Source of the DNA: Candidatus Auribacterota bacterium
GTDB taxonomy: Bacteria > Auribacterota > Tritonobacteria > UBA1439
Direction of reading: 5' to 3'
DNA: 64,000 nt
Assembly (NCBI GenBank): GCA_026392015.1
Contig: JAPLCW010000172.1
Coordinates: forward strand, 6,320 to 70,319
Shown here: one piece after another, positions 1 through 64,000 of the stretch
Position numbering within the stretch: position 1 is the first letter of the stretch
Layout of the letters: each line of letters opens with the position of its first letter
Position numbers and translations under genes: made by a program
The notes under the pieces: model-generated
What the model saw: only the letters and a program-made list of their open reading frames with translations
What the model was told of the DNA's origin: nothing
Database searches by the model: none

Positions 1-2
1 AG

Positions 3-812
3 ATGATCCGTTTCAGGAGCCCTGACAACGTCGTAGAGGAGATCGCACGCGTCAAGGAGCGATATCCTCTGGAATTCGTTGTGTTCCATGACTCCTCGTT
101 TCTTTTCAGTACCGACTGGCTCAGGGAATTCTGCTTCAGATTCAAAAAGGAGATAGGCCTGCCCTTCAACTGCAACGCCAGGGCTAATCACATTACCGAA
201 GAGAATGTCGCATGCCTGAAAGAGGGGGGCTGCTTCAGCGTGGTATGGGCTGCCGAGGCGGGGAATGATCATATCCGCAACGACATCCTCAAGCGCGACC
301 TCTCCAAAGAGACCATGCGGCAGGCGAGCCTCCTGCTGCAAAAATCCGGCATCAACTATGAAATACAGAACATCGTCGGCATACCCGGCGAGGGCCTGAG
401 GGAATGTGTTGAAACGCTCGATTTCAATATCGAGTGCCGGCCCGGATATGCGTCAACGTCCCTTCTCTATCCCTACCCCGGAACCGATATTTACGATATC
501 GCGGTACAGATGGGTCTCCTTGCGCCCCGGAACACGCATTTTGATGAAACCTTCTATGTGCGCTCCCCTATTAATCTGCCCGAGAAGAAAGAGATACAAA
601 ATCTCCAGAAGCTTTTCTCCATCACGGTGGAATTCCCCTGGCTCAAGAAATGCACGCTGGTGCTGATCAGGTTGCCCCTGGGCTTCCTCTACAATTTTGT
701 GCGACGAATCCACAAGGGTTTTTGCCTGCGCTACAGGATCTTCTATTACAAGATTAATCTCATGGAATACATAGCGCTCGCTTTTAGATTCATGAGAAGC
801 AAGGCGGGTTAA
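3..812 (+). CDS. B12-binding-domain radical SAM protein, C-terminal portion (5' end outside window)
   Basis: The frame is open from the window edge. RFRSPDNVVEEI...FVVFHDSSF...NIVGIPGEG aligns by eye with the post-CxxxCxxC half of the complete paralogs at 31583, 33374 and 35501 (RRHSPERIVREI, ARSVKNVVDEI, AHSAEYVVEMI). Confidence 0.7.
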   Translation: MIRFRSPDNVVEEIARVKERYPLEFVVFHDSSFLFSTDWLREFCFRFKKEIGLPFNCNARANHITEENVACLKEGGCFSVVWAAEAGNDHIRNDILKRDLSKETMRQASLLLQKSGINYEIQNIVGIPGEGLRECVETLDFNIECRPGYASTSLLYPYPGTDIYDIAVQMGLLAPRNTHFDETFYVRSPINLPEKKEIQNLQKLFSITVEFPWLKKCTLVLIRLPLGFLYNFVRRIHKGFCLRYRIFYYKINLMEYIALAFRFMRSKAG

Positions 813-918
813 CCTGCTCTCATGAGCGTACCGTGGCCGCGCACGGGAATATTCTCTTTGAAACGCACTCACGGCACCGGCGGGAAAACGGTTGTGCGCA
901 CCATCAGGAGATTGAGCA

Positions 919-3051
919 GTGATTCTTCTTTTGATATTTGGTTCCGGCATGTTCCTCTTTGGTTACTCTCTCTCTTCTGCAATAACTCCCGCCATCCAAC
1001 GGCGAGACAGGCGCATCATCGCATTCCCCCTCGGGGCCGGTTGCTATACACTCGCCGTTTTCTGTCTGAATACGCAATTCAAAGTGCCCCTTCAACCATC
1101 TTCCCTCTGGTTGCTTCTGGGAATATGCGTCATTCTTTCCTGCGGTTGGGACATAGCCCGCAATGGCAGGAAATGTTATGAGGTGGCGGAAGCTCCCGTT
1201 GCACCACCGATACCTGTCTCAGCGCTTTGCGGATTTGAGCGCGTGCTTCTCGTTATTGTACTCGCGTTGCTCACAGCTACGGCTGTTCTGGTCCCTGCGG
1301 AGTATTGGGATGTGTATTCCGAATACCTGCCGAGGGCAAAGGAGATTTTTCTTGCTCGCGCTATTCCCCTTAACGCCTCACCCTCGCCCGTTGAACTCAT
1401 CCGGGCTTTTCCACCGGGGCACTGTCTTCTCATCGCCTCCGGCTATTGCATCGCGGGTTTCATCACACACCCCTGGGCCCGCATCCTGACGCCTCTTTAC
1501 GGATGCCTGCTCCTGGCGCTCCTCTACAGAATGGGCAGGCGCCATCTCGCGCTCCCCCAGGAAACAACCCTGGGCGGCCTCCTCCTCTGCACATCCCTGC
1601 CTATCTTCTATGAGGTGATGATCGTACCCACGGGGCTGACCCCCTTTTGCTTTTGTGCGGTCGCGTCACTCTATTTCTTCATGGAACGCAGAGAATCACA
1701 CGACATCGGTAGTATCGTACTCTCCGGCATCTTCTTGGGGCTTGCCTACTGGATATCGTACACCGGCACTGTACTCATTGCGTGCGTTGCGACGCTCCTG
1801 ATCTTACTGTCCGTCGCCGGCGCGTTCGGCAGACGGGTTTTCCCCTCCTGGCTCCGGCTGAAGCCCCGCGAATTTGTCCTGCTGTTTCTCCCCGCCCTCA
1901 TTATCGCAACCCCGCACATGCTTAGGAACTACTTCCTGCTCGGCAATCCTGTCTATCCCGCCCTGTATCGCTATTTCGGAGGTGCATGGATCGATAGTTG
2001 GTCCATTGCACACCTGATCCCCCGTGTGATTCCGGCCCATTCCTTTTTCTTGCGTCCGCGGTGGGAACTGTTTCACGAGGGATTCTTCATCCAACTCCTT
2101 TTCCTTCTCTTTCTCATCTCACGTTCATGGTATAAGGACGCGAAGAGCATCTTCCTCGCCTGTTTTTGTGTGCTCTACTGGCTGTTCTACATAAAATTCC
2201 TCACATGGCCCAGGGTCTCGGGCATATCCACAAAGCTGCTTCTCCCTTCGCTTGTTCCCATGAGCCTTTTCGCCGGAGAGCGGCTTAACCTTGTGCTTCG
2301 AAGGAAAATCCCGCTCTGGCAGGGAGTCATGATACTCGTTCTTGTCCCCCTCTGGACGTTCTTCATCTGGAGGGATGCCATGATATTTCCGGATATTCGC
2401 ACTCATCTTTCGCTTTCACATCCCAAAGACATAATTCATCTCGGGTGGGCATTGAGCGCGGATTTCGACAAAACTCTTCTCTGGATCAGCATTGCCCTGG
2501 GTCTGCTTTCGATCAGGATAATGGGAAGGACTCTGGGACCCCTGAGCGCAGCGCTGATTCTTCTCGCATTGGCATGCCGTCCGGTGGGCGAAAGCGCCCA
2601 TCAACTTGCCCTGCACCTCCAGGAATATGTTCATTCTACCTCCTACTCGTTCTGGAACGCGGCATTTCCCCCATCCTATTTTCCCGAGGCTGCATGGCTC
2701 GATAATAATCTTCCGCCCGATGCGGCGATCGGGAGCTTCGACAACCGCACCTATATTTACCCCAGGCGCGTATTTCCTCTCGACTCACCGCCGCTCTGGC
2801 CCATGTATAAGGGGATGGATATAGAAAATTGCATCGCGCTGCTCAAGAAGAATGGGATCACTCATTTATGTCTCTCGGACTACACGACAAAACCGCATCC
2901 CCTCTATGACATGTCGCCTATTTTTAACAATCTGGGCAACCCTGGCTATTTCCCCCTCCTCTATCGCGGACCGACGAGGGGGGAACCGGGTCATGAATTT
3001 AGCGTGTACGGAGTCGGGGAGCAAAAGGCGCTGTCTCCACCCACAGGCTGA
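919..3051 (+). CDS. large polytopic membrane protein, putative GT-C-fold glycosyltransferase with C-terminal soluble domain
   Basis: 710-aa ORF with more than 10 hydrophobic helices followed by a hydrophilic tail of about 130 aa. The start is uncertain: GTG at 919, first in-frame ATG at 949. Confidence 0.55.
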   Translation: MILLLIFGSGMFLFGYSLSSAITPAIQRRDRRIIAFPLGAGCYTLAVFCLNTQFKVPLQPSSLWLLLGICVILSCGWDIARNGRKCYEVAEAPVAPPIPVSALCGFERVLLVIVLALLTATAVLVPAEYWDVYSEYLPRAKEIFLARAIPLNASPSPVELIRAFPPGHCLLIASGYCIAGFITHPWARILTPLYGCLLLALLYRMGRRHLALPQETTLGGLLLCTSLPIFYEVMIVPTGLTPFCFCAVASLYFFMERRESHDIGSIVLSGIFLGLAYWISYTGTVLIACVATLLILLSVAGAFGRRVFPSWLRLKPREFVLLFLPALIIATPHMLRNYFLLGNPVYPALYRYFGGAWIDSWSIAHLIPRVIPAHSFFLRPRWELFHEGFFIQLLFLLFLISRSWYKDAKSIFLACFCVLYWLFYIKFLTWPRVSGISTKLLLPSLVPMSLFAGERLNLVLRRKIPLWQGVMILVLVPLWTFFIWRDAMIFPDIRTHLSLSHPKDIIHLGWALSADFDKTLLWISIALGLLSIRIMGRTLGPLSAALILLALACRPVGESAHQLALHLQEYVHSTSYSFWNAAFPPSYFPEAAWLDNNLPPDAAIGSFDNRTYIYPRRVFPLDSPPLWPMYKGMDIENCIALLKKNGITHLCLSDYTTKPHPLYDMSPIFNNLGNPGYFPLLYRGPTRGEPGHEFSVYGVGEQKALSPPTG

Positions 3052-3064
3052 ATATCACTGAGAG

Positions 3065-3225
3065 GTAACTGCTTAGGAGCCAGAATTCAGAAGACAGAAT
3101 ACAGAATTCAGAATTCAGGAGACAGGAGATAAACGTTTTCTTAAAATGCCGTTATTCTTAATTCTGTATTCTGGATTCTGTATTCTTGATTTTCTATTCT
3201 GTCTTCTGACTACCTGAGTAGTTAC
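3065..3225. mobile_element. MITE family 1, hairpin-only subtype (1B)
   Basis: Terminal inverted repeats GTAACTGCTTAGGAG / CTACCTGAGTAGTTAC. The interior is a long imperfect hairpin built from cagaattcag/gacaggag units. Flanked by ACTGAGAG (3057-3064) and TCTGAGAG (3226-3233), a 7/8 direct repeat. Confidence 0.75.
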
Positions 3226-3241
3226 TCTGAGAGGACTTATC

Positions 3242-3919
3242 ATGACGGAAAAAACAGTGGCGCCTCTACGCGAGACGCTCTCATGTTACAAAAACCTCCC
3301 TCGCATGGTGCGGTTCCATAATTACGTGAGGCATGCGACATGCCCGTTTGAACGCATTGAACCGTGGGTCCCCAGGGGAGGAACGATCTACGACCTCGGC
3401 TGCGGACATGGCCTTTTCTCTTTGTACATGGCGATCTCCTCGCCTCGCCGCAGAATCACAGGCTTTGATATATCTGAAGAGAAAATACGGATTGCGAGGG
3501 AGGCAGCGCGGGATATTCCCAATGTTTCATTCCACCACGCCGATATACTCACCCAGGATCTCGATCCCTGTGACGTGATTACGATTCTCGATGTGCTCTA
3601 CCTCATGCCCCCCGGTCGGGTGAAAGAGATTGTCTCAAAATGCCACAGGATGCTTCGGCCCGGCGGAATGTTGATTCTTAGCACCACGGACACACATCCT
3701 CGATGGAAATACCTCTTGGCCTATTGCCAGGAGCTGTTGGCCGTGAAAATCCTCCGCATTACCGAGGGGCGCGAACTGTTCTTCCATTCGCGAAAAGAGC
3801 TTGGCGCGCTGCTCCAAACGGCAGGCTTCACGGTTCATGCCGAGAGGATGGACCGCGGATACGTGCATCCGCACATTCTTTTTGCCTGCAGCACACGGCA
3901 GGATGCGACAGGCAAGTGA
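3242..3919 (+). CDS. class I SAM-dependent methyltransferase
   Basis: Motif I YDLGCGHGLFSL and post-II LRPGGMLILS; ATG at 3242. Confidence 0.8.
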   Translation: MTEKTVAPLRETLSCYKNLPRMVRFHNYVRHATCPFERIEPWVPRGGTIYDLGCGHGLFSLYMAISSPRRRITGFDISEEKIRIAREAARDIPNVSFHHADILTQDLDPCDVITILDVLYLMPPGRVKEIVSKCHRMLRPGGMLILSTTDTHPRWKYLLAYCQELLAVKILRITEGRELFFHSRKELGALLQTAGFTVHAERMDRGYVHPHILFACSTRQDATGK

Positions 3920-3921
3920 CC

Positions 3922-4872
3922 ATGAAACACGAATCAGATAATATAAAAAAGACCACAGTCCCTTGCCCGTTATGCGGCGCAACCGCATATGAGCCCTGGG
4001 CCCGCGGTCCCGATTTTGAGCATTATACCTCTCATGACGAATTTACCTTTGTTCGTTGCCGTCACTGCGGCCTGCTCTATTTGAACCCTCGCCCGGAACT
4101 GTCCGAGCTGCACCGGATCTATCCGCCACATTACCGTTCCTATCATTTCGAGAAACCGGTCATGACATTCAAGGTGAGAAGCTTTCTCGAGCGCTACAAG
4201 GTCCGCCTGCTCAACAGATTACTCCCCGATAAGGCGGACATAGTGGACGTGGGATGCGGCGGCCCGGGATTTCTCGAGAGGCTCCGGCGGCATGGGCGTC
4301 CGGGGTGGCGATTATGGGGAAACGATATAAATCCGGAGATCCTTGCCGAGTTGGAGAAACGCGGCTTTCTACCCCTCCCCGGCAGATTTGAAGAACTGGA
4401 CCGTCCCGCGGGCAGCTTTGATGCGATTTTTTTCAAACAGGTCTTGGAGCATTTCGAGTCGCCGCGCACCGCGCTCGTTCAGGCGGCACGGCTCCTGCGA
4501 CAAAATGGCATCGTGGTCATAGAGACACCCAATATTGATGCGTGGGATGCGCGGCTATTTAAAAAGCGCTACTGGTCCGGCTATCATATCCCGAGGCACT
4601 GGACGCTCTTTGATCCGCGCACAATCGAACGGCTCGCAGGGGAGGCGGGTCTGCGGATCGAGACTATTTCCTTCCTGTCCTCGCCATGCTTCTGGGTTGA
4701 ATCACTACATCATATATTGATAGATAAAGGATGGCCGCCCCTACTCTATAATCGCTTCACTCACCGAAACCCGCTTGCTCTCGCCTTCGCGAGCTTTCTT
4801 GACACGCTCCAAAAGCTCTTCAGCGGCAAGACATCAAATATGCGCGTGATCCTGCGGAAAGAGTCTCCTTGA
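3922..4872 (+). CDS. class I SAM-dependent methyltransferase with N-terminal Cys4 zinc-ribbon
   Basis: The ORF-track start (3703) overlaps the upstream gene. ATG at 3922 lies 2 nt after the upstream TGA. Motifs: CPLCG...CRHCG ribbon, motif I VDVGCGGPGFL, VLEHFESP, NGIVVIETPN. Confidence 0.8.
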   Translation: MKHESDNIKKTTVPCPLCGATAYEPWARGPDFEHYTSHDEFTFVRCRHCGLLYLNPRPELSELHRIYPPHYRSYHFEKPVMTFKVRSFLERYKVRLLNRLLPDKADIVDVGCGGPGFLERLRRHGRPGWRLWGNDINPEILAELEKRGFLPLPGRFEELDRPAGSFDAIFFKQVLEHFESPRTALVQAARLLRQNGIVVIETPNIDAWDARLFKKRYWSGYHIPRHWTLFDPRTIERLAGEAGLRIETISFLSSPCFWVESLHHILIDKGWPPLLYNRFTHRNPLALAFASFLDTLQKLFSGKTSNMRVILRKESP

Positions 4873-4926
4873 TTATCATGCTACGGCACCCCGGGTCATT
4901 TTGACCTTTCCCCCGTGAGGTAATCC

Positions 4927-7017
4927 CTACTTCCACTCGTGCCCGGACGACCATGCCGGCCAGTAGGCGGAAAAGGCCGGATATACCAGTGGCTCCCGCA
5001 AAAGATATATAAGGCACCCGGTTCCCAGGAGAAGGAGGAGCAGAAGAAGGCAGCGGTAGCACCGTCTATCCGCGGACACCGTTATTCCAGTCGCCGAACA
5101 TCTCGCGGCAAACTGCGAAATATTCCGACATGCGGCAATTGCGAGCGGCATAACCATGGGGGGAAGGTAGTACACCTTGATTAATCGTGTGGCCGCCACA
5201 AGAGGCAAATATAATACGGAAAAAATGATCAGTGTCTTCGATACCCTGTCCGGTTTGAGGAAGGCGGGGAAGATCAAAAAACATGAGGTGATGACAGCCC
5301 ATTCCGCAAGCGTGCCCGCATTCAGCACATACGAGCGGAAGCTCAACCCGGAAAATCGGAACCGCCACGTTTCGTCATAGAGATGCGCCTTCCACAAGGG
5401 GAGAGATCCAAGAATGCTTCCGAACCAGAACACGGCGCTCCAGTAGATTCCATAGATGACGCCCAGGATCAGCAACAGACCGAGCGGCCTTCTCCACTCT
5501 TTCGAGACGATGCTCCATGATGCATACGCGAACATAAGCATCTGGAACCCGTTCAGCCTTGTGAGCATCAGCATTGCGGCCACCGCAATGGCCTCCGGCT
5601 TTCTGTCGCACTCCAGCCAATAGATCGACAACAACAGGATCAGTGTGAAAAAGTGGTCTTCCGCAGAAACAAACAGGTGAAAATTGACGATATTGATCGT
5701 GCTGGCGACGATCGGAAAAAGCAACATGGCACCAGGGAAAATACCCGCATTCTCATTCCGGTATCGATACAATAGAAACATGCACAGACTCAAAAGAAAT
5801 CCCTTGGCGAGCCCCGCTGTTCTCATCGCTCCATACCCGTCGCCGGAGAATGGCGTGGATGCGATCATATTGACCCATACGCTCATGGGAGGGATGGTCA
5901 CGGTATACCCTGGACGCCTGTCAATCAACCCTGACATATACGGGAACAGAAGTCGCCGCATATATATCGGGGGATCCACGATATCCAGAATGTCGTACAA
6001 TGCACCCACCTCGCAAAAGAGCCAGCGCTCCTCTGCCCGGGAGAAGAACGCCGTCCGATTCAACCCGGAATAATTCTCCACGACGAGCGGCAGCTCAGGC
6101 GTTGCCGATGGTGAGATACGCATGCGTACTGTTGTCTCGCCCGGTGGGATATGGCACATTCGCTGCCATATATAACGGTTGTAATTCTTCACCCAGAAAT
6201 CCGGCCGCGCATCCGGTGTCGGGCTGAAGAGGGTACCTTGTTCAGGTGCGCCATCGCCGATTTGGACCGTAACTGTCGCGGGATCGTGCCCGCTGAAAAA
6301 AAATCGAAGATGCGCATCGAGCGCGGTTCCCCGCTCGTTTTTCACCCGGAAGATCGCCTCTTCTCCCGACAGAAGCCAGCGCCCCTTACCCAAAGGCCGC
6401 GCTCCCTCCCGCGCATACACGGCTATGGGGGATATCGGAGAATCATTCCCGGAGAACTCCCAGCTATGCAGCTCCTGAGAAATGGGAATCGGATTAATCC
6501 AGTTCCCCGCAGCGACCCAGTAGCGGTCTATACCCCACGAAAAATATTTTGGGAACAGGAGTGGAAAGGCCAATTGAATTATAAAGCACAACACGAGATA
6601 ACGAAGCCATGGAATCCCTCCAACTGCCGCGCCATTCCTCGCTCTTCCCCAAAAAAAGGCGGGGCAGATCCCGACGCACATTATGCCCCAGAGCCATGCC
6701 GGGGTCATTGCCACTCCCACTGCTTTCAGCAGGCTGGTAACCAGAATCCAACCCCAGACGTTCCACACAAAGCCGGCGAACAGGGTTTCCCCGAAATTCC
6801 CCCTCGGCGCAAAACGCTCCTGCCACGCGAAGGCCGGGTAGAGAAGAAAGACAAGCATCCCCGCCATTCTGCCGGCCTCGGTGAGCACGAGCGAGAGCAG
6901 ACCGCCCCCTCCGCTTCCCGCCAGTAATTGCGCAATTGCGAGGGATCCCCCGCATAAAGCGAGCAGCGCAAGGAGCAACGTAAGGGCAAAGGAATGCGTA
7001 TCAAGTCTCCCCTTCAT
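4927..7017 (-). CDS. large polytopic membrane protein with central soluble domain (function unknown, possible GT-C)
   Basis: The long ORF was trimmed to the ATG at 7017 (MKGRLDTHSFALTLLLALL...) to remove overlap with the upstream methyltransferase; ATG at 7047 is an alternative. Many hydrophobic helices lie on either side of a hydrophilic segment of about 250 aa. Confidence 0.5.
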   Translation of the reverse strand: MKGRLDTHSFALTLLLALLALCGGSLAIAQLLAGSGGGGLLSLVLTEAGRMAGMLVFLLYPAFAWQERFAPRGNFGETLFAGFVWNVWGWILVTSLLKAVGVAMTPAWLWGIMCVGICPAFFWGRARNGAAVGGIPWLRYLVLCFIIQLAFPLLFPKYFSWGIDRYWVAAGNWINPIPISQELHSWEFSGNDSPISPIAVYAREGARPLGKGRWLLSGEEAIFRVKNERGTALDAHLRFFFSGHDPATVTVQIGDGAPEQGTLFSPTPDARPDFWVKNYNRYIWQRMCHIPPGETTVRMRISPSATPELPLVVENYSGLNRTAFFSRAEERWLFCEVGALYDILDIVDPPIYMRRLLFPYMSGLIDRRPGYTVTIPPMSVWVNMIASTPFSGDGYGAMRTAGLAKGFLLSLCMFLLYRYRNENAGIFPGAMLLFPIVASTINIVNFHLFVSAEDHFFTLILLLSIYWLECDRKPEAIAVAAMLMLTRLNGFQMLMFAYASWSIVSKEWRRPLGLLLILGVIYGIYWSAVFWFGSILGSLPLWKAHLYDETWRFRFSGLSFRSYVLNAGTLAEWAVITSCFLIFPAFLKPDRVSKTLIIFSVLYLPLVAATRLIKVYYLPPMVMPLAIAACRNISQFAARCSATGITVSADRRCYRCLLLLLLLLGTGCLIYLLREPLVYPAFSAYWPAWSSGHEWK

Positions 7018-7090
7018 ATTCTTGCCACTCCAATTTCCACCCGGCATGCCGTCACCAGTCGACTCAAGAGGTCCTCTTCGCCATGGCCGC

Positions 7091-7882
7091 CTATAATCGT
7101 TTTCCCAAACAAAGTATGCAAGTCCCAAAAGGCATGAGCATCCTGCGGTCCATCTCCAGAATAAACGAAACGATGGTTGAGAGAAAAGGCCTCGATCTCT
7201 GGTCCCCGCCGGTTGCGGCAAGCGGATATTGTTTCCGAAGCATGCGGCTGTAGATAAGACAGGCGGGAATAGTGGAAAAACCGAAGTATCTCAGCGTGCG
7301 TATGGCGACAAATCCCCTTAGTTTTTCTCGCAACTGCTTCCGGGTATAACGCCTGTAGTGCCCGATCAGCCGGTCGTGGTGTCCAAACAGCCAGGGGCCC
7401 GCCGGCACGGTCACGACAACTATCCCTCCGGGGGCGACAAAGCTGCAAATCTTCTCGGTGACTGTAGTATCGTCTTCAACATGTTCCAGAACATCCGTTG
7501 CGACCACGCAATCGTACGGAGAGTCCGCCCTGAACGACTCGATGGAGGAAACCTGGAAAGAACATCGCGAAAGCCATTGCGAGGCCCCCTGGCTATGCAA
7601 CTCCTCCACCCTCTTCATGACCTCACGGTGGCATTCCTCCGATATATCAATCCCCGTCACGGTATGGCCTTCCGCCGCAAGGAGAAAGGAAAGAATGCCG
7701 GATCCAAAGCCGGCGTTAAGGATCCTGAGGGGCTTGTAGGGTGCGAGCCAATCCAGAATCAACTGGTATTTGGCGCGCTCATAGAGATCCCGGGGGCCGG
7801 ATTTGACCTGTTCGTACAAATCTGCAATCCGGCAAAACCTCTTCAAAATCCTTGTCTGGTACTCAGGCGTCAAAATGGGCAT
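7091..7882 (-). CDS. class I SAM-dependent methyltransferase
   Basis: Motifs LRILNAGFGSGILSFLLAAEGHTVTGIDISEE, DCVVATDVLEHVEDD and PGGIVVVTVP. Confidence 0.8.
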   Translation of the reverse strand: MPILTPEYQTRILKRFCRIADLYEQVKSGPRDLYERAKYQLILDWLAPYKPLRILNAGFGSGILSFLLAAEGHTVTGIDISEECHREVMKRVEELHSQGASQWLSRCSFQVSSIESFRADSPYDCVVATDVLEHVEDDTTVTEKICSFVAPGGIVVVTVPAGPWLFGHHDRLIGHYRRYTRKQLREKLRGFVAIRTLRYFGFSTIPACLIYSRMLRKQYPLAATGGDQRSRPFLSTIVSFILEMDRRMLMPFGTCILCLGKRL

Positions 7883-8044
7883 ATAATCACTATTCCCGCT
7901 GCGGAGGGCTGCACTGGCTCTCGTGCAACCACAGTCCCCTCATTCGCTGCAACTATACCATATGGTCAAAACTCCTTCATTTACAAAACACAAAGAATCA
8001 TTCTTCCCCACAGTACGGGTGCTTCGCTCATAACCCCATTTGCA

Positions 8045-8074
8045 TTAACCTTAACATTACGATAAAATTATAAT
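8045..8074 (+). promoter_or_regulatory. candidate sigma70-like promoter for the GT2/radical SAM operon
   Basis: TTAACC (8045-8050), an 18-nt spacer, then TATAAT (8069-8074), in the AT-rich divergent gap between 7882 and 8192. The organism's promoter consensus is unknown. Confidence 0.25.
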
Positions 8075-8191
8075 GCGTGTCGGTACCATAATGGGCCAAC
8101 CATTGCCCGGTAGCCATTGTATGAATTGTGTTACGAATCCATTGATGCTTGTTATCGAGATCGCCGGCTGGCCTATCAGATCGTCACCTCC

Positions 8192-9259
8192 ATGAAAAAA
8201 GAACCTAGTGCAATAACACCGAAGCTGGTTGCGGATCAGGCCCTGCGGATTTCCGTTATCATCCCGGCATTCAATGCGGAGAACGATATCGCGGATTGCG
8301 TAAAACTGCTTCTCGACTCCGACTATAAGAATTTTGAGATTCTTATAGTCGACGACTGCTCGTGCGACAGAACAGCGGAGCGGGTGCGTGATCTCCCATG
8401 CAAGATCCTGAAAACCAATCATCGCTCAGGACCCGCGGGGGCGCGTGAAATGGGGATACGCAATGCAAAAGGGGAAATGCTGGTTTTTATCGACTCTGAT
8501 ATTCTTGTGCAAAAAAACACCCTAAGAAGGCTTCTCGAGTCTTTTTGTGAGAAGCCCGGCGTAGCCTCGGTAAGCGGAGATTATGCTACAAATGGAACCT
8601 GCCATAATCTATGCAGTCTGTATCAAAAAACCTATAACGAGTATAAGAGAATTTTCCTGCCGCCCTGCGGCCCCTATATTAATACTTCAATATATTGTAT
8701 CCCCCGCGAAATAATGCAATCCATAGGCGGATTCCGTTCGGATATATACACCGGCGAGGATTATGAGCTGGGATTGCGGTTGGCCGGAAAGGGATATATC
8801 AACTATTTCAACAGATCGATACGGGTGACGCACAATAAGCGCGTCACCCTCGCGCAATTGATCAGGCAGAAGTTCCAGTACGCAACGAATGTGACGATGC
8901 TCAAATTGGAGTTCGAAAGGACCGGCCATGATCACCGGATAGACCTGAAGCAAACTTTTTCAGTAGCCATAGATCAGATAATCGCCGCTGCGCTCCCCTG
9001 GCCCCTTATAATCGCAGGCTGCGCATCTCTCCTTTTCCCTATGCCCCTGTTCAGATGGCTGGCCCTTGGACTATTACTGGGCTACTGTGCGTCGAGCATG
9101 AGATACTGGTTATTTCTCTTCAAATCCACAGGCATTACCGCCGTCCTTTTCATCCCGATTTCGTTTCTGGAACACGCCATTTCCGGATTATCGGTCATTA
9201 TCGGCGTGATTCGTTTCTGGCTGCACCTCCCCTACTGGAAATTTAAAGGAATCCCATGA
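8192..9259 (+). CDS. family 2 glycosyltransferase with C-terminal transmembrane helices
   Basis: ISVIIPAFNAENDI...FEILIVDDCSCDRT...FIDSDILV (GT-A DxD region) with hydrophobic C-terminal helices. The track start at 8117 is TTG; the first in-frame ATG is 8192. Confidence 0.8.
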   Translation: MKKEPSAITPKLVADQALRISVIIPAFNAENDIADCVKLLLDSDYKNFEILIVDDCSCDRTAERVRDLPCKILKTNHRSGPAGAREMGIRNAKGEMLVFIDSDILVQKNTLRRLLESFCEKPGVASVSGDYATNGTCHNLCSLYQKTYNEYKRIFLPPCGPYINTSIYCIPREIMQSIGGFRSDIYTGEDYELGLRLAGKGYINYFNRSIRVTHNKRVTLAQLIRQKFQYATNVTMLKLEFERTGHDHRIDLKQTFSVAIDQIIAAALPWPLIIAGCASLLFPMPLFRWLALGLLLGYCASSMRYWLFLFKSTGITAVLFIPISFLEHAISGLSVIIGVIRFWLHLPYWKFKGIP

Positions 9260-10356
9260 ACCCTATTGATATCTCCCGCCTCGCATGGAGGACTGCGACA
9301 AAACGCTATCCCGAGCAGGTGACCTTCTTCGTGACCTCTCGCTGCAATTTCCGGTGCAAAATGTGCTTCTATGTGAAAGAGGCTTCCGCGCACGAACTCA
9401 CCCTTGCGGAATACGAGCGGATCGCGAAGCAGATGCCGAATTTCCATTGGATGCTGATCTCCGGCGGCGAACCGTTCTTGCGGGATGAGTTGCCCCAGAT
9501 ATGTCGCACCTTTGTAGAAAATAACCGCGTGAGAAAAATCAACCTCCCCACAAACGCCTATTTCCCGGAGCGCATTGTTCCCATGGTAAAGGAAATACTG
9601 GAAATCCGTCCTGACTGTTTTCTTAACCTTGGCCTATCCCTTCATGCCCCGGGCAAGAAGCATGATGAAATCACCGGCGTCCCGGGGAGTTTTGAACGAG
9701 TGATGCAGACGCACCAGGCGCTCCAACCGTTAAGAAGGCAATTTAAAAACCTTGGCCTCAGCATTGTCATTGTGCACTGTAGCTATACGGAATCCGACAT
9801 GAAGGAGCTCATCAGGTTCATTTTCGATGAGATGGACATTGATGATATCTGCATCGCGCTGGCCCGCGGCACGCCGAGGATGGCCGGGAGTATGTCGTTC
9901 TCACCGGACCTATACGCCCAGAATTGCCTCTTCCTCCACAACCTCATTCACGCGCACAGGGAATACTATTTCAATCTACCCTTCAAGGGGTTGTTCGTCT
10001 CGAAGGATATCGTATTGAGGGATGTTATCTTTCAAACCCTCAGGCAACGATCGTTTCAGATCCCCTGCTATGCCGGAAGAATAAGCGCCGTGATTGACGA
10101 GACAGGTAATCTCTATGCCTGTGAGTTGCGCAGCGAAAAAATAGGAAACCTCAGGGACGCCGGATACCGGTTTAAAACTCTCTGGGAAGGAACAGCCCGC
10201 AAAGAGCTCCTTCACGATATACGCGCGAATCGGTGTTTTTGCACACATGAGTGCACCAATACGACCAACATTCTTTTCAACCCGCGCCTGTATGGCCGCC
10301 TCTCATCGACATGGCTGAGGCTCCACACAAAAGGATGGGGGCTGAGAAGGCGCTAG
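9256..10356 (+). CDS. radical SAM protein with SPASM/twitch-like C-terminal Cys cluster
   Basis: VTSRCNFRCKMC (CxxxCxxC), GGEPFL, and C-terminal CYAGR..LYACE..CFCTHEC. The ATG overlaps the upstream stop as ATGA (9256-9259). Confidence 0.8.
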   Translation: MNPIDISRLAWRTATKRYPEQVTFFVTSRCNFRCKMCFYVKEASAHELTLAEYERIAKQMPNFHWMLISGGEPFLRDELPQICRTFVENNRVRKINLPTNAYFPERIVPMVKEILEIRPDCFLNLGLSLHAPGKKHDEITGVPGSFERVMQTHQALQPLRRQFKNLGLSIVIVHCSYTESDMKELIRFIFDEMDIDDICIALARGTPRMAGSMSFSPDLYAQNCLFLHNLIHAHREYYFNLPFKGLFVSKDIVLRDVIFQTLRQRSFQIPCYAGRISAVIDETGNLYACELRSEKIGNLRDAGYRFKTLWEGTARKELLHDIRANRCFCTHECTNTTNILFNPRLYGRLSSTWLRLHTKGWGLRRR

Positions 10357-10502
10357 TCTGGATTGTTCAGCAGGCGAATAAAAGAGCGATTTTAACAGTC
10401 TACCCTATGTAACCGCAGATTGGGCAGATTACACAATGCGAATCCGCGTAATCAGCGTAATCCGCGGTTAAAACATTAAAAGTTGGTGAATAGACCAGGC
10501 TA
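10354..10502. mobile_element. MITE family 2 (TA-flanked palindromic element)
   Basis: Ends are TA-GTCTGGATTGTTCAGCAG ... GGTGAATAGACCAGGC-TA. The interior hairpin is aaccgcagattgggcagatt / aatccgcgtaatcagcgtaatccgcggtt. The terminal TAG and CTA are the stop codons of the two convergent genes. Confidence 0.8.
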
Positions 10503-11240
10503 GGATTCGGGAGCGCGATATCTTCCCAGAATATTATTGATCCTGATGCCAAGTAAGCTGAACGGATCGGTCAGAAGACACTTCAGGATGTTTATGCTGC
10601 TGCCCGCGCAGTGGCTCCATGCCACGGGGATCTGTTTGATTTTGTAACCAAATTTTCTCGCGAGAAAAATCAACTCAACGTCAAACATGCCGCCCCGTAT
10701 TCTTATCGCACTGAAGAGTTTGTGTGCGGGCTCCCTCTTTATGCATTTGAATCCGCACTGTGTATCGGGGGGGGATCTTAAAATCAGCGTCCGCACACAC
10801 AAACCCCCCATATGGCCGACAATCCTCCTGTACAAAGGCTGATCCCTCCTGATGCGTGATTCTTCAAGATACCTGTCTCCGATAGCCAAATCCGCGCCAC
10901 CCTCACATGTTTCGATAAACTTCGGGAGCTCCTCGATCGGGACAGCCAAATCGGCATCAGTGAAGAGAATGAGCGCCCCCTTCGCCTCAAGCATGCCGTG
11001 GCAAACCGTATACCCCTTCCCCCTATTTCTGTCATTGCGCAACAGCCTGATGCACGGAATCCGCTTCGCATATTCCTCCACGAGGGAAACAGTGCCGTCA
11101 CTGCTCCCATCGTCAACCGCCACTATCTCGTACTCATACGTGCTCCCCTTCATAAACGCGACGATTCGGTCGATCGCGCTTCCTATCCTCTTCTCCTCGT
11201 TATATGCAGGGATGACAATGCTGAGATATATGTCGCTCAT
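10500..11240 (-). CDS. family 2 glycosyltransferase, polyprenyl-phosphate glucosyl/mannosyl-transferase-like (Alg5/GtrB-like)
   Basis: Trimmed to the ATG at 11240 (MSDIYLSIVIPAYNEEKRIG), which overlaps the upstream stop as ATGA. Motifs VAVDDGSSDGT, RNRGKGYTV and ILFTDADLA. Confidence 0.8.
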   Translation of the reverse strand: MSDIYLSIVIPAYNEEKRIGSAIDRIVAFMKGSTYEYEIVAVDDGSSDGTVSLVEEYAKRIPCIRLLRNDRNRGKGYTVCHGMLEAKGALILFTDADLAVPIEELPKFIETCEGGADLAIGDRYLEESRIRRDQPLYRRIVGHMGGLCVRTLILRSPPDTQCGFKCIKREPAHKLFSAIRIRGGMFDVELIFLARKFGYKIKQIPVAWSHCAGSSINILKCLLTDPFSLLGIRINNILGRYRAPES

Positions 11241-12361
11241 GTGTGCCCCCGAATGTCCCGTCCGGCTCGCCGCGATGATTTCCCGCGCGCAAAGTAGTCC
11301 CGGGCGAATAATCTGAAAAAGGTTTTGAATCTCTCCATGATCATCGCGTTCGAATGCACGATGTCCGAAGACTCCCTCCAGCACCCGTAGAAGCATCCTT
11401 CACAGGAAGCATGGAGCGCCTTTAGTTTTTCCCGATACTCGGCGCTTCTATACTGAGCGGCGAAATCGCCCGTCAATGCGTTGCCGATGGGGTAGAGCTC
11501 GTCGCAGGGATAAACGGAGCCGTCGGGAAAAACCGAAAAGTAGAGAACACCTGCCTCGCATTCCGGCCACCTCTTCTCGCCCGTGATGAGAAAACGGGCG
11601 GACTCCCGAAGGAATTTTTCGGAATGGCCTATCCGGCAACCTTCCCCTTTCATCCTGACCAGCTCATCGAAAATTCTGCCTATCAGTCCGGCGTCATCCG
11701 GGGAAAATGCCAGTTCCCTGTCAAACCTCTGCAACAGCATGTCCCCCGCCCCCGCCGACGGCATGTTAATCGGGGATGGGTTCGACCAGACCTTCATTGC
11801 ATCGAGAGTCCGGACAATTTCGGGAATCTCACCGATGTTCCGCCTGCTGACGACGATATTGGCGTTTATCATGCTCTTCGGCATTTTTTGAACCGCCATC
11901 CCGAGCACCCTCATGGTGCTCTCCAGAACTCCCTTAAAATTGCAGATATCGTCCTGAAGCTCCGGGTTGAGGGTATCGAGCGACACCGTCAGATCCATTT
12001 TGCCGCGGGAGGCGGCAATGACTTTATCCAGGGCTTCCTCGCTCACCTGCGGGCCCGCGTTCGTCTGTATCCGTATGAGGAAGCCCGCCCTGTCGAGCAT
12101 GGACACTATCTCCGGGAGATCCCTGCGAAGGAACGGCTCCCCGCCGGTGAGAACAACATAGCGCACACCGGTCCTCCGTACCTCGTCGACGACGCGCGCT
12201 ATCTGCTCCAGCCCCATTTCGCTGCGAGGGTCGGCATACTTCCATACGTTGCACATTCTGCACTGCATATTGCATCTGCGCGTGACGTAGAAGCGGAAGA
12301 AGAACGGCGCGCCGAAATATTTAGAGGCGATGATCGCCTTTGATATCTTCCACAGCTTCAT
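11237..12361 (-). CDS. radical SAM protein with SPASM/twitch-like C-terminal Cys cluster
   Basis: Trimmed to the ATG at 12361 (MKLWKIS), preceded by GAGGGGGA. Motifs VTRRCNMQCRMC, LTGGEPFL, CEAGV..VYPCD and CEGCFYGC. Confidence 0.8.
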   Translation of the reverse strand: MKLWKISKAIIASKYFGAPFFFRFYVTRRCNMQCRMCNVWKYADPRSEMGLEQIARVVDEVRRTGVRYVVLTGGEPFLRRDLPEIVSMLDRAGFLIRIQTNAGPQVSEEALDKVIAASRGKMDLTVSLDTLNPELQDDICNFKGVLESTMRVLGMAVQKMPKSMINANIVVSRRNIGEIPEIVRTLDAMKVWSNPSPINMPSAGAGDMLLQRFDRELAFSPDDAGLIGRIFDELVRMKGEGCRIGHSEKFLRESARFLITGEKRWPECEAGVLYFSVFPDGSVYPCDELYPIGNALTGDFAAQYRSAEYREKLKALHASCEGCFYGCWRESSDIVHSNAMIMERFKTFFRLFARDYFARGKSSRRAGRDIRGHT

Positions 12362-12381
12362 GATGAAAAAATCCCCCTCAT

Positions 12382-14367
12382 TCACCACTCCAAAAGGGAA
12401 AAGGGCTGTCGTATAACACCCAGATCCCTTCCCGCCAGACAATGCGCACGGACTTCTTCAGGCAGTGTTTCCATGCGCCTGACAAGGTCATCTCCTCGAT
12501 CCACCGCGTCGAGCCTCCACCGGGCTCCCACACCCTCGCAAAACGGCCCGCGGGCACTCTCGGGAAGATGTTCCAAGGTGCCCGTCACCCAATCAACGGT
12601 TGCCCCATGCCTCGACGCCTCAATATCTCCGACACCCTGCCATGCCCACCGCGCCGATCCGTTATCGAGCACGCCGGCCAACTCCCCAATCTTTTCAAAC
12701 TGAGAGCCGTGTGACCAGGAGAGGCCCCTTCCAAGCCCCCGGTAAAGAATAGGACGGTATCCTTTTTCGACGTTCCCGTCTGCGAAAGCCTTGAATGTTG
12801 CCACATCCCCAATAGCGATCTGACCGCCGCCGGCGACAAGGTTTGCTTCCGGCCGATCGGCGATCGGGATGTACCAGCACATATCAGTGATGTACCCGAT
12901 CAGATCATCCCTGTCCTGCCGGTCGCGGACTTTCTCCGCAAGAGCGAGGGCATTATTGAGACCGCCTTGAGAATAAACCCCATGCCCCATCCGTGCTCCC
13001 AAGTAGCCGTAATCATAGCCTTCAGTTCGCAGAGAAGCGCCCGGATCCCAGTTCTCAAAAAAAGGGAGGTTTCCGAGCAACAGCAAGGCGAAGAGAATAG
13101 TCGCTGCTGACCACGCAGCATATCTCATGGCCTTTATGCGGCACAGGCTCAGGCGATCGAAGCAGATAGCGAGCGATAACAAGTAGAAAGGCATAAGAGG
13201 CATCAGGTAGCGATAGGGATAGCAATCTGCTCTTACAATACCTATATTGCTAAAGCACGTAACCAGAATGCAAAAGACAAAAAAACCAAATACTATACCC
13301 CCATTTCGTCTCACCAAGTCCGGGAAAAGAGGGACAGGAGATCTTGCCCTTGCGATTTCCCTATTCGATGACCTTCGAATTGAAAAAATAAAAGATGCCA
13401 GCCCCACGAGCACTAAAAACTCATATGTGCAGCCCAGCATACCACTCAATAAACCCGGAGGAGCAAAAGGACCTAACCATGAGTTCGTCCACCAATGAAA
13501 GATCATACTGATGATCCTCCCTATAAAACGGACGGAGCTGCTCATTACCCATTCTGGTACGGAGTGGGCAGTGGAGAAATAAGATTTCCCCACTGGAGAT
13601 CCCCAGCCAAATACTTTGAGTGAATTAAAGCCATAAATCAGATTATAGGCAATCCAGGGCGCCAATCCCATCAAAAACCCTGTAAGAAGCGCAACAATCC
13701 TGCGTGCGGAATTGGGAATACGGTAAAACGTAAGGACAAAGAAAGCATATGCAGCGATTATGTAGAAATAGACAGAGAGATATATCCCGAAACCCAGTAT
13801 TATGCCAAGGATAGTTAGAACAAGGACAAACGATTTCCACTCATTAAACGGGATATTCGTAGCACATTTTACATTAATCAACCCGATGAGAAGGAGAAGC
13901 ACCACCGCATGTATGATGTCTGCAAAAACCCACTTTGCACATAACCAGAGCGACCAATAGAGGAGGCCCGGAGGCAGCAACACTGCCACCGCAATATACC
14001 ACAAGCCTGCCCTTCTTCCGAAAATTCTTGATACCAAGATAGCCCAAAGAAGTAATGCGGTGAAGCTACAAACAAATGCAACTAACTTAAGCGCCGCGTA
14101 GGAATATCCTACAAGAATAAATGCTACACTCGTGAGCATACCGACTATAATAGAAGCGCCTTCCACCACATCTGTTTGGTATTCGAACATGCTAAGGATC
14201 GGCCCTTTAAGGAATTCTTTGCCCATCATGCCACCGTAGCGTTCACATGGGTCAAGGTGGCTTGGCCAGAATGAGAAAGCGACCCAGAAACGCACCAGGA
14301 GAAAGGCGCCCCCTAAAGCTATCGCTGCCGCCCAGAACTTCCGATTCGGAATTGCGCTCTCTTCCAT
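12382..14367 (-). CDS. large polytopic membrane protein, putative GT-C-fold glycosyltransferase with C-terminal soluble domain
   Basis: 661 aa. About 430 aa of densely packed hydrophobic helices are followed by a hydrophilic domain of about 220 aa. It is the first large gene of a tight operon with the rSAM and GT2 genes downstream. Confidence 0.55.
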   Translation of the reverse strand: MEESAIPNRKFWAAAIALGGAFLLVRFWVAFSFWPSHLDPCERYGGMMGKEFLKGPILSMFEYQTDVVEGASIIVGMLTSVAFILVGYSYAALKLVAFVCSFTALLLWAILVSRIFGRRAGLWYIAVAVLLPPGLLYWSLWLCAKWVFADIIHAVVLLLLIGLINVKCATNIPFNEWKSFVLVLTILGIILGFGIYLSVYFYIIAAYAFFVLTFYRIPNSARRIVALLTGFLMGLAPWIAYNLIYGFNSLKVFGWGSPVGKSYFSTAHSVPEWVMSSSVRFIGRIISMIFHWWTNSWLGPFAPPGLLSGMLGCTYEFLVLVGLASFIFSIRRSSNREIARARSPVPLFPDLVRRNGGIVFGFFVFCILVTCFSNIGIVRADCYPYRYLMPLMPFYLLSLAICFDRLSLCRIKAMRYAAWSAATILFALLLLGNLPFFENWDPGASLRTEGYDYGYLGARMGHGVYSQGGLNNALALAEKVRDRQDRDDLIGYITDMCWYIPIADRPEANLVAGGGQIAIGDVATFKAFADGNVEKGYRPILYRGLGRGLSWSHGSQFEKIGELAGVLDNGSARWAWQGVGDIEASRHGATVDWVTGTLEHLPESARGPFCEGVGARWRLDAVDRGDDLVRRMETLPEEVRAHCLAGRDLGVIRQPFSLLEW

Positions 14368-14380
14368 AATCAGGACCTGG

Positions 14381-14959
14381 TTATGCTCTTCTCATTTTTC
14401 CACCAATCTTTTTCAGATAGGCCAGACCGCATCTGCTACATTTGGATCTTCCATTTTTTAGTTTTAGCTTTGCACCGCACTCGCACGCCCATCCCATGAG
14501 CCGGGCGGGATTCCCATACACCAGAGCATACTCAGGGACATCGGATGTCACCACGGCGCCCGCACCAATGAACGCATGGCGCCCGATCGTCAAACCGCAG
14601 AGTATCGTCGCGTTGGCGCCGATCGTCGCCCCCTCTCTTACCAGTGTGGGAAGATGATCGGTCTCCGGATTTTTCGCATACGCGGAGCGGGGATCCGGAT
14701 CGTTGGTGAAAACCACGGACGGACCGCAGAACACATAATCCTCGAGCGTGATCTTTTCATAGACCGAGACATTATTCTGGATCTTCACGCCGTTGCCGAT
14801 CACCACTCCCTTGCCTATGTACACATTCTGACCGATATTGCAGTTCTTCCCGATCCTCGCTCCTTCCCTCACGTGGCAGAAGTACCAGACGGTCGTCCCC
14901 TCCCCTATTCTCACATTCTTTTCCACATACGAAGATTCGTGAACATAGTATTTTCTCAT
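14381..14959 (-). CDS. left-handed beta-helix (hexapeptide-repeat) sugar N-acetyltransferase, WbpD/WlbB-like
   Basis: Trimmed to the ATG at 14959, preceded by GGAGGA. Repeated [LIV]G-x4 hexapeptides (VRIGEGTTV, ARIGKNCNIGQNVYIGKGVVIGNGVKIQNNVSV) and the end motif YGNPARL. Confidence 0.75.
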   Translation of the reverse strand: MRKYYVHESSYVEKNVRIGEGTTVWYFCHVREGARIGKNCNIGQNVYIGKGVVIGNGVKIQNNVSVYEKITLEDYVFCGPSVVFTNDPDPRSAYAKNPETDHLPTLVREGATIGANATILCGLTIGRHAFIGAGAVVTSDVPEYALVYGNPARLMGWACECGAKLKLKNGRSKCSRCGLAYLKKIGGKMRRA

Positions 14960-15042
14960 TATTCCTCCATGCCTCACGTCGCTCCTACGGAGCCGGCGAC
15001 ACATTGCTCCGCTAATGTGTCAATTTCGGGGGAGATTGAGTT

Positions 15043-15136
15043 CAATTGTCATCCCCGCACTTCGACTGCGCTCAGTGTAAACTCGAGCAGGGATCCACTA
15101 TAGAATCTGGATTCCTGCTTTCGCAGGAATGACATA
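15043..15136. repeat. palindromic repeat family 3
   Basis: caattgtcatccccgc...gcaggaatgacata; near-identical copies at 40286-40564 and 56621-56810. Confidence 0.75.
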
Positions 15137-15298
15137 CTTTCAATATACAACCTGTAATTGACCCACTGCCCATCGCCGCATATACGTTTACCATTACAAA
15201 AGATAATGATATCATATTATAGAATCGCCTAAAAGAAGGAACGCCGATGTAACTCCGTACTGTGCTCCCCTTGGGGAACCGCTACGCATGCGAAGTAT

Positions 15299-16078
15299 AT
15301 GTCGGTGCTTTCAAGAATGGAGTCGAGACGGAATTGTCCTATGCGAGAGACAAAAGCCAACAGAGTAATGTGCATCCTGCCCTTTTATAACGAAAAAGGG
15401 AAAATCGGAAATGCGGCAAGCGGATTCTGCCGCATCGAGCAGATCAACGAGGTCGTTGTTGTCGATGACGGTTCCAACGACGGGAGCTCTGAAGAACTGC
15501 CTCGGGGGGGCGTTACCATGCTTCACCATACCACACGGCGAGGCGTCGGGGCGGCAATCAGGACAGGCATCGACTACGCCCTGGCACATGGTTACGATAT
15601 CATCGTCGTGGCTGCGGGGAATGGCAAAGACAACCCGGAGGAGACGAACCGCCTTCTCACGCCTATCCTGGAAGAGGGTTACGATTATGTCCAGGGGTCT
15701 CGCTATCTGAAGGGCGGGAACCCGGGGAAGATGCCGCTCCACCGTATTTTCGCGACCAGGCTTTATCCATTTTTAATGCGCCTCCTGCTCGGCTTCCCCG
15801 CGACCGAGGGCACAAACGGGTTCCGCGCGTACAGGGCCTCCCTCTTCAAAGACAAGAGGATTAACCTCTGGCAGGACTGGCTTGACGGCGTCGAACTCGA
15901 GTATTATCTCCAGGTCCAGGTCATCAGGTTGGGCTATCGCGTCACCGAAGTGCCGGTATCGAAGACGTATCCGAGCATCAGGATGAAGGATTATAATTAT
16001 TACACCAAGGCTGACCCTTGGGGGATTTTCCGCAATCTTAAACCCATTTTTTATCTCACACTTAGAATAAAGAGGTGA
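15299..16078 (+). CDS. family 2 glycosyltransferase, Dpm1-like polyprenyl-phosphate glycosyltransferase
   Basis: ILPFYNEKGKIG, VVVVDDGSNDGS, GSRYLKGG...TNGFRAY. ATG at 15299; alternative starts exist at Met7 and Met15. Confidence 0.75.
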   Translation: MSVLSRMESRRNCPMRETKANRVMCILPFYNEKGKIGNAASGFCRIEQINEVVVVDDGSNDGSSEELPRGGVTMLHHTTRRGVGAAIRTGIDYALAHGYDIIVVAAGNGKDNPEETNRLLTPILEEGYDYVQGSRYLKGGNPGKMPLHRIFATRLYPFLMRLLLGFPATEGTNGFRAYRASLFKDKRINLWQDWLDGVELEYYLQVQVIRLGYRVTEVPVSKTYPSIRMKDYNYYTKADPWGIFRNLKPIFYLTLRIKR

Positions 16079-16081
16079 ACC

Positions 16082-17119
16082 ATGGATTCTCCCGAGACGA
16101 GTAAGGTTGTCACATGTGCCATCATAGGCTGCGGCTGGTGGGGACCGCGGCTTATCAGGACGTTCCATCGGCTGCCGGGCGCCCGGGTAAAGACCGTTGC
16201 AGACCTAAAAGAAGAACGTCTGAATCTTATCACCGAAACGTACCCCGAAATCGCGGTTACCCGCGATTATACGCAAATACTTCTCGACCCCGAGATTGAC
16301 GCGGTATGTGTGGCGACGCCGACCGAATCGCACTATGCGATCGCGAGGGATGTTCTCAACGCGGGCAAGCACCTCCTCCTCGAAAAACCCATGACGGTCA
16401 GCCGCCGTGAATCGGCAGCTTTGCAGCAATCGGCCCTGGAGAAGCGCCTCACGCTGCTCGTCGACCATATTTTTCTCTACGACCCCGCGGTTGCCTTTTT
16501 AAAGCAGTGCATCGGCGCCGGCGAGATGGGGAACTTATATTACGTCGATTCCGCAAGGATCAACCTCCCGCCCCCTGATGCCACAGTCAATGTGCTGTGG
16601 GATCTTGCCCCTCATGATATTTCCATCTGCCTCCACCTTTTCGGGGAACTCCCTCAGTGCGTTGCCGCGCAGGGCATGCGCTACCGCCACACGCAGCTGG
16701 AGGACGCCGCTTCCCTCTACCTCTATTTCCCGGGCGGGAAGCTCGCCCGCATTCATGTGAGCTGGCTCAGCTCCTGCAAGACTCGCGTGATGCGCATATT
16801 CGGCTCGGAAAAATCGGCATTCTACGATGGCGGATCCCCGAAAGACAGGGTGCAGATTTTCGGCCCGGGCAAAGACACCAGACTCGCTCCGGGAGGCGCC
16901 ACTCCCCTGCAGCACTCCTATGGACCCGATACCGTCACCATCCCCCCTCTCCCGGACACAGAGCCTCTCTACGCCGAAGGCCTCGACTTCCTGGAATGCG
17001 TGTCGACGGGGAAGGAACCGGTCAGCTCAGGGCGCACCGGTCACCTGGTGGTCTCCATACTGGAAGCAGCCAGTGTGTCGATGAAGCGGATGGGCGGGAT
17101 GGTCAAAGTACGCACCTAG
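16082..17119 (+). CDS. Gfo/Idh/MocA-family NAD(P)-dependent sugar oxidoreductase (WbpB-like)
   Basis: Rossmann motif CAIIGCGWWGP and VATPTESHYAIARDVLNAGKHLLLEKPM. AAGAGG ribosome-binding site upstream of the ATG. Confidence 0.8.
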   Translation: MDSPETSKVVTCAIIGCGWWGPRLIRTFHRLPGARVKTVADLKEERLNLITETYPEIAVTRDYTQILLDPEIDAVCVATPTESHYAIARDVLNAGKHLLLEKPMTVSRRESAALQQSALEKRLTLLVDHIFLYDPAVAFLKQCIGAGEMGNLYYVDSARINLPPPDATVNVLWDLAPHDISICLHLFGELPQCVAAQGMRYRHTQLEDAASLYLYFPGGKLARIHVSWLSSCKTRVMRIFGSEKSAFYDGGSPKDRVQIFGPGKDTRLAPGGATPLQHSYGPDTVTIPPLPDTEPLYAEGLDFLECVSTGKEPVSSGRTGHLVVSILEAASVSMKRMGGMVKVRT

Positions 17120-17256
17120 TCTGGATTATTCATTAGAGGCATAATTTTAATGGATTAAAGTATGAAACCGCGGATTAGGCGGATTAGAAATAAGAATCCG
17201 CATAATCAGCATAATCCGCGGTTAAAACATTAATAGTTGATGAATAAATCAGACTA
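17117..17256. mobile_element. MITE family 2, inserted exactly between a stop codon and the next start codon
   Basis: TA-GTCTGGATTATTCAT ... GATGAATAAATCAGAC-TA. The first TAG is the stop of the oxidoreductase gene. The element ends 1 nt before the ATG at 17257. Confidence 0.85.
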
Positions 17257-19263
17257 ATGACCACACGACGTGAAAAACTGATTCTCCTGGCCGTTTTTAT
17301 TATCGCATGCGGGGTCCGTGTGCTCTACCATATGGACGAGCTGCGCCTGCCGCCGCAGCACCCCGATGGCTACTACTACCATCGGCTCGCCGAGAACGTC
17401 CTCCGCGGACGGGGCTATGCGATCCTATGGCCCACCGGCCACGAGTATCGCCTGTTCCGCCCTCCGGGATACCCGCTCTTCCTCGCCGCCGTTTACTCCG
17501 TGGCCGGGTTTACCCCCCTTGCAGTCCGGCTTGCGGAAATAGCCATTTCCTCCTTTACCGTCATTCTCCTCTTCTTCATCACCGCGCGCGTCTTTGGGAA
17601 ACGCGCCGCATGGACTGCGACAGTTCTGTCCGCATTCTATTGGCCCTCCATTCTCTGGTCGGCAGACTACCGAGCTGAAAACCTTTTCGTGTTTTTCTTT
17701 ATGCTGTCCATCTATTATCTGGCAGCGCCGGGCCGAAGGCCTGCTCACTTATCTGTCTCGCTCGGGGCGTTCTTTCTAGCGCTGGCATACCTCGTTCGCC
17801 CGAATAGCATCATTCTCTTCCCTCTCTGCATTCTATGGCTCTTCTTTTATCTTAAGGCATCTCCCGCCCGGCGTGCGATCACTGCCTCGCTATTTATCAT
17901 AGTTGCCGCAATCACGATTTCTCCCTGGATATACTATAACGTCCATATACGGCAGCTCGGTTTCAGAAATTCGATGGAAACCACCATGGGGGCCATGAAC
18001 GTATGGACGGCGCACAATCCCACCTTTATCGATGAGGTCGACAACAAGGGACTCGAGCAGATAAATATGCTGCGCTACAAGAATTCCAGGATCAGCGAGA
18101 GCGAATGGCTCGAACTCCTCAGACGCGAGTCCGGCAGCTTTCTCAGGTCCGATCCGCTCGCTCGCGCCAGGACATCGGTCAAGAGGTTCAAAAAACACTG
18201 GCTGGCTGCCGGCGTCATGGATGGCGAGGGGACGCTTTATCCTGACACCGGCAAGAATCAGTACGGCATACTCTACTTTTACAGGCGATTCTGGAAACCG
18301 GAGGCGTATATCCGCGATAATGTCATGGTGTCCATGGATTTCAAAAAGAGAATCTCTTTCTACGGCCTCAGGATCCCTCTCCTTACCTTCGAAGGGATAT
18401 TCAACATATGTGTCATCGGTTTTGTCGCGGGGCTGATCGCGGCACGGGGCAAAATCTTCATACTGCTTGCGGATGTGTGGCGGAGAAGTTCGCTCCTCAT
18501 CATTCTTGCTGCCGGCTACTCGCTTTTCAGCATGGTGGGATTCGCGCACTATCGATTGCGATACCCCCTGGAATGGATTGTGCTTATCTTCGCCGGGTGG
18601 GGAATCGGGAATATCCTCGCCCTCCTGCGAAGGAATCCATCCTCCGCACACGACGAGTATCCGCTGCCGCGCTGCGGCTATATTCTGGCCTTTCTTCCCC
18701 TCAGTTTACTATTCTTCTCCCTCTCGATCTCCTTTGCCGCGCGCACGCAGAGCCGGAAGATCGCGGCGATCTGCAATGCGCCTCCCCAGGAGGAGCAGGC
18801 GCTTTCTGACTTCTCCGTGCGCTACCCCGATCTATCGAAGAAACTGAACCGGGATATCAGTTACCACCAGGCATGGCAGTATCAGATGGAGCACGGCGGA
18901 GAGGTGGATCACTATCGCGGCACGGTTGTCTGCTGGACCGGCGAGGCATCTTTCCTTCGGGAACTTCCCCTGGATCAGCTCGTCAATGAACCCGCCGCCT
19001 ATCGCGATGCATGGAAACCCGCTCCTGCGGACGCGAGATCTCCCCTCCTCATACGGCTGGTCATCGGCTCTTACGCACAGCCGGGAGGATTGGGAGAAGG
19101 AGAGGTCCTGATTATCTGTGACAAGCACGCGGCGTCTCAGATACGGGAGGGGGATCCGGTGACTGTCTTAGCCGAAATAACGGGATCGGATCGATTCACC
19201 ATGGGATATATCATAGCCTTCGGCCATGCGTTCTACCGCTGGAGCATCCCGGGCGATATTTAA
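17257..19263 (+). CDS. ArnT/PMT-like (GT39/GT83-type) GT-C glycosyltransferase with C-terminal soluble domain
   Basis: The N-terminus (ILLAVFIIACGVRVLYHM...DGYYYHRLAENVLRGRGY...FRPPGYPLFLAAVY) is typical of this family. It has many helices and a soluble tail of about 170 aa. Confidence 0.7.
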   Translation: MTTRREKLILLAVFIIACGVRVLYHMDELRLPPQHPDGYYYHRLAENVLRGRGYAILWPTGHEYRLFRPPGYPLFLAAVYSVAGFTPLAVRLAEIAISSFTVILLFFITARVFGKRAAWTATVLSAFYWPSILWSADYRAENLFVFFFMLSIYYLAAPGRRPAHLSVSLGAFFLALAYLVRPNSIILFPLCILWLFFYLKASPARRAITASLFIIVAAITISPWIYYNVHIRQLGFRNSMETTMGAMNVWTAHNPTFIDEVDNKGLEQINMLRYKNSRISESEWLELLRRESGSFLRSDPLARARTSVKRFKKHWLAAGVMDGEGTLYPDTGKNQYGILYFYRRFWKPEAYIRDNVMVSMDFKKRISFYGLRIPLLTFEGIFNICVIGFVAGLIAARGKIFILLADVWRRSSLLIILAAGYSLFSMVGFAHYRLRYPLEWIVLIFAGWGIGNILALLRRNPSSAHDEYPLPRCGYILAFLPLSLLFFSLSISFAARTQSRKIAAICNAPPQEEQALSDFSVRYPDLSKKLNRDISYHQAWQYQMEHGGEVDHYRGTVVCWTGEASFLRELPLDQLVNEPAAYRDAWKPAPADARSPLLIRLVIGSYAQPGGLGEGEVLIICDKHAASQIREGDPVTVLAEITGSDRFTMGYIIAFGHAFYRWSIPGDI

Positions 19264-19585
19264 TCTGCCTTATTCAGCAGGGATAAAAAAGAATTTTTAT
19301 AACAGATAAGGGCATGCAACCGCGGATTATGCGGATTGCGCGGATTACGCAAGGCGAGTTAGTGTGGGGTCCTGTAAATAGCCTACAAAATCGTGTCATT
19401 GCGAGGAGCGAAGCGACGAAGCAATCCGTTATCCAGTAAACCGAGATTGCTTCGCTTCGCTCGCAATGACATTATATTAGTAACGAAATTTCTGAGTCAC
19501 GACTCTAGTAAAGCTTTACCCAAATGCATATAGAATCCGCGTAATCCGCGGTTAAAACATCTAAATTGATGATCGGATCAGCTTA
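19261..19585. mobile_element. MITE family 2 copy carrying a nested family 4 palindrome
   Basis: Ends are TA-ATCTGCCTTATTCAGCAG ... GATGATCGGATCAGCT-TA. The TAA and TTA termini are the stop codons of the two convergent genes. The interior is split by an insert of about 170 nt. Confidence 0.75.
19394..19471. repeat. palindromic repeat family 4
   Basis: tgtcattgcgaggagcgaagcgacgaagcaatc...gattgcttcgcttcgctcgcaatgaca. A second copy lies at 57207-57291 and a half copy near 62255-62285. Confidence 0.8.
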
Positions 19586-20569
19586 AAAATTTGCCAGGAT
19601 CCTCGATCCGTCCATATCAAACTTGTAGGGGATCTCGCGCAGCCCCGCACTGCGAAGGATTTTTCTCAATTCAGACCGCTTATTCTCACAGTAGAAGACG
19701 AAGAAGCCCCCGCCGCCCGCGCCCATGATTTTTCCGCCGAGCGCGCCATTCTTTTTCGCAAGCTCATACCACGCATCTATCCTCTCGCTGCTCACCTTCC
19801 CCGAGAGCCCCCTCTTCGCCTGCCAGTGAACATCCAGGAGCGTGCCGAATCTTTTGAGATCCTCTTTCTCGAGGGCATCCAGAACCTCCAGGCCGACATC
19901 CCGGATGACGTGGAGCTTTTCCACCACGATCTTCTCATCCTTTTCCGTTGCGCTCTTTTGATCCGAGAGTATATCGAGAGCTTCGCGGTTGATCCCTGTA
20001 TAAAACATGAGCAGATTGTTCTCGAGCTCCCTGATCGCCTCATGGGATATCTTCGCGGGGCGCGGGGTAACCTTCCCGCTCTTGTCGATCTCGAGAACGG
20101 TAATCCCCCCGAACGCCGCCATATACTGGTCCTGCTTCCCTATGGGTTTCCTTAGAATATCGATCTCGATATGACACGCCTCTTCCGCCAGTGTATGCCG
20201 GGGTATATGCTCCCCCTTGAGGACGTGGAGCGCGTTGAGCAATCCCACGATAAAGCAGCTCGATGAACCCATGCCCGTTCCCGCGGGGGCGTCGGCGATC
20301 GAGCTGATCTCTATAGATCCCCGAATCCCCAATTGCCCGAGGGCTTCGCGCACAAGCATATGGTGAATCTCCGAAAGGTCGCCCACAAACTCGGTTCTTG
20401 AATAGTTGATCTTGATCATGTCATCGCAGACGCGCCGGTTGACCACGATATACATATATTTATCGATTGCGGCGCTCACCATCTTGCAGCCGAATCGCGA
20501 GTAGTATGAAGGCAGGTCGGTGCCCCCGCCGCCGAGGGGAATCCGCATCGGCGTTCTGGTAATGATCAT
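19583..20569 (-). CDS. GHMP-family sugar kinase (heptose-7-phosphate kinase / fucokinase-like)
   Basis: MIITRTPMRIPLGGGGTDLPSYY, GTGMGSSS, GAGGGGFF. The track start at 20575 is GTG. ATG at 20569 is preceded by AAGGAG. Confidence 0.75.
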   Translation of the reverse strand: MIITRTPMRIPLGGGGTDLPSYYSRFGCKMVSAAIDKYMYIVVNRRVCDDMIKINYSRTEFVGDLSEIHHMLVREALGQLGIRGSIEISSIADAPAGTGMGSSSCFIVGLLNALHVLKGEHIPRHTLAEEACHIEIDILRKPIGKQDQYMAAFGGITVLEIDKSGKVTPRPAKISHEAIRELENNLLMFYTGINREALDILSDQKSATEKDEKIVVEKLHVIRDVGLEVLDALEKEDLKRFGTLLDVHWQAKRGLSGKVSSERIDAWYELAKKNGALGGKIMGAGGGGFFVFYCENKRSELRKILRSAGLREIPYKFDMDGSRILANF

Positions 20570-20622
20570 AACCACTCCTTTATTTGGATATTCCTTCTCA
20601 AGCCCCTGTCACATTCACTCTA

Positions 20623-20775
20623 TGCTGATCTATTCATCAACTATTAACGTCTTAACCGCGGATTACGCTGATTACGCGGATTATTGTGTGTAATCCGCCT
20701 AATCCGCAAAATCCGCGGTTTCATACTCTAATCTATTTGAATTGCTCTTTTATGCTCCTGCTGAATGACCCATGC
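20623..20775. mobile_element. MITE family 2 (inverted orientation)
   Basis: TA-TGCTGATCTATTCATCAAC ... CTGCTGAATGACCCATGC-TA, with interior hairpin aaccgcggattacgctgattacgcggatt / aatccgcctaatccgcaaaatccgcggtt. The right TA is part of the stop codon at 20775-20777. Confidence 0.75.
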
Positions 20776-22940
20776 TATAGACTACTAAACTTCAGCGCAC
20801 GAAACAGAGGGAAATCGTCTCTGCCCTCAATCCTTATCCTGTGAATGCCGGGAGCAAGAGTAACCGTCCCCAGGCTCCGCCATGCGTAGCCGGGGTGCGC
20901 ACCCTCATTTTCAGTATACAGATTCAGATTCTGCACACGCATATCCCCATCACAATAGACAGAGATAGGGCACGCTCGTGCAACCGCAAATTCCCCGTAT
21001 AGATGGAAACTCCCTTCCTGAACAAATTCAAGATCATAATCGCAGAAATAAGCGTCACCCGGATACCGAAGATCGCTGCCCACAAGCGGGAAATGGAGCC
21101 AGTAAGGGAAAAAGAGGTCGTAATCCGCCTCATAAAAGCCATGTCGAGGCACTCCTCTCGCACCGATCGCGAGAGGAGCGGTGATGAGGTCGCTGTAGGT
21201 GTACGCGCTCGCATAGATCGTCTCCCCCATGGAAACGCGCAGCGGGTTTCTCCGGCAAAGGAATACGCCGCAATTGTCCGGCAGTAACGTCGCACGCTCG
21301 ATAATAGTGTAGCCCTCGTAGGATTTAAGTACCTTATAGAACAGATCGACACTGCCGAAGTTTCTGCGCAGCGTGCCTTCCCACTCGCGAGCCGAGAAGA
21401 AATTGGCCATCTCGCTCCAATCCGGATTTTCACCATTTCGTCTGTCCATCACGATGAGATACTCAAACGACATCGCATGCTCCAGAAACGCTTCCGGCGT
21501 GTGACGGCTTCGGTAGATGAATTTGTCAGGGCTGTCGCATCTGAAATAGTAGTCGAGAATCGCGGTATTGTATTCCTGCCAGCGATCGGAGCCCGTTGTT
21601 TCAATAACCCCGATACGCGCATATTTTGCATCAGTGTCGCGGCTCCTGACCCCCTGCGCGATCTTCTGCATCACCTCCTGATAGTTATTGGGGTACGGCG
21701 GCCGATACGGAGTATTGTAACCGTCCGGCTCAGATGGTTTGCCATAGGGATTATTCGGAGTCCAGAGCAGATAGCCTTCCCGGGAAAAGGAAGCGGAAAA
21801 ATACTGCACAAGCCCCAACAGAATAGCTCCCGCGATCACAGCCCTTTTTAAAAATAGTCTCTTCCATGACATGATACCAATTGCGCTGATCAGGGCTATG
21901 GCGGGCAGGCAGGGATAGAAATCGGTATCCCTTTTGATATTGGATATCGTCCAGAGGGCATATGTCACAATAACCCAGCTTGAGATAATTCTCTTGTGCA
22001 TAGATCTCGAACGTAGATAGCCGGGCAGCGACAACGCGAATATAAATGCATACAGAAGACTTACGCTGATAATTCCATGCACTGGATGAAATAAAAACCA
22101 CTTAAAGGTAAGAGGGATTTGTCGCTGATAGGCGTACGCCCATGAAAACGGATAATCCGTTACTGTAACAAAATAAGCCCTCCAGAGGGCCCCGGCGATA
22201 CCCCACCACCAGGGGGAGGACACAATCATCGATGCAAGGATGGCGATAATAAAGTTAATCAGACACCCCCGCCGTTGCGGGCGCCTTTCCACCACTCCCA
22301 TAAAGAAGTCGACCAGCATCGGGCCGCCGATATAGAGAATGATCTGACCCTTGGTCAATATTCCCAGGCCGGTCACTACACCGAACAATAGTGAATATTT
22401 TCTATTACGAAACGAGTCCGTGCAGATGAGGACGGAAACAGCCAGTGACGTCATCGCAGTGACGGGAAAATCGAGTCCGAATTTCCTGGATTGCCCCCAG
22501 ATGGCGGGATACAAGCTCACCAGAGCAGCCGCGAACAGGCCCGCGGCGGACGAATAACACCTTTTCCCGATGAAATATGTCGATATGATGAGGATGCCGA
22601 AAAACAAAATATTGCACTGGATTATTGTCGTGAGCCGGAGCCCGAATAAAAAGCATGGGATTGTCGCCACCAGATGCACGAGCTTGGGCCACATGTAGGT
22701 GCAATGAAAAGGGAGGCTGTCTTCGTGAAGAAGAGAAAGAATCTTGTCGATTTTAGCCAAGGGAGAAACGGCGCTGCGCAGAATATCGCTTATTGCATAA
22801 TAAAACTTCACCACCAGTTGCAGATGCCCCACCACGTCCCGGCCATACAGGGATGCTCCGTAACGAATCCATATCGCGTTTGACACCGCGTATAAAATCA
22901 GCAGGAGAGACAGGATTCCAAATATATATTTTGCCTTCAC
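20775..22940 (-). CDS. ArnT/PMT-like GT-C glycosyltransferase with large C-terminal soluble domain
   Basis: 721 aa. GTG start preceded by AAGGGG. About 400 aa of helices are followed by a hydrophilic domain of about 320 aa. Confidence 0.6.
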   Translation of the reverse strand: MKAKYIFGILSLLLILYAVSNAIWIRYGASLYGRDVVGHLQLVVKFYYAISDILRSAVSPLAKIDKILSLLHEDSLPFHCTYMWPKLVHLVATIPCFLFGLRLTTIIQCNILFFGILIISTYFIGKRCYSSAAGLFAAALVSLYPAIWGQSRKFGLDFPVTAMTSLAVSVLICTDSFRNRKYSLLFGVVTGLGILTKGQIILYIGGPMLVDFFMGVVERRPQRRGCLINFIIAILASMIVSSPWWWGIAGALWRAYFVTVTDYPFSWAYAYQRQIPLTFKWFLFHPVHGIISVSLLYAFIFALSLPGYLRSRSMHKRIISSWVIVTYALWTISNIKRDTDFYPCLPAIALISAIGIMSWKRLFLKRAVIAGAILLGLVQYFSASFSREGYLLWTPNNPYGKPSEPDGYNTPYRPPYPNNYQEVMQKIAQGVRSRDTDAKYARIGVIETTGSDRWQEYNTAILDYYFRCDSPDKFIYRSRHTPEAFLEHAMSFEYLIVMDRRNGENPDWSEMANFFSAREWEGTLRRNFGSVDLFYKVLKSYEGYTIIERATLLPDNCGVFLCRRNPLRVSMGETIYASAYTYSDLITAPLAIGARGVPRHGFYEADYDLFFPYWLHFPLVGSDLRYPGDAYFCDYDLEFVQEGSFHLYGEFAVARACPISVYCDGDMRVQNLNLYTENEGAHPGYAWRSLGTVTLAPGIHRIRIEGRDDFPLFRALKFSSL

Positions 22941-22953
22941 ATGACCCCTTCGA

Positions 22954-24756
22954 CTATAAGCTATAATATGGTAGTGTTAGACCATACTGAAAGGCCGGCT
23001 TGAATTCCGGCGCAATGCGTTGTATGTACTCAACCTGTTTTCTCGGATCGCAATTGCATATCGCATTTACCGCGCACCCGAGCCCCTGATAACAATAGCT
23101 CAGATACTCTGCGGGAACCCACTGTAACTTGGTTCTCCAAAGAGGGACATCTTCCGGTCTGAAATATTGCGATGCAATGCTCTGCCCCTGCGCACGATAA
23201 AAATACGGATACCACTTCGTAGAGACCCCCATAAGCCAGATCGCAATGCATTGGTCTTGTGCCACCCCCATATATTGCTGGCACTCCAGAATGACACTGC
23301 ACGCAACTCCCATGATACACGCTTCAGAATCAGATTCATCCTGGATTTTCTTCTCGCATAGACTCAGAGCGTGATCGAGATCATCATGGGAGTTATCATA
23401 CAGGCGCAAGCCGAGCATTTCATAGGAATAGCCCTTCATGCGCAGGCCCGTGGCAAAATCACCCATCACGGTATAGCTGAGCAGGTATATCGCGTTGATG
23501 AGCATCACCGAAACAAAAAGACGCTTCAGCCAATGATGTTTCCGCTTTGATAGTTCCTCCATGCCTAGCGCTATGAGAATAAATAGGAAAGGGTAGAAAG
23601 AGACAAGATAGCGATAGCCATCCATTGGCTTTGCGTCGGACGAAACTTTCAAACGGGTCGCTGCGTAAAATAAACTGAATGCGACCAGATAGAGAAGAAA
23701 AAAAGCTCCCCTGCAGGATTCGATGGATCGTTTTGTTGCCGGACGGAGGCTACATATATTGCGTGCAAGAACCGCAATCTCGCTTTTATATAAATACAGA
23801 TAGCTTTGCACCGCTATGACTGCGAAGATATAGAATATTCCGTTCAAAACATTCCCCGGAATCCCCCATAGTTCCTTGGATGGGAAAGGACGCATCAGAG
23901 CGACACCCCATAGCTCAGCGAATTTGATCGGTATCAGCGACACCTTCCCTACCGCTACGTATCCATTGAGGAGGAGGTATCGCAGTCCCGAAAAGTTCGT
24001 ATACCAGTAGTCATAAAGGGCGGGAATCGCGCCCAGAAAGAATCCTATGAGCACAATCACAAATCTTCTCGTAAAAATGAAATAGGGGTTATGCATGCGC
24101 CATAATATCAGAATGCACAGAGTCACGACACATACTACCGGACAAAACCATATTCCAAAGCTGATGAGCGCCCCCAGAAGGCCGGCTGTAAGCAGTTCCT
24201 GGCGACCGGTCACTTGATCTACCCCTTCGACGGAGTTCCCTCGCGATCGTGGATTACCCTGGGGCTCATATGTTTTGGCGCAGAATAGCTTGAAGAAAAG
24301 GTACCAGATAGCCATCGTTATGAGAATTGATTGGGAGTTGGCCCCCTCAACCTTGAGATTCAACTGGCCAACGATGGGCGGAGAAAAAATGTAGAGTAGA
24401 CCCGCCCACAAAGCTGTGCGTTGAGAAAAATAATTCCTCAAGAGCAGGTAAAAGATAGTAAACGTCCCTGCGGAAAACGTCAGCGCAACCAGTTTCAGTG
24501 AGACATAGCTCTGTCCGAAGATGACAAAATACGGAATTGCGCAAAAACTGACGATCAACGAACCGCTCTGGTATTCGATATAGCGCAATTGCAGCAGCGG
24601 GAGAAAGAGCCCTCGAAGCATCTCTCTGGCCAATGTCCCGTTATACAGCTCCTCGAGTTGGGTCAGCGAGGAAAAATCGAAAAAGAGTATGATCAGCCGC
24701 GTTGCGAGAAATAGAAGCAGCAATATCGCGAGCGTTTTGTCACGGAAGTAATTCAT
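22954..24756 (-). CDS. polytopic membrane protein, putative GT-C-fold glycosyltransferase
   Basis: 600 aa. N-terminus LLLLFLATRLIILFF..., helices throughout the first ~440 aa, and a soluble C-terminal domain. The gene overlaps the upstream gene by 17 nt. Confidence 0.55.
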   Translation of the reverse strand: MNYFRDKTLAILLLLFLATRLIILFFDFSSLTQLEELYNGTLAREMLRGLFLPLLQLRYIEYQSGSLIVSFCAIPYFVIFGQSYVSLKLVALTFSAGTFTIFYLLLRNYFSQRTALWAGLLYIFSPPIVGQLNLKVEGANSQSILITMAIWYLFFKLFCAKTYEPQGNPRSRGNSVEGVDQVTGRQELLTAGLLGALISFGIWFCPVVCVVTLCILILWRMHNPYFIFTRRFVIVLIGFFLGAIPALYDYWYTNFSGLRYLLLNGYVAVGKVSLIPIKFAELWGVALMRPFPSKELWGIPGNVLNGIFYIFAVIAVQSYLYLYKSEIAVLARNICSLRPATKRSIESCRGAFFLLYLVAFSLFYAATRLKVSSDAKPMDGYRYLVSFYPFLFILIALGMEELSKRKHHWLKRLFVSVMLINAIYLLSYTVMGDFATGLRMKGYSYEMLGLRLYDNSHDDLDHALSLCEKKIQDESDSEACIMGVACSVILECQQYMGVAQDQCIAIWLMGVSTKWYPYFYRAQGQSIASQYFRPEDVPLWRTKLQWVPAEYLSYCYQGLGCAVNAICNCDPRKQVEYIQRIAPEFKPAFQYGLTLPYYSL

Positions 24757-26380
24757 ATATCGTGCACTCCGCGTCAGAATATCGCAGTTTCAGGTGCGGC
24801 CTAGGCTGATAATCAGCCGGAGCTAAAATATAGCGCAACTTGTATTTTTTATACAATGTAGATGCATTACGCGGGATATCCGGCAGTAACACCTCATCAA
24901 CTTCCCCGTATTTTCGCTCCACGCTTTCCTGATACCTTGATAAATACCCGACGAGCCTCGGTCTATTGTACAGCGTTTGAAGACAATGGGCCTTGCACTT
25001 GTCATTAAGGGTATCCACTATTGCTCCGGGAGGCAATCGCTTGATCACATCGACATAGGGCGGAGGATCCAGCAGGGTTGCGTTCATCGGCGCTGGCAGA
25101 TATTCACCCACAAGCAGGACTACAAAGAGGACTCTCAGAACATTACTCTTTAAAAACTCGCTAAAAAACCTTGTGCATGCCATAGAGACTATGACCCCTG
25201 CCGAAAGGAACAGCATAACGGCCATCCTCACGGTGCAGCCGGCAACCCGCAATGGCGGGATAAGGTAGGTCAAGGCTCCATAGGGAAGAATAATTCCGGG
25301 AATTACTACTCCTGCGATGCGAAGGGTCGACCCAAGGGCAAGGAGAAAAAAGAAAATGAAGATCCCGTACCACAACCGTATATGCTTCGCATCAATTCGA
25401 TTTCTATTTACCCACGCATACACCAGGATAAACATCACCGAAAAACCGAGATGCACACTGGTTTCAGAGGTAGCCAAAGGAGTCCGCGACCAGAAAAATC
25501 TCGTCAATTCGCCAAAACGCCAATGAGCGCCGTATACAAATAGAGACATCACGTCAAGCCCGCCATCCGCAGCTCCTGCACTAAACGGATCTCTTGCATT
25601 TGCGAACAAAAATAAGCCCACGAGAACACCTGTAGTGACAAGGCTGAGATATAGGAAAAGCATAATAGGCCACACATAGTCTCGCCTGAAGATGAATAAA
25701 AAATCCTTTCTCCGCCACCCTCTATGGAGAAGCAGGATCCCGCCGGTCATAACCGAGTAGAAAGCATAGTAGTAGTCGCACAAAATCACGAGGAAAAGAG
25801 TGATGGCCGATGCAATTGCCCTGAACGTTGATGGCTCTTCCAGCAAGAGATAAAAAACAGCAATAAAGAGGGGCAGCCACTCCAATGAGACAAGTTGCAT
25901 ATGCCCCTGCGCCTGTCCAAAATGGTAACTTGAAAAAGTAAAAATATAACCCGCCAGGATGCTACCCCAGTACGATCGAGAAAAAATATAGGCCAGATAG
26001 AACGCCGACCATCCCCCCATAACAAATGAGAATATGACCATTACGTTGAATGCTTCACCGAGCGTGAGAAACTTCTGGAGAAGGATTCCTATATAGCCAT
26101 TGAATGGGTTCAGTGTATGTCCCAACAGCGTCGAGCCATGCGGGTAGTGCAGGTAATTTGTATACCAGACAGGCTGATGGAGCTCTGTCACCGCCTTATT
26201 GACCCACCACATATTCCATAAATTTTGACACCCATCTCCCTCGTCTTGAAAATAGTGCGTGCTGAATTTTAAAATGAGGGGAAATGTAAGTATGACAAAG
26301 CACACCAAATAGAATATTAACGGGAAGAGGAGCATCCGGGGAAAGTCATTGAAGATAGAATAGTTCCCTTTTGCATTCAT
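24740..26380 (-). CDS. polytopic membrane protein (YfhO-like/GT-C-like, uncertain)
   Basis: ATG at 26380 (MNAKGNYS...); the track start at 26413 is GTG. About 12 or more helices and a short soluble C-terminus. Confidence 0.5.
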   Translation of the reverse strand: MNAKGNYSIFNDFPRMLLFPLIFYLVCFVILTFPLILKFSTHYFQDEGDGCQNLWNMWWVNKAVTELHQPVWYTNYLHYPHGSTLLGHTLNPFNGYIGILLQKFLTLGEAFNVMVIFSFVMGGWSAFYLAYIFSRSYWGSILAGYIFTFSSYHFGQAQGHMQLVSLEWLPLFIAVFYLLLEEPSTFRAIASAITLFLVILCDYYYAFYSVMTGGILLLHRGWRRKDFLFIFRRDYVWPIMLFLYLSLVTTGVLVGLFLFANARDPFSAGAADGGLDVMSLFVYGAHWRFGELTRFFWSRTPLATSETSVHLGFSVMFILVYAWVNRNRIDAKHIRLWYGIFIFFFLLALGSTLRIAGVVIPGIILPYGALTYLIPPLRVAGCTVRMAVMLFLSAGVIVSMACTRFFSEFLKSNVLRVLFVVLLVGEYLPAPMNATLLDPPPYVDVIKRLPPGAIVDTLNDKCKAHCLQTLYNRPRLVGYLSRYQESVERKYGEVDEVLLPDIPRNASTLYKKYKLRYILAPADYQPRPHLKLRYSDAECTIYELLP

Positions 26381-26400
26381 AGTCACACTAAGAGCACTTT

Positions 26401-27633
26401 TTATATCTCGCACTGTGATGCCAAAGCAACCTTTCCCCGCAGGGACGTGCGAATTTCACATATATAAAGGCCCCAGACGAAATAGGCGACGACCAATGGA
26501 TGATACTCCCAAAATATATTGAGAAGGAAACTGAATCTCTTTAATCCCGGCAGGGGAGTTTCACCGGAGAGAATCGAGGGAAGGAGCAGAAGAACAATAA
26601 GGGGGATATATGCCTTTATATTCCTCGCTCGTTTCACTATGAAATATGTAGGCAGAAGCAACAGAACATAATAATAATCTTTGAAACGAGGAAGAATCAA
26701 GGCGTACACCACACAGGCCAGGAATATTATTATCTTGTCTTTATCCGGGAATCGACATGAGCGCACCGCGTTACATGCACGAATGCTTAAAGCGACTATG
26801 GCCGCAGCGAGCGCGATGAAAGCCACCCAATGGATTCCCTGTATTTCAACCACGCCCATTTTGTCCGCCAACGCATGGATAATGTCTTTGACAAAAGCAA
26901 GGGTTGAAGGTTGAATCAATCCGTTTTCCTCACCAAGGTAACATAACGCATTATGAACGAATTCCTCGAATAAGAGGGGGGAACTGAAATAGGAAACGGC
27001 CGTTGCACACAAAATAGCACCGATTGACCCCAAAAAGTATAGATGCCTTCGCTTATCTTCTGTGAACCATAAAAGAAATAAAAACAGCACTGGTGTAATC
27101 TTAATGATTGCTGCAATAACAATTAATGCACAGAATAATGCCATTCTTCTTTTTATAAAGCACGAAAACGCAATCCATTCCAGGAATAGTTCGAACAAAT
27201 GGATGCTCCCTGCTCTAAAATCTAAATAGATGGCACTCCGAAAGCCGAGCAAACATAAAAAATAGAAGAACAGATCTGTGTCCCTCTCGAGAAATTCCAC
27301 CCTCCAAAAATATATGAGCCCGACCAACAGTATGCACTTAATGAACAGGAATAATTGGCAGGCAACATTGTAGTCAAACAAGGTAAAAGGCATAAAGAGC
27401 CATAGCATAAAATATGGATAGGTATAGAGATTCAGAGAAGTTTTAGCTATTTCATTCACCGTCTTGCCACTATAAGGATCCAACCCTGCTGCATACGCTT
27501 TCGCCGCACAATAATTGGTCGTAAAATCCCACTGGAATGTATTTGGAACTGTACCTATCTTCGCTACAACGAGTATGCAATAGGCTAATAACTGACCATA
27601 CACGATTGCCATAAAATAACATTTCTTCATCAT
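26401..27633 (-). CDS. GT87/DUF2029-like polytopic membrane glycosyltransferase (PimE-like)
   Basis: 410 aa, entirely helical. The N-terminal loop WDFTTNYCAAKAYAAGLDPY resembles the DF..YY.A......G..PY signature of this family. Confidence 0.55.
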   Translation of the reverse strand: MMKKCYFMAIVYGQLLAYCILVVAKIGTVPNTFQWDFTTNYCAAKAYAAGLDPYSGKTVNEIAKTSLNLYTYPYFMLWLFMPFTLFDYNVACQLFLFIKCILLVGLIYFWRVEFLERDTDLFFYFLCLLGFRSAIYLDFRAGSIHLFELFLEWIAFSCFIKRRMALFCALIVIAAIIKITPVLFLFLLWFTEDKRRHLYFLGSIGAILCATAVSYFSSPLLFEEFVHNALCYLGEENGLIQPSTLAFVKDIIHALADKMGVVEIQGIHWVAFIALAAAIVALSIRACNAVRSCRFPDKDKIIIFLACVVYALILPRFKDYYYVLLLLPTYFIVKRARNIKAYIPLIVLLLLPSILSGETPLPGLKRFSFLLNIFWEYHPLVVAYFVWGLYICEIRTSLRGKVALASQCEI

Positions 27634-27650
27634 TTTATCCTATTGAATGA

Positions 27651-28690
27651 TCATGTCCCCACCCGCCTCTTCCTCGACAAAAAGAAGCAAAGCGCCAATG
27701 AGACAAGGGCTATTATGATCAAAAACCTGTATTTAGGGAAATACAAAGATATAATCGTATTTCCGTCTTTCGGGCATACAAATGCCAATTGCCCATCCAC
27801 ACTAAATAAACCTATTTCGTTATTCCCCTGATATGCTCTCCAAGCCGGGGAATAATTCGTTCTCACTACAACCTTCTCTCCCCTCACAACCCTGCGAAGA
27901 CGAACGAGCTTTGAGAAATAGTCACGCGTTTCCAGATCGCCCGAGCCATTAAAAACGACCACACTCCTCGGATCGGCTTGAAGGAACTCATATATCTCCC
28001 CTTGGACCGGTTCAAAACCCTGCGTCTTACTCGAATCGATCCTCCAAATGCGAGTATAAGAGCCTGGCTGCGCAGCGAAATAGTGCCGTGCTTCCTCGAT
28101 CCACAGCACGAGGTATCTAATGCCCCATCTTCTAAGAAGTGCTTTGATTTCCTCCTGTGGATATTCCGACAAGAAGCGTCCCTTGTATGTGCCGTCGATG
28201 AATGTATTGCCCCTGAAAAGGCTGGGATGGAATCCTTCCGTATTTACAGAAAAGAAATTCTTTGCTGCTTCATCCGCCACAACGCCTACAAGGTGTACAT
28301 CATCAGACCATTTCTCGCTCGTTCTCCCCGGATTGGTTTCAGTCGCATAATTCCAGCCCCCTTGCGCCTCGAACAACACGAGATTCCCCTGCAATTGGCG
28401 GATTTGCTTTAAAAAATCAGGATTGTAACAGGTCAAATTCTTCAATCTGGGGGTGGACCAGGCGGGGTATTTTAAGTGTACTGATAATGGGTCAATCTCG
28501 TGGGGTATTTGTCGCGATCCTCATCCCAATTCAGGATCAACTGCGGAATAAATTCCAGGTGGGACCCAGCATAAAACCCTGACTCCTTCTGGATTTTACC
28601 CCATGGCGATCGGGCAGGAGTGACAAATTCTATAATCCCCCATGAGTGACCCATTACAAAGATGTTACATCCATTCGGTATTACACGCAT
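27651..28690 (-). pseudogene. frameshifted gene or gene fragment encoding a soluble domain with a C-terminal membrane anchor
   Basis: ORF 28690-28472 starts with ATG. ORF 28445-27651 contains no Met at all and only a TTG start. Its frame stays open upstream to 28520, overlapping the first ORF, so a single +/-1 shift between 28472 and 28520 would fuse them. Confidence 0.45.
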
Positions 28691-28770
28691 TGTAGCATGG
28701 ATCGGGGGATAATGCTATAATGTACCAGTTTGATCAAACTGCAATTATAGTCAGTGGAGGCGTGTCGAAG

Positions 28771-29604
28771 ATGCTCAGCGTGATCGTGCCGGTATATAAC
28801 GAGAGAGAAACTGTGGGACAGGTGCTGGCGGAGATAGACTCCTCCCTCACGGAGATTGACCACGAGATCATTGTGGTCGACGACGGCAGCACCGACGGTT
28901 CCCAAGAGTCTCTCAAGGGGATCAATGGAATAAAGTTGATCCGCCAAAGCGAAAATTGCGGCTACGGATATTCGATCAAGGCCGGCATCATGGAAGCCCG
29001 GGGCGAGAATATCGCCATCATCGATGCCGATGGCACCTATCCGGCCTGCAGGATACCGGAAATGCTCGCTCTCATGAACACTCATCAGATGGTCGTCGCC
29101 GCCAGGAAACCGCTCCCGCGATTCAATTATCTGGCAAAGTTGATACTGCGCGGGATTGTCTGGATTCTGACGAGGAGCAGCGTTCCCGACCTTAACTCGG
29201 GATTGCGGATCTTCAGGAAGGAACTGGCGGAGAAATACATGCACCTGCTCCCCGATGGCTACTCTTTCACCACCACCCTCACCATCGCATGTCTCTCAAA
29301 CCATCACAAAATCGCCTATCTCCCGATCGACTATCGCATGCGAAGGGGCCACAGCAAGCTGAAACCGTTGCGGGAGTTCTTTAAATTTATCATCCTCATC
29401 GTCCGGCTGGTCACGTACTTCAAACCCCTTGAGGTATTCCTTCCCGCGAGCGCGCTTCTTTTTCTCGCCGGCCTCGCGGTGGGATTTTACAGTCTCGTTG
29501 TGTACCATAGGGTAATGGATGTCACCATGATCGTCCTTATGTTATTTTCCGTGCAGATAGCGCTCCTCGGCCTCCTCGCGGATCTCATCAACAGAAAAAA
29601 ATAA
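28771..29604 (+). CDS. family 2 glycosyltransferase, GtrB/ArnC-like with two C-terminal TM helices
   Basis: ATG at 28771 is preceded by GGAGG; ATG at 28720 is an alternative. Motifs LSVIVPVYNERETV, IIVVDDGSTDGS and IIDADGTY. The C-terminal helices are typical of polyisoprenyl-phosphate glycosyltransferases. Confidence 0.8.
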   Translation: MLSVIVPVYNERETVGQVLAEIDSSLTEIDHEIIVVDDGSTDGSQESLKGINGIKLIRQSENCGYGYSIKAGIMEARGENIAIIDADGTYPACRIPEMLALMNTHQMVVAARKPLPRFNYLAKLILRGIVWILTRSSVPDLNSGLRIFRKELAEKYMHLLPDGYSFTTTLTIACLSNHHKIAYLPIDYRMRRGHSKLKPLREFFKFIILIVRLVTYFKPLEVFLPASALLFLAGLAVGFYSLVVYHRVMDVTMIVLMLFSVQIALLGLLADLINRKK

Positions 29605-29606
29605 TC

Positions 29607-31586
29607 ATGCCCAGGTTCCTGGATATACCCCCGGAGCTCTGCCACAATTGCGGGACGTGCATCGCCGTCTGTCCCTCTGGCGCGCTTTCCACAGGGCCAT
29701 CCCGGCCTCAGGTGAGCCCCGCATGCAAAGGATGCGGCGCATGTTATGCCATCTGCCCCGGCCTCGAAGTCGATTTCCTCGCCCTCAACCGATTTCTCTA
29801 TCCGGGGCAAATCCCCGATGTTTACTTCGGGTGCTATACGAAGATGTTTTTGGGGCGCGCGGTAAAAGGGCGTGCGCCGGGTTCCTCATCCGGGGGCGTC
29901 GTTACAGCCCTCCTCGCCAATGCGATGGAGAAGAAACTGATACGCGCCGCCCATCTGGTGTGCATGGATCCGTCCGCTCCCTGGCTTCCCAAACCTGAAG
30001 TTGCCTCCCGCCTGCAAGAAGTTCTAGAGGCATCCGGTTCAAAATATACCCTTGTTCCTGCAAACAGTCTCCTGGGAAAAACAAGCGGGCTGCGGGGGCC
30101 CACAGCCTTTGTGGGGCTGCCCTGCCACCTTCATGGCGTGAGGAAATTGCAGATTTCCCAATCTCCGCTGACGAGTCCCATTGCATACTCTATCGGACTC
30201 TTCTGCGGCTTCAATCTCCTACCCGACGCCACCCTCTTTCTTTTGAAGAAGCTGCGCCTGTCCCCCCAGGAGATCAAAAAAATTCACTACCGTTACGGTC
30301 CATGGCCCGGCAGTTTCGTGGCGGAGACAATGGATGGGAGAACCGAGCGCGTGCCCAAACTCGCTTTTAATTTCCTGCACTGGGCATACTCGCCTCCGCG
30401 CTGCGCGCTCTGCCCCGACCTATTTGCCGAATTGGCGGACATCTCGGTAGGAGACTATTGGCCTTCCGAGAAGGGAGGGGAGGCATTCTCTTCCATCATC
30501 GTGAGAAATGAGAGGGGACAGGAGCTTCTGGATTCCGCGGCGGCCTCGGGGGCGGTGGAGCTCACCGATCTCACGGCGTCGGACCTGTATCGCTCCCATG
30601 CGCACCTCATCAACTATAAGAAGCGTTCTTTCCTCATACGCCGCAAGACCAGCCGTCGCGCGCCCTCCTATACCATGAAAACGCCGCACCTTTCCGCCCG
30701 TGAACGTGTCACCGCGCTCCTGTCTTCAGCCGTACTGCGGTTCGGCAGATCGGGCTTTTCCAGGCGGCTCATGGACATCGTCCCGCTGGATGCCCTTGGC
30801 AGATGCGCCGGTCTCGCCCGGCGCTTTAGCATAAAATCCGGCACTCGCCGCTCCAAGAGATACTGGACTCTTTCCGACGTAGCAGCCCACTGGGATCAGA
30901 CTGACACCTATGACGCATTCAATGAAAAAACCTACTCCTACATGCGAAGGTTCACCGATGCCTATAAAATGGTCGGTGAGCGCATTGCGGACCGCGCCAG
31001 GGTACTCGACATATCCTGCCGGACGGGAATAGGAGCACTCTTCTTCGGCTCCCGCAAGAAGATCCAGATAGCGGGCATGGCGCCCTCATCGTCACAGCTC
31101 CGGGCGGCGCGGGAGCGCCTTGAAAATGCCGGCATTCCATTCACAGGCTACGAGTGGAATGAAATGCGACTGCCATTCCCTGATGAGAGTCTCGACTTCG
31201 CCCTCTCTTTTGAAACCATTGAACACACCTTCCAATACGAGGATCTCCTGGCGGAGATTCATCGGGTGCTTAAGAAAGGGGGGGGGTTCCTGCTCACCAC
31301 CCCCAATCTGCTCTGGGACCCCATCCACAGCCTCGCGGACTTGTTGCGCCTGCATCACGGCGAAGGGCCGCACCGTTTCCTGCCTCGCAGGGAGATTCTC
31401 CAGGCCCTGAAGTCCAGCGGATTTGCGATTGAGCAGGAGGCCTCGACCGTGCTGATCCCGTATGGGCCGGCCTGGCTGACCTCCCTTGGCGAGCGAATCG
31501 AGGGCTTACTCCCCGGCCGGATAAGGCGCATCGTCTGCCTCCGGAGAATCTTTTTCTGTACACCCGCGGCAAAGGATACGCCATGA
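29607..31586 (+). CDS. fusion protein: 2x[4Fe-4S] ferredoxin + FrhB/FdhB-like (F420 hydrogenase beta-type) domain + class I SAM methyltransferase
   Basis: CHNCGTCIAVCP and CKGCGACYAICP; GSSSGGVVTALL, VGLPCHLHG and CALCPDLFAELADISVGDYW (FrhB-like). The C-terminal part has VLDISCRTGIGALF and LKKGGGFLLTTPN. Confidence 0.75.
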   Translation: MPRFLDIPPELCHNCGTCIAVCPSGALSTGPSRPQVSPACKGCGACYAICPGLEVDFLALNRFLYPGQIPDVYFGCYTKMFLGRAVKGRAPGSSSGGVVTALLANAMEKKLIRAAHLVCMDPSAPWLPKPEVASRLQEVLEASGSKYTLVPANSLLGKTSGLRGPTAFVGLPCHLHGVRKLQISQSPLTSPIAYSIGLFCGFNLLPDATLFLLKKLRLSPQEIKKIHYRYGPWPGSFVAETMDGRTERVPKLAFNFLHWAYSPPRCALCPDLFAELADISVGDYWPSEKGGEAFSSIIVRNERGQELLDSAAASGAVELTDLTASDLYRSHAHLINYKKRSFLIRRKTSRRAPSYTMKTPHLSARERVTALLSSAVLRFGRSGFSRRLMDIVPLDALGRCAGLARRFSIKSGTRRSKRYWTLSDVAAHWDQTDTYDAFNEKTYSYMRRFTDAYKMVGERIADRARVLDISCRTGIGALFFGSRKKIQIAGMAPSSSQLRAARERLENAGIPFTGYEWNEMRLPFPDESLDFALSFETIEHTFQYEDLLAEIHRVLKKGGGFLLTTPNLLWDPIHSLADLLRLHHGEGPHRFLPRREILQALKSSGFAIEQEASTVLIPYGPAWLTSLGERIEGLLPGRIRRIVCLRRIFFCTPAAKDTP

Positions 31587-33046
31587 AGACAGTGCTCATA
31601 TACCCTTCGCTGACCCCCGGCATCAGGCCCCGGTACGGTCTCCAACCGCTTGGGATTCTCTATCTCGCAGCCAGGCTCAAGGCTGCGGGGGTACAGGTCG
31701 AGATCATCGATGCGGAGATCCTCGGATTGACCATCGAGGCCACCGTTGAAGCCGCCCTTGCTTCGCAGCCCGATCTCGTCGGCATAAGCGCCATGACACC
31801 TCAATACCCGGCGGCACTGGCACTCGCGAAGATGATTAAAAAGCGCGACCCGCGAATCAAGGTATGTCTGGGGGGCTCCCATATCAACGCAACGCAGGCC
31901 GAGTCACTGCGCCTCTCTGATGCGGTTGACTTTCTTGTCTACGGCGAGGGGGAAAACACCCTTGCAGAAGCCGTGGATGTTCTCCGCAGGGGTGACACAC
32001 TCTCCGGCGTGAAAGGGGTAATATATAAAGATAACGGTTCCCTCGCAGTAAATCCACCACGACCGCTTGCTTCTGATATCGATGAGTTCCCATTCCCGGA
32101 TTTCCGCATGGTGCCCCTCGCGCGCTATCGGATACCGTATCTTCAGGGCAGACCGATCGGTTCGATGATATTGAGCCGGGGATGCCCCTATTCGTGCATA
32201 TTCTGCGACGCGTACGTGACACAGGGGAAAAAGCTCAGGCGGCACTCTCCCGAGAGGATCGTACGGGAGATCAAATCATGCAGGAAGGATTTGCATATCA
32301 GAAATTATTCCTTCAAGGACAGCACCTTCACGCTTGACCGCGCCTGGTGCCTCGAACTCTTGCAGCGGTTTATCAAGGAAAAGCTGGATATCCGCTATAG
32401 ATGCAATACCCGTGTGGACAGAATCGACAGCGAGATTCTCCACACGCTCAAGGCATCAGGGTGTACCATGCTCCTCTTTGGGGTGGAATCCGGCTCGCAG
32501 GGCATCCTTGATAAAATGAGAAAGGGCACTACGGTGCAGCAGATACGGCATGCCTTTTCCCTGAGCGCTCGCACCGGAATCCCCACCTATGCCTCATTCA
32601 TGCTCGGCAATATCGGCGAAACCACCGAGACCGCGAGACAGACCATTGAGCTCGCGAAGGCCATCAACCCCGATATTGCGCTCTTTTTCTTCACCACCGC
32701 CTATCCGGGGACGGACCTCTACAACCAGGCCCTCACGAACAGCCTTGTCTCCAAAGACTGGTGGATCAAGGAACAAACCCTCTCCAATGACTATGCGTTC
32801 AGCAAATGGCTGTCCGGAGAGGGAGGGAAGCTGAGGATACAAGGCTTCGATACCGATTACTGGATAAGAAAGGCGTACAGGAGTTTTTATTTCCGCCCCG
32901 CCTACCTGCTGAAGATCGTCGTGGCGCTCTTTAAAAATCCTCGATACATTATAAATCTTTTATATTCCTTCCCCGGGCTTTTAAGTTTTACCCGGAGGAA
33001 GAAAAACACGGGACCCCTCATTCAATCCGGAGAAACCGCCGACTGA
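31583..33046 (+). CDS. B12-binding-domain (class B-like) radical SAM protein
   Basis: The N-terminal Rossmann-like region is VLIYPSL...GILYLAARLKAAGVQVEIID...VGISAM. Motifs SRGCPYSCIFC (CxxxCxxC). The ATG overlaps the upstream stop as ATGA. Confidence 0.85.
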   Translation: MKTVLIYPSLTPGIRPRYGLQPLGILYLAARLKAAGVQVEIIDAEILGLTIEATVEAALASQPDLVGISAMTPQYPAALALAKMIKKRDPRIKVCLGGSHINATQAESLRLSDAVDFLVYGEGENTLAEAVDVLRRGDTLSGVKGVIYKDNGSLAVNPPRPLASDIDEFPFPDFRMVPLARYRIPYLQGRPIGSMILSRGCPYSCIFCDAYVTQGKKLRRHSPERIVREIKSCRKDLHIRNYSFKDSTFTLDRAWCLELLQRFIKEKLDIRYRCNTRVDRIDSEILHTLKASGCTMLLFGVESGSQGILDKMRKGTTVQQIRHAFSLSARTGIPTYASFMLGNIGETTETARQTIELAKAINPDIALFFFTTAYPGTDLYNQALTNSLVSKDWWIKEQTLSNDYAFSKWLSGEGGKLRIQGFDTDYWIRKAYRSFYFRPAYLLKIVVALFKNPRYIINLLYSFPGLLSFTRRKKNTGPLIQSGETAD

Positions 33047-33057
33047 TAAGGCCACGG

Positions 33058-33282
33058 ACCTGGATTTATTCCTCAGAAGCGCAAAGGAGCAATCTTAGCG
33101 GATTAAAGCAGGAAACCGCGGATTATGCGGATTGGGCGGATTATATAAGGTGAAGCGTAAGTAACCACGGATGAACACGGCAAATTAGAGGTCCAGGAGA
33201 AAGTTTGACTTTTTCCATTATTTCTTCTGCAGTTGTTTGAATCCGCGTAATCCGCGGTTAAGACTTTGATAAAGAAATCTGA
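33058..33282. mobile_element. MITE family 2 (degenerate, with internal insert)
   Basis: ACCTGGATTTATTCCT ... GATAAAGAAATCTGA-TA, with hairpin arms aaccgcggattatgcggattgggcggatt / aatccgcgtaatccgcggtt. Confidence 0.65.
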
Positions 33283-33373
33283 TAGCCGGTCTGGTTCTAT
33301 TGTTATAGAATTTCCGTGACGCTGCGTGCTCCGCAGCGTATGCTCGGTTCCACAACCCAGGTGTGTCACTTAC

Positions 33374-34729
33374 ATGGCCCGTACAGTTCTATTGATCTTC
33401 CAGGCGCCGACCCAGAGGCGGTTGTTTATAAATACCCTGCCCCCCCTGGGGATTCTCGGTATTGCCTCATACCTGACGTCCAAAGGGCTCGATGTCACCG
33501 TCAGAGACTGTTACACAGACATGCTTCGTGACGAGGATATTCTCCGCGCGGATCTTATCGGTCTCAGCATCAACGTATCAAATGTCGAAAACTCGCTGAA
33601 CACCATCGCCCGAATTTCCCGTGCGTGGCCGGAGAAACGAATCGTGGTGGGCGGTCCCCTCCCCATGTCCGCTCCGGAACAGATCATCCGTCAGGAGGGG
33701 ATTCGCGCGGTGGCAATCGGCGAGGGCGAAGAGATCATGCACCAGCTCGCCACAGAGGAATCGTGGGATGCCATTAAAGGGCTTTACCTGAAAGACGATA
33801 CCGGCAGGATATTCTTTACGGGGGCGCGAGAGCCGATCAGGAATCTTGACCTTCTCCCCTTCCCGGCGCTGGACAGGGTGGATCTATCCCGCTACTACTC
33901 GCCCGTCAAGAAGGCCCTCCCCATATCCAACATCATGACTTCGCGCGGATGCCCGTTCAACTGCATTTTTTGTTTCAAGACGATGGGGAGCGCCTGGAGG
34001 GCCCGCTCCGTGAAGAACGTCGTGGATGAAATCGAATGGCAGGTGCACGCTTTTGGGGTAAGAGAGATATGCATCTACGATGATAATTTCAGCATGGATG
34101 TGGAGCGCGCGGAAGCCATTTGCGACGAGATTATCGAACGAAAAATCAAGGTCCATCTCCAGCTTCCCAACGGGATCAGGGTGGATCGCCTTACGCGCGC
34201 CGCTCTCCGGAAGCTGAAGGCCGCGGGTGTGTGGCTCGTGGGTGTCGCGCCTGAGACGGGAAGCAGGGAAACACTGAAAAAGATTTCAAAGGGCTTCGAT
34301 CTGGATAAGGTTTCAGATGTCGTACGCTGGTGCAAAGAGGAAGGGATCTCCACCTACTCATTTTTCATGATCGGCTTCCCCTGGGAAGAGAAAACGCATA
34401 TAGAGGACACCATACGCTTTGCCACGGGGCTTGACACGGAGCTGACGCAGTTTTCACGAGTGACCGCCTTCCCCGGAACCGCGCTCTATGATATACTGCT
34501 TCGCGAAGGCGCAATCAGAGGAACCGCCCTGCGCGATCAGGGGTTGTTTTATGGCGGCACGTCGCACATGGTCAAGGGAATCAGCGACGCCGAGCTTCGC
34601 CGCCTGATCACCCGGGCATATCGAAGGGCATACCTTCGGCCCGGGAAATGGCTGCGCTTGCTGCGGATGCTTTCGTTGAGAGACCTCTGGAACCTTTTTG
34701 TGTACTCGCTCACCACCGGAAGCATATGA
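33374..34729 (+). CDS. B12-binding-domain (class B-like) radical SAM protein
   Basis: Trimmed to the ATG at 33374 (MARTVLLIFQAP...). Motifs GILGIASYLTSKGLDVTVRD, GLSINV and SRGCPFNCIFC. Confidence 0.85.
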   Translation: MARTVLLIFQAPTQRRLFINTLPPLGILGIASYLTSKGLDVTVRDCYTDMLRDEDILRADLIGLSINVSNVENSLNTIARISRAWPEKRIVVGGPLPMSAPEQIIRQEGIRAVAIGEGEEIMHQLATEESWDAIKGLYLKDDTGRIFFTGAREPIRNLDLLPFPALDRVDLSRYYSPVKKALPISNIMTSRGCPFNCIFCFKTMGSAWRARSVKNVVDEIEWQVHAFGVREICIYDDNFSMDVERAEAICDEIIERKIKVHLQLPNGIRVDRLTRAALRKLKAAGVWLVGVAPETGSRETLKKISKGFDLDKVSDVVRWCKEEGISTYSFFMIGFPWEEKTHIEDTIRFATGLDTELTQFSRVTAFPGTALYDILLREGAIRGTALRDQGLFYGGTSHMVKGISDAELRRLITRAYRRAYLRPGKWLRLLRMLSLRDLWNLFVYSLTTGSI

Positions 34730-34754
34730 CCGGCGCGGGAGCAGACGGGGACAA

Positions 34755-35504
34755 ATGAATCAGTATAGTATCTCCATGGTACTCCCGATGTTCAATGAGA
34801 AGGACTATGTAACGAGAACCGTGGCCCTCGCGATCCGCACGCTCGATACCATCACGGACGATTACGAGATCATTATTGTGGACGACGCGAGCACGGACGG
34901 CTGCGGTGATATCGCCGATCGCATGTCCCGGGATAACCGAAAGATTAAGGTCCTGCACCACAAGGTGAACTCGAAGCTGGGCGCGACCCTGCGAACCGGC
35001 TTTGCCGCTGCGCAGAAGAATCTTGTTGTCTACAGCGACATGGATCTCCCGTTTGACTTTGAAGAAATCAAAAAGGCACTGAGGGTCATGGATCTGACCG
35101 ATTGCGATATCGTGACCGTCTATCGCCATGACCGAACGAGCGAGGGTCTCCTGCGGGCAGTCTATTCCGCGGGCTACAATATGCTCATACGCATCATGTT
35201 CGGGGTGCGCGTCCGGGATATCAACTTTTCCTTCAAGCTCTTCAAGAGGAAGATACTGGAATCCATGCAATTGCGGTCCAACGGCTCTTTCATCGATGCG
35301 GAACTGATCATACGGGCGATCCGCGCGGACCACCATGTATCTCAATTTGGAATAGACTACTTTCCCAGATCCAGGGGCACGTCGACCCTCTCCAGTCCGG
35401 GGATCATCCTCACAATCTTCAAAGAGATGATCTCATTTCGAATCAGACTCTTCACACGCAGTAAGGATGCGCCTCCATCGAGGCGCGCTCTTCCGCCGGA
35501 ATGA
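34755..35504 (+). CDS. family 2 glycosyltransferase, Dpm1/GtrB-like
   Basis: Trimmed to the ATG at 34755 (MNQYSISMVLPMFNEKDYV). Motifs IIIVDDASTDG and VVYSDMDLP. Confidence 0.8.
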   Translation: MNQYSISMVLPMFNEKDYVTRTVALAIRTLDTITDDYEIIIVDDASTDGCGDIADRMSRDNRKIKVLHHKVNSKLGATLRTGFAAAQKNLVVYSDMDLPFDFEEIKKALRVMDLTDCDIVTVYRHDRTSEGLLRAVYSAGYNMLIRIMFGVRVRDINFSFKLFKRKILESMQLRSNGSFIDAELIIRAIRADHHVSQFGIDYFPRSRGTSTLSSPGIILTIFKEMISFRIRLFTRSKDAPPSRRALPPE

Positions 35505-36925
35505 ATAAAATCCTTTTCCTGAACCCGCCGCTCTCCACGCAAGAACGCTACGGCGCGCTGGCGGCGGCGGGGGCAATGGAGCCGCCCCACGGTCTCACGT
35601 ATCTGGCGAGCGTGATGAGGGAGTCGGGATGGGACACTCACATACTGGATGCCGAGGCGCTACGGCTCAATGAGAGTGAAGCCGTCGAGAGAACCATCTC
35701 CCTCTCACCGGAAATAGTTGCGTGCACCGCCGTCACTCTCTCCATACAACGTGCTGCCGCGGTGGCCGCAGCGGTCAAGAAACTCCGTCCCGATATCATC
35801 ACAATTGCAGGGGGGGTGCACCTCACCTCACAGCCCAATGAGACCATGCTCCGTTTCCCGTCTTTCGACTATGGCGTCATCGGAGAAGGGGAGCGCACGC
35901 TTGCGGAGCTTGCAGCAGCACTGTCTGACAATCAGGAGACGCGGGGGATACCGGGGGTCGTGTCGCGGGACGGGGCGCGTGTGCACCAGGCCCCGCGGAG
36001 ACCGTTCATCAAAGAACTCGATACCCTCCCCATGCCGGCATGGGATCTCCTGCCGCACCTCCCCCGCTATTACTATCTTCCACCGCAGAGCATCCAGGCT
36101 ACCCCCTCCACTTCACTCATCACCTCGCGCGGATGCACCGGGCGCTGCATTTTTTGCGACACAAGCGTATTCAGGAATGTGTGCAGGGCGCACAGCGCCG
36201 AATACGTCGTGGAGATGATCCGAACACTCCGCCATCGGTTCGGCATTAGAGAAATCCTCTTTGAGGATGACAACTTCATGATCTTCGGCCGCCGCCTTCA
36301 ACAGCTTACCGAACTTATGACCCGCGAAGGTATTACGCTGAGCTGGAGCTGCCTGGCACGGGCGGACATGATGCCCGACCCTTCGGTACTCCAGGACATG
36401 CGCAGAGCGGGGTGCTGGCAGATACTCATCGGCATCGAATCCGGATGCCAGGAGATTCTCGACTTTGAGAAGAAAGGCATTACGCTGGAACAGATAGAGG
36501 ATGCGGTACGCCGCGTGCGCAGCGCCGGAATGAGGACAAAAGGATTCTTGATGCTGGGGCACCCGATGGAAACAGAGGAAACGATCAAGAGGACATTGCG
36601 GTTTGTGACACGCATCCCCCTGGATGACATCAGCGTCACATTTTTTACCGTGTTTCCCGGAGCCCCGATCGCGGAGGAGGCCTCGCGCTACGGCAGAGTG
36701 ATCTCCGATTTCAGCAAAATGAGTGTCTTCCAGCCCACCTTTATCCCCGAGGGATTTACCGCCGAGAAGCTCGACCTGTACGCCCGCTACTATCTGAAAA
36801 AATTCTACCTCAGGCCGAGGATTGTACTTTCGTATCTGGGAAGAATGAGGAGCTGGCGGCAACTAAGAGCGATGCTCAAAGGGGCATGTGCCCTACTCGG
36901 GCATCTGTTTCGCAGGCATGCATGA
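35501..36925 (+). CDS. B12-binding-domain (class B-like) radical SAM protein
   Basis: ILFLNPP...GLTYLASVMRESGWDTHILD, SRGCTGRCIFC. The ATG overlaps the GT2 stop as ATGA (35501-35504). Confidence 0.85.
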   Translation: MNKILFLNPPLSTQERYGALAAAGAMEPPHGLTYLASVMRESGWDTHILDAEALRLNESEAVERTISLSPEIVACTAVTLSIQRAAAVAAAVKKLRPDIITIAGGVHLTSQPNETMLRFPSFDYGVIGEGERTLAELAAALSDNQETRGIPGVVSRDGARVHQAPRRPFIKELDTLPMPAWDLLPHLPRYYYLPPQSIQATPSTSLITSRGCTGRCIFCDTSVFRNVCRAHSAEYVVEMIRTLRHRFGIREILFEDDNFMIFGRRLQQLTELMTREGITLSWSCLARADMMPDPSVLQDMRRAGCWQILIGIESGCQEILDFEKKGITLEQIEDAVRRVRSAGMRTKGFLMLGHPMETEETIKRTLRFVTRIPLDDISVTFFTVFPGAPIAEEASRYGRVISDFSKMSVFQPTFIPEGFTAEKLDLYARYYLKKFYLRPRIVLSYLGRMRSWRQLRAMLKGACALLGHLFRRHA

Positions 36926-37070
36926 GAGCGGATACCCGATGCCATGCCTGCGCAGCCCTGCCTGTCTCTCGTTCAGCCCGATAGAAGAGCGCACGCCACA
37001 ACATCTCCTCAGATTGAGCAGGAGATAAGGGAAACCACTGAGGACACTGAAGCCACTGAATAAAAAACTG

Positions 37071-37264
37071 GTAACTGCTCAGAAGCCAGAATTCAGAAGT
37101 CAGAAGCCAGGAGTTGGAATAAGGACGTTAGCGGCGACATTTGAGGACTTGGGATAGGGCGATGTTTCCGAGTTAATGCAGTTACTCGAAGAGGTCAGCA
37201 AACTACTGGAAGCTTAATCCATTCTGGATTCTGGCTCCTGGATTCTGACTACCGGAGTAGTTAT
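37071..37264. mobile_element. MITE family 1, subtype 1A (carries a decayed ORF remnant)
   Basis: GTAACTGCTCAGAAGCCAGAATTCAG ... CTGGATTCTGACTACCGGAGTAGTTAT. The interior translates to FEDLG*GDVSELMQLLEEVSKLLEA*. It abuts the stop codon of the gene at 37266. Confidence 0.75.
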
Positions 37265-37265
37265 G

Positions 37266-40178
37266 CTATTTCTTGTAGACGCTCTTCTCGTCGAATGCCT
37301 GGACTCGGTGGTTTTGCGTGTCGGCGATGTACACGCGCCCACCACGGATTGCGATGCCGATCGGGATGTTGAAATCACCCGGCTTGAACCCCTTCCCGGA
37401 CCAGAGTCCGAGGAGAGTGCCTGAGGAATCGAAAATTTGGATCCTGTTATTCCGGCTGTCGGTGACCCAGACCCTGCTCTTCGCGTCGACCGCGACGAAA
37501 GGCTCCGTATAAAACTCCTCCCATCCGAGGACGCCGAACATGCCTAGGAATTTCCCATTCAGATCAAATTTCTGCACGCGCTTGTTGGCGGTGTCGGTCA
37601 CGTACACCACCTCTCCCCTCACCTCTTTCTGCTTCTTCTCCTTGTCCGCCGGCGCAATGATCCCGTTCGGATCAATGGCGACCCCCACCGGCTCACCGAA
37701 CTCGCCCGGCTTCTCCCCTACCCTTTGCTCCTCGCTGCCCCATAAGAGGAGAGACTTCCCCTCGCGGCTGAACTTCTGGATGCGGTGCCTGCCGGTGTCC
37801 GCTACGTAGAGGTTCCCGGCGCTATCGAACGCCAGGCCCTTCGGCGCCCAGAAAACCTCCGGCCCACCCCACTGGAATACAAATTTCCCGGTAGCGTCGA
37901 ATTTCTGAATCCTATGGTTCCACGTGTCAGAAACGTAGACGTTCCCCTCCTGATCCACCGCGATCCCTGTCGGTTGCTCGAACTGCGCCTCACCCTTCCC
38001 CTGCGCGCCGACGCTCAATAAAGGCTTCCCCTCCTTATCGAACTTCTGCCAGCGATGATTCTTCGTGTCGGCGACATAGATCGACCCCTCGCCATCCGCG
38101 CATATCCCCCGCGGCTCATCGAAGCGACCGGGCGCCGAACCGCGCTCGCCGAAGATCAGGGCAGGCTTCACCTGGCCGATGATCTCGTACTTCTCCGGCA
38201 CGATCGGCTTCAGCTTTGGTGTGCCCTCGCCCTCTTTTATCTCCTGCACGGCGCCCATCTTCTCCCCCACGAGATCCTTACGGACGTAGAAGGCGATATC
38301 CTGCGATCCCGCCGGGTCAGGATTCTCACTCCACCAGCCTTTGCGCTTCGTGGGGTTCCACGTCTCGCGGAAGAAGTAGTACTTGAGCCACGCGGCCACG
38401 GGGTTCTTAAGAGTGCTCGCGGGATCCGGGATCCACCAGACCCGCAGCTTCCGCCTCTTCTCAATGTAGTTCGGCTCGAGGATATTGCCGTAGTCCTTCC
38501 TCTTCTCCCAGTCAACCGCCACGACCGCCTTTTGTGTGTTCGTAATCGATCCGGGATGGAACCAGTTCTTGTAGTCGCGCAGGTACCAGGTGAACGGCCA
38601 CGACGATTCGCCCTGCACGCCTATCGCGAAATTTTCGCCCTTGCCCGTTTGCGCGGCGTATTCGGCGATCTCCTTGAGGCACTCCTTGATATCAACGGAC
38701 GTCTGCGTATACACCATCCGCTCCACCGGATTCGCCTCATTGATAAAGCAGAGGCGGAGCGAGGCCTGGAGATAGAGGAGGATGCCTATCATGCAGAGGA
38801 CAACATATGCATTCGCATGCCTTCTGAACCTCTCCGAACGGAGGAACTCATCCATGAAGAGGCTAACCCACAGCACGAGCGGCATGAGGATGTGCATGAG
38901 GAGCCAGGGAACCTTTTCGCCCGCATAGGAGTAGATGAGGGCGCTTGACATGCTCCAGTATGCGAGAAAGGCAGGGAAGCGCCGCCCCTCCTCAAGGTAG
39001 TGGCACACCGCGGTGAACATTATCACGAATATGTAAACGGCGAAAACGATATGGAGCGTGTTCGTCATGTGAAACTTCGTATCCCAGGGGTCAGCGGGGA
39101 GGGTCTGGTGCCAGAAGAGCATGAGCGGGATTCCGATAACCGAGCTGACGAGAAGAATGTTCCGGGAGAGACGCGACGTCTTCAGCAGCGCCACGAGGCC
39201 CGCGAACAGGATGACGAGGAGGGGCAGTTCGTACACGATGGCGAGCGGGCAGAAATAGGTGAACACATCCTTGATGCGCTGGATCTTGTCCTGGTGAACC
39301 CAGTAGCCGAGCGATTTGCGATAGAGCCCGTCTACGAAGCCCCCCGGATTCTGAAAGAAAGAGGTGAAAAAGAGGTAGAAGACTCCAAAAAAGATAGCGA
39401 GCGAAATGAGGATGTCCAGCAGCGGGATTTTTGCCGCGGGTAGTTGCACGACGGCCTCCCCCTCGGCCTTGCCTTCGCCCTCACTTTCGGCATTACCTTC
39501 GGCCTCACCTTCAGCCTCACCCTCGGTGGGCTCGCGTTTGACAAAAAATCTTTCAAATATCCGCATAAAAACGGGAAAACTCACGAAAATAGCGAGAAAG
39601 ATATACGAATTCTCCTTCACGCAGAATACAAAGGCGAACGCGGCGGCAGCACCGTAGAGGAACCCCCTCTTCCGAGTATCAAGGTAGTTCACAAAGAGCG
39701 CGAAGGCAAGGAATGCCCAGAAGGCGACGAAGATATCCTCTCTGAAGAAACGGGAGAAATACATAAAAGTAGGCGAGATGGCAAAGAGCGCAGCCGCGGT
39801 GAGACTGCCGATCTTGCCGAGCCGCCTCCGCAGGAGAAGAGTGCAACAGACCAGGGCGATCCCGAAGACCGCCGATGACGAACGCGCGACGAAATCGCCG
39901 GCGCCGAACAGCGAGAAGAGCATGGCGTCGAGGTAGAACATGAACGGCCCGTGCATCATCGGGTCGTACTTGTACCCTTTGCCGTCGTAGAGGTACCAGG
40001 AGTAGGTCGCATAGAGGCTCTCGTCATGGTGATACGGTTTGAGCTGAAGTCCGTAGACACGGGTAAATATAGTGAATACGATGATGGCCAGGTAGATGGC
40101 CTTGTACCAGTCGAATCGGATGACAAGGTACTCTTTCTCAGGAGCGGCAGAAGCGGTTGGATCTATGTTCTGGTTCAT
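37266..40178 (-). CDS. TIGR03663-like GT-C glycosyltransferase fused to a C-terminal six-bladed NHL-repeat beta-propeller
   Basis: N-terminus: LKPYHHDESLYATYSWYLYDGKGYKYDPMMHGPFMFYL. C-terminus: six repeats of the type F.EP.GIAVD..G.IYVADT.NHRIQKFD. An acidic insert, EGEAEGEAEGNAESEGEGKAEGEA, lies in a loop. Confidence 0.8.
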   Translation of the reverse strand: MNQNIDPTASAAPEKEYLVIRFDWYKAIYLAIIVFTIFTRVYGLQLKPYHHDESLYATYSWYLYDGKGYKYDPMMHGPFMFYLDAMLFSLFGAGDFVARSSSAVFGIALVCCTLLLRRRLGKIGSLTAAALFAISPTFMYFSRFFREDIFVAFWAFLAFALFVNYLDTRKRGFLYGAAAAFAFVFCVKENSYIFLAIFVSFPVFMRIFERFFVKREPTEGEAEGEAEGNAESEGEGKAEGEAVVQLPAAKIPLLDILISLAIFFGVFYLFFTSFFQNPGGFVDGLYRKSLGYWVHQDKIQRIKDVFTYFCPLAIVYELPLLVILFAGLVALLKTSRLSRNILLVSSVIGIPLMLFWHQTLPADPWDTKFHMTNTLHIVFAVYIFVIMFTAVCHYLEEGRRFPAFLAYWSMSSALIYSYAGEKVPWLLMHILMPLVLWVSLFMDEFLRSERFRRHANAYVVLCMIGILLYLQASLRLCFINEANPVERMVYTQTSVDIKECLKEIAEYAAQTGKGENFAIGVQGESSWPFTWYLRDYKNWFHPGSITNTQKAVVAVDWEKRKDYGNILEPNYIEKRRKLRVWWIPDPASTLKNPVAAWLKYYFFRETWNPTKRKGWWSENPDPAGSQDIAFYVRKDLVGEKMGAVQEIKEGEGTPKLKPIVPEKYEIIGQVKPALIFGERGSAPGRFDEPRGICADGEGSIYVADTKNHRWQKFDKEGKPLLSVGAQGKGEAQFEQPTGIAVDQEGNVYVSDTWNHRIQKFDATGKFVFQWGGPEVFWAPKGLAFDSAGNLYVADTGRHRIQKFSREGKSLLLWGSEEQRVGEKPGEFGEPVGVAIDPNGIIAPADKEKKQKEVRGEVVYVTDTANKRVQKFDLNGKFLGMFGVLGWEEFYTEPFVAVDAKSRVWVTDSRNNRIQIFDSSGTLLGLWSGKGFKPGDFNIPIGIAIRGGRVYIADTQNHRVQAFDEKSVYKK

Positions 40179-40285
40179 GTATATTTCCTCATGTTGGTAG
40201 GCGGAATTTATATCAAAAGTGCCGCCGATAGAGAAGGATAATTTCTAAAAATCGTACTCTGTAGGTCTTTTTGGGGTATGCAATT

Positions 40286-40564
40286 CAATTGTCATCCCCG
40301 CGGTAATGGGTCAGTCTTGGGGGGTATCCCTTTCACTTGTCATCCCCGCACTTCGACTGCGCTCAGTGTAAACTCGAGCGGGGATCCACTATGAAATCTG
40401 GATTCCTGCTTTCGCAGGAATGACATATTAAGCAATGTACCCCCCATAAGTGACCCCTTACTCCCCGCGAAACGTGTCCTCGCGAAAGCGGGGAGCGGGG
40501 ATCCAGCGTAAAGAATGTACTCCTGCCGGAGTTTACCCTCGTAAAATCGCGGGCAGGAGTGACG
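40286..40564. repeat. composite of palindromic repeat family 3 copies
   Basis: caattgtcatccccgc... occurs twice, followed by gcaggaatgaca, cccataagtgacccctta and a further gggcaggagtgac arm. Confidence 0.7.
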
Positions 40565-40634
40565 CGCTTGAGAATTGCAGCCCAACAAAGCTGACGCCTT
40601 ACTAAGAACTATATCGCCTCCATTCCGGTGGATC

Positions 40635-40918
40635 AAACCACGAATCGGTCGAATTTCACAAATTACATTCGTTCAATTCGCGTAATTCACGGTTAAATTG
40701 GAATATTCCTCCCTAACCTGATCTATTCACCAACTCAAAACTGACATAACTGCCCAATAGCACAAAAGACTACACGCTTTTAACCACTGAAGACGCTGAG
40801 GTCACTGAACGGTTCACACAACTATCTCATTGATATCTTAATCGCCATTCAGGACGCATTCATTGCCTCAGTGGTTATGTCCCTTTTACTACGGGCGCCT
40901 CGTGAATAATCCAGGCTA
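40635..40918. repeat. cluster of degenerate repeats (family 2 remnant, family 6 palindrome, solo family 2 end)
   Basis: Family 2 remnant: aaccacgaatcggtcgaatt / aattcgcgtaattcacggtt with ctgatctattcaccaac. Family 6 palindrome: aaccactgaagacgctgagg...cctcagtggtt (40782-40875). Solo family 2 end: gtgaataatccaggcta (40902-40918). Confidence 0.6.
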
Positions 40919-40969
40919 AAACTACCCCTTTTATGGAATGGCTTCTCCAGGAGAATCCATTCCACCTCC

Positions 40970-42070
40970 TCAGGAATAGAATGACCGCACCGCATCAACA
41001 ACTGCAGCCACCCCGTCTTCTCCAAGCTCAGGATACATGGGAAGAGAGAGTATCTCACCCGCAACCTGTTCTGCGACAGGGAAATCCCCCTTTTTATGTC
41101 CAAGCTCTTTATACGCCTGCTGAAGATGAATGGGAATCGGGTAATGGACCCCTGTTGCTATTCCTTTGCGGTGGAGGTGATCGGCGAGTGCGTCGCGCTC
41201 CTTTACCCGGATCACATAGAGGTGGTACACATGTCTCACCGATTCGAGTTCACGAGGGCATACCAACGGCAGACCCGTAAACATCTTCCCGTAGAGTTTC
41301 GCCCATTGTCGCCGCGCATCATTCCACTGGCGAAGATGTTTGAGCTTCACGAGCAGAATCGCAGCCTGTATGTTGTCGAGCCGGCTGTTGTGCCCTTTCA
41401 CAAGGTGCTCGTACTTGCCCCTGCGCCCGACATTCCTGAGGACCGCCACCTTTTCTGCGAGCTTCTCGTTTCCCGTCACCACCATTCCCCCATCGCCAAA
41501 TGCTCCGAGGTTCTTCCCGGGATAGAAACTGAAACAACCGATATCGCCGAAACCTCCCACTCGGACACCGTTATACTCGGCGCCGTGGGCCTGGCAGGCA
41601 TCCTCGACAATGGCGAAACCGCGTTCCCGCGCGAGCCGCTTCAGCGGATCCATATCGACCGCCTGACCGTAGAGGTGGACCGGAATTACGGCCCTGGTTC
41701 TGGGCGTGAGCGCTTTCTCCACGTGGCCTGCGGAAAGGTTGTATGTATCCGGATCAGTATCGACGAACACCGGCCTTGCCCCCACCATGCTCACCGCGAG
41801 GGCGGTGGCGATAAAAGTATTTACCGGGACAACAACCTCATCGCCCGGACCGATGCCGAGCGCCTCCAGCGCAAGCTGGAGGGCGTCTGTCCCGGATGCG
41901 ACGCCGACTGCCGCAGATACTCCGCAGAAAGAGGCGAATTCGCGTTCCAACCGCTCAACCTCCGGCCCAAGAACAAACCGCCCATCCGCCATAATCTCGC
42001 GGACGACCGGCTCGACCTCGGCGCCGATCTCTCTGTACTGAGCTCGCAAATCAACAAGTGGAACAGTCAT
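40970..42070 (-). CDS. DegT/DnrJ/EryC1/StrS-family PLP-dependent sugar aminotransferase
   Basis: Trimmed to the ATG at 42070 (MTVPLVDLRAQYREIGAEV), preceded by AAGGA. Motifs GTDALQLAL, FYPGKNLGAFGDGG and EILSLPMYPEL. Confidence 0.85.
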   Translation of the reverse strand: MTVPLVDLRAQYREIGAEVEPVVREIMADGRFVLGPEVERLEREFASFCGVSAAVGVASGTDALQLALEALGIGPGDEVVVPVNTFIATALAVSMVGARPVFVDTDPDTYNLSAGHVEKALTPRTRAVIPVHLYGQAVDMDPLKRLARERGFAIVEDACQAHGAEYNGVRVGGFGDIGCFSFYPGKNLGAFGDGGMVVTGNEKLAEKVAVLRNVGRRGKYEHLVKGHNSRLDNIQAAILLVKLKHLRQWNDARRQWAKLYGKMFTGLPLVCPRELESVRHVYHLYVIRVKERDALADHLHRKGIATGVHYPIPIHLQQAYKELGHKKGDFPVAEQVAGEILSLPMYPELGEDGVAAVVDAVRSFYS

Positions 42071-42088
42071 CCTTATCCTTTCTGGCAA

Positions 42089-42168
42089 TGTGGGAGCGGC
42101 TTCCAGCCGCGCTCGAGCCGAGATAGTCCTCCGACAATGACAATCGGGGCGAGGACGCCCCTCCCACA
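42089..42168. repeat. palindromic repeat family 7
   Basis: TGTGGGAGCGGCTTCCAGCCGCGCTCGAGCC...GGGGCGAGGACGCCCCTCCCACA, with a further CCCTCCCACA half-site at about 42205-42214. Confidence 0.6.
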
Positions 42169-42241
42169 GTATGCTCTTATCTCGATAGCTAAATTGCTCT
42201 CCCCGCCCTCCCACAATTGCGAAGCCTGACTAAAATCATGC

Positions 42242-44854
42242 TCAGGAGGATTTTTTCTTGAATGCAAACTCCCCGCCACGTCCGACATCCACCTCTATCG
42301 TGTCGCCCTCCCTGAATTCCCCTTCGAGCATTTTGAGGGCAAGCGGGTCCTGGAGCGACCGCTGGATGACGCGCTTGAGCGGCCGCGCGCCATAGATGGG
42401 GTCGTAGCCAAGAACGGCGAGCTGCCTCCTGGCGGCATCGGTGACGCGCAGGGAGATCCTGTTATCCTCCAGACGTTTCACGAGGAGCGCGATCTGAATA
42501 TCGACTATCTTTGCGATATCGTCCTTGCTGAGACTCGTAAAAACAACGATTTCATCGACGCGATTCAAAAACTCCGGCCGGAACTGCTCCCTCAGCGCCT
42601 GCATGATCCGCTCACGGACCTTCTCCCTCGACGCCTCCCCCTCCTCCTGAAGCCATCGCGTTCCGATGTTGGATGTCATGATGAGGACCGTGTTCTTGAA
42701 ATCGACCGTGCGCCCCTGACCGTCGGTCAGCCGCCCGTCGTCCATGATCTGGAGCAGGATGTTGAATACATCCGGGTGGGCCTTCTCGATCTCATCGAGC
42801 AGAATCACCGTATAGGGCCTGCGTCGCACGCGCTCGGTGAGCTGCCCCCCCTCCTCAAAGCCGACGTAGCCGGGGGGAGCCCCGATCAGACGCGCCACGG
42901 AGTGCTTCTCCATGTACTCCGACATGTCGATGCGCACCATCGCCGATTCGTTGTCGAAGAGGAACTCGGCGAGCGCCCGCGCGAGTTCCGTCTTTCCCAC
43001 GCCGGTGGGGCCTACAAAGATGAAAGAGCCGATGGGGCGGTTTGGATCCTGCAGCCCCGCGCGCGCGCGGCGCACCGCGTTCGCCACGGCCGCGATCGCG
43101 TCGTCCTGCCCGACGACGCGGCGCCGGAGCCGCTCCTCCATCCGGACAAGTTTCTCTTTCTCCCCCTCGACGAGGCGCGAGACCGGGATGCCGGTCCACT
43201 TCGACACCACCTCGGCGATATCCTCCTCGTCGACCTCCTCCTTGAGCATCCTCTGGTCCTTCTGCAATTCGAGGAGCTTCTTATTCGCCGCCTCCATATC
43301 TTTCTTAAGCTCTGTGAGCACCCCATAGCGGTACTCGGCGGCTTTTGCCAGGTCACCCTGACGCTCCGCGATCTGCTCCTTCGTTTTCGCGTCTTCGATC
43401 CGGCTCTTGATCCCTCTGATCCGGGCGATGGCGTCCTTCTCCGCCTGCCAGTGAGCGCGCATCGCGTCGCGCATCTCCTTGCTCTCCGCCAGGTCTTTTT
43501 CAAGCTTCTTCAGACGTTCTCGCGATGCCTTATCTTTCTCCTTGCCGAGCGCCTGGCGCTCTATCTCGAGCTGGATGATTTTCCTCTCCGCCTCATCGAG
43601 CTCGGTGGGGAGGCTGTCGATCTCCATCCGAAGCTTCGAGGCCGCCTCGTCCATCAGATCGATCGCCTTATCCGGCAGGAATCGGTCGGTGATGTAGCGA
43701 TGCGAGAGTGTCGCGGCTGCGACAAGCGCATTGTCCTGGATCCTGACACCGTGGTGGACCTCGTAGCGTTCCTTCAAACCCCTCAAGATGGCAATCGTGT
43801 CCTCCACGGAAGGCTCTCCGGTAAAGACCGGTTGGAAGCGCCTCTCGAGAGCGGCATCCTTCTCGATATGCTTCCGATACTCATCAAGCGTGGTGGCACC
43901 GATGCAGCGGAGTTCGCCCCTTGCGAGCATCGGCTTCAGCATATTCGATGCGTCCACCGCCCCCTCCGCGGCTCCCGCCCCCACGAGCGTGTGCAACTCA
44001 TCGATAAAGAGAATGATCTCCCCCGCGGCTGCGCCTATCTCCTTGAGCAGCGCCTTCATCCTCTCCTCGAATTCGCCGCGGTACTTGGTCCCCGCAACAA
44101 GCGCGCCGATGTCGAGCGCCCGCAACCTCTTCTCCTTAAGCCCCTCGGGAACATCCCCCGATGCGATCCGCTGCGCGATCCCCTCGACAATCGCGGTCTT
44201 CCCGACCCCGGGCTCGCCGATGAGCACCGGGTTATTCTTTGTCCTCCGGGAGAGCACCTGCATCACTCGTCTGATTTCGTTGTCCCTGCCGATTACCGGA
44301 TCGAGTTTGCCGCGTCTGGCGAGATCGGTGAGGTCTCGGGTGAACCGCTCCAGCACGCGGTATTTGCTCTCGGGGGCCTGGTCGGTGACCCTCTGTCTGC
44401 CGCGCACTTTGACGAGCGCTTTCAGAATCCTCTCCCGGTCGAGTCCATGTCGTGCGAGAAGACCGGCCACATCGCCTGCGACGGGCGATGTCATCGCCAG
44501 AAGGAGGTGCTCCACGCTCACATACTCATCCTTGAGCTTCTCCGCCTCGCGAAACGCTTCGGTAAGGACGGAATGAAGTTCCCTCCCCATGACCGGGGGT
44601 GAGGGCATGGCTCCATGGATACGGGGGATTTTTTTGATCTGCTCGCGCAGCTCGCGTTCCAGGTCAGCAGGGCTCACGCCCGCTTGTTCGATGAGGGGCG
44701 GCGCCACGCCCTCTTGTTGACTCAGGACGGCGCGCATCAGGTGTAGCGGAGAGATCTCTTGCTGATTCTCTTCGCCGGCGATGTGCTGCGCCTCCTGAAT
44801 GGCCTCTTGGGATCGTAGGGTAAGTTTGTCGAACTGCATATCCGGGTGTGACAT
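42242..44854 (-). CDS. clpB: ATP-dependent chaperone/disaggregase ClpB
   Basis: 870 aa. Two AAA+ modules ([16 protein letters not shown]), a long coiled-coil middle domain, and the N-terminus [16 protein letters not shown]. Confidence 0.95.
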
Positions 44855-44893
44855 GAAATGCGCTGGATCTCCCTCAGCCGGGAGTCCGCGCGA

Positions 44894-45325
44894 TTATTTC
44901 TTCCGACTCCGCTTTTTTTTAGCCCTCTCTCCCCGTTTTTCCAGAACCGATTTTATCTCGCGCATGAGTCCCTCTTCGGTAAACGGCTTCGTCACGTAGC
45001 CATCCGCTCCGAGCTTCAAAGCCTTCTCGATATCGCCCTGTGTGTCGAGTGCGGAGACAATCACTACGGGTATGTTTGCGGTAATGGGGTTCCGTTTAAA
45101 GACGTCGCAGAACCAGTATCCCGAGAAGAACGGCATCATGATGTCCAGAAGGATCAGACGAATATCCCCACTCATGAGTTTTGAGACCGCCTCCACGCCG
45201 TCAGAGGCGACGAGCGAATCGAACCCCTTCTTCTGGAGCATCATGGAGATCATATCGGCGACTTGGCTATCGTCCTCGATGACGAGTATTTTGTCTCTCT
45301 TCGCTGCGGATGATAGCGCGGCCAT
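44894..45325 (-). CDS. stand-alone response-regulator receiver (CheY-like) with Lys/Arg-rich tail
   Basis: ILVIEDD...LILLDIMMP...VVIVSA...ADGYVTKPF. C-terminus EKRGERAKKKRSRKK. Confidence 0.85.
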   Translation of the reverse strand: MAALSSAAKRDKILVIEDDSQVADMISMMLQKKGFDSLVASDGVEAVSKLMSGDIRLILLDIMMPFFSGYWFCDVFKRNPITANIPVVIVSALDTQGDIEKALKLGADGYVTKPFTEEGLMREIKSVLEKRGERAKKKRSRKK

Positions 45326-45419
45326 GAATGAACTCCTTATCCGATTATCATACGAACAATAAGGGGTTGTGTCAAATGTATCCTGTCCAGGAGTTTCCCC
45401 GTTTTTTTTAAAAGATTAA

Positions 45420-45535
45420 TAGTTCACCGCGGAGACGCGGAGCACGCAAAGAGCGATCGCAAAGAATAATTCATAATACCCGCCTCTCTGCATGATCTAT
45501 CATCTCCGCGTCCTCCGCGTCTCCGCGGTGAACTA
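45420..45535. repeat. palindromic repeat (23-nt arms)
   Basis: tagttcaccgcggagacgcggag ... ctccgcgtctccgcggtgaacta. Confidence 0.7.
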
Positions 45536-45789
45536 TATGATCTCTTCTTTTTCCAAACTTGGAGCAGTACAGATGCCATATTTTGTATCTGTCTGGTAAT
45601 TAGATAGTTATGAATTAAGTGTGCAATATTTTGGTGAATCTCCTGTATCCTGTGTCTCGGAACGGCGGATAAATACCCATTTGTCGCGTTCCGAAAATTC
45701 AAACTTCAAAACAAAAATTCAAAATAAATCCCAGGATAGCCATAAGGATTAAGCCGTACGCTATAAGCAACATGCTTGCTGCGTACCAG

Positions 45790-45975
45790 TTAGCGCTGAC
45801 TTGAGTATTGAAATTTGGATTTATCTGAACAGTGAACGCAGCAGACGGGCATGCATCCGCCATCGCAGGTATAGAATACATCACGGTCTCTCTCGAAAGG
45901 CGGGCATGTGACGCACCCGGGCTTCTTCCCGGGGGAGGCCGGAAACGGCCAGGAGATATCCGGAACGGCCCTCAC
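45790..45975 (-). CDS. hypothetical Cys-rich small protein (61 aa), low confidence
   Basis: The GTG start overlaps the upstream stop as GTGA. Seven Cys (CVTC...C...C...CC..C). By eye, GC3 looks higher than in the competing overlapping ORF 45699-45884. Confidence 0.3.
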   Translation of the reverse strand: MRAVPDISWPFPASPGKKPGCVTCPPFERDRDVFYTCDGGCMPVCCVHCSDKSKFQYSSQR

Positions 45976-46175
45976 TCGGCAGCGACGCTGAACTCAACGT
46001 AGTGGAGGGTAATGTCCTCGGCATCAGAGAAGGCGCTGGAGAGCCTCTTCTGGAGATAATCATGGATCTCTTTTCTGTGCCGCTGTACATCGTAGTCCCT
46101 TGTGGTGACATCCACATCCTTTAGCTGAATCTCCGCCTTAAAACTGAACTCCGAGTAAATCCGTACCTTGACCAT
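45972..46175 (-). CDS. hypothetical small protein (67 aa)
   Basis: ATG at 46175 is preceded by AAGGAG. Sequence begins MVKVRIYSEFSFKAEIQLKDVDV...; no family recognised. Confidence 0.45.
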   Translation of the reverse strand: MVKVRIYSEFSFKAEIQLKDVDVTTRDYDVQRHRKEIHDYLQKRLSSAFSDAEDITLHYVEFSVAAE

Positions 46176-46223
46176 AGACCATCTCCTTTTTCGTAAAAGT
46201 TCTAGCTCAACTTTTATATCTCC

Positions 46224-46463
46224 ACCGCGCATTACGCTGATTACGCGAATTTAATTATTATGTAATCCAGGGTCACGTTCATTGAACCACCGAGAACAGC
46301 GAAGACACTGAAATAATATCTCAGCGTTTTCAAAGTCCCCAGCGTGTATTCTTTTCTCATCCGTCCAATCCCTGCCTGCCGGCAGGCAGGCGCGAAGTCC
46401 GCGGTTTCATAAATCAATCCATTATACTTGCTCTTTTATAGTTCCGGCAAATAATCCAGACTA
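46224..46463. repeat. composite repeat: truncated MITE family 2 with nested family 6-like and GC-palindrome inserts
   Basis: accgcgcattacgctgattacgcgaat ... gtccgcggtttcat ... AATAATCCAGAC-TA. The terminal CTA is the hppA stop codon. The interior has gaaccaccgagaacagcgaagacactgaa and the palindrome cctgcctgccggcaggcagg. Confidence 0.6.
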
Positions 46464-48782
46464 GATCGACCCCATGTGCAGAAAACGGCTTATCTGGGGA
46501 GAAAATTTGATCACCAGGCCCGCGACCACGACGCTTACCATACACATGAGCTTGATGAGAATGTTGAGCGAAGGCCCCGCAGTGTCCTTGAACGGGTCCC
46601 CCACCGTATCGCCCGTCACGGCGGCCTTGTGCGCGGCGGAACCCTTGCCGCCGTGGTGCCCCTGCTCGATGTACTTCTTCGCGTTATCCCATGCGCCGCC
46701 CGAATTGGCGAGCATGATCGCGAGAACAAAACCCGTCGAGGTGGCTCCGGCGAGGAACCCCATGACGCCCGAAACGCCCAGGACGAGACCGACGACGATG
46801 GGGATGATGATGGCGCTGAGCGCGGGAAGCATCATCTCATGCTGCGCACCCTTTGTCGATATCTCGACGCACTTCGCGTAGTCGGGGGTGGCCTTCCCCT
46901 CCATGATGCCGGCGATCTCCTTGAACTGTCTCCGGACCTCCTCCACCATCCGGCGCGCGGCGCGGCCCACCGCCTTCATGGATAATGCGCAGAATATGAA
47001 TGCCATCATGCTTCCGAGGAACAACCCCACAAGCACCTTCGGGTTTACCAGCGTGATATTGAACTTTTCCATGAAGAAGGCGAGGTTTGCCTTCTGCACG
47101 GTGATTTTGTCAAAGGTGTTTCCCCCTATTTGAACAAGTTTGTCGGCCGTGCGGTCGGCCATCCTGATGAGCCCGATACGCACCTCCTCGATGTAGGCGG
47201 CCAGCAGGGTGAGCGCGGTTAGCGCCGCCGAACCTATCGCGTACCCTTTCCCGGTGGCGGCGGTCGTGTTGCCGAGAGAGTCGAGCGCGTCCGTTCTCTC
47301 GCGCACCAAAGGATCGAGGCCGCTCATCTCCGCGTTCCCTCCGGCATTATCCGCGATCGGGCCATAGGCGTCGGTCGCGAGGGTAATGCCGAGGGTGGAA
47401 AGCATGCCCACCGCGGCGAGCCCCACCCCGTACATCCCCATCTCGGGTGAGGCAAAACCGCCGGCGCATGCGAAGGCAACCAATGTCGCCACACTGACGG
47501 TGATCACCGCAGGCCACGTGGAGAGCATGCCGACCGAGATCCCCTCGATGATGACCGTGGCCGGGCCGGTCAGCGACTGGGAGGAGACCGCCTGTGTCGG
47601 GGAGTAATCCTGCGAGGTATAGTACTCCGTGGCCTTGCCGATGACCCACCCCGCGAACAGGCCTGCGAGGATTGATATCCATAGCCCGATGTGCGCGCGG
47701 CCGAGCAGGCCCCACACCAGGAAGAACGACATGATGGTAATCCCGATCGTGCTCAGGTTCACGCCACGTGCGAGCGCGGCAAGCAGCTCTTTCTGCGTCG
47801 CCTTCTCGCCGCTCCGGACTACGAAGATCCCCGCGATGGAAAGCAGCGTGCCGACCCCCGCGATGACCATGGGGAGAATGATCGAGTTGAAAATCAGGGC
47901 CGGCTCCGCGGCGAACGACGCCACGCCGATGGCGGTCGTGGCAAGGATCGAACCGCAGTATGATTCATAAAGGTCGGCGCCCATTCCCGCCACATCCCCG
48001 ACATTATCGCCCACGTTGTCGGCGATCGCCGCGGGATTCCTCGGATCATCCTCGGGGATGCCGGCCTCGATCTTTCCCACAAGGTCGGCGCCGACATCAG
48101 CCGCCTTGGTGAAGATCCCCCCGCCGACGCGGGCGAAGAGCGCCTGGGTGCTCGCGCCCATGCCGAAGCAGAGGATGGTGACCGTTGTCTCCACGAGGGT
48201 CAGCTTTACAATGCTGTTGAGGACGACGAACCATATGCAGATGTCCAGCAGGCCGAGCCCGACGCAGACAAGTCCCATCACGGCGCCGCTGCGGAAGGCG
48301 ATTGTGAGGGCGCTGTTCAGCGACCCGCGGGCGGCATTCGCCGTCCGTGCGCTCGCATAGGTCGCCGTCTTCAAGCCGATAAAACCGCAGAGGCCGGAGA
48401 AAAATCCCCCCGTGAGAAACGCGAACGGAACCCACTTGGACTGGACGTGGAGGCCAAAGGCCAGGAAGGCAAAAAACACAGCGGCGAAGACAAAGCATAT
48501 CGCGACAACCTTGTACTGCTGTCTGATATATGCCCGCGCTCCCGACCTGACGTACGAGGCGATCTCCTTCATTCGGTCGGTCCCCTCAGGGCACTTCATC
48601 ATCGATTTGTAGAAATACCGCGCACAAACAAGCGCCGCGATCGATGCGAGCGGTGCGATGAGGAATATGACAGGGAGTTTCTGCGCGCCGATCTGCCCTG
48701 TCTCCGGAGCCTGCGCCCACGTCGCCATGGGTATAGCGACGTTGCCCGCAATCATACACAGACATTCTATGAATCTTCTCAT
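46461..48782 (-). CDS. hppA: membrane-integral cation-translocating pyrophosphatase, K+-dependent type
   Basis: 773 aa, about 16 helices. Motifs GGIFTKAADVGADLVGK, DNVGDNVGD and GNTTAATGKG (Ala, not Lys, at the K+-dependence position). AAGGAGG upstream of the ATG. Confidence 0.9.
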   Translation of the reverse strand: MRRFIECLCMIAGNVAIPMATWAQAPETGQIGAQKLPVIFLIAPLASIAALVCARYFYKSMMKCPEGTDRMKEIASYVRSGARAYIRQQYKVVAICFVFAAVFFAFLAFGLHVQSKWVPFAFLTGGFFSGLCGFIGLKTATYASARTANAARGSLNSALTIAFRSGAVMGLVCVGLGLLDICIWFVVLNSIVKLTLVETTVTILCFGMGASTQALFARVGGGIFTKAADVGADLVGKIEAGIPEDDPRNPAAIADNVGDNVGDVAGMGADLYESYCGSILATTAIGVASFAAEPALIFNSIILPMVIAGVGTLLSIAGIFVVRSGEKATQKELLAALARGVNLSTIGITIMSFFLVWGLLGRAHIGLWISILAGLFAGWVIGKATEYYTSQDYSPTQAVSSQSLTGPATVIIEGISVGMLSTWPAVITVSVATLVAFACAGGFASPEMGMYGVGLAAVGMLSTLGITLATDAYGPIADNAGGNAEMSGLDPLVRERTDALDSLGNTTAATGKGYAIGSAALTALTLLAAYIEEVRIGLIRMADRTADKLVQIGGNTFDKITVQKANLAFFMEKFNITLVNPKVLVGLFLGSMMAFIFCALSMKAVGRAARRMVEEVRRQFKEIAGIMEGKATPDYAKCVEISTKGAQHEMMLPALSAIIIPIVVGLVLGVSGVMGFLAGATSTGFVLAIMLANSGGAWDNAKKYIEQGHHGGKGSAAHKAAVTGDTVGDPFKDTAGPSLNILIKLMCMVSVVVAGLVIKFSPQISRFLHMGSI

Positions 48783-48983
48783 AATCCGCCTCCTTTTTTC
48801 TGCTCGATTTTCCGCCTCTCCCCTCCAACCCGAGAACTACCTATAGAATCAGAGCGAATTGGACCACAATATGTTACATCTATTCTGTTTCTCCGCCCGG
48901 TCCACATTTCCACGGTCCCTCGCCTATTCTTTGCCAAGACTCTCCCGAAGGGCAGTTATTATTCCCGCAGATCCATATCATGT

Positions 48984-49017
48984 CAATGAATAAATAGCCT
49001 AGCCTGGATTATTCATC
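48984..49017. repeat. two MITE family 2 termini abutting head-to-head on a single TA
   Basis: CAATGAATAAATAGCC-TA-GCCTGGATTATTCATC. Confidence 0.6.
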
Positions 49018-49023
49018 TCCCTC

Positions 49024-49086
49024 TTGTAGGGGTTCTATTCATCGAACTCGCGTTAAGACCGGGCTTGATGAATCAAGCCCCTACAA
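49024..49086. repeat. palindromic repeat family 5 (short form)
   Basis: TTGTAGGGGttc...gCCCCTACAA. Confidence 0.7.
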
Positions 49087-49176
49087 TTCAATGTGTTATC
49101 GAGCATGAAAATCGGTCTGACCTAGAGTTGATGAATAGATCAGACCAGATGCTGGGTCAGTTTGAGGATCGTTGAA

Positions 49177-49327
49177 TTGTAGGGGTTCGACGAACCTGTC
49201 CTGAGCACTTCGGCTGCGCTCAGTATAAACTCAGTCGAAGGATCGAACCCGGGCGCGATAAAACCTGTCCTGTCGAAGACCCTGAGCGAAGTCGAAGGGA
49301 CCTTGCCGAAGGATCGCGCCCCTACAA
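49177..49327. repeat. palindromic repeat family 5 (long form)
   Basis: TTGTAGGGGTTCGACGAACCTGTCCTGAGC...GCGCCCCTACAA, related to 63424-63540. Confidence 0.7.
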
Positions 49328-49415
49328 CATAACATTATTTATCCTCCCCCCATAAGTGACCCATTAAGTTTTCCCGCACATAGTCATTCCTGTATGCTGT
49401 TTTTCTGACTACTCA

Positions 49416-51875
49416 CTACTGGCTACTCGCTACTGGTCTGTCCTGTTCGCACTTCTCTCCCATCAGTCTCTTCACGAGCCGCGCGATCTCCCCGGCGCTC
49501 TTTGCGTATCCGTCGGCCCCGATTTTCCGCGCGTACGCGGCGGTCACCACAGCCCCCCCCACCATGACCTTCGGTTTCAACCCTCGCTTCGCGAGCTCGG
49601 CGATTACCTGCTCCATCTGCCTCATCGTGGTGGTCATGAGCGCGGAGAGCCCCACGATATCCGCCTTGACCGCCGCAGCCTTATCTGCGATCTCATCAGC
49701 CGGCACATTTCTGCCGAGATCGATTACCTCGTAACCGTAGTTCTCCAGTATCGTGCAGCAGATATTTTTGCCGATGTCGTGGACATCCCCCCTCACCGTC
49801 GCCATCACGATCTTCCCGCACGAGGGCATCCTCCCCCCCTTCATTTCCCTCTTGAGCCTAGTGAATGCGTGTTGCACGGCCTCTGAGGAAAGGATCATCT
49901 GCGGCAAGAATATCTCCTTCCCCTCAAACCTACGCCCGACTTCTTCCAGCGAGGGTGTGATCATGGAAATATTAATATCAAGAGCGGAGATGCCCCGCGC
50001 AAGGGCCTCTTCGAGGAGAGGTATCACGCCGTCCTTGTCGCCCGCGAGTATCGCCTCAAGGAGCTTCTGTTGAATCGCTTCAGGAGTCCCCCCCCTCGCG
50101 GTCGCCGCGGGAGGCCCAGTCGAGGGCACAGCTCTTGTTTGAAGGACGAACTCTTTTGCGCCCCTGTCTGCCGCGGTGAGGACACGCGCCGCCCTGAGCG
50201 TATTCATCACCCTCTCATCACCCGGGTTAAGGATCACCGCATCGAGACCGATCCCCATCGCCATCGAGAGGAATGTCGCGTTCATGATGCTCCGCTCGGG
50301 AAGACCGAACGATACATTGCTCAAACCCATGACGACCTGATAGCCCCTCTCTTTCATAAGCCGGAGAGTCTCAAGCGTCACTGCCACCTGCTCCGGCGAA
50401 CTGGATGCGGCCATCACGAGGGGGTCGATGAGGATATCCTCCGACGCTATCCCCATCCTCATCGCGCTCGCCCTCAGCTCTTCCGCAAGTTTCACTCTCT
50501 TCGCCGCAGTCTGCGGGATTCCCTTCCCCGAGACAGGGAGAAGCACAACGGCGGCGCCATAGACGCGGGCGAGTGTGAGGAGGGACAGCATTTTCTCCTT
50601 GTCTGCGGAGATCGAATTGATGAGCGGGCGGCCGTTACTCGCGCGCAGGCCAGCCTCTATCACCGACGGATCCGCAGAGTCGATCACCAGGGGCACATCC
50701 ACCGTGCGCTGAATCAGGTGCACCATCTTTTTCATAAGTTGTGCCTCGGATACCTTCCCCACGCCGAGGGCTTCCCCTTCTATACCGACATTGAGATCCA
50801 GTAGATGCGCGCCCTGACGGACCTGGGCCTGCGCCACATCGCGCACTGCTGTGGTATCATCCGAGAGAAAAGCGCACGCAAGGGCATTACGGACGCTCAG
50901 GTTGATGCGTTCCCCAATCACCATCGGCGCAGCCTCCGCGTGGAGCTCCACCATTCTGGTCCGGCTGCAGAGGCGGAGGCGGTGCGCAGGCTTCCTGGGG
51001 ACCGGTCTGCGGCGCACAAGCGCTGAAGACATTGCATGGATATGCTCCGGCGTGGTTCCGCAACAACCCCCGATGATGGTGACGCCTAGTTTTACAAACC
51101 GTTCCGCATATGCCGCCATCTCCCCCGGGCTTTTTTTAAACACGGTCCTGCCGTTCACTATCTCGGGGAGCCCCGCGTTCGGCATGACGCATAGATGGGC
51201 GTCGGTGACGACAGCCATCTTCTCCAGGACGGGGAACATTTCCTCCGGTCCCACACTGCAATTCGCCCCGACGGCCACTGCTCCCATGGAGTTGAGAACC
51301 ACCGCCGCGACCTCCGGCGGCGTCCCGGCAAATGTCCGCATGCCCTCGCTGAAGGTCATAAGCGCCACTACCGGTAGCGCAGAGATATCGCGCGCGGCGA
51401 GGAGTGCGGCCCTTGCCTCCCTGATATCCGCGATAGTCTCCAGGATGATCAAATCCACGCCCCCTCGGGCAAGGGCTTTCATCTGCTCGCGAAAGGCATC
51501 CACCGCCTGATCGAAGCGTATCTCACCGAGCGGCGCAATCTGCTTCCCCAAAGGGCCGACCGATCCCGCCACGTAGGCCTTGCCCCGGGAAGCCTTGCGC
51601 GCCAGTCGCGCTGCTTCGCGGTTAATACGCTCCACTTCCTTGTCGAGGCCGTACTCGGAGAGTTTGTAGCGGTCCGCCCCGAAGGAATTCGTCTCAATTA
51701 TCTCGGCGCCTGCGGCGACGTACTGTTGATGAATGTCGAGAATCAGATCAGGTCTGCTCAGGACCGCCTCTTCCGGGCAGGCCCCTGCCGGGAGCCCTCC
51801 CTTCTGGAGCATGGTCCCCATCGCCCCATCACAAAGCAGGACGCGTTCTTTGAGCATTTCGAGGAACTTTTTCAT
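49416..51875 (-). CDS. metH: cobalamin-dependent methionine synthase lacking the AdoMet reactivation domain
   Basis: 819 aa. It has an Hcy S-methyltransferase domain (LLCDGAMGT...GGCCGTTP), a pterin-binding barrel and a B12 cap plus Rossmann domain with GDVHDIGKN. The protein ends directly after the B12 domain. Confidence 0.9.
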   Translation of the reverse strand: MKKFLEMLKERVLLCDGAMGTMLQKGGLPAGACPEEAVLSRPDLILDIHQQYVAAGAEIIETNSFGADRYKLSEYGLDKEVERINREAARLARKASRGKAYVAGSVGPLGKQIAPLGEIRFDQAVDAFREQMKALARGGVDLIILETIADIREARAALLAARDISALPVVALMTFSEGMRTFAGTPPEVAAVVLNSMGAVAVGANCSVGPEEMFPVLEKMAVVTDAHLCVMPNAGLPEIVNGRTVFKKSPGEMAAYAERFVKLGVTIIGGCCGTTPEHIHAMSSALVRRRPVPRKPAHRLRLCSRTRMVELHAEAAPMVIGERINLSVRNALACAFLSDDTTAVRDVAQAQVRQGAHLLDLNVGIEGEALGVGKVSEAQLMKKMVHLIQRTVDVPLVIDSADPSVIEAGLRASNGRPLINSISADKEKMLSLLTLARVYGAAVVLLPVSGKGIPQTAAKRVKLAEELRASAMRMGIASEDILIDPLVMAASSSPEQVAVTLETLRLMKERGYQVVMGLSNVSFGLPERSIMNATFLSMAMGIGLDAVILNPGDERVMNTLRAARVLTAADRGAKEFVLQTRAVPSTGPPAATARGGTPEAIQQKLLEAILAGDKDGVIPLLEEALARGISALDINISMITPSLEEVGRRFEGKEIFLPQMILSSEAVQHAFTRLKREMKGGRMPSCGKIVMATVRGDVHDIGKNICCTILENYGYEVIDLGRNVPADEIADKAAAVKADIVGLSALMTTTMRQMEQVIAELAKRGLKPKVMVGGAVVTAAYARKIGADGYAKSAGEIARLVKRLMGEKCEQDRPVASSQ

Positions 51876-51974
51876 CTATCCCGAGCCCAATCAGTCGGCA
51901 CTGCATTTTTTAATGCGCGGCTTTAAACCCCGATTTTTCATCAGACGCATAAGAAAGCAATGCTAACAAAATAG

Positions 51975-52080
51975 CATATGCAACCGCGGATTTAGCGGAT
52001 TGGGCGGATTACAAACAAGAATCCGCATAATCAGCGTAATTCGCGGTCAGAACGTTAAAGTTGATGAATTAATCAGGTTA
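51975..52080. repeat. MITE family 2, left end missing
   Basis: caaccgcggatttagcggattgggcggatt / aatccgcataatcagcgtaattcgcggt ... GATGAATTAATCAGGT-TA. Confidence 0.65.
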
Positions 52081-52178
52081 GTGTAGCAAAAAGAGATAAC
52101 TCACCATCTCAATTATTTCCACTGGATGGAAACAATTTCGGTGTGGAGCACATCGGGGGTGAATATCTCCGTGAATCC

Positions 52179-52402
52179 GTAACTGCCGAGGAGCCAGAAT
52201 TCAGGAGACAGAATCCAGGAGACAGGAGAGAGAATTCAGGAGACAGAATCCAGGAGACAGAAGAGAGGATTCAGGAGACAGAATCCAGGAGACAGGAGAT
52301 AAACGTTTCCTTGAAATGCCGTTATTCTTAATTCTTAATTCTGAATTCTGACTTCTGAATTCTGTCTTCTTGCTTCTGTCTTCTGACTACCTGAGTAGTT
52401 AC
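52179..52402. mobile_element. MITE family 1, hairpin-only subtype (1B), expanded
   Basis: GTAACTGCCGAGGAGCCAGAATTCAGGAG ... CTTCTGACTACCTGAGTAGTTAC. The interior has tandem caggagacagaatc-type units and the same loop (ataaacgttt-c-tt-aaaatgccgttattc) as the copy at 3065. Flanks are GTGAATCC and GGGAAGCC (6/8). Confidence 0.75.
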
Positions 52403-52432
52403 GGGAAGCCTTTCCGCTATGGGCTATCACCC

Positions 52433-55400
52433 TCACTCAATTACGAGCGAGGCGCGTATTTCCAGGAATGAATTGCTTCTGTGAGTGATCGGTTTCCCCG
52501 AATCGAATAATGCCACTACCAGTTCATATACACCTGAAGGGGCATTCTGAGGAACCACCTGTGACAGAAGCGGATAGCGGAAGCCGTCAGGCAGGCCGGG
52601 GCAATCCCTCGTCACCGGATAGATACGGGGACTCAACGTTTGTGCGTCAATCAACTCCCCGCCCGGCATGATAATCACTGCATAGGCGGTAAAAACTTTT
52701 GTAACTCGCGTGTGAAAAACAACCTGTATATTCAACGGATCCCCAATTTCCAAATAATGGATATTAAACACAATCTCCGCCTGTGGAGGGAGCGGTGTCG
52801 GGGCATCGGCAGGGGTAGCTGTTGCGGTGACCGTGCATGCCGGTGTTCCCGTGGGCGTGAAGGAAGGGGGTTCAGTCGGGGTGGACGTTTTTGTCGGTGT
52901 TGGAGTGGAAGTCTCAGTCGGCGTCGGTGTTGATATACATGTCGATACGCATGTGGGTTCCTCTGTCGGCGTTTCTGTGGGAGTATCCGGAGGAGTGGAG
53001 GTGGTTGTCGGAGTAAGGGTGGGCGTGGCTGTGGGTACAGGAGTTCCGGTCGGGGTGGCGGGTGGATTTCCCGTCGGCGTCCTTGTTGGAGTGCACGTGG
53101 ATGTGCAGGTCGGCGTCGGGGTTGCCGTGGGCGTTTCGGTGGGCGTCCTTGTCGGGGTGCACGTGGATGTTCGGGTCGGCGTCGGGGTTGCCGTGGGCGT
53201 CTCGGTGGGCGTTATCGTTGGTGTGCGTGTAGGCGTCGTGGTCGGCGTAGAAGTGGGGGTCTGTGTCGGGGTGGATGTCTGCGCCGGAGCCGTAGGCGTA
53301 GGTGTCGACGAAGGAGACATCTGGGGCGTGGGTGTCCAAAGCCCGTCCCCGGGGTTAGTGCCATTCAGGTATTCCTCATAATCCGTATATCCATCGCCAT
53401 CGGTATCCCTGTCCGGGTCGTTCCGCGCGCCGGGATCGAACCCGTACTCGCTGTAATACCACTCCCAGTAGTTGCACATCCCGTCACCATCGCTATCGTA
53501 TTCTCCCCCGGTTGCGAGATTCACCATTACGGACGGCCACATCCATGCGACGCCCTGCATCCGGTAGGTGTTTGTAACTACATACTCGCGCATGGCAGAT
53601 TTATCCACCACGCGGAAATGCATAATATCTCCATTCTCCCCCGCCACCGGCATAAAACCGTAATACCCGACATAACGGACCTTATCCCTGCCCTTGAGCA
53701 CCCCGCTTTCATTATAAGCGCCTACTTCATCATCTATCTGCGCGGGCGCGCTGTTTATAATAAAATTGGTGCTGTACAGCATCAAGCCCTTCCCCTCATC
53801 GTAGTCGGGGTTAGAATAGTAATTACCCCGCGCCGTGGCTGTCGGCGTGGGCGTGAACGTACCGCCGGGCGTCTGCGTCATGGTCGGTGTCGGCGTCACT
53901 GTCGGCGTCGAGGTGGGCGCGGCGACACCTGAACTGCATATGTTGAGACTGACATCGTCTATATACCAGTATGTATTCGTCACACCGTATGCGCTGCATA
54001 AAAAGCAGATCCGTATCGTCCTGTCGGCATACTCGGAGCCAAGAGTAAATGTTTCCTGTGTCCAGGTATCCTGATATTCAGTATCCCCGTCACAGAGCGA
54101 TTGGAGCGTGGTGAGGGTAACGCCGGAACTGTCCTTTATCTCCACATCAAAATAGTCGTAGGGGTGCGTGGGCATATCCGTATTCAGCATGACCCAGTAG
54201 GTGAGGGTTGCGCCGGCGGCATTCGCAGGAATATAGATTTCCTGATAGAGGGTCGCATCGGAACTCCCGCCGACCCGGACCGAATAAGCTCCCGTGTGCG
54301 TATACGCGCTCCTCAGCGCAGCCGAGCCGCTCCATACCCATGGCGCCGCGCCGTCTTCAAATCCTCTGTTCGTCAGAGACTCGGCGCAACTATCAGGGGT
54401 GGGAGTGGCGGTCGGCGTCATGCCCGGCGTGGGTGTCTGTCCCACGAAATGCGCGCCGGGGAAAACGATGGAGTAGGCCTGCGGTGACTCTGCTAGAACA
54501 GACGCCTTGACACGAATAATCCAGTTTCCCGTCGCAGGGTTTTGCAGAACCACCTGCTCCTGATTATTAAGGTTATCCACACCGGTCGTGGCCGCAGCGG
54601 AAGGGTTGGCGGGATCGAGGACCCAGGGATAGTGGACTGTCTCGTCGGGCGAGAGGAGCGTGAGGTCGAGATCGTTCACCAGTTTCCTTATGGCCATGAG
54701 ACTACCGGCCGGGTCGTCCCACGCGATGCTTACCTTTAACTCGGCAGCCCCTTCACTCACCGTCAACGGGTAATCGTGGACTTCACCCTGCTCTGTAAAT
54801 GTATCCTCCCTGAAAGATCCGGAAATAATCGCATCGACCGCGGCTACACCGTCAATCCTGCCGTAGCCGAACTGGTAATCAGGGCCCGGATTGCCCCTGT
54901 CCAGTGCGGTGTGAATAAGGAGGGCTTTTGCGGTGGAGGGAAGAAACTCACCCGCCGTTTCGTAGGTCGCCCGGTATTGCTCTATGAGTAGCGCGATAAC
55001 CCCCGCCGCCGTCGGTGAGGCCATGGAGGTCCCGTTCTTCGTCACATATCCGTTTGAGGCATCGCATGAGAGCACGTTCACACCCGGCGCGCATATCACC
55101 GGCTTTATTCGCCCATCATCCGTCGGGCCCCAGCTTGAAAACGACGCCATCGCATCTGTTTCGTCTGTGGCGCCCACCTGGATTGGATTCTTTGCGCATG
55201 CGGGGGGGGCGGTTGTTCCATATTCCGTGCCGCATCTGCCATAGCCGCGCTCATTGCCATTTGCCCACGCCATGATGAACGGTTCGCCAAGACTCCCGCG
55301 AACAATGGAGTCTATGAGTTGGGATGTCACACAATAATTGCCTTCATAACTGCATGGGAAACCGTTCGACGCCGTATTCGTCCCCATGGACGCATTCAGC

Positions 55401-56431
55401 ACGTCTGCCGAGGGCGCCCAGGTGTTCTTGGCATAGTTCAAGTCGCTCTCGATATCGCCGGGGTTGGTGTAGAGGAAAACACCGCTCATGTCCCAGAAGA
55501 AGCCCATGGAGAGAAGGTTGGCGCCAGGCGCCATCCCGCGGCTGTTTGAATTCACGGTGCCATCCCCGCATATGGTGCACGCCACATGCGTGGAATGCTC
55601 GTCAAAATCGGACTCGTCGCCATACGTCATATGCGATTGGAGATCTGGATGCGCATACGCGCGCCCCACATCGTACACAAGCACATCCACACCGGTTCCA
55701 TCCAGAAGATAGGGCGTGTCGCGAAGTGTGTCGGCGCCGACGATGGCCCTGTTTTCCGCATTGATGAGATCCAATGGGGGCACAGGTTGCTCAATCCACT
55801 CAACGGCATCCTCCGCTGCCATCGCTTCAAGCTCCCTCTGATCCACCTCCACCACCAGGCTGTTGATGGAACCGACGTAATCAACAACCACTCCGCCATG
55901 GGCCTGTACGATAGTCGCGCCTTCCGTCAAACTAACGTCCTTGAAGAATTGAACGATGACGACGGCGATTTGAGTATCTTTATCATACGCCCACTCCCCA
56001 AGGATCCCCTCCCTGATCTTAGGCGACAGCTTGTCATCCGAAGTGAGATCACCCACCCATCCTACACGTGATAGCGCACTCTCCGCATTCTTCGATGGTA
56101 TAGATGCGATCCAGGCGTGGTCCGGTATGTAGCTCAAAAGCTGGACGCCCTGTTGCGAGAGGGCCCTTTTTTCAGCGTTTTTCGGGAGGTCATCCAACTG
56201 GATAATCGTATGAATTCTTGATCTGCCTCCTCGCTGCGCCTTCAATGCCTTTGCGGCAAGTGCGGTTCTCTCAGGTGAGGTCATTCCCCGGGGAGGGACG
56301 AACTGCCGCGAGCGGAGGAATATCTTGTGAGGATTTAACGGCTTATCGGCAGAATCAGCCATGCCCGAGTAAATGATAATGCCGGCAATCGGTACCGACA
56401 CCATCAATAGCAATGTAGTCTTTCTGTTCAT
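52433..56431 (-). CDS. secreted multidomain subtilisin-like (S8) serine protease with Thr/Pro-rich linkers
   Basis: Trimmed to the ATG at 56431 ([17 protein letters not shown], signal-like). Catalytic motifs VLVYDVG (Asp), HSTHVACT (His) and GTSMASP (Ser). It also has a jelly-roll CBM-like domain (NRGFEDG..W), Ca-binding DxDxDG repeats ([15 protein letters not shown]), about 150 aa of TPT linker, and a C-terminal beta-rich domain of about 110 aa. Confidence 0.85.
53077..53208. repeat. 2 x 66-bp tandem repeat inside the protease linker
   Basis: Units 53077-53142 and 53143-53208 differ at a few positions. Each encodes [13 protein letters not shown][R/C]TSTCTPTR. Confidence 0.85.
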
Positions 56432-56620
56432 CACCGCGTGGCCCTTTATCAAAGCGTACCGCTGCTCTGAGTCCCCTAACCTTTACGGCGTGAGCATGAG
56501 CCGATAGCAGAATATCTCGGATCATTCTTGAAAAAGGTTGCCGTATCACCAGACTAAAACTGCTTCTCCTTTTTAACAGCGCTCATGTTATTTATCTAAA
56601 GAAGCTTCTTTTCGTAACCG

Positions 56621-56810
56621 TAATGGATCACTTATGGGTGGTACATTGCTGAATATGTCATTCCTGCCCCCGTTTTCACGAGGGTAAACTCCAGAAGGAA
56701 TCCAGGTTTCATAATGGATCCCCGCCTGCCTGCGCGAAGCCGCTTCGGCATAGGCAGGCTTTCGCGGGGATGACAAGCGAAATGGATACCACCCATAAGT
56801 GACCCCTTAC
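56621..56810. repeat. palindromic repeat family 3 (composite)
   Basis: taatggatcacttatgggtgg...atgtcattcctgc...gcggggatgaca...cccataagtgacccctta. Confidence 0.7.
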
Positions 56811-56933
56811 ATAAATATATCAGCATCAAGGTTGGCGGGGTTTATACCGCATCTTGACAACAATGCCAGATCGAGTTATGAGACGGAACGAGGAGAGATT
56901 AGGCGCAGTTCAAGGTAGTTCTGTAGATACTGC

Positions 56934-57133
56934 GTAACTGCTCAAGAGCCAGAATTCAGAAGTCAGGAGCCAGGAGTTGGAATGAGGACGGCGGCGGCGG
57001 CATTTGAGGACTTGGGCTACGGCGATGTTTCCGAGTTCATGCAATTACTCGAAGAGGTCCGCACGCTACTGGAGGCTTATTCGCGATCCATTCTTGATTC
57101 TGCCTCCTGACTTCTGACTACATGAGTAGTTAC
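56934..57133. mobile_element. MITE family 1, subtype 1A, with perfect 8-bp target-site duplication
   Basis: GTAACTGCTCAAGAGCCAGAATTCAG ... CTGACTTCTGACTACATGAGTAGTTAC. GATACTGC occurs at 56926-56933 and again at 57134-57141. The interior reads AFEDLGYGDVSEFMQLLEEVRTLLEAYSRSILDSAS*. Confidence 0.9.
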
Positions 57134-57206
57134 GATACTGCTATAACGAATGGATAGCCTAGAGCCTGTCCCAGTGTCGTGTCCCGTAAGTAGATTTATA
57201 AAGTCT

Positions 57207-57291
57207 TGTCATTGCGAGTAGCGGAGCGACGAAGCAATCTATTGGATCACAATGAGTTGAGAGGATTGCTTCGCTTACGCTCGCAATGACA
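57207..57291. repeat. palindromic repeat family 4
   Basis: tgtcattgcgagtagcggagcgacgaagcaatc...gattgcttcgcttacgctcgcaatgaca. The flanking sequence (..atttctgag..) is also shared with the copy at 19394. Confidence 0.8.
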
Positions 57292-57433
57292 AACATACAC
57301 GAGATATTTCTGAGATATGACATTAGTAATTACAGCTTGATTTGTACTGCCTTATAATGGCGGGAAATATTTATTGATGCACTAAATGTCAATATAATGA
57401 CATTCCTTGCACGTAGTTGGTACTTTTCCGGTC

Positions 57434-60400
57434 TCATCGAACGGCAAGAGCGCCCTGCCAGAGGTAGCCAGGGACCACATCAGAAATAGCGGGCTTCTTT
57501 CCCGCAGGAACGAACCCCACAATGAACGTGTATGTTCCATTTGTCCCCGGCGGGATGTGAGGATTGATATAAAGCGTCCTCCTGATTGATTCATGGAACA
57601 AAGCCTTTTTAGCCAGGGGTATTATGCCGTTCCGCAATTGATGTGGATTGGGGGGATAGAACGAGAATAAAAACACCCCTTGCGGAGACATGATACCCCC
57701 ATAGATATCAACGAGAGTATCCATGGGTTGCACTGCCAAATCAAAAGTTAACGAATCACCGGCCGTGACTGTGCCGCTGCTGAATATTCCGATCAGTGGC
57801 GGAGGTGGTGTGGGAGTGCAGGATGGCGCCTGTGTGGGCGTGGTCGTCGGAATGAAAACAACCGAAGGAGACGCGGTAGCGGTTGGAGTCGGAATCCCCG
57901 TAGGCGTATGAGTCGGCGTTGAGGTGGGAGTCTTTGTCGGTGTATTCGTAGGCGTGCGTGTGGGGGTATTTGTTGGTGTCTCGGTAGCTATCGACGGGGG
58001 AGACATTGTCGGAGTCTCCGTAGGTGTCTGTGTTGGGGATTGAGTCGGTGTTTCTGTGGCTGTTGAAGTCGGCGTACACGTAGGTGTCTCAGTCGGATTT
58101 TCCGTGGGTGTGGAGGTGGGCTCCGCTCCGCATACATTGAGGCTCACATCGTCGATATAGAAGTACGTGGCAATAGAACCGTCAACCACTGCTTGAAATT
58201 GGACCCGGAGAGTCATTCCTGCGTATTCGGCGCCCAACGAAAAAGTCTGCTCTACCCAGGTGTTCTGATAGCTTGAATCTCCGTTACAAAGCGACTGGAG
58301 CGTCGTTAATGTCGTGCCGTCCGTATCCTGTATCTCGACATCAAAAAAGTCATAGAACCCCCCAGTTTCACTTGTCTGCATCATTACCCAGTACACCAAC
58401 GTTGCCCCTGTGGCTCCTGCCGGAATTGGGATCTCCTGATAAAAATAGCCGCCTGAGACCCCTCCCGCCCTTGCTGAATATGTTCCGCTATGCTTATACG
58501 ATGTGTCCCCGGCCGCGGAACCACTCCAGTTCCATGGCGAGGCGCCGCTTTCAAACCCTCCATTGCCTATCGCTTCCTCGCACCGGGCCGGTGTCGGAGT
58601 GCTGGTGGGGGTTGCACCCGGAATCGATTCGGGCATCAACGAGTGCGCTCCCGGAAATACAATGGAGTAGCTTTGTGGCGGACTCGGCAGCAGCGCGGCG
58701 CTCACGTGGATTTTCCACGTTCCCGGCGTGGGATTGTTCACCGCCACCTGCTCCTGATTATTGAGGCTGTCAATCCCCGTCGTAGCGGCGTTCGCGGGAT
58801 TATCCGGATCCAGAATCCACGGGTAGAACACAGTGCCGTCGGGACCGATCAAGGAAAGGTCGAGATCGTTCACGAGCTTCTTTATAGAGGCAAGGCTTCC
58901 GGCAGGATCATCCCATGCCATGCTCACCTTGAGCTCGGGTATGGGGCTCGCCACGTTGATGGTGTACTCGTGCATTTGTCCCTGCTCGCTGAGAGAATCC
59001 TCGCGGAAGTCACCGCCTATTATCGCATCCACCGCCGCGATACCGTTTATCACTCCGTATCCAAACTGATAATCGGGGCCGGTATTCCCCTTATCCGTCG
59101 CGCTATGAATAAGGAGCGCCTTTGCGGTGGAGGGCAGAAACTCGCCGCTGGTTGAATAACTATTCCTGTATTGCTGGAGCATGAGCGCAATGATCCCCGC
59201 GGTAGTGGGCGACGCCATTGAGGTGCCGTTCTTGGTAGTGTACCCGTTCGACGAATTGCAGGAGAGAACATTCACACCGGGCGCGCATATCACCGGCTTG
59301 ACACGGCCATCCTCTGTGGGGCCCCAGCTTGAGAAGTACGACATGTTACCGGATTCATCAACCGCTCCTGATTGGATGGGATTCTTCGCGCACGCGGGAG
59401 GCGCCGTGGTGCGGTACCCGGTCCCGCATCGTCCGCTCGCGCGCTCATTGCCGTTGGCCCATGCCATTATGAAAGGCGCCCCGAGGCTCCCGCATACAAT
59501 CGTGTCAAGAAGCCGGCAGGTCGCGCCGTAGTTCCCCTCGTAGGAACAGGGGAAGCCGTTTGGCGCAGCATTTGTCCCGAGGGAGACGTTGAGCAGGTCG
59601 GCCGACGGGGCCCATGTGTTCTTGGCATAGCCGAAATCGTTCTGGATATCCCCGGGATTGGTGTACAGGAAAATCCCGCTCCCGTCATACTGGAACGCCA
59701 TCGAAAGGAGATTCGCTGCCGGGGCCATACCACGGTTGTTGGGAGTCACGGAACCGTTCCCGCACAGGGTACAGGATACATGCGTGGAATGTTCGTCGAA
59801 AGGGGCACTGTCGCCATATGCCATATGCGAGTCAAGATCGGGATGACTGTACGCCCTTCCCACATCGTACACGAGGACATCGACTCCGCTCCCATCAAGA
59901 TTGTACGACCACTGAAGGGTGTTTGCCCCCACAATTTCCCTGTTCTCCGCGTTGATAGGTTCCAGGGGAGGATCAGGCTGTTCTATCCACTCAACGATAT
60001 CTTCCTTCGCGAGCGAGTCTACTGCGCGTTTCTGCATGTGCACTACAAGCGTATTGATGAGCTCCGCCCTATCCACGACTTCCCCCCCGAGCTGCCGCAC
60101 GAGCTTTTCCCCCTCGTCGAGGCTCACATCCTTGAACAGCTGGACGAGCACCGCCACACGTCCGCTCTTCTCATCAAATGCCCAAGGGGCGGGTGAGGCT
60201 TCCCTGATCTTTGGATCCACCCTGTTTTCCGCACTCAGATCACCGATCCAGCGGACAGACGGCATGGAGAGAATGTGTTCCGAATTTTCCGACGGGATTG
60301 ACGCAATCCAGGCATAGTTTGGTATGTAAGTGAGCAGATCAACGCCGTTTCGGGAAAGGCTCTCCCTCTGGGCGCGGGAAGGGATGTCATCAAATTGGAC

Positions 60401-60619
60401 GAGGACGTGAATTTTTCGGCGCTGTTGAATAACGCCCCGTGCCGCCCTCGCCTTGAGAGCAACGCCGATCTCCCTCCCCTGTGAGAGGGACGGGACGAAG
60501 GGCCCCGATCTCATGCCGATCTCGTATGATTTGCCTGCTCCCGCAGCGAAGCTCATGACGGGCGCCATCGTCAGGCAGAAGATGACGGCTGCTATTACTC
60601 TGAATCTGGGCTTTTGCAT
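57434..60619 (-). CDS. secreted subtilisin-like (S8) serine protease, paralog of 52433-56431
   Basis: Trimmed to the ATG at 60619 (MQKPRFRVIAAVIFCLTMAPVMSFAAG, signal peptide). Same Asp/His/Ser motifs and same CBM-like domain. Long stretches of the catalytic domain are identical to the neighbour. It has a shorter TPT linker and a related C-terminal domain, and lacks the DxDxDG module. Confidence 0.85.
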   Translation of the reverse strand: MQKPRFRVIAAVIFCLTMAPVMSFAAGAGKSYEIGMRSGPFVPSLSQGREIGVALKARAARGVIQQRRKIHVLVQFDDIPSRAQRESLSRNGVDLLTYIPNYAWIASIPSENSEHILSMPSVRWIGDLSAENRVDPKIREASPAPWAFDEKSGRVAVLVQLFKDVSLDEGEKLVRQLGGEVVDRAELINTLVVHMQKRAVDSLAKEDIVEWIEQPDPPLEPINAENREIVGANTLQWSYNLDGSGVDVLVYDVGRAYSHPDLDSHMAYGDSAPFDEHSTHVSCTLCGNGSVTPNNRGMAPAANLLSMAFQYDGSGIFLYTNPGDIQNDFGYAKNTWAPSADLLNVSLGTNAAPNGFPCSYEGNYGATCRLLDTIVCGSLGAPFIMAWANGNERASGRCGTGYRTTAPPACAKNPIQSGAVDESGNMSYFSSWGPTEDGRVKPVICAPGVNVLSCNSSNGYTTKNGTSMASPTTAGIIALMLQQYRNSYSTSGEFLPSTAKALLIHSATDKGNTGPDYQFGYGVINGIAAVDAIIGGDFREDSLSEQGQMHEYTINVASPIPELKVSMAWDDPAGSLASIKKLVNDLDLSLIGPDGTVFYPWILDPDNPANAATTGIDSLNNQEQVAVNNPTPGTWKIHVSAALLPSPPQSYSIVFPGAHSLMPESIPGATPTSTPTPARCEEAIGNGGFESGASPWNWSGSAAGDTSYKHSGTYSARAGGVSGGYFYQEIPIPAGATGATLVYWVMMQTSETGGFYDFFDVEIQDTDGTTLTTLQSLCNGDSSYQNTWVEQTFSLGAEYAGMTLRVQFQAVVDGSIATYFYIDDVSLNVCGAEPTSTPTENPTETPTCTPTSTATETPTQSPTQTPTETPTMSPPSIATETPTNTPTRTPTNTPTKTPTSTPTHTPTGIPTPTATASPSVVFIPTTTPTQAPSCTPTPPPPLIGIFSSGTVTAGDSLTFDLAVQPMDTLVDIYGGIMSPQGVFLFSFYPPNPHQLRNGIIPLAKKALFHESIRRTLYINPHIPPGTNGTYTFIVGFVPAGKKPAISDVVPGYLWQGALAVR

Positions 60620-60808
60620 TTCTCTATTTTTCCATAAGGAAAGGGCGTGGTCATTCGGCTGAAAATTATTTTGATTACCGGATTTCCCTGCCAGAGATAG
60701 CCGGGGATTATGTTTTGCGGACAAGATTAAGGAGGATTGCAGTCCCCCGCACACGTGTTCTATGTATGTGTGCGGAAATATAATAAATCAATCTAACAAC
60801 TTTGTCAA

Positions 60809-60840
60809 GCTTATTTCCACCCCAGCTTATTTCCACCCCA
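60809..60840. repeat. perfect 2 x 16-bp tandem duplication spanning a stop codon
   Basis: GCTTATTTCCACCCCA occurs twice (60809-60824 and 60825-60840). The second copy holds the last codons and the TAA of the gene at 60827. Confidence 0.85.
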
Positions 60841-61453
60841 TTATTGCAGTTATTGATTTCTCGGGGATAAGGATGAAATTTTCATTTACGCGTATCCCGA
60901 TCCTGTGCGCACCGAGCTCCCTGATAATTCCCCTCTGCGCAGGCAGCTTCCAGTCTCCATATCCGGGACTGAACCGCCTCGTGAGCGTCATCTTCTCATG
61001 CACCGCGGCCTCTCGCAATGTCCCGCACATCAAATTGACAACCGCCTCTACCGCCTCGGATCCGAAGGCATCCAGTATTATCGCCTCGGTCATTCTCTTT
61101 TGGGTCATAAGATTCCCCGTCTCGAGAGTCAGCCCTTTTCCTATGGTGGCCGCCATGACAGTGGTCTTTCGGCATGAGCGAAGCAGATCAGCTATGTCAC
61201 TGCTCGCAACGGTGAACGCTGTGTCCCGGAAAGAGACACCGGAATCGCCGCACCTGGCGATCCCCAGTGTTTTGCACGCGGCGGCCGGCTCTATAATCCT
61301 ATAGCCGAGCTCCATTGTCTTTTCGACCAGTTCCTGCACCTTTCCCGAACTCCCGTAGCCGGACGGATTCATCTGGAGACGCCGCAAAACGGCATCCCGG
61401 TCGACCGCGATTTTAAAATCCTTTTTAACTCCTGTCCCGTCGACTATCGCCAT
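60827..61453 (-). CDS. stand-alone methionine synthase AdoMet-binding reactivation domain protein
   Basis: RFSPGYGDWKLPAQRGIIRELGAHRIGIRVNENFILIPEKSITAIMGW matches the MetH activation-domain signature. ATG at 61453 (alternative 61498), overlapping the uppP stop. Confidence 0.75.
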   Translation of the reverse strand: MAIVDGTGVKKDFKIAVDRDAVLRRLQMNPSGYGSSGKVQELVEKTMELGYRIIEPAAACKTLGIARCGDSGVSFRDTAFTVASSDIADLLRSCRKTTVMAATIGKGLTLETGNLMTQKRMTEAIILDAFGSEAVEAVVNLMCGTLREAAVHEKMTLTRRFSPGYGDWKLPAQRGIIRELGAHRIGIRVNENFILIPEKSITAIMGWK

Positions 61454-62208
61454 AGTAGTACCGTAATCCCCGCCGCGAGGCAGTAATATCCGAACCATGC
61501 AAGTTTCCCTTTTCGCACGATCCCCATGAGCACACCGATAGCCCCATAACCGCTCAGAAATGAGGCGAGCGTCGCAACGGCCAGGGCTGCCCCGCCGAAC
61601 CCCGGACCGGCGGAAGATATATTCTTGAGCTCGATAATAGTCGCGCCGAATATCGCCGGAACCGAGAGCATGAACGCGAATTCAACCGCGCCCTCTCTCT
61701 TCATGCCCGACAGCAATCCTGCCCCGACCGTCATCCCCGAGCGCGAGACGCCGGGCAGGAGCGCAATCGACTGAGCGACACCCACGACAATCGCTCTCCA
61801 CCATCCGATCCCTCCCTCCCCTGCTCCACTTCTTCCCGCCACTATGAGGAATATCCCGCAGAACATCAGGTTGGGAGCAATGAGATATATCTCATGGAAT
61901 CTCTCGGATATCAGCTCGTGGAAACAATAACCGGTCACCGCTACGGGAATAGAGGCAAGAATGAGCGCCCCAAGAAAACGCGCCGATTCGTAATCGAGGG
62001 GATGGAGAATAATCCTTCCCCACCTCTTGCGGAAAAAGAGGATCGCGGCGCACATTGTCCCAAGATGGAGCAGAACCTCCAGCGCAACCCCCTGGCTCCG
62101 GATACCGAGAACCTTTTCAGCAAAAACCAGATGGGCGGAGCTGGAGATGGGGAGGCACTCGGTAATGCCCTGGACAACCCCGATTAGTAACGCATCAATG
62201 TAAGACAT
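61444..62208 (-). CDS. uppP: undecaprenyl-diphosphate phosphatase
   Basis: ALLIGVVQGITECLPISSSAHL and LPGVSRSGMT motifs; 8 helices; 254 aa. Confidence 0.9.
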   Translation of the reverse strand: MSYIDALLIGVVQGITECLPISSSAHLVFAEKVLGIRSQGVALEVLLHLGTMCAAILFFRKRWGRIILHPLDYESARFLGALILASIPVAVTGYCFHELISERFHEIYLIAPNLMFCGIFLIVAGRSGAGEGGIGWWRAIVVGVAQSIALLPGVSRSGMTVGAGLLSGMKREGAVEFAFMLSVPAIFGATIIELKNISSAGPGFGGAALAVATLASFLSGYGAIGVLMGIVRKGKLAWFGYYCLAAGITVLLWR

Positions 62209-62342
62209 AAAGTATAGTAGTTAGTAGCTAGTAGTTAGGGGTTAGGGATAATGTTTGCTTCGTCGCTCCGCTCCTCGCAATGGCTCAATTTCAGTAAAGC
62301 TATTTAAGAGACACGATATTCGCGGGGGGCGGAAAACCACCA

Positions 62343-63293
62343 TTATTTTGACTGGCCTTTATACCAGGACACAAACCTTTCAATCCCCTCTTGGATCGGA
62401 ACCTTGGGGGCGTATCCGAGCATCTCCTTCGCCTTGCGGATATCTGCGTAGGTTACAGGGACATCCCCCGCCTGAGAAGCAAACTGCGTGACGATCGCCT
62501 TTTTCCCTATGGCGCGTTCCATCGTTTCGATGAGCGCGCTGAGTTGGATGGTTTCCGATTCGCCGAGGTTGAATATTTCGAATGGGAAAGGCGTGTCGAT
62601 AGCCTTGAGCACACCGTCCATGATATCGTCGATATAGGTATAGTCCCTCCGGCTGGAGCCATCGCCGTACACCTCTATCGGCTCCCCCTGTGCAATCTTG
62701 CGCGTAAAACGGTGAATGGCCATCTCCGGCCGCTGGCGGGGACCGTAGACCGTGAAGAAACGAAGACAGCTGATGTTCATACCATAGATGCGATGGTATG
62801 CATAGCAGAGGAGCTCACACGCCCTCTTCGTTGCCGCATAGGGGGAGATAGGCTGATCCACCCGGTCACCCTCAGAAAACGGAATCTTGCGGTTGACCCC
62901 GTACACCGACGACGATGAACCGAATACGAAGCGATTGATGCCTTTCTCCCTGGCGAACTCCAGGAGCGTGAGCGTCCCGCCGCAGTTAACCTGTTCGTAG
63001 AGCATTGGCGCTTTGATGGACTCGCGCACACCGGCCCGCGCGGCAAGGTGGACGATGAGATGACACTCATGCCGTGCACCGATCTTCCGGAGCAGACCCC
63101 CATCCCGTATATCCCCCTCTACCAATGTAAAAAGCGGGCTGGGCAGGCACCCCGCGATGCTCTTCCTCTTGATAGCCGGGTCATAGGCATCATTAAAATC
63201 GTCGAGGCAGACCACCTCGTCTCCTCTTTTGAGAAGATGCTCCACCAGATGCGAACCTATGAAACCCGCACCCCCGGTGACAAGTATTTTCAT
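62343..63293 (-). CDS. NAD-dependent SDR sugar-nucleotide epimerase (UDP-glucuronate 4-epimerase-like)
   Basis: MKILVTGGAGFIGSHL, YAATKRACE (YxxxK) and RFFTVYGPRQRPEMA. Confidence 0.85.
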   Translation of the reverse strand: MKILVTGGAGFIGSHLVEHLLKRGDEVVCLDDFNDAYDPAIKRKSIAGCLPSPLFTLVEGDIRDGGLLRKIGARHECHLIVHLAARAGVRESIKAPMLYEQVNCGGTLTLLEFAREKGINRFVFGSSSSVYGVNRKIPFSEGDRVDQPISPYAATKRACELLCYAYHRIYGMNISCLRFFTVYGPRQRPEMAIHRFTRKIAQGEPIEVYGDGSSRRDYTYIDDIMDGVLKAIDTPFPFEIFNLGESETIQLSALIETMERAIGKKAIVTQFASQAGDVPVTYADIRKAKEMLGYAPKVPIQEGIERFVSWYKGQSK

Positions 63294-63297
63294 TTTT

Positions 63298-63345
63298 TTA
63301 TCGTTTCACTTTTGTTTTATCGTTTCACTTTTGGCTTCTTATCGT
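63298..63345. promoter_or_regulatory. three direct TTATCGT(TTCACTTTTG) repeats abutting the epimerase start codon
   Basis: TTATCGTTTCACTTTTG occurs at 63298 and 63317 (19-nt period), with a third TTATCGT at 63339. No Shine-Dalgarno sequence is visible between them and the ATG at 63293. Confidence 0.3.
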
Positions 63346-63423
63346 GGCTATGTTATCACAACACCATCCGCACACGCAAGAAACGCCGGCTCCAGGAGAT
63401 GGATCAGTTTGGGGAGCATTGAT

Positions 63424-63540
63424 TTGTAAGGGTTCGATTCCCGCCTGAGGCGGGCAAGTATCGAACTTGCCACGTAACATACGTGGCCCGGGCGTGATCT
63501 TTCGACTTCGCTCAGGACAAGTTCATCACGCCCCTACAAC
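63424..63540. repeat. palindromic repeat family 5
   Basis: TTGTAAGGGTTCGATTCCCGCC...CACGCCCCTACAAC. It lies inside a segment bounded by a 16-nt direct repeat. Confidence 0.7.
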
Positions 63541-63805
63541 ATAGAAAAACTATACCCGTAGTCCAATTGACCCACTACTCGGCTCCAGGAGATGGCGGAT
63601 AAGATGTGGACGCGATCAGACTGGCGTCAACCGTCGGGTAAACCTGGACTCTACACACGGTGGGTCCCCTCACCCGCAGTCCCCGAGGGAGGCTGTATGT
63701 CTTCAGGGAACGTACGAACCCTCAGTCACCGTCCTAGCATAAAGTGCGCCGTTACCCTCTCCGTTATTATCTGACGGCGACGCGCGTCGGGTTCGATGAA
63801 ATTAT

Positions 63806-63998
63806 GTAACTGCTCAGGAGCCAGAATTCAGGAGTCAGGAGTTAAAATGAGGACGCCAGCGGCGACATTTGAGGACTTGAGCTACAGCGATGTTCCCGAG
63901 TTAATGCAGTTATTTGAAGTGATCAGCAATCTACCGGAAGCTTATTCGCGCTCCATTCCGGATTCTGGCTCCTGGCTTCTGACTACCCGAGTAGTTAC
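63806..63998. mobile_element. MITE family 1, subtype 1A
   Basis: GTAACTGCTCAGGAGCCAGAATTCAGGAG ... CTGGCTTCTGACTACCCGAGTAGTTAC. The interior reads MRTPAATFEDLSYSDVPELMQLFEVISNLPEAYSRSIPDSGSWLLTTRV*. The right flank is cut by the window end. Confidence 0.8.
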
Positions 63999-64000
63999 AA

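Follow-up and report, generated by a model that had tools for sequence, protein, structure and literature searches.

A cluster of GT-C-like, GT2 and radical SAM genes spans 40 kb in an uncultured bacterium of the PVC group (Auribacterota), and the question it raises is what such an assortment of enzymes is for. We analyzed a window of 64,000 nucleotides that contains the cluster; its host lineage was assigned from ClpB. The likely answer is a cell-envelope glycosylation locus specific to the lineage (Candidatus Auribacterota), in which the Arn/Gtr/mycobacterial logic is multiplied several times; its products probably act outside the cytoplasm, where they use sugars carried on lipids to build or decorate a surface glycan. 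The paradigm of synthase, flippase and GT-C is already established (PMC11127046), and we regard the locus as an extreme variant of a known strategy, not a new kind of system. What is unusual is the number of membrane transferases and of radical-SAM/methyl tailoring enzymes.

All ORFs listed in a preliminary description of this DNA were present, at most about 75 nt from where it had placed them. The calls for 3242, 3922, 8192 and 4927-7017 (genes are designated by their first coordinate) were matched by independent calls on other assemblies, the same genes were called independently on another assembly for the block 20775-33046, and the product of 3922 has 316 aa on a Logan contig as well. Domain, family and fold assignments were obtained across the locus (Table 1). 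As had been proposed, nearly all genes belong to four classes (large membrane protein, GT2, radical SAM enzyme and methyltransferase), which cover 24 of the 28 ORFs; the others are 14381, 16082, 19583 and 27651. The earlier counts of nine large polytopic proteins, six radical SAM enzymes and four methyltransferase domains, one of them fused in 29607, were borne out by hydropathy prediction (7-10 TM segments in each of the nine), Radical_SAM domains in six genes, and Pfam, respectively.

Table 1. Features of the glycosylation cluster and its surroundings
Coordinates	Strand	Product	Domains and remarks
1..812	+	B12-type radical SAM gene, 3' part	Radical_SAM 38.8 bits; cut by window start
919..3051	+	M1, GT-C-like membrane protein	PMT_2; start codon uncertain
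3242..3919	+	SAM methyltransferase, 225 aa	Methyltransf_25/23/11
3922..4872	+	SAM methyltransferase, 316 aa	Methyltransf_23 78 bits
4927..7017	-	M2, rare GT-C-like protein	
7091..7882	-	SAM methyltransferase, 263 aa	Methyltransf_23/25/11
8192..9259	+	GT2, 2 C-terminal TM	translationally coupled to 9256
9256..10356	+	Radical SAM/SPASM enzyme	Radical_SAM 56.8 bits, SPASM weak
10500..11396	-	GT2, DPMS/ArnC type	no TM
11237..12442	-	Radical SAM/SPASM enzyme	Radical_SAM 80 bits, SPASM 28 bits
12382..14367	-	M3, GT-C-like membrane protein	distant M6 paralogue
14381..15004	-	Left-handed beta-helix (LbH) sugar N/O-acetyltransferase	Hexapep
15299..16078	+	GT2, polyprenyl-phosphate type	no TM
16082..17119	+	GFO/IDH/MocA oxidoreductase, UDP-GlcNAc 3-dehydrogenase-like	Pfam
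17257..19263	+	M4, GT-C	PMT_2
19583..20575	-	GHMP sugar kinase (HddA-like)	GHMP_kinases_N/C
20775..22940	-	M5, GT-C	PMT_2; C-terminal extramembrane domain, ~330 aa
22954..24756	-	M6, GT-C-like	
24740..26380	-	M7, GT-C fold enzyme	widespread DUF6311/YfhO-like family
26401..27612	-	M8, GT87 (PimE-type) GT-C	GT87 65 bits, above gathering score
27651..28379	-	Gene remnant, 242-264 aa	only the C-terminal ~265 aa of the full protein
28720..29604	+	GT2, DPMS/GtrB type	C-terminal TM helices
29607..31586	+	Fer4 + FrhB/FdhB-like flavin/FeS reductase + SAM methyltransferase fusion	Pfam, NCBIfam
31583..33046	+	B12-binding radical SAM	B12-binding 95.6 bits, Radical_SAM 75.7 bits
33326..34729	+	B12-binding radical SAM	first gene of rSAM-GT2-rSAM triad
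34698..35504	+	GT2, ArnC/GtrB/DPMS type	no TM
35501..36925	+	B12-binding radical SAM	
37266..40178	-	M9, Agl23-family PMT_2 membrane module + NHL beta-propeller	TIGR03663; propeller C-terminal
40970..42214	-	DegT/PseC/ArnB-type sugar aminotransferase	a little beyond the interval first described
61444..62208	-	BacA/UppP undecaprenyl-diphosphate phosphatase	BacA 220 bits

Neither models nor profiles point to a transporter or Wzy for any of the nine large proteins, and sequence comparisons and structural models suggest that all are GT-C-like, with support that varies among them. The earlier assignment of nine GT-Cs stands for M1, M4, M5 and M9 (PMT_2), M8 (GT87) and M7 (fold), and is weak for M2, M3 and M6. 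PMT_2 exceeds its gathering score (26.1 bits) in M1 (32.7 bits, about 10 TM), M4 (42 bits, 9 TM), M5 (45 bits) and M9. M7 has no Pfam match and more than 549 homologues; with its AF2 model (pLDDT 88, pTM 0.89), the top 25 Foldseek matches in the PDB (all E<1e-3) are all GT-C enzymes, namely STT3, DPY19, AglB, AftA, PglB, ArnT and ALG12.

M2, which also lacks a Pfam match, is rare: a search of 5.8e9 proteins yielded only three homologues, and one of 1.84e9 yielded 13 representatives. It consists of five N-terminal TM segments, a CBM-like beta-sandwich insert (resembling CBM16/29/36/61 in Foldseek) and a PMT_2/ArnT-like membrane module. ArnT ranks first against its AF2 model (pLDDT 82) at E=1e-4, TM-scores for the GT-C assignment being 0.32-0.40, and three independent profiles, from the PMT_2 core of M4, of M5 and of M9, all align to M2 residues ~375-500. 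M6 (9 TM) scores 21.2 bits with PMT_2 (E=3.5e-4), below the gathering score. M3 (9 TM) has neither a Pfam nor a PDB sequence match, and a profile search of the PDB with M3/M6 also gave none; M3 matches M6 in BLASTP (E=8e-14) and, in hhalign, the M6 family at 99.3% and the M4 family at 87.7% (E=3e-6).

Each of the nine proteins carries an acidic residue beyond TM1, as in the motifs HPDGYYY of M4 and HHDESLY of M9; in M1, the motif EYWDVYSEY is located past a TM. Where alignments exist, invariant acidic residues are D49 of M7, within a DEGDG loop after TM1, D342 of M2, and E36 of M3/M6, with Y38 and G40 also invariant between these two. The M1 product with the 919 start has no exact match on record.

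Glycos_transf_2 domains occur in five genes, none of which reaches an NCBIfam equivalog cutoff. The preliminary description took all five for polyprenyl-phosphate enzymes, and four (10500, 15299, 28720 and 34698) are indeed nearest to DPMS, ArnC or GtrB in the PDB, with ArnC, PpgS, AglJ and Dol-P-hexose transferase as top NCBIfam matches. P. furiosus Dol-P-Man synthase (5mlz) comes first for 10500 (E=2e-23) and for 28720 (E=1.5e-21), followed in both by ArnC and GtrB, which align with 28720 over nearly the full length; NCBIfam ranks ArnC first for 10500 and AglJ for 28720. For 15299, 5mlz is the sole PDB match and PpgS, AglJ and Dol-P-hexose transferase lead in NCBIfam, and 34698 matches ArnC, GtrB and DPMS in the PDB and ArnC and AglJ in NCBIfam. 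Three of these four lack the TM or anchor helices found in GtrB, ArnC and PfDPMS. The true start of 10500 is probably near 11240. The fifth gene, 8192, was rejected as a polyprenyl-phosphate GT2: it groups with soluble or other GT-A enzymes, with GT2, Glyco_tranf_2_3 and GT21 in Pfam, MftF and EpsD on top in NCBIfam, and TarS and GalT1 on top in the PDB, where DPMS is only seventh. Two findings had been named that would speak against a glycosylation locus, other folds for most of the membrane proteins and a grouping of the GT2s away from polyprenyl-phosphate enzymes, and neither was obtained.

Judged by their domains, the six radical SAM genes comprise four B12-binding and two SPASM enzymes. 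The 5'-cut ORF 3-812 is counted as B12-type because it aligns to the C-terminal half of B12-rSAMs (residues 218-390 of 31583, E=1.5e-18). HpnJ and BchE are the best NCBIfam matches of 31583, far below their cutoffs, and 9256 reaches no equivalog cutoff. In 29607, the fusion partners of the methyltransferase domain are Fer4 and FrhB_FdhB_N/C, with no radical SAM domain among them; this fusion also lies beside a GT2 in loci L002, L004, L006 and L088. GT2 and radical SAM genes are translationally coupled, gene ends overlapping at 8192-9259/9256, 31586/31583, 34729/34698 and 35504/35501, and rSAM-GT2-rSAM triads with such overlaps recur in L006 and L088.

Putative genes for sugar synthesis are also present. 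NCBIfam ranks the NeuD/PglB/VioB family first for 14381, UDP-GlcNAc 3-dehydrogenase for 16082 (141 bits, under the cutoff of 450) and HddA for 19583 (162 bits, under the cutoff of 600). The aminotransferase 40970 (DegT_DnrJ_EryC1 417 bits; PseC and ArnB on top in NCBIfam) probably belongs to the pathway.

In the pathway that we propose, we infer which lipid carries the donors, which sugars are used, when they are tailored, which protein flips them and what accepts them. Unusual sugars would be made in the cytoplasm by the GHMP kinase, the 3-dehydrogenase-like oxidoreductase, the DegT aminotransferase and the LbH acetyltransferase, the last three of which resemble a 3-acetamido sugar route. The four DPMS/ArnC/GtrB-type GT2s would load the sugars onto polyprenyl phosphate. 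The methyltransferases, the four B12-rSAMs, the two SPASM enzymes and the ferredoxin/FrhB-reductase-methyltransferase fusion would tailor them, either nucleotide-linked or lipid-linked. After flipping across the membrane, possibly by M9, eight or nine divergent GT-Cs would each carry out one transfer to an extracytoplasmic acceptor; most come with an extracytoplasmic domain (an NHL propeller, a CBM-like sandwich or alpha/beta domains), and their joint product would be a complex glycan or glycoconjugate that they either build up or decorate. The BacA/UppP protein may recycle the carrier and thereby be linked to the locus.

Export and initiation machinery had been described as missing, and the ORFs scanned in the window indeed lack domains of the PGT, Wzx, Wzy, ABC and GtrA kinds; a GtrA or MATE flippase is likewise absent. 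M9 (970 aa) modifies this picture. It matches TIGR03663 with 343 bits (cutoff 126), PMT_2 with 46.7 bits and NHL five times, and a purified archaeal Agl23 flips lipid-linked oligosaccharide (PMC11182771). Membership in the Agl23 family implies that one "GT-C" may be a flippase and that export machinery is not simply absent; on its sequence, M9 may be the "missing" flippase and/or a transferase. The flippase role is based on one archaeal homologue, and the NHL domain would suit a transferase equally well. In a close relative, a Wzx-like flippase and GT4 enzymes adjoin the M9 orthologue, so the glycan backbone may be made classically, elsewhere. An M9 orthologue (77%) adjoins ClpB in L089.

The preliminary description further envisaged parallel modules, each pairing a GT2 with a GT-C. 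Both kinds of enzyme are present, but four donor-type GT2s face eight or nine GT-Cs, so that the ratio is not 1:1 and the pairing is conjectural; a single carrier may instead be elongated stepwise, in the manner of the Agl pathway. Recent tandem amplification as the origin of the paralogues is ruled out by their divergence, identity within the locus being at most 32% and most pairs invisible to BLASTP.

Loci dense in GT-Cs occur elsewhere, among them the arabinogalactan cluster of mycobacteria and Gottesmanbacteria arrays. Among 50 comparison loci of ~20 kb each around M7 homologues from other phyla, the medians are 1.5 for large polytopic proteins, 0.36 for GT2s and 0.08 for radical SAM genes. 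The earlier view that a locus of such density had never been described was overstated: Rv3779-Rv3809c of M. tuberculosis contains several GT-Cs (PMC3229680), and Gottesmanbacteria (CPR) loci hold 9-11 large polytopic proteins within 21 kb.

Synteny of the core is confined to close relatives within the Auribacterota. Blocks recurring there are GT2-FrhB/MT-B12rSAM and M5-M6-M7-M8, the latter accompanied by the GHMP kinase; the order M1-MT-MT-M2 is repeated in a contig whose M2 is 78% identical. L088 has orthologues of M4 (54%), 19583 (71%) and M5, the last also found in L004. The N-terminal part of the 27651 protein is encoded nowhere in the window; the remnant aligns to residues ~470-733 of proteins in L004, L006, L088 and L015, and these full-length counterparts (715-760 aa, polytopic) are intact in the relatives.

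All nine large membrane proteins encoded in positions 1-40178 (M1 to M9; see the table) carry 7-10 predicted transmembrane (TM) segments, and most have a C-terminal non-membrane region of 110-500 amino acids. The threshold of a curated GT-C family is reached by five of the nine: M1, M4, M5 and M9 pass the Pfam gathering score of PMT_2, and M8 passes that of GT87. M6 scores 21.2 bits with PMT_2, under the gathering score of 26.1. Pfam and NCBIfam gave no match for M2, M3 and M7, and neither did PDB chains searched by sequence; a search of PDB with the profile of M6 and M3 was likewise empty.

M7 is a member of a widespread family, with more than 549 homologues, in which the labels DUF6311 and YfhO occur. 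Its AF2 model, built from 33 homologues (pLDDT 88, pTM 0.89), retrieved 25 Foldseek matches with E<1e-3, and all 25 are GT-C proteins (STT3, DPY19, AglB, AftA, PglB, ArnT and ALG12; TM-score ~0.5). The M2 family is very rare: searches of 5.8e9 and of 1.84e9 proteins gave 3 matches and 13 representatives, respectively. The M2 model (pLDDT 82) begins with five helices, which are followed by a beta-sandwich (residues 166-336), structurally similar to carbohydrate-binding modules, and then by about ten more helices. ArnT is its closest structural match (E=1e-4, TM-score 0.32-0.40); STT3 and ALG9 follow near E=0.02. Independently of the model, hhalign places the PMT_2 cores of three families, M4, M5 and M9, on the same part of M2, residues ~375-500 (best probability 70.9%, E=3.8e-5). 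M3 and M6 are distant paralogues (BLASTP E=8e-14; hhalign 99.3%), and the first loop and TM region of M3 align with the M4 family (hhalign 87.7%, E=3e-6). Recent tandem duplication was ruled out, the paralogues being at most 32% identical.

An acidic motif directly follows TM1 in M1 and in M3 through M9; from the predicted topology, this first-loop motif would lie in the periplasm. Invariant acidic residues include D49 in 33 M7 homologues, D342 in 14 M2 homologues and E36 in M3 and M6. None of the nine proteins resembles a transporter or a Wzy polymerase by Pfam match or, for the modelled M2 and M7, by fold, in agreement with the preliminary description, which had read all of them as GT-C-like. 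Support for the GT-C assignment is strong for M1, M4, M5, M7, M8 and M9 and moderate to weak for M2, M3 and M6. A 12-nt tandem repeat inside the M9 gene codes for residues ~219-242, an acidic (E-G-E-A)n-like linker between TM segments.

The genes around the membrane proteins were examined in a Pfam scan of 28 ORFs in positions 1-40178. It bore out the gene content reported earlier from the sequence alone: the ORFs exist, and they include five GT2 genes, six radical SAM genes and four SAM methyltransferase domains, the last of which is the C-terminal part of a fusion protein that has no radical SAM part. Gene calls on independent assemblies support the starts at 3922 and 8192, the M2 gene and the block 20775-33046. 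Four ORFs fall outside the four classes of membrane proteins, GT2s, radical SAM enzymes and methyltransferases. By analogy with established pathways (WbpB/E/D, Arn), the dehydrogenase and acetyltransferase among them would, with the DegT aminotransferase just beyond the interval, constitute a standard acetamido-sugar route.

Features of the window (single numbers are gene starts)
Feature	Position (strand)	Assignment
M1	919-3051 (+)	large membrane protein
M2	4927-7017 (-)	large membrane protein
M3	12382-14367 (-)	large membrane protein
M4	17257-19263 (+)	large membrane protein
M5	20775-22940 (-)	large membrane protein
M6	22954-24756 (-)	large membrane protein
M7	24740-26380 (-)	large membrane protein
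M8	26401-27612 (-)	large membrane protein
M9	37266-40178 (-)	large membrane protein
GT2 genes	8117/8192, 10500, 15299, 28720, 34698	Glycos_transf_2 (Pfam)
Radical SAM genes	3-812 (5'-cut), 9256, 11237, 31583, 33326, 35501	Radical_SAM (Pfam)
Methyltransferase genes	3242, 3703/3922, 7091	SAM methyltransferase domain (Pfam)
FrhB-methyltransferase fusion	29607-31586 (+)	Fer4 + FrhB_FdhB_N/C + methyltransferase (Pfam)
Hexapeptide acetyltransferase	14381	outside the four classes; closest to NeuD/PglB/VioB acetyltransferases (LbH)
GFO/IDH/MocA oxidoreductase	16082	outside the four classes; closest to UDP-GlcNAc 3-dehydrogenase (archaeal)
GHMP kinase	19583	outside the four classes; closest to HddA
242-264-aa ORF	27651-28445 (-)	outside the four classes; without Pfam match
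DegT aminotransferase	40970-42214	PseC/ArnB-like, just beyond the 40-kb interval; ArnB match 237 bits
ClpB	42242-44854 (-)
Receiver protein	44894-45325 (-)	stand-alone response-regulator receiver
S8 subtilase	52433-56452 (-)	1339 aa; PPC domains, bacterial TSP3 repeat
S8 subtilase	57434-60754 (-)	1106 aa; PPC domains
12-nt tandem repeat	39452-39526	6.2 copies, in M9
66-nt tandem repeats	53076-53248	in the first subtilase gene
Palindromic intergenic repeat	3062-3225, 37070-37265, 52178-52402, 56935-57115, 63805-63985	five copies

The five GT2s had been described as polyprenyl-phosphate glycosyltransferases, a class to which four of them (10500, 15299, 28720 and 34698) can be assigned. Pyrococcus Dol-P-Man synthase (DPMS) is the top solved-structure match of 28720 and 10500, followed by ArnC and GtrB, and the sole one of 15299; 34698 matches ArnC, GtrB and DPMS. 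In NCBIfam, the top ranks of all four are held by ArnC, PpgS, AglJ and Dol-P-hexose transferase, with best scores of 52-117 bits against equivalog cutoffs of 325-529, so that these enzymes are relatives, and not members, of the named orthologue groups. C-terminal TM helices occur in 28720 alone, the other three having none; soluble catalytic subunits are known among polyprenyl-phosphate GT2s, as in human DPM1 and domain 2 of mycobacterial Ppm1. The assignment failed for the fifth enzyme, 8192, whose best matches are GT-A enzymes of the TarS/GalT1 type among structures and MftF and EpsD in NCBIfam.

An N-terminal B12-binding domain and a radical SAM core are both present in 31583, 33326 and 35501, and the 5'-cut ORF at 3-812 aligns with the C-terminal half of these three proteins; the radical SAM set thus comprises four class-B and two SPASM enzymes. 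The class-B enzymes reach no named NCBIfam equivalog (HpnJ, BchE, PhpK and others). Gene ends overlap at 9256/9259, 31583/31586, 34698/34729 and 35501/35504, and the overlaps of GT2 and radical SAM genes imply translational coupling. The window contains no tRNA genes and no Rfam families, and hence no riboswitch control was detected. Scans of 1-20 kb gave weak signals: promoter-like sites were no commoner than expected by chance, and those resembling terminators lay about 2 sd above shuffled sequences.

As had been noted earlier, classical initiation and export machinery was not found: the window encodes no initiating phosphoglycosyltransferase (PGT) and no Wzx, Wzy or ABC domain. It also lacks GT-B or GT-A Leloir enzymes that act on an Und-PP-glycan, and no GtrA, MATE or MOP domain turned up among ORFs of 100 aa or more across positions 1-64000 or among the small intergenic ORFs scanned. 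A candidate for the flipping step is M9, which scores 343.4 bits with the Agl23 model TIGR03663 (cutoff 126.25) and covers its positions 3-431 of 435. The Agl23 protein of Haloarcula (H. hispanica), a putative flippase of hexose-P-dolichol, moves a lipid-linked oligosaccharide across the membrane of liposomes when purified (PMC11182771). By family membership, one GT-C-like protein may thus flip lipid-linked sugars. M9 further carries a C-terminal NHL propeller (Pfam), which would equally suit acceptor binding.

The host is an Auribacterota (PVC group) bacterium, known from metagenomes only. The ClpB of the window falls into a tight group of relatives at 78-94% identity, which includes a MAG named Candidatus Aureabacteria; the next sequence is at 69%. 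The stand-alone receiver protein is encoded directly upstream of ClpB, and this pair is also conserved in the relative's locus L089.

The multigene block recurs in the closest relatives only (L002, L004/5, L006, L007/15 and L088). The recurring genes are M4, the GHMP kinase, M5, M6, M7, M8, GT2 28720, the FrhB-methyltransferase fusion, a B12-binding radical SAM enzyme and GT2 15299. Triads of radical SAM, GT2 and radical SAM genes with overlapping ends recur in these relatives as well, and the left end (M1, two methyltransferase genes, M2) is found again on a contig whose M2 is 78% identical. In L089 (6352-14431), an M9 orthologue of 77% identity adjoins ClpB, as in the window. M7 homologues occur in many phyla, usually as lone genes. 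Across 50 M7-homologue loci outside this lineage, each 15 kb or longer, the median number of large polytopic proteins is 1.5, with 0.36 GT2s and 0.08 radical SAM genes. Searched against metagenome contigs, the FrhB-methyltransferase fusion gave two irrelevant partial methyltransferase matches only.

GC content falls to 0.43-0.49 at 22000-28000, the M6-M7-M8 block, against ~0.52-0.59 elsewhere. A horizontally acquired island, hinted at by this dip at 22-28 kb, is spoken against by synteny with the relatives, which makes the block look ancestral in this lineage; since M6-M7-M8 are syntenic there, the low GC may come from the codon composition of membrane proteins and not from a recent transfer. 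The relatives also clarify the ORF at 27651. It corresponds to the C-terminal ~265 aa of a protein of 715-760 aa with 9-10 TM segments that is full-length in L004 (7664-9862), L006 (4189-6333) and L088 (4389-6614) and present in two copies in L015. No stretch of the window encodes the N-terminal membrane portion of that protein, and the ORF is therefore a truncated remnant of what in relatives is a tenth large membrane-protein family at this place.

The preliminary description knew of no locus with such a density of GT-Cs, a statement that goes too far. The mycobacterial arabinogalactan/LAM cluster includes AftA, EmbC/A/B and the decaprenyl-P-arabinose pathway. In M. tuberculosis this cluster (Rv3779-Rv3809c) also holds AftB and Rv3779, a polyprenyl-P-GalNAc-dependent GT-C (PMC3229680). 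Like the present locus as we read it, it places several GT-Cs in one ~30-kb cluster beside genes for the synthesis and tailoring of polyprenyl-P-sugar donors; the donor is tailored while lipid-linked, the glycan is built outside the cytoplasm, and AftA is among the structural matches of M7. Unlike it, the present locus shows no sequence-level orthology, belongs to another phylum (of the PVC group), would use GT2s of the DPMS/ArnC type where mycobacteria have a UbiA-type phosphoribosyltransferase, and has the radical SAM and B12 enzymes that the mycobacterial cluster lacks. Further precedents are two Candidatus Gottesmanbacteria loci (L043 1-21608 and L056 1-18187), where 9-11 polytopic proteins of 430-590 aa (~21 kb) surround an M7 homologue. 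ALG10, PMT_2 or GT22 is matched by several of these, and a gene for a DegT aminotransferase accompanies them; unlike in our locus, there are almost no GT2 or radical SAM genes. Dense GT-C arrays thus exist in CPR bacteria too, without the GT2 and radical SAM content, and we found no characterisation of arrays of this type in the literature.

There are further parallels in logic. The Arn pathway (ArnB aminotransferase, ArnA, ArnC GT2, ArnD, ArnE/F flippase, ArnT GT-C) takes an amino sugar through N-acylation, transfer to undecaprenyl-P by a GT2, a change on the lipid, flipping, and transfer by a GT-C to a periplasmic acceptor. Here, ArnC is the first or second solved match for 28720, 10500 and 34698, ArnT is the best match of M2, and the DegT protein matches ArnB. 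The differences are that all of these scores are under equivalog cutoffs, that homologues of ArnE/F, ArnA and ArnD are absent, and that Arn is one pathway acting on lipid A whereas this locus would hold many. The logic of synthase, flippase and GT-C is established, also for the GT136 pentofuranose systems, whose GT-C has a C-terminal carbohydrate-binding domain (Kelly et al. 2024, PMC11127046). M2, with its CBM-like domain, recalls such three-component systems (GtrA/GtrB/GtrC, GT136), which otherwise differ in having a dedicated GtrA or MATE flippase, one GT-C against about nine here, and, in the described cases, none of the radical SAM tailoring that is heavy here. Archaeal Agl pathways combine AglJ/AglD GT2s, the AglP methyltransferase, the flippase-associated protein Agl23 and the GT-Cs AglS/AglB. 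They share with this locus the Agl23 family, methylation enzymes interleaved with GT2s that match AglJ and Dol-P-hexose transferase, and the archaeal best match of the GFO enzyme; in contrast, our host is bacterial, AglB/STT3 was not detected, M9 has an added NHL propeller, and Agl pathways have no counterpart of the B12-binding radical SAM enzymes.

We consider it probable that the locus encodes a multiplied pathway of the Arn/Gtr/mycobacterial type. Sugars would be modified in the cytoplasm and loaded on polyprenyl phosphate by the four DPMS/ArnC-type GT2s; methyl and radical tailoring would follow, then flipping, possibly by M9, and finally eight or nine GT-Cs would pass the sugars on to an extracytoplasmic acceptor. 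To the observed family, fold and synteny assignments, this reading adds a donor lipid, sugars, a tailoring stage, a flippase and an acceptor that we infer.

The alternative that survives best differs from it in the acceptor only, and overlaps with it otherwise. By analogy with Gtr, the GT136 three-component systems and ArnT, the GT-Cs could add side-chain sugars, after export, to a polysaccharide or LPS made by Wzx/Wzy or ABC machinery encoded elsewhere, and have no role in assembly. Three-component post-polymerisation systems are widespread (PMC11127046), the window contains BacA and an epimerase/dehydratase, and directly after the M9 orthologue of L089 come genes for a Polysacc_synt/Wzx-like flippase, a methyltransferase, two GT4s and a GT2, at a position where the window has the DegT gene alone. 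We nevertheless regard this as somewhat unlikely: eight or nine block-conserved GT-Cs are many more than any described decoration system has, and the 64 kb of this genome contain no backbone genes.

A bolder version of the preferred pathway has a complex envelope glycan of Auribacterota built wholly on the outer face of the membrane by at least eight dedicated GT-Cs, with donors supplied by an Agl23-type flippase of GT-C fold and cobalamin-dependent radical SAM enzymes diversifying the donor sugars, for example by C-methylation. The radical SAM-GT2-radical SAM triads and the block of GT2, FrhB-methyltransferase and radical SAM genes would then act on polyprenyl-phosphate-linked sugars. We think this unlikely; if true, glycans would be diversified in a new way, through radical tailoring of sugars on their lipid carrier.

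The GT2s might instead act in turn on one cytoplasmic polyprenyl-P carrier and build a methylated oligosaccharide, as AglJ/G/I/E and AglP do; M9 would flip the carrier, and only some GT-Cs would cap the glycan or pass it to proteins, amounting to general protein glycosylation. The best match of 28720 is indeed AglJ (117 bits), which 15299 and 34698 also match together with Dol-P-hexose transferase, but every AglJ score is far under the equivalog cutoff of 325, and the four donor-type GT2s resemble enzymes that place a first sugar on lipid and not elongating ones. M9 belongs to the Agl23 family and its NHL propeller is of the protein-interaction type, soluble methyltransferases are interleaved with the GT2s, and oligosaccharyltransferases (STT3, AglB, PglB) are the best structural matches of M7. 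Yet the scanned ORFs have no STT3/PglB/AglB Pfam match and no WWDYG-type C-terminal domain, and the M7 family is labelled DUF6311/YfhO, YfhO-type enzymes using monosaccharide-P-lipid donors. We give this scheme little credence.

Least probable, with only a slight chance in our view, is that the radical SAM, FrhB-methyltransferase and methyltransferase genes, with 8192 and its SPASM partner, make a separate product merely co-located with the GT-Cs, which could be a hopanoid-, ladderane- or ether-lipid-like membrane lipid or a mycofactocin-like glycosylated RiPP or cofactor: the best matches of the B12-binding enzymes are indeed HpnJ, BchE and a "lipid biosynthesis B12-binding/radical SAM" model, the SPASM enzymes match maturases of peptides and cofactors (HxsC, PqqE, MftC), and 8192, which is not of the polyprenyl-P type, matches MftF best, but these scores are far under the family cutoffs, the window has no squalene/hopene cyclase, polyketide or Mft genes and no credible precursor-peptide-like ORF upstream of 8192, and such a pathway is disfavoured by the end-to-end overlap of radical SAM and GT2 genes and by the conservation of the triads and of the GT2-FrhB/methyltransferase-radical SAM block together with GT-C genes in relatives.

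For the multiplied lipid-donor pathway that we prefer, the underlying principle is already known and the phylum is unstudied. Literature searches on Auribacterota, FrhB with pyruvyl transferase, and GT-C with radical SAM, PMT_2 or MAGs found no such locus described, and one Auribacterota genome paper does not mention glycosyltransferases, glycosylation or radical SAM enzymes. What is unusual is the combination of GT-C density with four B12-binding and two SPASM radical SAM enzymes, four methyltransferase domains and the FrhB-reductase fusion, as are the conserved GT2/radical SAM coupling, the Agl23-NHL fusion and the rare architecture of M2. If the reading is correct, some 40 kb would be devoted to extracytoplasmic assembly of glycans from lipid donors in a candidate phylum without a cultured member, on a scale comparable to the mycobacterial arabinan machinery. 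New enzyme families would include the very rare GT-C family of M2, marked by the insertion of a CBM-like domain, the widespread uncharacterised one of M7 (DUF6311), and the Agl23-NHL fusion; the locus also offers a bacterial context for asking whether Agl23-type GT-C-fold proteins are flippases. The tight, conserved pairs of GT2 and B12-binding radical SAM genes suggest, at the level of gene order, radical chemistry on lipid-linked or nucleotide sugars, for which we know of few precedents in glycan biosynthesis. Known sugar-modifying enzymes of this class, such as GenK and GenD1, belong to aminoglycoside pathways.

A palindromic intergenic repeat of about 160-220 nt was also observed in the window. 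Its termini are conserved and inverted (GTAACTGCTCAGGAGCCAGAATTCAG ... CTTCTGACTACCTGAGTAGTTAC), 7-nt repeats make up its arms, and the core comes in two subtypes. For the 15-mer GGAGACAGAATYCAG, 18 matches were counted against 0.41 expected. The predicted folding energy of the copy at 3060-3225 is -65.8 kcal/mol (z = -7.6); the element had no match in Rfam. Copies lie at gene ends, and the only other assembly of the M1 region breaks at the one near 3.1 kb; the M1 product with the start at 919 has no exact database record. The element is probably MITE- or REP-like. The window also encodes two very large S8 subtilases, which could be secreted or surface proteins.

Follow-up and report, generated by a model that had tools for sequence, protein, structure and literature searches.

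The 64,000-nt stretch of DNA analysed here (the window) contains two convergent operons, in each of which a GT2 glycosyltransferase is paired with a radical SAM enzyme of the twitch type (Table 1). The ORF coordinates originally given for both GT2–rSAM modules are correct, as are the gene overlaps: GT2_1 and rSAM_1 share an ATGA at 9256–9259 on the plus strand, and rSAM_2 and GT2_2 share a TCAT at 11237–11240, which reads ATGA on the minus strand. However, since 4-nt overlaps are ordinary in the window (5 of 32 same-strand neighbour pairs), overlap alone is no proof of the stoichiometric coupling claimed from it. The GT2_1 ORF opens at a TTG at 8117, with the ATG at 8192 as its likely start.

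Table 1. Features of the two convergent modules and their flanks.
Feature	Coordinates	Strand	Description
Methyltransferase	7091..7882	-	class I SAM methyltransferase, divergent from GT2_1; Pfam Methyltransf_23/25/11
GT2_1	8192..9259	+	membrane-anchored family-2 glycosyltransferase, MftF/EpsD-like, GT-A domain and 2-4 C-terminal TM helices
rSAM_1	9256..10356	+	twitch-type radical SAM enzyme (Pfam, conserved Cys)
Inverted repeat	10410..10470	.	imperfect 23-nt arms in convergent intergenic spacer
GT2_2	10500..11240	-	short soluble DPM1/ArnC-like GT2
rSAM_2	11237..12361	-	twitch-type radical SAM enzyme (Pfam, conserved Cys)
Candidate GT-C	12382..14367	-	polytopic membrane protein, probable divergent GT-C (PMT_2/ArnT-like)
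Acetyltransferase	14381..15004	-	hexapeptide-repeat sugar N-acetyltransferase (NeuD/PglB-like); head of the rSAM_2/GT2_2 gene string

The spacer between the modules holds an inverted repeat whose arms (10410–10432 and 10448–10470) are 83% complementary. Its end motif, GTAATCCGCGGTTA, occurs ten times in the window against 0.38 copies expected, and these copies fall between the listed ORFs. A MITE had been placed at this point; a repeat is indeed present there, but as one of the copies of a repeated extragenic palindromic element; it probably forms a bidirectional transcript end. The pairs lie in an island of ~40 kb, rich in GT-C, GT2 and HpnJ-like B12-radical SAM genes (at least five PMT_2 proteins, one GT87, five GT2s and four HpnJ-like B12-rSAMs), with a third ATGA-coupled GT2-to-rSAM pair at 35501–35504. 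No hopanoid genes were seen.

Both radical SAM proteins carry the motifs originally quoted for them: SRCNFRCKMC and CYAGR..YACE..CFCTHEC in rSAM_1, and RRCNMQCRMC and CEAGV..YPCD..CEGCFYGC in rSAM_2. The Pfam models Radical_SAM, SPASM and Fer4_12 score on both. rSAM_1 matches Radical_SAM at 4.2e-15 and SPASM with 19.7 bits, below the cut-off of 21.5, while rSAM_2 reaches 1.9e-22 and 25.3 bits, above it. Invariant among 34 homologues of rSAM_1 are C30/C34/C37, a hairpin C271-X12-G-X4-C289, and C327-X-C329-X3-C333; the corresponding set, conserved in 41 homologues of rSAM_2, is C30/C34/C37, C268-X12-G-X4-C286 and C320-X2-C323. Because the CxxxCxxC motif and the CX12GX4C hairpin come with only two or three further conserved cysteines, sequence types both proteins as twitch-like, carrying one auxiliary [4Fe-4S] cluster besides the SAM cluster, and not as full SPASM enzymes. 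Their assignment to the SPASM/twitch group thus holds by Pfam, but cysteine conservation narrows it to the twitch-like type, as distinct from the seven-cysteine SPASM.

Neither protein falls into a named family. The two align over their full length (hhalign 99.95%) and are, as judged from sequence, distant paralogues of one uncharacterised clade. The same convergent pair of modules also occurs in a 90%-identical relative (L174/L175), and the modules can therefore no longer be regarded as having been seen twice independently. In that relative, a methyltransferase adjoins the GT2–rSAM pair and an acetyltransferase like that at the head of the gene string (Pfam Hexapep 1.3e-23, NCBIfam NeuD_NnaD 5.7e-28) lies directly upstream of rSAM_2.

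The AF2 models of rSAM_1 and rSAM_2 (pLDDT 93.8 and 91.3) have among their top Foldseek neighbours, at a TM of ~0.6, the peptide maturases SkfB and SuiB and the sugar enzymes BlsE and DesII, along with viperin, CteB and anSME. By sequence, the top PDB match of rSAM_2 is BlsE, a sugar-nucleoside decarboxylase (1.4e-8; profile 1.5e-21); BtrN is matched by the rSAM_2 profile at 5e-4 and not by the rSAM_1 profile. These BlsE- and BtrN-type matches cover the generic radical SAM core only. HpnH and MftC models (NCBIfam) match the two proteins weakly. Neither structure nor sequence searches thus bring the two enzymes close to BtrN, to anSME or to any other characterised protein, which leaves the oxidation or epimerisation proposed originally as pure inference.

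Both glycosyltransferases match Pfam Glycos_transf_2, GT2_1 with 6.6e-29 and with additional matches to Glyco_tranf_2_3, Glyco_trans_2_3 and GT21. The TM segments of GT2_1 lie within residues 256–337; none is predicted in GT2_2. The top NCBIfam model of GT2_1 is MftF, and MftF/EpsD/TIGR04283-type models match it and 15 other GT2 partners of rSAM_1 homologues. Across this partner family, DxD, ED and R-K-S-x-Y-W motifs are kept, with the ED and QxxRW-like motifs being typical of hydroxyl acceptors. GT2_2 finds DPMS (5mlz, 4.9e-23), ArnC (2e-14) and GtrB (1e-11) in the PDB by phmmer and has ArnC as its top NCBIfam model (1.1e-19); from its sequence, it is probably a polyprenyl-phosphate sugar synthase. 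The polyprenyl-phosphate glycosyltransferases originally proposed for both modules are therefore borne out for GT2_2 but not for GT2_1, as only 2 of the 16 rSAM_1 partners match such models.

The candidate GT-C gene opens the rSAM_2/GT2_2 operon and ends 20 nt before the start of rSAM_2. Its product has ~10 TM segments ahead of a soluble C-terminal domain, scores 7e-11 against a locus-derived PMT_2 HMM, and shares 22% identity over 484 aa with a weak PMT_2 paralogue (22954–24756). The GT-C gene noted originally is thus adjoining and polytopic, but Pfam gives no match even at E<=10; we consider its product a probable divergent PMT_2/ArnT-like GT-C. A counterpart is absent from the 90%-identical relative.

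The pairing of rSAM_1 with a GT2, predicted to extend beyond the source genome, is widespread. The rSAM_1 family comprises 2,748 representatives at 50% identity (E<=1e-30), and, of 80 loci, tblastn finds a same-strand GT2 beside the rSAM_1 homologue in 45 and an HMM search in 53. Among them are the closest loci with enough flank (L005–L017), and their taxonomic range takes in Actinomycetota, Nitrospirota, Proteobacteria, Chloroflexota, Planctomycetota and archaea; curated Pfam contexts agree (L085–L088). Moreover, GT2, TM helices and radical SAM domain are joined naturally in single ORFs of Omnitrophota (L032), Rhodospirillaceae (L074) and Elusimicrobiales (L040) and in locus L120, with L040 also containing a B12-rSAM–GT2 fusion. 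Among the top 150 family representatives, at least 13 have the size of a fusion (558–743 aa); the ten of these scanned with Pfam all contain GT2 together with Radical_SAM, and both domain orders occur. Loci that lack the GT2 have GT4, CE4 deacetylase or GT21-like genes instead, as in the CE4 deacetylase–GT4–rSAM_1 string of L031. Nucleotide-sugar genes flank L085, L087 and L033, and PMT_2 adjoins the pair in L088, L087 and L008; of the 80 loci, just 11 have a GT-C within 5 kb of the rSAM_1 homologue by a custom HMM. No consistent third partner was found across the family loci. This radical SAM clade is thus tied genomically, often by gene fusion, to glycosyltransferases rather than to peptides.

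For rSAM_2, adjacency to a GT2 is seen in only 4 of 12 contexts; the conserved partner here is a PMT_2-type GT-C, which adjoins rSAM_2 or lies close to it in 8 of 12 and in some loci is present where no GT2 adjoins. In L170, the two genes are translationally coupled, and a methyltransferase follows rSAM_2–PMT_2 in L170 and L171. The association of the clade's twitch enzymes with GT-C genes, as originally suggested, therefore recurs in other loci.

Several characterized systems resemble these modules in part. Twitch radical SAM enzymes acting on sugars include the dehydrogenases BtrN and SpeY, the epimerases NeoN, HygY and AviX12, and the decarboxylase BlsE. Like these, rSAM_1 and rSAM_2 combine a radical SAM core with the C-terminal β-hairpin CX12GX4C, few further cysteines and one auxiliary cluster, and occur in a carbohydrate gene context without a peptide substrate. 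However, for the known enzymes, which belong to antibiotic clusters, the substrate is a soluble aminoglycoside or nucleoside intermediate. rSAM_1 and rSAM_2, by contrast, show coupling or fusion to membrane GT2s and to GT-C genes. ArnD and DprE1/DprE2 edit lipid-linked sugars, a concept shared with our proposal, and, as in the GtrB/ArnC, flippase and GT-C systems, a DPMS/ArnC-like GT2 (GT2_2) stands beside a polytopic GT-C-like protein, here among many PMT_2 paralogues. Unlike in three-component periplasmic glycosylation, the proposed editor is a radical SAM enzyme, the window shows no GtrA-like flippase, and GT2_1 is not of the polyprenyl-phosphate type. We found no report of a radical SAM editor in such systems (PMC11127046 does not mention radical SAM) and no publication describing a GT2–twitch rSAM cassette.

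HpnI–HpnK–HpnJ makes a hopanoid cyclitol ether, and Cds is the calditol synthase. The modules recall these systems through the HpnJ-like proteins of the same island and through deacetylase–GT–rSAM strings (L031, L172); they differ in that rSAM_1 and rSAM_2 are of the twitch type and have no B12-binding domain, with HpnI and HpnJ models far under their cut-offs. Cds is likened to them by description, not by sequence. In both, once a glycosyltransferase has attached a hexose to a lipid, the bound sugar is remodelled by a radical SAM enzyme (PMC13459092). An MftF-like GT2 partnered genetically with a radical SAM/SPASM-group enzyme also recalls MftC/MftF and ArsS/TIGR04283, but the GT2 scores are under the cut-offs (113.7 vs 280 for MftF, 71.9 vs 182 for TIGR04283). 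rSAM_1 and rSAM_2 are ruled out as MftC (40–65 bits vs 265; MftA/MftB absent), and the 25 best NCBIfam matches listed for each do not include ArsS.

We favor, at slightly better than even odds, a membrane-associated radical tailoring of a lipid-anchored sugar by the GT2–rSAM pairs, with the reaction type a guess. The GT2 would move a sugar from a nucleotide-sugar to a membrane-anchored acceptor at the cytoplasmic face: polyprenyl phosphate for GT2_2, and some lipid-linked hydroxyl for GT2_1. The partner radical SAM enzyme, kept at the membrane either in a complex or by fusion via the TM helices of the GT2, would take a hydrogen atom from the lipid-anchored sugar with its 5'-deoxyadenosyl radical. 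The auxiliary cluster may then accept an electron, or a cysteine may give back a hydrogen, resulting in a keto, epimerised, deoxy or ring-contracted sugar. For module 2, the adjacent GT-C would take the edited polyprenyl-phosphate sugar after flipping and pass it to an extracytoplasmic acceptor, making the radical SAM enzyme a fourth, sugar-editing component of a GtrB/GT-C-type system. Against this reading, GT2_1-type partners resemble MftF/EpsD and not polyprenyl-phosphate glycosyltransferases, few rSAM_1 loci have a GT-C close by, the window shows no GtrA-like flippase, the candidate GT-C is assigned on weak similarity and has no counterpart in the closest relative, and peptide maturases are among the top structural neighbours.

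Alternatively, GT2_1 may glycosylate the hydroxyl of a membrane lipid (glycerolipid, hopanoid or ceramide-like), after which rSAM_1 would convert this hexose head group, for instance contracting its ring to give a cyclitol, with no need for a GT-C. The Glyco_tranf_2_3/GT21 signatures and hydroxyl-acceptor motifs of the GT2_1-type partners fit this, as does the isolation of most GT2–rSAM_1 pairs from any GT-C; L031 and L172, where PIG-L adjoins the rSAM_2 homologue, recall GT–deacetylase–rSAM logic, and Cds and HpnJ are genetic precedents (PMC13459092). Yet the family spans Bacteria and Archaea, with their differing membrane lipids, PMT_2 adjoins some pairs, HpnJ is a B12-domain enzyme, and the HpnI model (NCBIfam) gives just 23.5 bits, with its cut-off at 310, so that we regard such remodelling as possible but rather unlikely. 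Gene order and fusion are silent on whether the radical SAM enzyme acts before or after the GT2. It could edit a soluble nucleotide-sugar donor that the GT2 then transfers, as the matches to BlsE, DesII and viperin, which act on nucleoside-linked substrates, might suggest. These matches span the generic core only, however, the repeated fusion via TM helices tethers the enzyme to the membrane, needlessly for a soluble substrate, and rSAM_2 homologues pair with GT-C genes even without an adjacent GT2; we find donor editing improbable.

More doubtful still is that the radical SAM enzyme acts first by making the acceptor for an MftF-like GT2 (the order of MftC before MftF), or adds 5'-deoxyadenosyl to a lipid as HpnH or ArsS do. 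All 16 GT2 partners best match MftF and ArsS-associated TIGR04283 models, both rSAM-partnered GT2s, and the HpnH and MftC matches point the same way, but every score is far under its family cut-off, neither MftA/MftB-like genes nor small ORFs turned up near the pairs, and the large family has no consistent third partner. Finally, the enzyme could be a maturase of peptides or proteins (RiPP or anSME-like), its substrate gene lying elsewhere or missed and the GT2 glycosylating the modified peptide. SkfB, SuiB, CteB and anSME are among the top structural matches, and in one locus (L034) a sulfatase adjoins the pair. Against this, the absence of a precursor gene noted originally extends from the window to ~80 related loci, none with a conserved small ORF beside the pair; neither Pfam nor the AF2 models reveal an RRE/PqqD domain, with the radical SAM core beginning at about residue 20; there is a single auxiliary-cluster motif; and neighbouring genes overwhelmingly encode carbohydrate enzymes. 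We give this reading very little credence. As it stands, the pairing of GT2s with twitch-type radical SAM enzymes across bacteria and archaea points to an uncharacterised chemical editing of membrane-bound sugars.

Two gene pairs, each consisting of a GT2 glycosyltransferase and a radical SAM enzyme (rSAM), converge on one another in the window: module 1 (GT2_1 and rSAM_1) on the plus strand and module 2 (rSAM_2 and GT2_2) on the minus strand. This layout and the ATGA overlap within each pair are borne out by both the ORF table and the underlying sequence, and the cysteine motifs quoted for both rSAMs in the original prediction are present. The overlaps had been read as stoichiometric coupling of GT2 and rSAM. 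However, 4-nt overlaps occur in 5 of the 32 same-strand neighbor pairs in the window; they indicate operon membership, not stoichiometry. The modules had also been described as converging on a MITE. The spacer does contain a 23-nt imperfect inverted repeat (10410-10432/10448-10470), but its end motif, GTAATCCGCGGTTA, is present in 10 copies in the window (0.38 expected) at sites outside the listed ORFs, frequently arranged in inverted pairs on either side of 40-220 nt. The 'MITE' is one copy of a palindrome dispersed through the intergenic regions, and not a locus-specific part of the system.

Features of the modules and the wider island, and positions of the dispersed palindromic element
Feature	Position	Strand	Remarks
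GT2_1	8192-9259	+	ORF from TTG 8117; likely start ATG 8192; stop at 9259
rSAM_1	9256-10356	+	366 aa; ATGA overlap with GT2_1 at 9256-9259
rSAM_2	11237-12361	-	374 aa; ATG 12361; stop at 11237
GT2_2	10500-11240	-	246 aa; ATG 11240; stop at 10500; ATGA (read as TCAT) overlap with rSAM_2 at 11237-11240
Probable GT-C	12382-14367	-	polytopic, upstream of rSAM_2
NeuD/PglB-like acetyltransferase	14381-15004		
Gfo/Idh/MocA oxidoreductase	16082-17119		UDP-GlcNAc 3-dehydrogenase model, 4.8e-41
DegT aminotransferase	40970-42214		
PMT_2 proteins	919-3051, 17257-19263, 20775-22940, 22954-24756, 37266-40178		last one fused to NHL beta-propeller repeats
GT87	26401-27633		
Polytopic proteins without family	4927-7221, 24740-26413		besides the probable GT-C
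B12-binding radical SAMs	3-812, 31583-33046, 33326-34729, 35501-36925		first one cut by window edge
FrhB-like/methyltransferase fusion	29607-31586		ATGA overlap into B12-binding radical SAM at 31583-31586
ArnC/AglJ-like GT2	34698-35504		ATGA overlap into B12-binding radical SAM at 35501-35504
Palindromic element (end motif)	10457-10470, 17165-17224, 19317-19330, 19541-19554, 20653-20666, 33113-33260, 40682-40695, 52036-52049		

The link between rSAM_1 and glycosyltransferases is conserved well outside the host genome, as had been predicted. The rSAM_1 family comprises 697 clusters at E<=1e-10 (word-indexed search) and 2,748 representatives at 50% identity and E<=1e-30. Within a neighborhood sample of 80 loci from GTDB species representatives (genome scan with 12 sequences), the rSAM_1 homolog has a GT2 on the same strand as its immediate neighbor in 45 loci by single-query tblastn and in 53 by a locus-derived HMM, across many phyla. 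Adjacency holds in the closest loci having sufficient flank (L005-L017; L-numbers denote homologous loci from other genomes), hosted by Actinomycetes, Gaiellales, Beta- and Gammaproteobacteria, Nitrospirota, Rokubacteria, Chloroflexota and an archaeon. GT2-to-rSAM overlaps recur in L085, L087 and L088 (independently called genes, precomputed Pfam domains); L085 contains a second such pair, and a PMT_2 glycosyltransferase adjoins the pair in the other two. Where GT2 is lacking, carbohydrate neighbors remain: GT4, CE4 deacetylase or a GT21-like GT2. One gene string, CE4 deacetylase-GT4-rSAM_1 homolog (L031, 5707-9059), recalls the logic of HpnI/HpnK/HpnJ. The dual module is not an obligate unit, as a second twitch rSAM is found in the flank of only 9 of 84 loci and scores weakly for rSAM_2.

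The strongest evidence that GT2 and rSAM share a pathway intermediate comes from natural fusions. Thirteen of the best 150 rSAM_1 representatives are 558-743 aa long, and all ten long representatives scanned hold both Glycos_transf_2 and Radical_SAM, nine with GT2 preceding rSAM and one in reverse order. Single ORFs combining GT2, TM helices and rSAM occur in Omnitrophota (L032, 700 aa), Rhodospirillaceae (L074, 715 aa), Elusimicrobiales (L040) and L120. It is their occurrence in both orders and in several phyla that carries this argument, and the connection through TM helices argues for joint action at the membrane. In the Elusimicrobiales MAG (L040), a 727-aa ORF uniting B12-binding, Radical_SAM and GT2 domains (9062-11245) immediately follows the GT2-twitch rSAM fusion and is itself followed by a further twitch rSAM.

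With 160 clusters at E<=1e-10, rSAM_2 has the smaller family. Of 12 rSAM_2 contexts, 8 have a GT-C glycosyltransferase nearby and 4 have a GT2, making GT-C the constant partner. Two archaeal-type contigs (L001, L173) carry PMT_2, GT2, rSAM_2 and two B12-binding radical SAMs (B12-rSAMs), in that order; L170 and L171 have rSAM_2 followed by PMT_2 and a methyltransferase, L089 and L090 have PMT_2 upstream of rSAM_2, and L002 has an rSAM_2-PMT_2 pair within a polyketide/acyl cluster. This last cluster (L002/L003, 5968-13522, a Vicinamibacterales MAG) also encodes a type III PKS, ICMT methyltransferase, ACP, AMP-ligase and flavin monooxygenase, and may glycosylate an alkylresorcinol-type lipid. No glycosylation neighbor of rSAM_2 is seen in L004, L169 or L172. 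The string GT9-WbqC-PIG-L-rSAM_2 homolog in L172 (3177-7026) again recalls HpnI/HpnK/HpnJ logic. A metagenome search for rSAM_2 relatives with the pattern TGGEP[FL][LI]RxD proved too generic, with L089 and L090 as the only true members.

A GT-C gene had also been placed next to module 2 itself. The encoded protein has about ten TM segments and matches a locus-derived PMT_2 HMM (7e-11) but no Pfam family; its identity to the weak PMT_2 paralog at 22954-24756 is 22% (484 aa). On these features it is probably a GT-C. A 90%-identical relative (L174/L175) shares the convergent two-module layout, running from an acetyltransferase through rSAM_2, GT2_2 and the convergent rSAM_1 and GT2_1 to a methyltransferase, without a counterpart of the probable GT-C gene, indicating a recent insertion or deletion.

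Canonical SPASM domains, which hold two auxiliary clusters, are defined by a seven-cysteine motif (CX9-15GX4C, CX2CX5CX3C and a final C). In the twitch domain this C-terminal region is abridged: it has a beta-hairpin, and its cysteines suffice for a single auxiliary cluster. Both rSAMs match the Pfam families Radical_SAM, Fer4_12 and SPASM, but the SPASM score passes the gathering score of 21.5 only for rSAM_2 (25.3, versus 19.7 for rSAM_1). In alignments of 34 rSAM_1 and 41 rSAM_2 homologs, the SAM-cluster motif CX3CX2C (C30/C34/C37) is invariant or nearly so and a CX12GX4C hairpin is common to both families, followed by CXCX3C in rSAM_1 (five cysteines) and CX2C in rSAM_2 (four conserved cysteines). 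With too few cysteines past the hairpin for a full SPASM domain, the proposed SPASM/twitch type narrows to its second half: both proteins carry a twitch pattern with one predicted auxiliary cluster. Confident AlphaFold models (AF2; pLDDT 93.8 for rSAM_1 and 91.3 for rSAM_2) have short strands around 274-298 and helices after them. By BLASTP the two proteins share just 28% identity across the N-terminal 150 residues, yet their family profiles can be aligned from end to end (337 columns in hhalign, with a probability of 99.95% and E 7e-38): they are distant paralogs of one architecture.

Neither rSAM can be placed in a characterized family. No NCBIfam model matches either rSAM or either GT2 at its cut-off. 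PDB-sequence profile searches with the rSAMs match the radical SAM core only, and Foldseek spreads both models over the SPASM/twitch neighborhood (SkfB, BlsE, SuiB, anSME, DesII, MoaA and viperin, TM ~0.6), a similarity that is generic to the core and does not assign a chemistry. Membership of the anSME family was rejected as well, since the anSME model is absent among the 25 best NCBIfam matches listed for each rSAM and a sulfatase neighbor occurs in one of seven Pfam-scanned loci (L034).

Work on SPASM/twitch radical SAM enzymes has mostly concerned peptide maturation or the tailoring of antibiotic sugars, and a hidden peptide substrate is one rival explanation for the modules. Across ~80 loci we clustered all 15-110-aa ORFs in a span from ~2.6 kb upstream of the rSAM to ~1.6 kb downstream. 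The first clusters were out-of-frame or antisense shadows of coding genes; after removal of gene-overlapping ORFs, no conserved small ORF was left in these loci, save for one 90-aa protein, unrelated, that four Nitrospirota loci share. Pfam detects no RRE/PqqD-like N-terminal domain in either rSAM, with the radical SAM core starting at about residue 20. With neither a precursor gene in these loci nor such a domain, the two enzymes do not match RiPP maturases. This agrees with the earlier claim that no small precursor ORF lies near either gene, and a concealed peptide substrate is unlikely.

Both glycosyltransferases match Glycos_transf_2, and both had been assumed to be of the polyprenyl-phosphate type, which fits GT2_2 but not GT2_1. 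GT2_2 lacks TM helices and has DPMS (5mlz, 4.9e-23), ArnC (2e-14) and GtrB (1e-11) as its top PDB matches, placing it by similarity in the DPMS/GtrB/ArnC class. GT2_1 carries 2-4 TM helices at its C-terminus. Its best NCBIfam matches are MftF, EpsD, PgaC and the ArsS-associated TIGR04283 glycosyltransferase, all below cut-off, and in the PDB it matches TarS/GalT1-type enzymes best; DPMS and the membrane GT2 6yv7, which we take to be crenarchaeal PcManGT, rank behind them. The same holds across the 16 GT2 partners of rSAM_1 examined: all resemble MftF/EpsD, only two match polyprenyl-phosphate glycosyltransferase models, and their ED and R-K-S-x-Y-W motifs are conserved. These motifs point to a hydroxyl acceptor.

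The modules lie in a wider island that takes up the window's first 42 kb, with an unusual GT-C density of five PMT_2 proteins and one GT87 inside 40 kb. It also encodes five GT2s, three methyltransferases and one FrhB-methyltransferase fusion. The acetyltransferase, Gfo/Idh/MocA oxidoreductase and DegT aminotransferase suggest a donor pathway for a 2,3-diacetamido sugar. Of the four B12-rSAMs, three have HpnJ, which is proposed to contract the sugar ring in the making of hopanoid cyclitol ethers, as best NCBIfam model, and the fourth (35501-36925) has BchE first and HpnJ second; their HpnJ scores of 82.7-226 bits stay below the cut-off of 577.6. Two of them are entered through ATGA overlaps from an upstream gene, and the one at the window edge is followed by PMT_2 and two methyltransferases. 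Beyond the island, ClpB has four very large minus-strand ORFs downstream of it (46461-60754; 773, 819, 1339 and 1106 aa). ClpB itself is most similar to that of Candidatus Aureabacteria (82%) and of a Chlamydiota MAG (79%), which makes an uncultured member of the PVC group the probable host.

In our preferred reading, each rSAM would edit a lipid-anchored sugar built by its GT2 at the cytoplasmic face of the membrane, and in module 2 this editing would precede GT-C transfer. The chemistry could be oxidation, epimerization, deoxygenation or ring contraction. A rival explanation is the remodeling of a glycolipid head group, as by HpnI/HpnK/HpnJ or Cds (PMC13459092). The hydroxyl-acceptor motifs of the rSAM_1 partners speak for this rival; the hopanoid cyclitol pathway itself differs, as GT2_1 scores 23.5 for HpnI (cut-off 310) and the HpnJ-like matches in the island are separate B12-rSAMs, not rSAM_1 or rSAM_2. 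Alternatively, the rSAM may edit a nucleotide-sugar donor, against which stand the fusions through TM helices that place GT2 and rSAM together at the membrane, or it may act first and make the acceptor.

Mycofactocin loci differ in the scores of GT2_1 for MftF (113.7 versus 280) and of the rSAMs for MftC (40.2 and 65.1 versus 265), and the small-ORF clustering yields no precursor gene. Of the three-component GtrA/GtrB/GT-C system, the GT-C may be represented in the window by the probable one at 12382-14367, and clear PMT_2 genes stand beside rSAM_2 relatives in other genomes; a hydropathy scan of the window finds no small multi-TM ORF for a GtrA-like flippase, which may be encoded elsewhere. 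A full-text literature search found no paper on a GT2-twitch rSAM cassette or fusion, with or without GT-C, and a recent survey of three-component GT-C systems (PMC11127046) does not mention radical SAM enzymes. We rate the cassette, known here from its genes alone, as kin to both the sugar-tailoring twitch rSAMs and the lipid-linked glycosylation systems.

We tentatively propose, giving the idea somewhat less than even weight, that these are members of a widespread new class of membrane-tethered GT2-twitch rSAM units, often a bifunctional polypeptide, that first build a lipid-anchored sugar and then alter it by radical chemistry. Oxygen-independent oxidation or epimerization (compare DprE1/E2) or Cds-like carbocyclization would be possible, and in Bacteria and Archaea alike the units would add a fourth component to envelope glycosylation that depends on GT-C enzymes. 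The natural GT2-rSAM fusions offer a directly testable single-protein system, and the HpnJ-like B12-rSAM-GT2 pairs and fusions found alongside may follow the same logic. If the proposal is true, an rSAM family thousands strong and tied to glycosyltransferases by operon, overlap and fusion would extend radical chemistry to lipid-linked envelope sugars, and could explain unusual sugars of uncultured anaerobes.

Follow-up and report, generated by a model that had tools for sequence, protein, structure and literature searches.

A 64,000-nucleotide stretch of contig JAPLCW010000172.1 from a Candidatus Auribacterota bacterium, hereafter the window, carries a six-gene block that is best explained as a tailoring cassette of two modules, set in a very large locus for extracytoplasmic glycosylation in an anaerobic PVC-group bacterium. 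The reading that we hold with slightly better than even confidence is an Arn-like lipid-carrier glycosylation, in which radical SAM enzymes would tailor a carrier-linked sugar in the cytoplasm and a GT-C enzyme would transfer it on the outside; all of its enzymatic steps are ones that we infer from the anatomy and conservation of the genes laid out below. Known here from gene context alone, the cassette suggests that envelope sugars undergo a radical chemistry not yet characterised, and a literature search returned no description of such a radical SAM-tailored lipid-carrier system, in agreement with the original prediction, which knew of none for envelope glycosylation.

Gene content of the cassette

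All six genes lie on the + strand, in the order and at the positions first proposed, and their Pfam matches all exceed the curated cutoffs (29.5 bits for PF04055 and 32.1 bits for PF02310). They form two modules, A (GT2a, the fusion gene and rS1) and B (rS2, GT2b and rS3):

GT2a, 28771-29604, + strand: first gene of module A, GT2 glycosyltransferase (PF00535, 89.9 bits)
Fusion gene, 29607-31586, + strand: middle gene of module A, with Fer4, FrhB_FdhB_N (60 bits), FrhB_FdhB_C (113.7 bits) and class-I methyltransferase (57.7 bits; Methyltransf_11/23/25) matches
rS1, 31583-33046, + strand: last gene of module A (B12-binding, 95.6 bits; Radical_SAM, 75.7 bits)
rS2, 33374-34729, + strand: first gene of module B (B12-binding, 56.8 bits; Radical_SAM, 81.6 bits)
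GT2b, 34755-35504, + strand: middle gene of module B (PF00535, 89 bits)
rS3, 35501-36925, + strand: last gene of module B (B12-binding, 76.2 bits; Radical_SAM, 88.8 bits)

The start of GT2a is preceded at a distance of 10 nt by a GGAGG ribosome-binding site, and the predicted ATGA start/stop overlaps are present where rS1 runs onto the fusion gene (31583) and rS3 onto GT2b (35501).

The glycosyltransferases and the fusion protein

GT2a and GT2b are putative polyprenyl-phosphate monosaccharide synthases of the DPMS/ArnC/GtrB type, with the acceptor lipid assigned by homology. For GT2a, NCBIfam ranks AglJ, Dol-P-hexose transferase, PpgS, and ArnC highest, each with a sub-cutoff score, and the best PDB matches are PfDPMS (5MLZ, 3.5e-21), ArnC, and GtrB, which align over nearly the full length, the ArnC/GtrB alignment spanning the region of three hydrophobic segments (residues 206-268) that are the putative C-terminal TM helices of the protein. 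GT2b likewise gives sub-cutoff top models (ArnC, AglJ, and Dol-P-hexose transferase) and has ArnC, GtrB, and DPMS (5MLZ) as best PDB matches; it contains no hydrophobic segment and is a soluble DPM1/ArnC-like protein. Soluble polyprenyl-phosphate glycosyltransferases of the DPM1/Ppm1 type exist. HpnI-like identity was considered for both proteins and rejected, the best models and PDB matches being of the DPMS/ArnC/GtrB type instead. Since the GT2s resemble this group, an Arn/Gtr-type lipid-carrier route leading into GT-C enzymes appears to be the better framework: in these three-component systems, a GT2 of the same type makes a polyprenyl-phosphate monosaccharide, and the final transfer is carried out outside the cytoplasm by GT-C enzymes.

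The fusion protein consists of a 2x[4Fe-4S] ferredoxin, an FrhB-like flavin/Fe-S oxidoreductase, and a class-I SAM methyltransferase. A PDB search gave 8riu_B, Fsr, FrhB, and HCAR for its N-terminal portion, and D-glucose O-methyltransferase (6UV6) and MitM for the methyltransferase.

The radical SAM proteins

rS1, rS2, and rS3 each combine a PF04055 core with an N-terminal Rossmann-type PF02310 domain, the B12-binding plus Radical_SAM pairing for which an HMM check had been proposed, and carry the CxxxCxxC motifs CPYSCIFC, CPFNCIFC, and CTGRCIFC, respectively. Pairwise identity is 28-32% among the three and 24-28% between them and rS0, a fourth radical SAM protein encoded at the window edge. 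At 24-32% identity, the four paralogs of the original prediction evidently represent old, distinct subfamilies and not a recent expansion. In a neighbor-joining (NJ) tree, which is a rough distance tree that carries no support values, rS1, rS2, and rS3 fall into three separate clades, apart from those of HpnJ and BchE, and genuine HpnJ (Mycetohabitans, Burkholderia, and Methylobacterium) forms a clade of its own.

Among curated models, HpnJ (TIGR03471) ranks first for rS0, rS1, and rS2 and second for rS3, with scores of 226 bits for rS1, 171 for rS2, 171 for rS3, and 82.7 for rS0 against a cutoff of 577.6. The BchE model (TIGR02026) gives 137-190 bits against a cutoff of 481 (rS1, 190; rS3, 187, where it is the top model), and no bch genes occur in the window. 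Identification of rS1-rS3 as HpnJ was rejected on scores 2.5- to 3.4-fold under the cutoff and on their position outside the HpnJ clade, and identification as BchE on the sub-cutoff scores, the lack of bch context, and the separation in the tree. Indeed, every NCBIfam match of the radical SAM proteins falls below its cutoff, and their clades contain no characterised enzyme; by model scores and NJ tree alike, the phylogeny check that had been called for places none of them in a characterised non-glycan clade.

The structure of rS1 was modelled with AF2 (pLDDT 89), and its best fold match is AprD4 (TM 0.71/0.76), followed by MgmA, TsrM, TokK, CysS, and OxsB. AprD4, which is also the best PDB match by sequence at ~21% identity, shares with rS1 an N-terminal Rossmann-like domain, a radical SAM barrel, and C-terminal helices. 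Because this best fold match is not known to bind or use cobalamin, cobalamin use and methylation are no more than putative functions of rS1-rS3. The aminoglycoside pathways in which AprD4/AprD3 and GenK tailor amino sugars follow a logic of glycosyltransferase, then deacetylase, then radical tailoring, which the present reading of the cassette shares. They differ in that the aminoglycoside substrates are soluble pseudo-oligosaccharides of antibiotic pathways, and in that AprD3, the reductase partner of AprD4, is an SDR whereas the cassette encodes an FrhB-like one.

These matches bear on the order of events. The radical SAM enzymes might act before the GT2s, modifying soluble nucleotide sugars by C-methylation or by a deoxygenation like that of AprD4/AprD3, for which the FrhB-like domain would be the reductase, after which the GT2s would load the products on the carrier. 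Besides AprD4 as best match in both sequence and fold, this order could draw on the reductase-type FrhB domain and its constant place after GT2a and before rS1: the fusion gene stands between a GT2 and an rS1-like gene in the related loci L001, L087, and L176, and the FrhB family includes substrate reductases such as HCAR. Fom3, a class B radical SAM enzyme working on a nucleotide-linked substrate, is a precedent. We nevertheless consider it unlikely. No nucleotidyltransferase is encoded within the six-gene cassette (Pfam), and the C-terminal tails of all four radical SAM proteins are strongly basic and hydrophobic, so that these proteins may associate with the membrane interface. In addition, relatives neighbour ArnD- and HpnK-type deacetylases, which work after sugar transfer to the lipid in known systems.

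Conservation of the cassette

All six genes recur in two other assemblies (L176 and L087) at 55-69% identity, with GT2a orthologs at 66% and rS2 orthologs at 62% in both. The modules stand in the same order in L176 and in swapped order in L087, and they are therefore two separable units. Partial copies are found in L001, L086, and L177, and 451-aa rS2 orthologs lie directly upstream of a GT2b ortholog in L086, L087, L176, and L177. A PMT_2 GT-C gene directly follows an rS3-like gene in L177 and L089; in L089, a radical SAM-YdjC/HpnK-like fusion is followed by two PMT_2 genes. The row of GT2, NodB/ArnD-type deacetylase, radical SAM, and PMT_2 genes in L003 and L178 provides a further parallel to Arn (ArnC, ArnD, ArnE/F, and ArnT), in which the donor is tailored in the cytoplasm.

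The pattern extends to many uncultivated phyla, in which relatives stand beside the same GT2 type, often with GT-C, ArnD-type deacetylase, and LPG-synthase-TM genes nearby. Outside the home phylum, the best model of the GT2s adjoining B12-type radical SAM genes is AglJ, ArnC, PgfS, or PpgS in 10/10 cases. Around rS3-clade genes, GT2 genes reach a density of 0.171 per kb at distances up to 1 kb versus 0.042 per kb at 6-10 kb, and a similar enrichment at close range is seen for methyltransferase genes and for additional genes of B12-type radical SAM proteins. In the wider family, where many contigs are short and GT2s were detected with home-made HMMs, only some 25-33% of the loci have a nearby GT2, which counts against the Arn-like reading. 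The GT2 neighbours, on whose conservation the original prediction had been staked, are kept in the whole block of L176 and L087, in the parts in L001, L086, and L177, and as GT2 enrichment in other phyla, which supports a functional tie between the radical SAM genes and the GT2s.

Relation to hopanoid and calditol synthesis

The precedent first offered for the cassette was HpnI/HpnJ. In the HpnI/J/K/L route, which converts bacteriohopanetetrol glucosamine to the cyclitol ether, one gene cluster specifies a GT2, a B12-domain radical SAM protein, a sugar N-deacetylase, and an LPG_synthase_TM protein, and relatives of the cassette offer parallels to each. HpnJ is the nearest curated family, with its first rank for rS0, rS1, and rS2, and the rS3 clade (1486 homologs at E<1e-20) includes fusions to YdjC/HpnK-like deacetylases and to methyltransferases; LPG_synthase_TM genes neighbour relatives in L002 and L003. 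By these fusions and neighbours, the analogy is stronger than first supposed, whereas its other half, an HpnI-like GT2, did not hold up. The cassette differs from the hopanoid route in several respects: rS1-rS3 are 30-32% identical to genuine HpnJ, far below the model cutoff and in separate clades, the GT2s are DPMS/ArnC-like, and the cassette has linked GT-C transferase genes. Moreover, the window contains no hopanoid genes (shc, hpnI, or hpnK), no HpnL-like gene, and no recognisable deacetylase or LPG_synthase_TM gene.

For the radical SAM enzymes HpnJ and Cds, lipid-linked hexoses are the proposed substrates (PMC13459092). Calditol synthase (Cds) of Sulfolobus, likened here by description and not by sequence, is proposed to remodel the head group of such a lipid (PMC13459092); it differs in its archaeal tetraether lipid substrate and in having no known GT-C link. 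By analogy with the two, the GT2s could glycosylate polyprenol or another lipid alcohol and the radical SAM enzymes turn the hexose(amine) into a carbocyclic cyclitol by ring contraction, giving an acid-stable, cyclitol-headed membrane lipid that would be an end product and not a glycosyl donor. Ring contraction is the role proposed for both enzymes (PMC13459092), and the rank of the HpnJ model, the HpnK-like fusions, the order of hpnI, hpnJ, hpnK, and LPG_synthase_TM mirrored in L002, L003, and L013, and Amino_oxidase (HpnE/CrtI-like) genes near relatives are all in its favour. We assign this outcome a low probability in view of the distance of rS1-rS3 from HpnJ in score and tree, the type of GT2a and GT2b, the deacetylase and LPG_synthase_TM genes missing from the window, and the tight linkage to GT-C genes, for which a ring-contracted cyclitol phosphate would be no normal donor.

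The surrounding glycosylation locus

The locus is larger than originally described: a ~40-kb part of the window encodes six radical SAM proteins and five GT2s, together with six recognisable GT-C enzymes (five PMT_2, one GT87) and another three polytopic membrane proteins. The features outside the cassette are as follows:

rS0, 3-812, + strand: C-terminal part of the fourth radical SAM gene, cut by the window edge (Radical_SAM, 38.8 bits)
PMT_2 GT-C glycosyltransferase, 919-3051, + strand: eleven hydrophobic segments, follows rS0
GT2e, 8117-9259, + strand: ATGA overlap with the next gene
Non-B12 radical SAM gene, 9256-10356, + strand: ATGA overlap with GT2e
GT2d, 10500-11240, - strand: ATGA overlap with the next gene
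SPASM/twitch radical SAM gene, 11237-12442, - strand: ATGA overlap with GT2d
PMT_2 GT-C, 17257-19263, + strand (Pfam)
GHMP sugar kinase, 19583-20575, - strand (Pfam)
PMT_2 GT-C, 20775-22940, - strand (Pfam)
PMT_2 GT-C, 22954-24756, - strand (Pfam)
Polytopic membrane protein, 24740-26413, - strand: nine hydrophobic segments, no Pfam match
GT87-family GT-C, mannosyltransferase-like, 26401-27633, - strand (PF09594, 65.3 bits)
PMT_2 GT-C with C-terminal NHL beta-propeller, 37266-40178, - strand (PMT_2, 46.7 bits; NHL, 167 bits)
UppP/BacA undecaprenyl-diphosphatase, lipid-carrier recycling, 61444-62208, - strand (PF02673, 220 bits)

The truncated fourth copy was correctly recognised at the window start, with a GT-C gene next to it; rS0 covers positions 224-416 of the HpnJ model, and its B12-domain region would fall beyond the window edge. 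The original description did not include two extra GT2-radical SAM pairs, whose genes are joined by ATGA overlaps (at 9256 and 11240). The first recurs in L085, and for the radical SAM protein of the second (10500-12442), the best PDB match is the sugar-acid decarboxylase BlsE, at a weak score. The PMT_2/GHMP kinase/PMT_2 arrangement is found again upstream of module A on a 96-kb contig of a relative. The protein at 24740-26413 is possibly GT-C-like and occupies the slot of a DUF6311 protein in L001. The GT87 gene keeps its position beside module A, adjoining an rS1-like gene in L001 and L087. The gene at 37266-40178, convergent with the cassette, encodes a protein with ten hydrophobic segments that is a candidate user of the lipid-linked donor made by the cassette. 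By hydrophobic-segment prediction, the GT-C proteins have 7-11 transmembrane segments, and the radical SAM proteins, the fusion protein, and GT2b have none. Large secreted subtilases and a B12-dependent MetH-like protein are also encoded in the window.

The joint presence of GT-C genes and GT2 genes of the polyprenyl-phosphate sugar synthase type is that of a three-component system. The locus differs from Arn/Gtr in its several modules, with up to nine GT-C-like proteins, and in its putative radical SAM tailoring enzymes, none of which is reported for Arn/Gtr in the literature searched. No flippase (GtrA, ArnE/F, MATE, or LPG_synthase_TM-like) was recognised in the window, which does encode the three polytopic proteins that lack a Pfam match.

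Proposed pathway

In the Arn-like reading, GT2a and GT2b would each work at the cytoplasmic face in the manner of DPMS, ArnC, and GtrB, drawing on a nucleotide sugar to load polyprenyl (undecaprenyl) phosphate with a monosaccharide. Class-B-type radical SAM enzymes would then alter the carrier-linked sugar in the cytoplasm, rS1 acting in module A alongside the fusion protein, which would contribute its FrhB-like flavin/Fe-S reductase and its methyltransferase, and rS2 and rS3 acting in module B; in each enzyme, a 5'-deoxyadenosyl radical would abstract hydrogen from a carbon of the sugar that is not activated. The tailored donor would be flipped across the membrane, where a GT-C enzyme (PMT_2 or GT87) would pass the sugar to a surface protein or glycan. 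GT-C enzymes take lipid-phosphate sugar donors outside the cytoplasm. Cytoplasmic tailoring of such donors is known from ArnD, DprE1/E2, and the ORF13 epimerase (PMC11127046).

The chemistry may be C-methylation, deoxygenation, or ring contraction. Cobalamin-mediated C-methylation is the most likely, because it would leave the anomeric phosphate transferable by GT-C enzymes. For module A, a deoxygenation of the AprD4/AprD3 kind, in which radical dehydration would be followed by reduction at the FrhB-like domain, also has to be taken seriously.

It is also conceivable that the target is not a sugar at all: the enzymes might methylate or cyclise the polyprenyl or lipid tail, in the manner of GrsA/B or HpnP/R, or modify the glycan-receiving protein. 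Several characterised class B enzymes act on lipid chains (PMC13459092), the lipid-type model rSAM_ladder_B12 matches at 104-123 bits, and the large secreted subtilases of the window are likewise in its favour. That model, however, scores lower than HpnJ, and the linkage is specific to polyprenyl-phosphate sugar synthase-type GT2s and sugar deacetylase fusions. The methyltransferase domain of the fusion protein resembles sugar O-methyltransferases, and the cassette contains no precursor-peptide or lipid-synthesis genes (Pfam), all of which make a non-sugar target very improbable.

The repeat between the modules

The 327-nt spacer separating modules A and B contains one further element:

REP-like inverted-repeat element, 33114-33259, no strand: 20-nt arms at 33114-33133 and 33240-33259, 95% complementary

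This element had been taken for a MITE, an assignment that we revise: a REP-like extragenic palindrome fits better, because the arm 20-mer recurs 10 times in the intergenic gaps of the window (0 expected) and the arm spacing differs from pair to pair. The repeat is an insertion that lies outside the system, and the syntenic locus L176 lacks it, its modules being separated by a spacer of 28 nt.

Architecture of the cassette

The six plus-strand genes that the original prediction had placed in this block were all recovered, with Pfam matches that in each case exceed the curated cutoff of the family concerned:

28771-29604, plus strand, GT2 glycosyltransferase GT2a (PF00535)
29607-31586, plus strand, fusion protein of 659 aa (two ferredoxin-type [4Fe-4S] motifs, FrhB_FdhB_N, FrhB_FdhB_C, class-I methyltransferase)
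31583-33046, plus strand, radical SAM protein rS1 (PF02310 B12-binding domain, then Radical_SAM core)
33374-34729, plus strand, radical SAM protein rS2 (PF02310 B12-binding domain, then Radical_SAM core)
34755-35504, plus strand, GT2 glycosyltransferase GT2b (PF00535)
35501-36925, plus strand, radical SAM protein rS3 (PF02310 B12-binding domain, then Radical_SAM core)

The ATGA start/stop overlaps proposed at 31583 and 35501 are both present in the sequence, and HMM searches found the B12-binding and Radical_SAM domains expected in each of rS1, rS2 and rS3, all of which contain a CxxxCxxC motif. A GGAGG site lies 10 nt 5' of the GT2a start at 28771, and the shorter starts at 28771, 33374 and 34755 are favoured by ortholog lengths of 277, 451 and 249-263 aa, respectively. 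The fourth paralog suggested at the window edge (rS0, 3-812) stands as far as its radical SAM core, which aligns with positions 224-416 of the HpnJ model, and its neighbor, a PMT_2 gene for a GT-C (polytopic membrane) glycosyltransferase; its B12 domain would fall beyond the window. The C-terminal tails of all four window proteins are strongly basic and hydrophobic, with 12-14 Lys/Arg per last 70 residues, and membrane segments are absent from the radical SAM proteins, the fusion, and GT2b. Scanned against Rfam, the window gave no match to any family, cobalamin riboswitches included.

Relationships of the cassette proteins

None of the radical SAM proteins of the window reaches an NCBIfam cutoff. 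HpnJ is the top model for rS0 (83 bits), rS1 (226 bits), and rS2 (171 bits) against a cutoff of 577.6, and rS3 scores 187 bits with BchE and 171 bits with HpnJ. Membership of the HpnJ, BchE, HpnR, and PhpK families, as well as of the ladderane-type lipid family and the RiPP C-methyltransferase families, is ruled out by scores below the curated cutoffs. The four proteins share only 24-32% identity with one another, and rS1 is 30-32% identical to genuine HpnJ from Burkholderiaceae megaplasmids. The original prediction depended on the paralogs standing apart from characterised non-glycan clades, and in a distance tree rS1, rS2, and rS3 do fall into three clades, each with its own orthologs, apart from the HpnJ and BchE clades. 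AF2 modelled rS1 with confidence (pLDDT 89), and the top structural match of the model is AprD4, followed by the cobalamin enzymes MgmA, TsrM, TokK, CysS, and OxsB; sequence searches of the PDB agree. By sequence and fold comparison, the radical SAM proteins are inseparable as methylases, dehydratases, or ring-contracting enzymes.

The two GT2s are unlike HpnI. Their top PDB matches are dolichol-phosphate mannose synthase, ArnC, and GtrB, their top NCBIfam models are AglJ, Dol-P-hexose transferase, PpgS, and ArnC, and GT2a carries C-terminal membrane helices; both are predicted to be enzymes of the polyprenyl-phosphate monosaccharide synthase type. In its N-terminal part the fusion resembles flavin/Fe-S oxidoreductases, namely FrhB, HCAR, and the electron-input half of Fsr; its methyltransferase part matches a D-glucose O-methyltransferase.

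Conservation and gene neighborhoods

All six cassette genes recur in the related locus L176 in the same order (57-69% identity) and in L087, from a MAG labelled Chlamydiota, with the halves swapped (55-67% identity). The block therefore consists of two modules: module A (GT2a, fusion, rS1) and module B (rS2, GT2b, rS3). Locus L001 has module A beside GT87, PMT_2, and GHMP kinase genes, as in the window, and L086 and L177 have module B with a PMT_2 gene directly after it and up to four extra B12-type radical SAM genes ahead of it. More distant relatives (41-50% identity) have the following layouts:

L002: LPG_synthase_TM, radical SAM, PMT_2, GT2, Asn synthase, radical SAM
L003: GT2, NodB-type deacetylase, radical SAM, PMT_2, GT2, LPG_synthase_TM
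L178: GT2, NodB-type deacetylase, radical SAM, SPASM radical SAM, GT2, GT2

Some proteins of the rS3 clade are fused to a YdjC domain (196-203 bits with the HpnK model, cutoff 232.6) and others to a methyltransferase. One YdjC fusion (L089) is encoded within a Wzt/Wzy-type polysaccharide locus, directly 5' of two PMT_2 genes. The conservation of the GT2 neighbors, on which the prediction also hinged, is seen in L176 and L087 and extends to an enrichment around rS3-clade genes.

Gene density (per kb) around rS3-clade genes in 80 metagenome loci
GT2: 0.171 within 1 kb, 0.042 at 6-10 kb
Methyltransferase: 0.124 within 1 kb, 0.036 at 6-10 kb
Extra B12-type radical SAM: 0.156 within 1 kb, 0.048 at 6-10 kb

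In a broader genome set, contigs were scanned with a generic CxxxCxxC-type pattern, and the matches listed are distant relatives (27-40% identity). Among them, a same-strand GT2 adjoins 20 of the 116 B12-type radical SAM ORFs and none of the 16 weakest matches, and GT2-radical SAM pairs of this family occur in anammox genomes (L007). A polyprenyl-phosphate sugar synthase is the best model for all ten radical SAM-adjacent GT2s sampled from other phyla. In L015 (MAG E14_metabat.bin.161), L177, and a 25-kb contig of ERZ1426817, the B12-type radical SAM genes number six or seven per glycan locus, and among them is one for a 722-aa radical SAM-methyltransferase fusion. A related locus (L091) is carried by plasmid pDCAR1 (66129-82916) of the cultured Solidesulfovibrio carbinolicus DSM 3852, with genes for an epimerase, acyltransferase, glycosyltransferase, and B12-type radical SAM protein plus three more radical SAM genes; this sulfate reducer is tractable for experiments.

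The surrounding locus and the host

Positions 1-42000 make up a single glycan locus, with five PMT_2 GT-C genes, one GT87 gene, five GT2 genes, three stand-alone methyltransferases, and one GHMP kinase. Further features of the locus and of its 3' flank, which also encodes UppP and an H+-pyrophosphatase, are:

4927-7221, 12382-14367, and 24740-26413, all minus strand, three large polytopic proteins (9-10 hydrophobic segments, no Pfam match)
8117-10356, plus strand, GT2-radical SAM pair (ATGA overlap at 9256; radical SAM without B12 or SPASM domain)
10500-12442, minus strand, GT2-radical SAM pair (ATGA overlap at 11240; radical SAM of SPASM/twitch type)
14381-17119 and 40970-42214, hexapeptide acyltransferase, GT2c (another GT2), GFO/IDH/MocA oxidoreductase, and DegT aminotransferase
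49416-51875, minus strand, MetH-like methionine synthase (homocysteine, pterin, B12-cap, and B12 domains; no reactivation domain)
52433-56452 and 57434-60754, minus strand, two large S8 subtilases of 1339 and 1106 aa (PPC and TSP3-type repeats)

Because of the two additional ATGA-joined pairs, four of the five GT2 genes of the window touch a radical SAM gene. Neither pair has a B12-type enzyme, and the best PDB match of the SPASM/twitch protein, a weak one, is the sugar-acid decarboxylase BlsE. Candidate roles for the polytopic proteins are those of additional GT-C-like transferases, of polymerases, or of the missing flippase; the one at 24740-26413 sits where L001 has a DUF6311 protein. The acyltransferase, GT2c, oxidoreductase, and aminotransferase genes resemble the WbpB/WbpD/WbpE acetamido-sugar set, and L178 likewise has a DegT gene and a fused GFO/IDH/MocA-hexapeptide protein. 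Neither relaxed Pfam searches nor home-made HMMs detected a deacetylase, an LPG_synthase_TM protein, an Asn synthase, or an amine oxidase in the window. The subtilases are possible surface acceptors of the glycans. The MetH-like enzyme, being cobalamin-dependent, indicates that the host uses cobalamin. By ClpB, the nearest named relatives are Candidatus Aureabacteria (82%) and a MAG labelled "Chlamydiota" (79%), which makes Candidatus Auribacterota the probable host lineage. This is a phylum of the PVC group whose members are reported to be anaerobic fermenters with cobalamin importers (PMC9324843).

Site of action and possible chemistry

The mechanism that we infer goes no further than pathway logic: the radical step would modify a sugar on the lipid carrier or its nucleotide precursor. 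As the radical SAM proteins, the fusion, and GT2b lack membrane segments, they would act in the cytoplasm. It is established that GT-C enzymes take their sugars from lipid-phosphate donors on the outer face (PMC11127046), so the radical step would precede flipping. Either the radical SAM enzymes act on the nucleotide precursor before carrier loading or they act on the carrier-linked sugar. The carrier-linked substrate is favoured by analogy, because ArnD-type NodB or HpnK-type YdjC deacetylases, which in known systems act on lipid-linked amino sugars, flank the relatives or are fused to them, and because a genuine hpn cluster, with consecutive hpnI, hpnJ, hpnK, and LPG_synthase_TM genes, shares this logic; the basic, hydrophobic tails are suggestive of the same.

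C-methylation is the commonest reaction of class B radical SAM enzymes, and a C-methylated sugar donor would stay transferable by a GT-C enzyme. Deoxygenation of the AprD4/AprD3 type would account for the FrhB-like reductase invariably linked in module A, and AprD4, a 1,2-diol dehydratase acting on an aminoglycoside sugar, is the nearest fold to the rS1 model; possibly, the FrhB-like domain is simply the electron source for the radical SAM cluster or cobalamin. With ring contraction of the HpnJ/Cds type (PMC13459092), the product would be a cyclitol phosphate, which should not be transferable by a GT-C enzyme and would be an end-product lipid instead of a donor.

Comparison with known systems

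The original prediction is thus sharpened and supported in part. Its closest precedent, HpnI/HpnJ, holds insofar as HpnJ is nearest by sequence to the radical SAM proteins, but these fall outside the HpnJ family and the GT2s are not HpnI-like. Functionally, the locus resembles an Arn/Gtr-type lipid-carrier system to which radical SAM tailoring would have been added; radical chemistry on the carrier is missing from current models of Gtr, Arn, and mycobacterial-type pathways. The claim of novelty agrees with literature searches, which turned up no description of radical SAM enzymes in systems of this kind and no paper linking them with polyprenyl-phosphate GT2 plus GT-C systems. C-methyl and O-methyl groups are indistinguishable by mass alone. 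For Kuenenia, whose S-layer glycan is heavily methylated, the assignment relied solely on mass (PMC5088730). The word "radical" is absent from the paper on three-component systems (PMC11127046), and a 2026 review of lipid-modifying radical SAM enzymes leaves polyprenyl, undecaprenyl, and dolichol substrates unmentioned (PMC13459092).

Tentatively, and with somewhat less than even confidence, we propose that lipid-carrier glycosylation has a widespread fourth component that has gone unrecognised, namely B12-type radical SAM enzymes, in bacterial and archaeal lineages that are anaerobic and mostly uncultivated (among them Auribacterota, Omnitrophota, Elusimicrobiota, anammox Planctomycetota, CPR, and DPANN). 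These enzymes would convert Und-P- or Dol-P-linked sugars, amino sugars included, into products that are C-methylated, branched, deoxygenated, or carbocyclic, which GT-C enzymes would then install on surface proteins or glycans, and loci such as this one, with four to seven such enzymes, would make several distinct radical-derived sugars. If so, many uncultivated anaerobes would have envelope and S-layer glycans with sugars that radical chemistry has produced on the lipid carrier, and the very large metagenomic pool of unannotated "BchE/YgiQ-like" B12 radical SAM genes would gain a testable substrate class. Simple GT2 plus radical SAM modules of two or three genes could then be tested in E. 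coli. The proposal, if right, would also bear on the unproven reaction of HpnJ itself.

An intergenic repeat

The element between rS1 and rS2, predicted to be a MITE, is instead a REP-like insertion outside the system. It is an inverted repeat with 20-nt arms at 33114-33259, and the 20-mer AACCGCGGATTAYGCGGATT occurs in 10 copies in the window against 0 expected, in intergenic gaps only:

10450-10469, intergenic
17166-17223, intergenic
19318-19553, intergenic
20654-20720, intergenic
33114-33259, intergenic
51982-52001, intergenic

The copies are mostly inverted pairs whose arm spacing differs from pair to pair, and the syntenic L176 lacks the element, its rS1 and rS2 orthologs being separated by just 28 nt. 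On these grounds the MITE reading was dropped; the family looks like REP/BIME-like extragenic palindromes.
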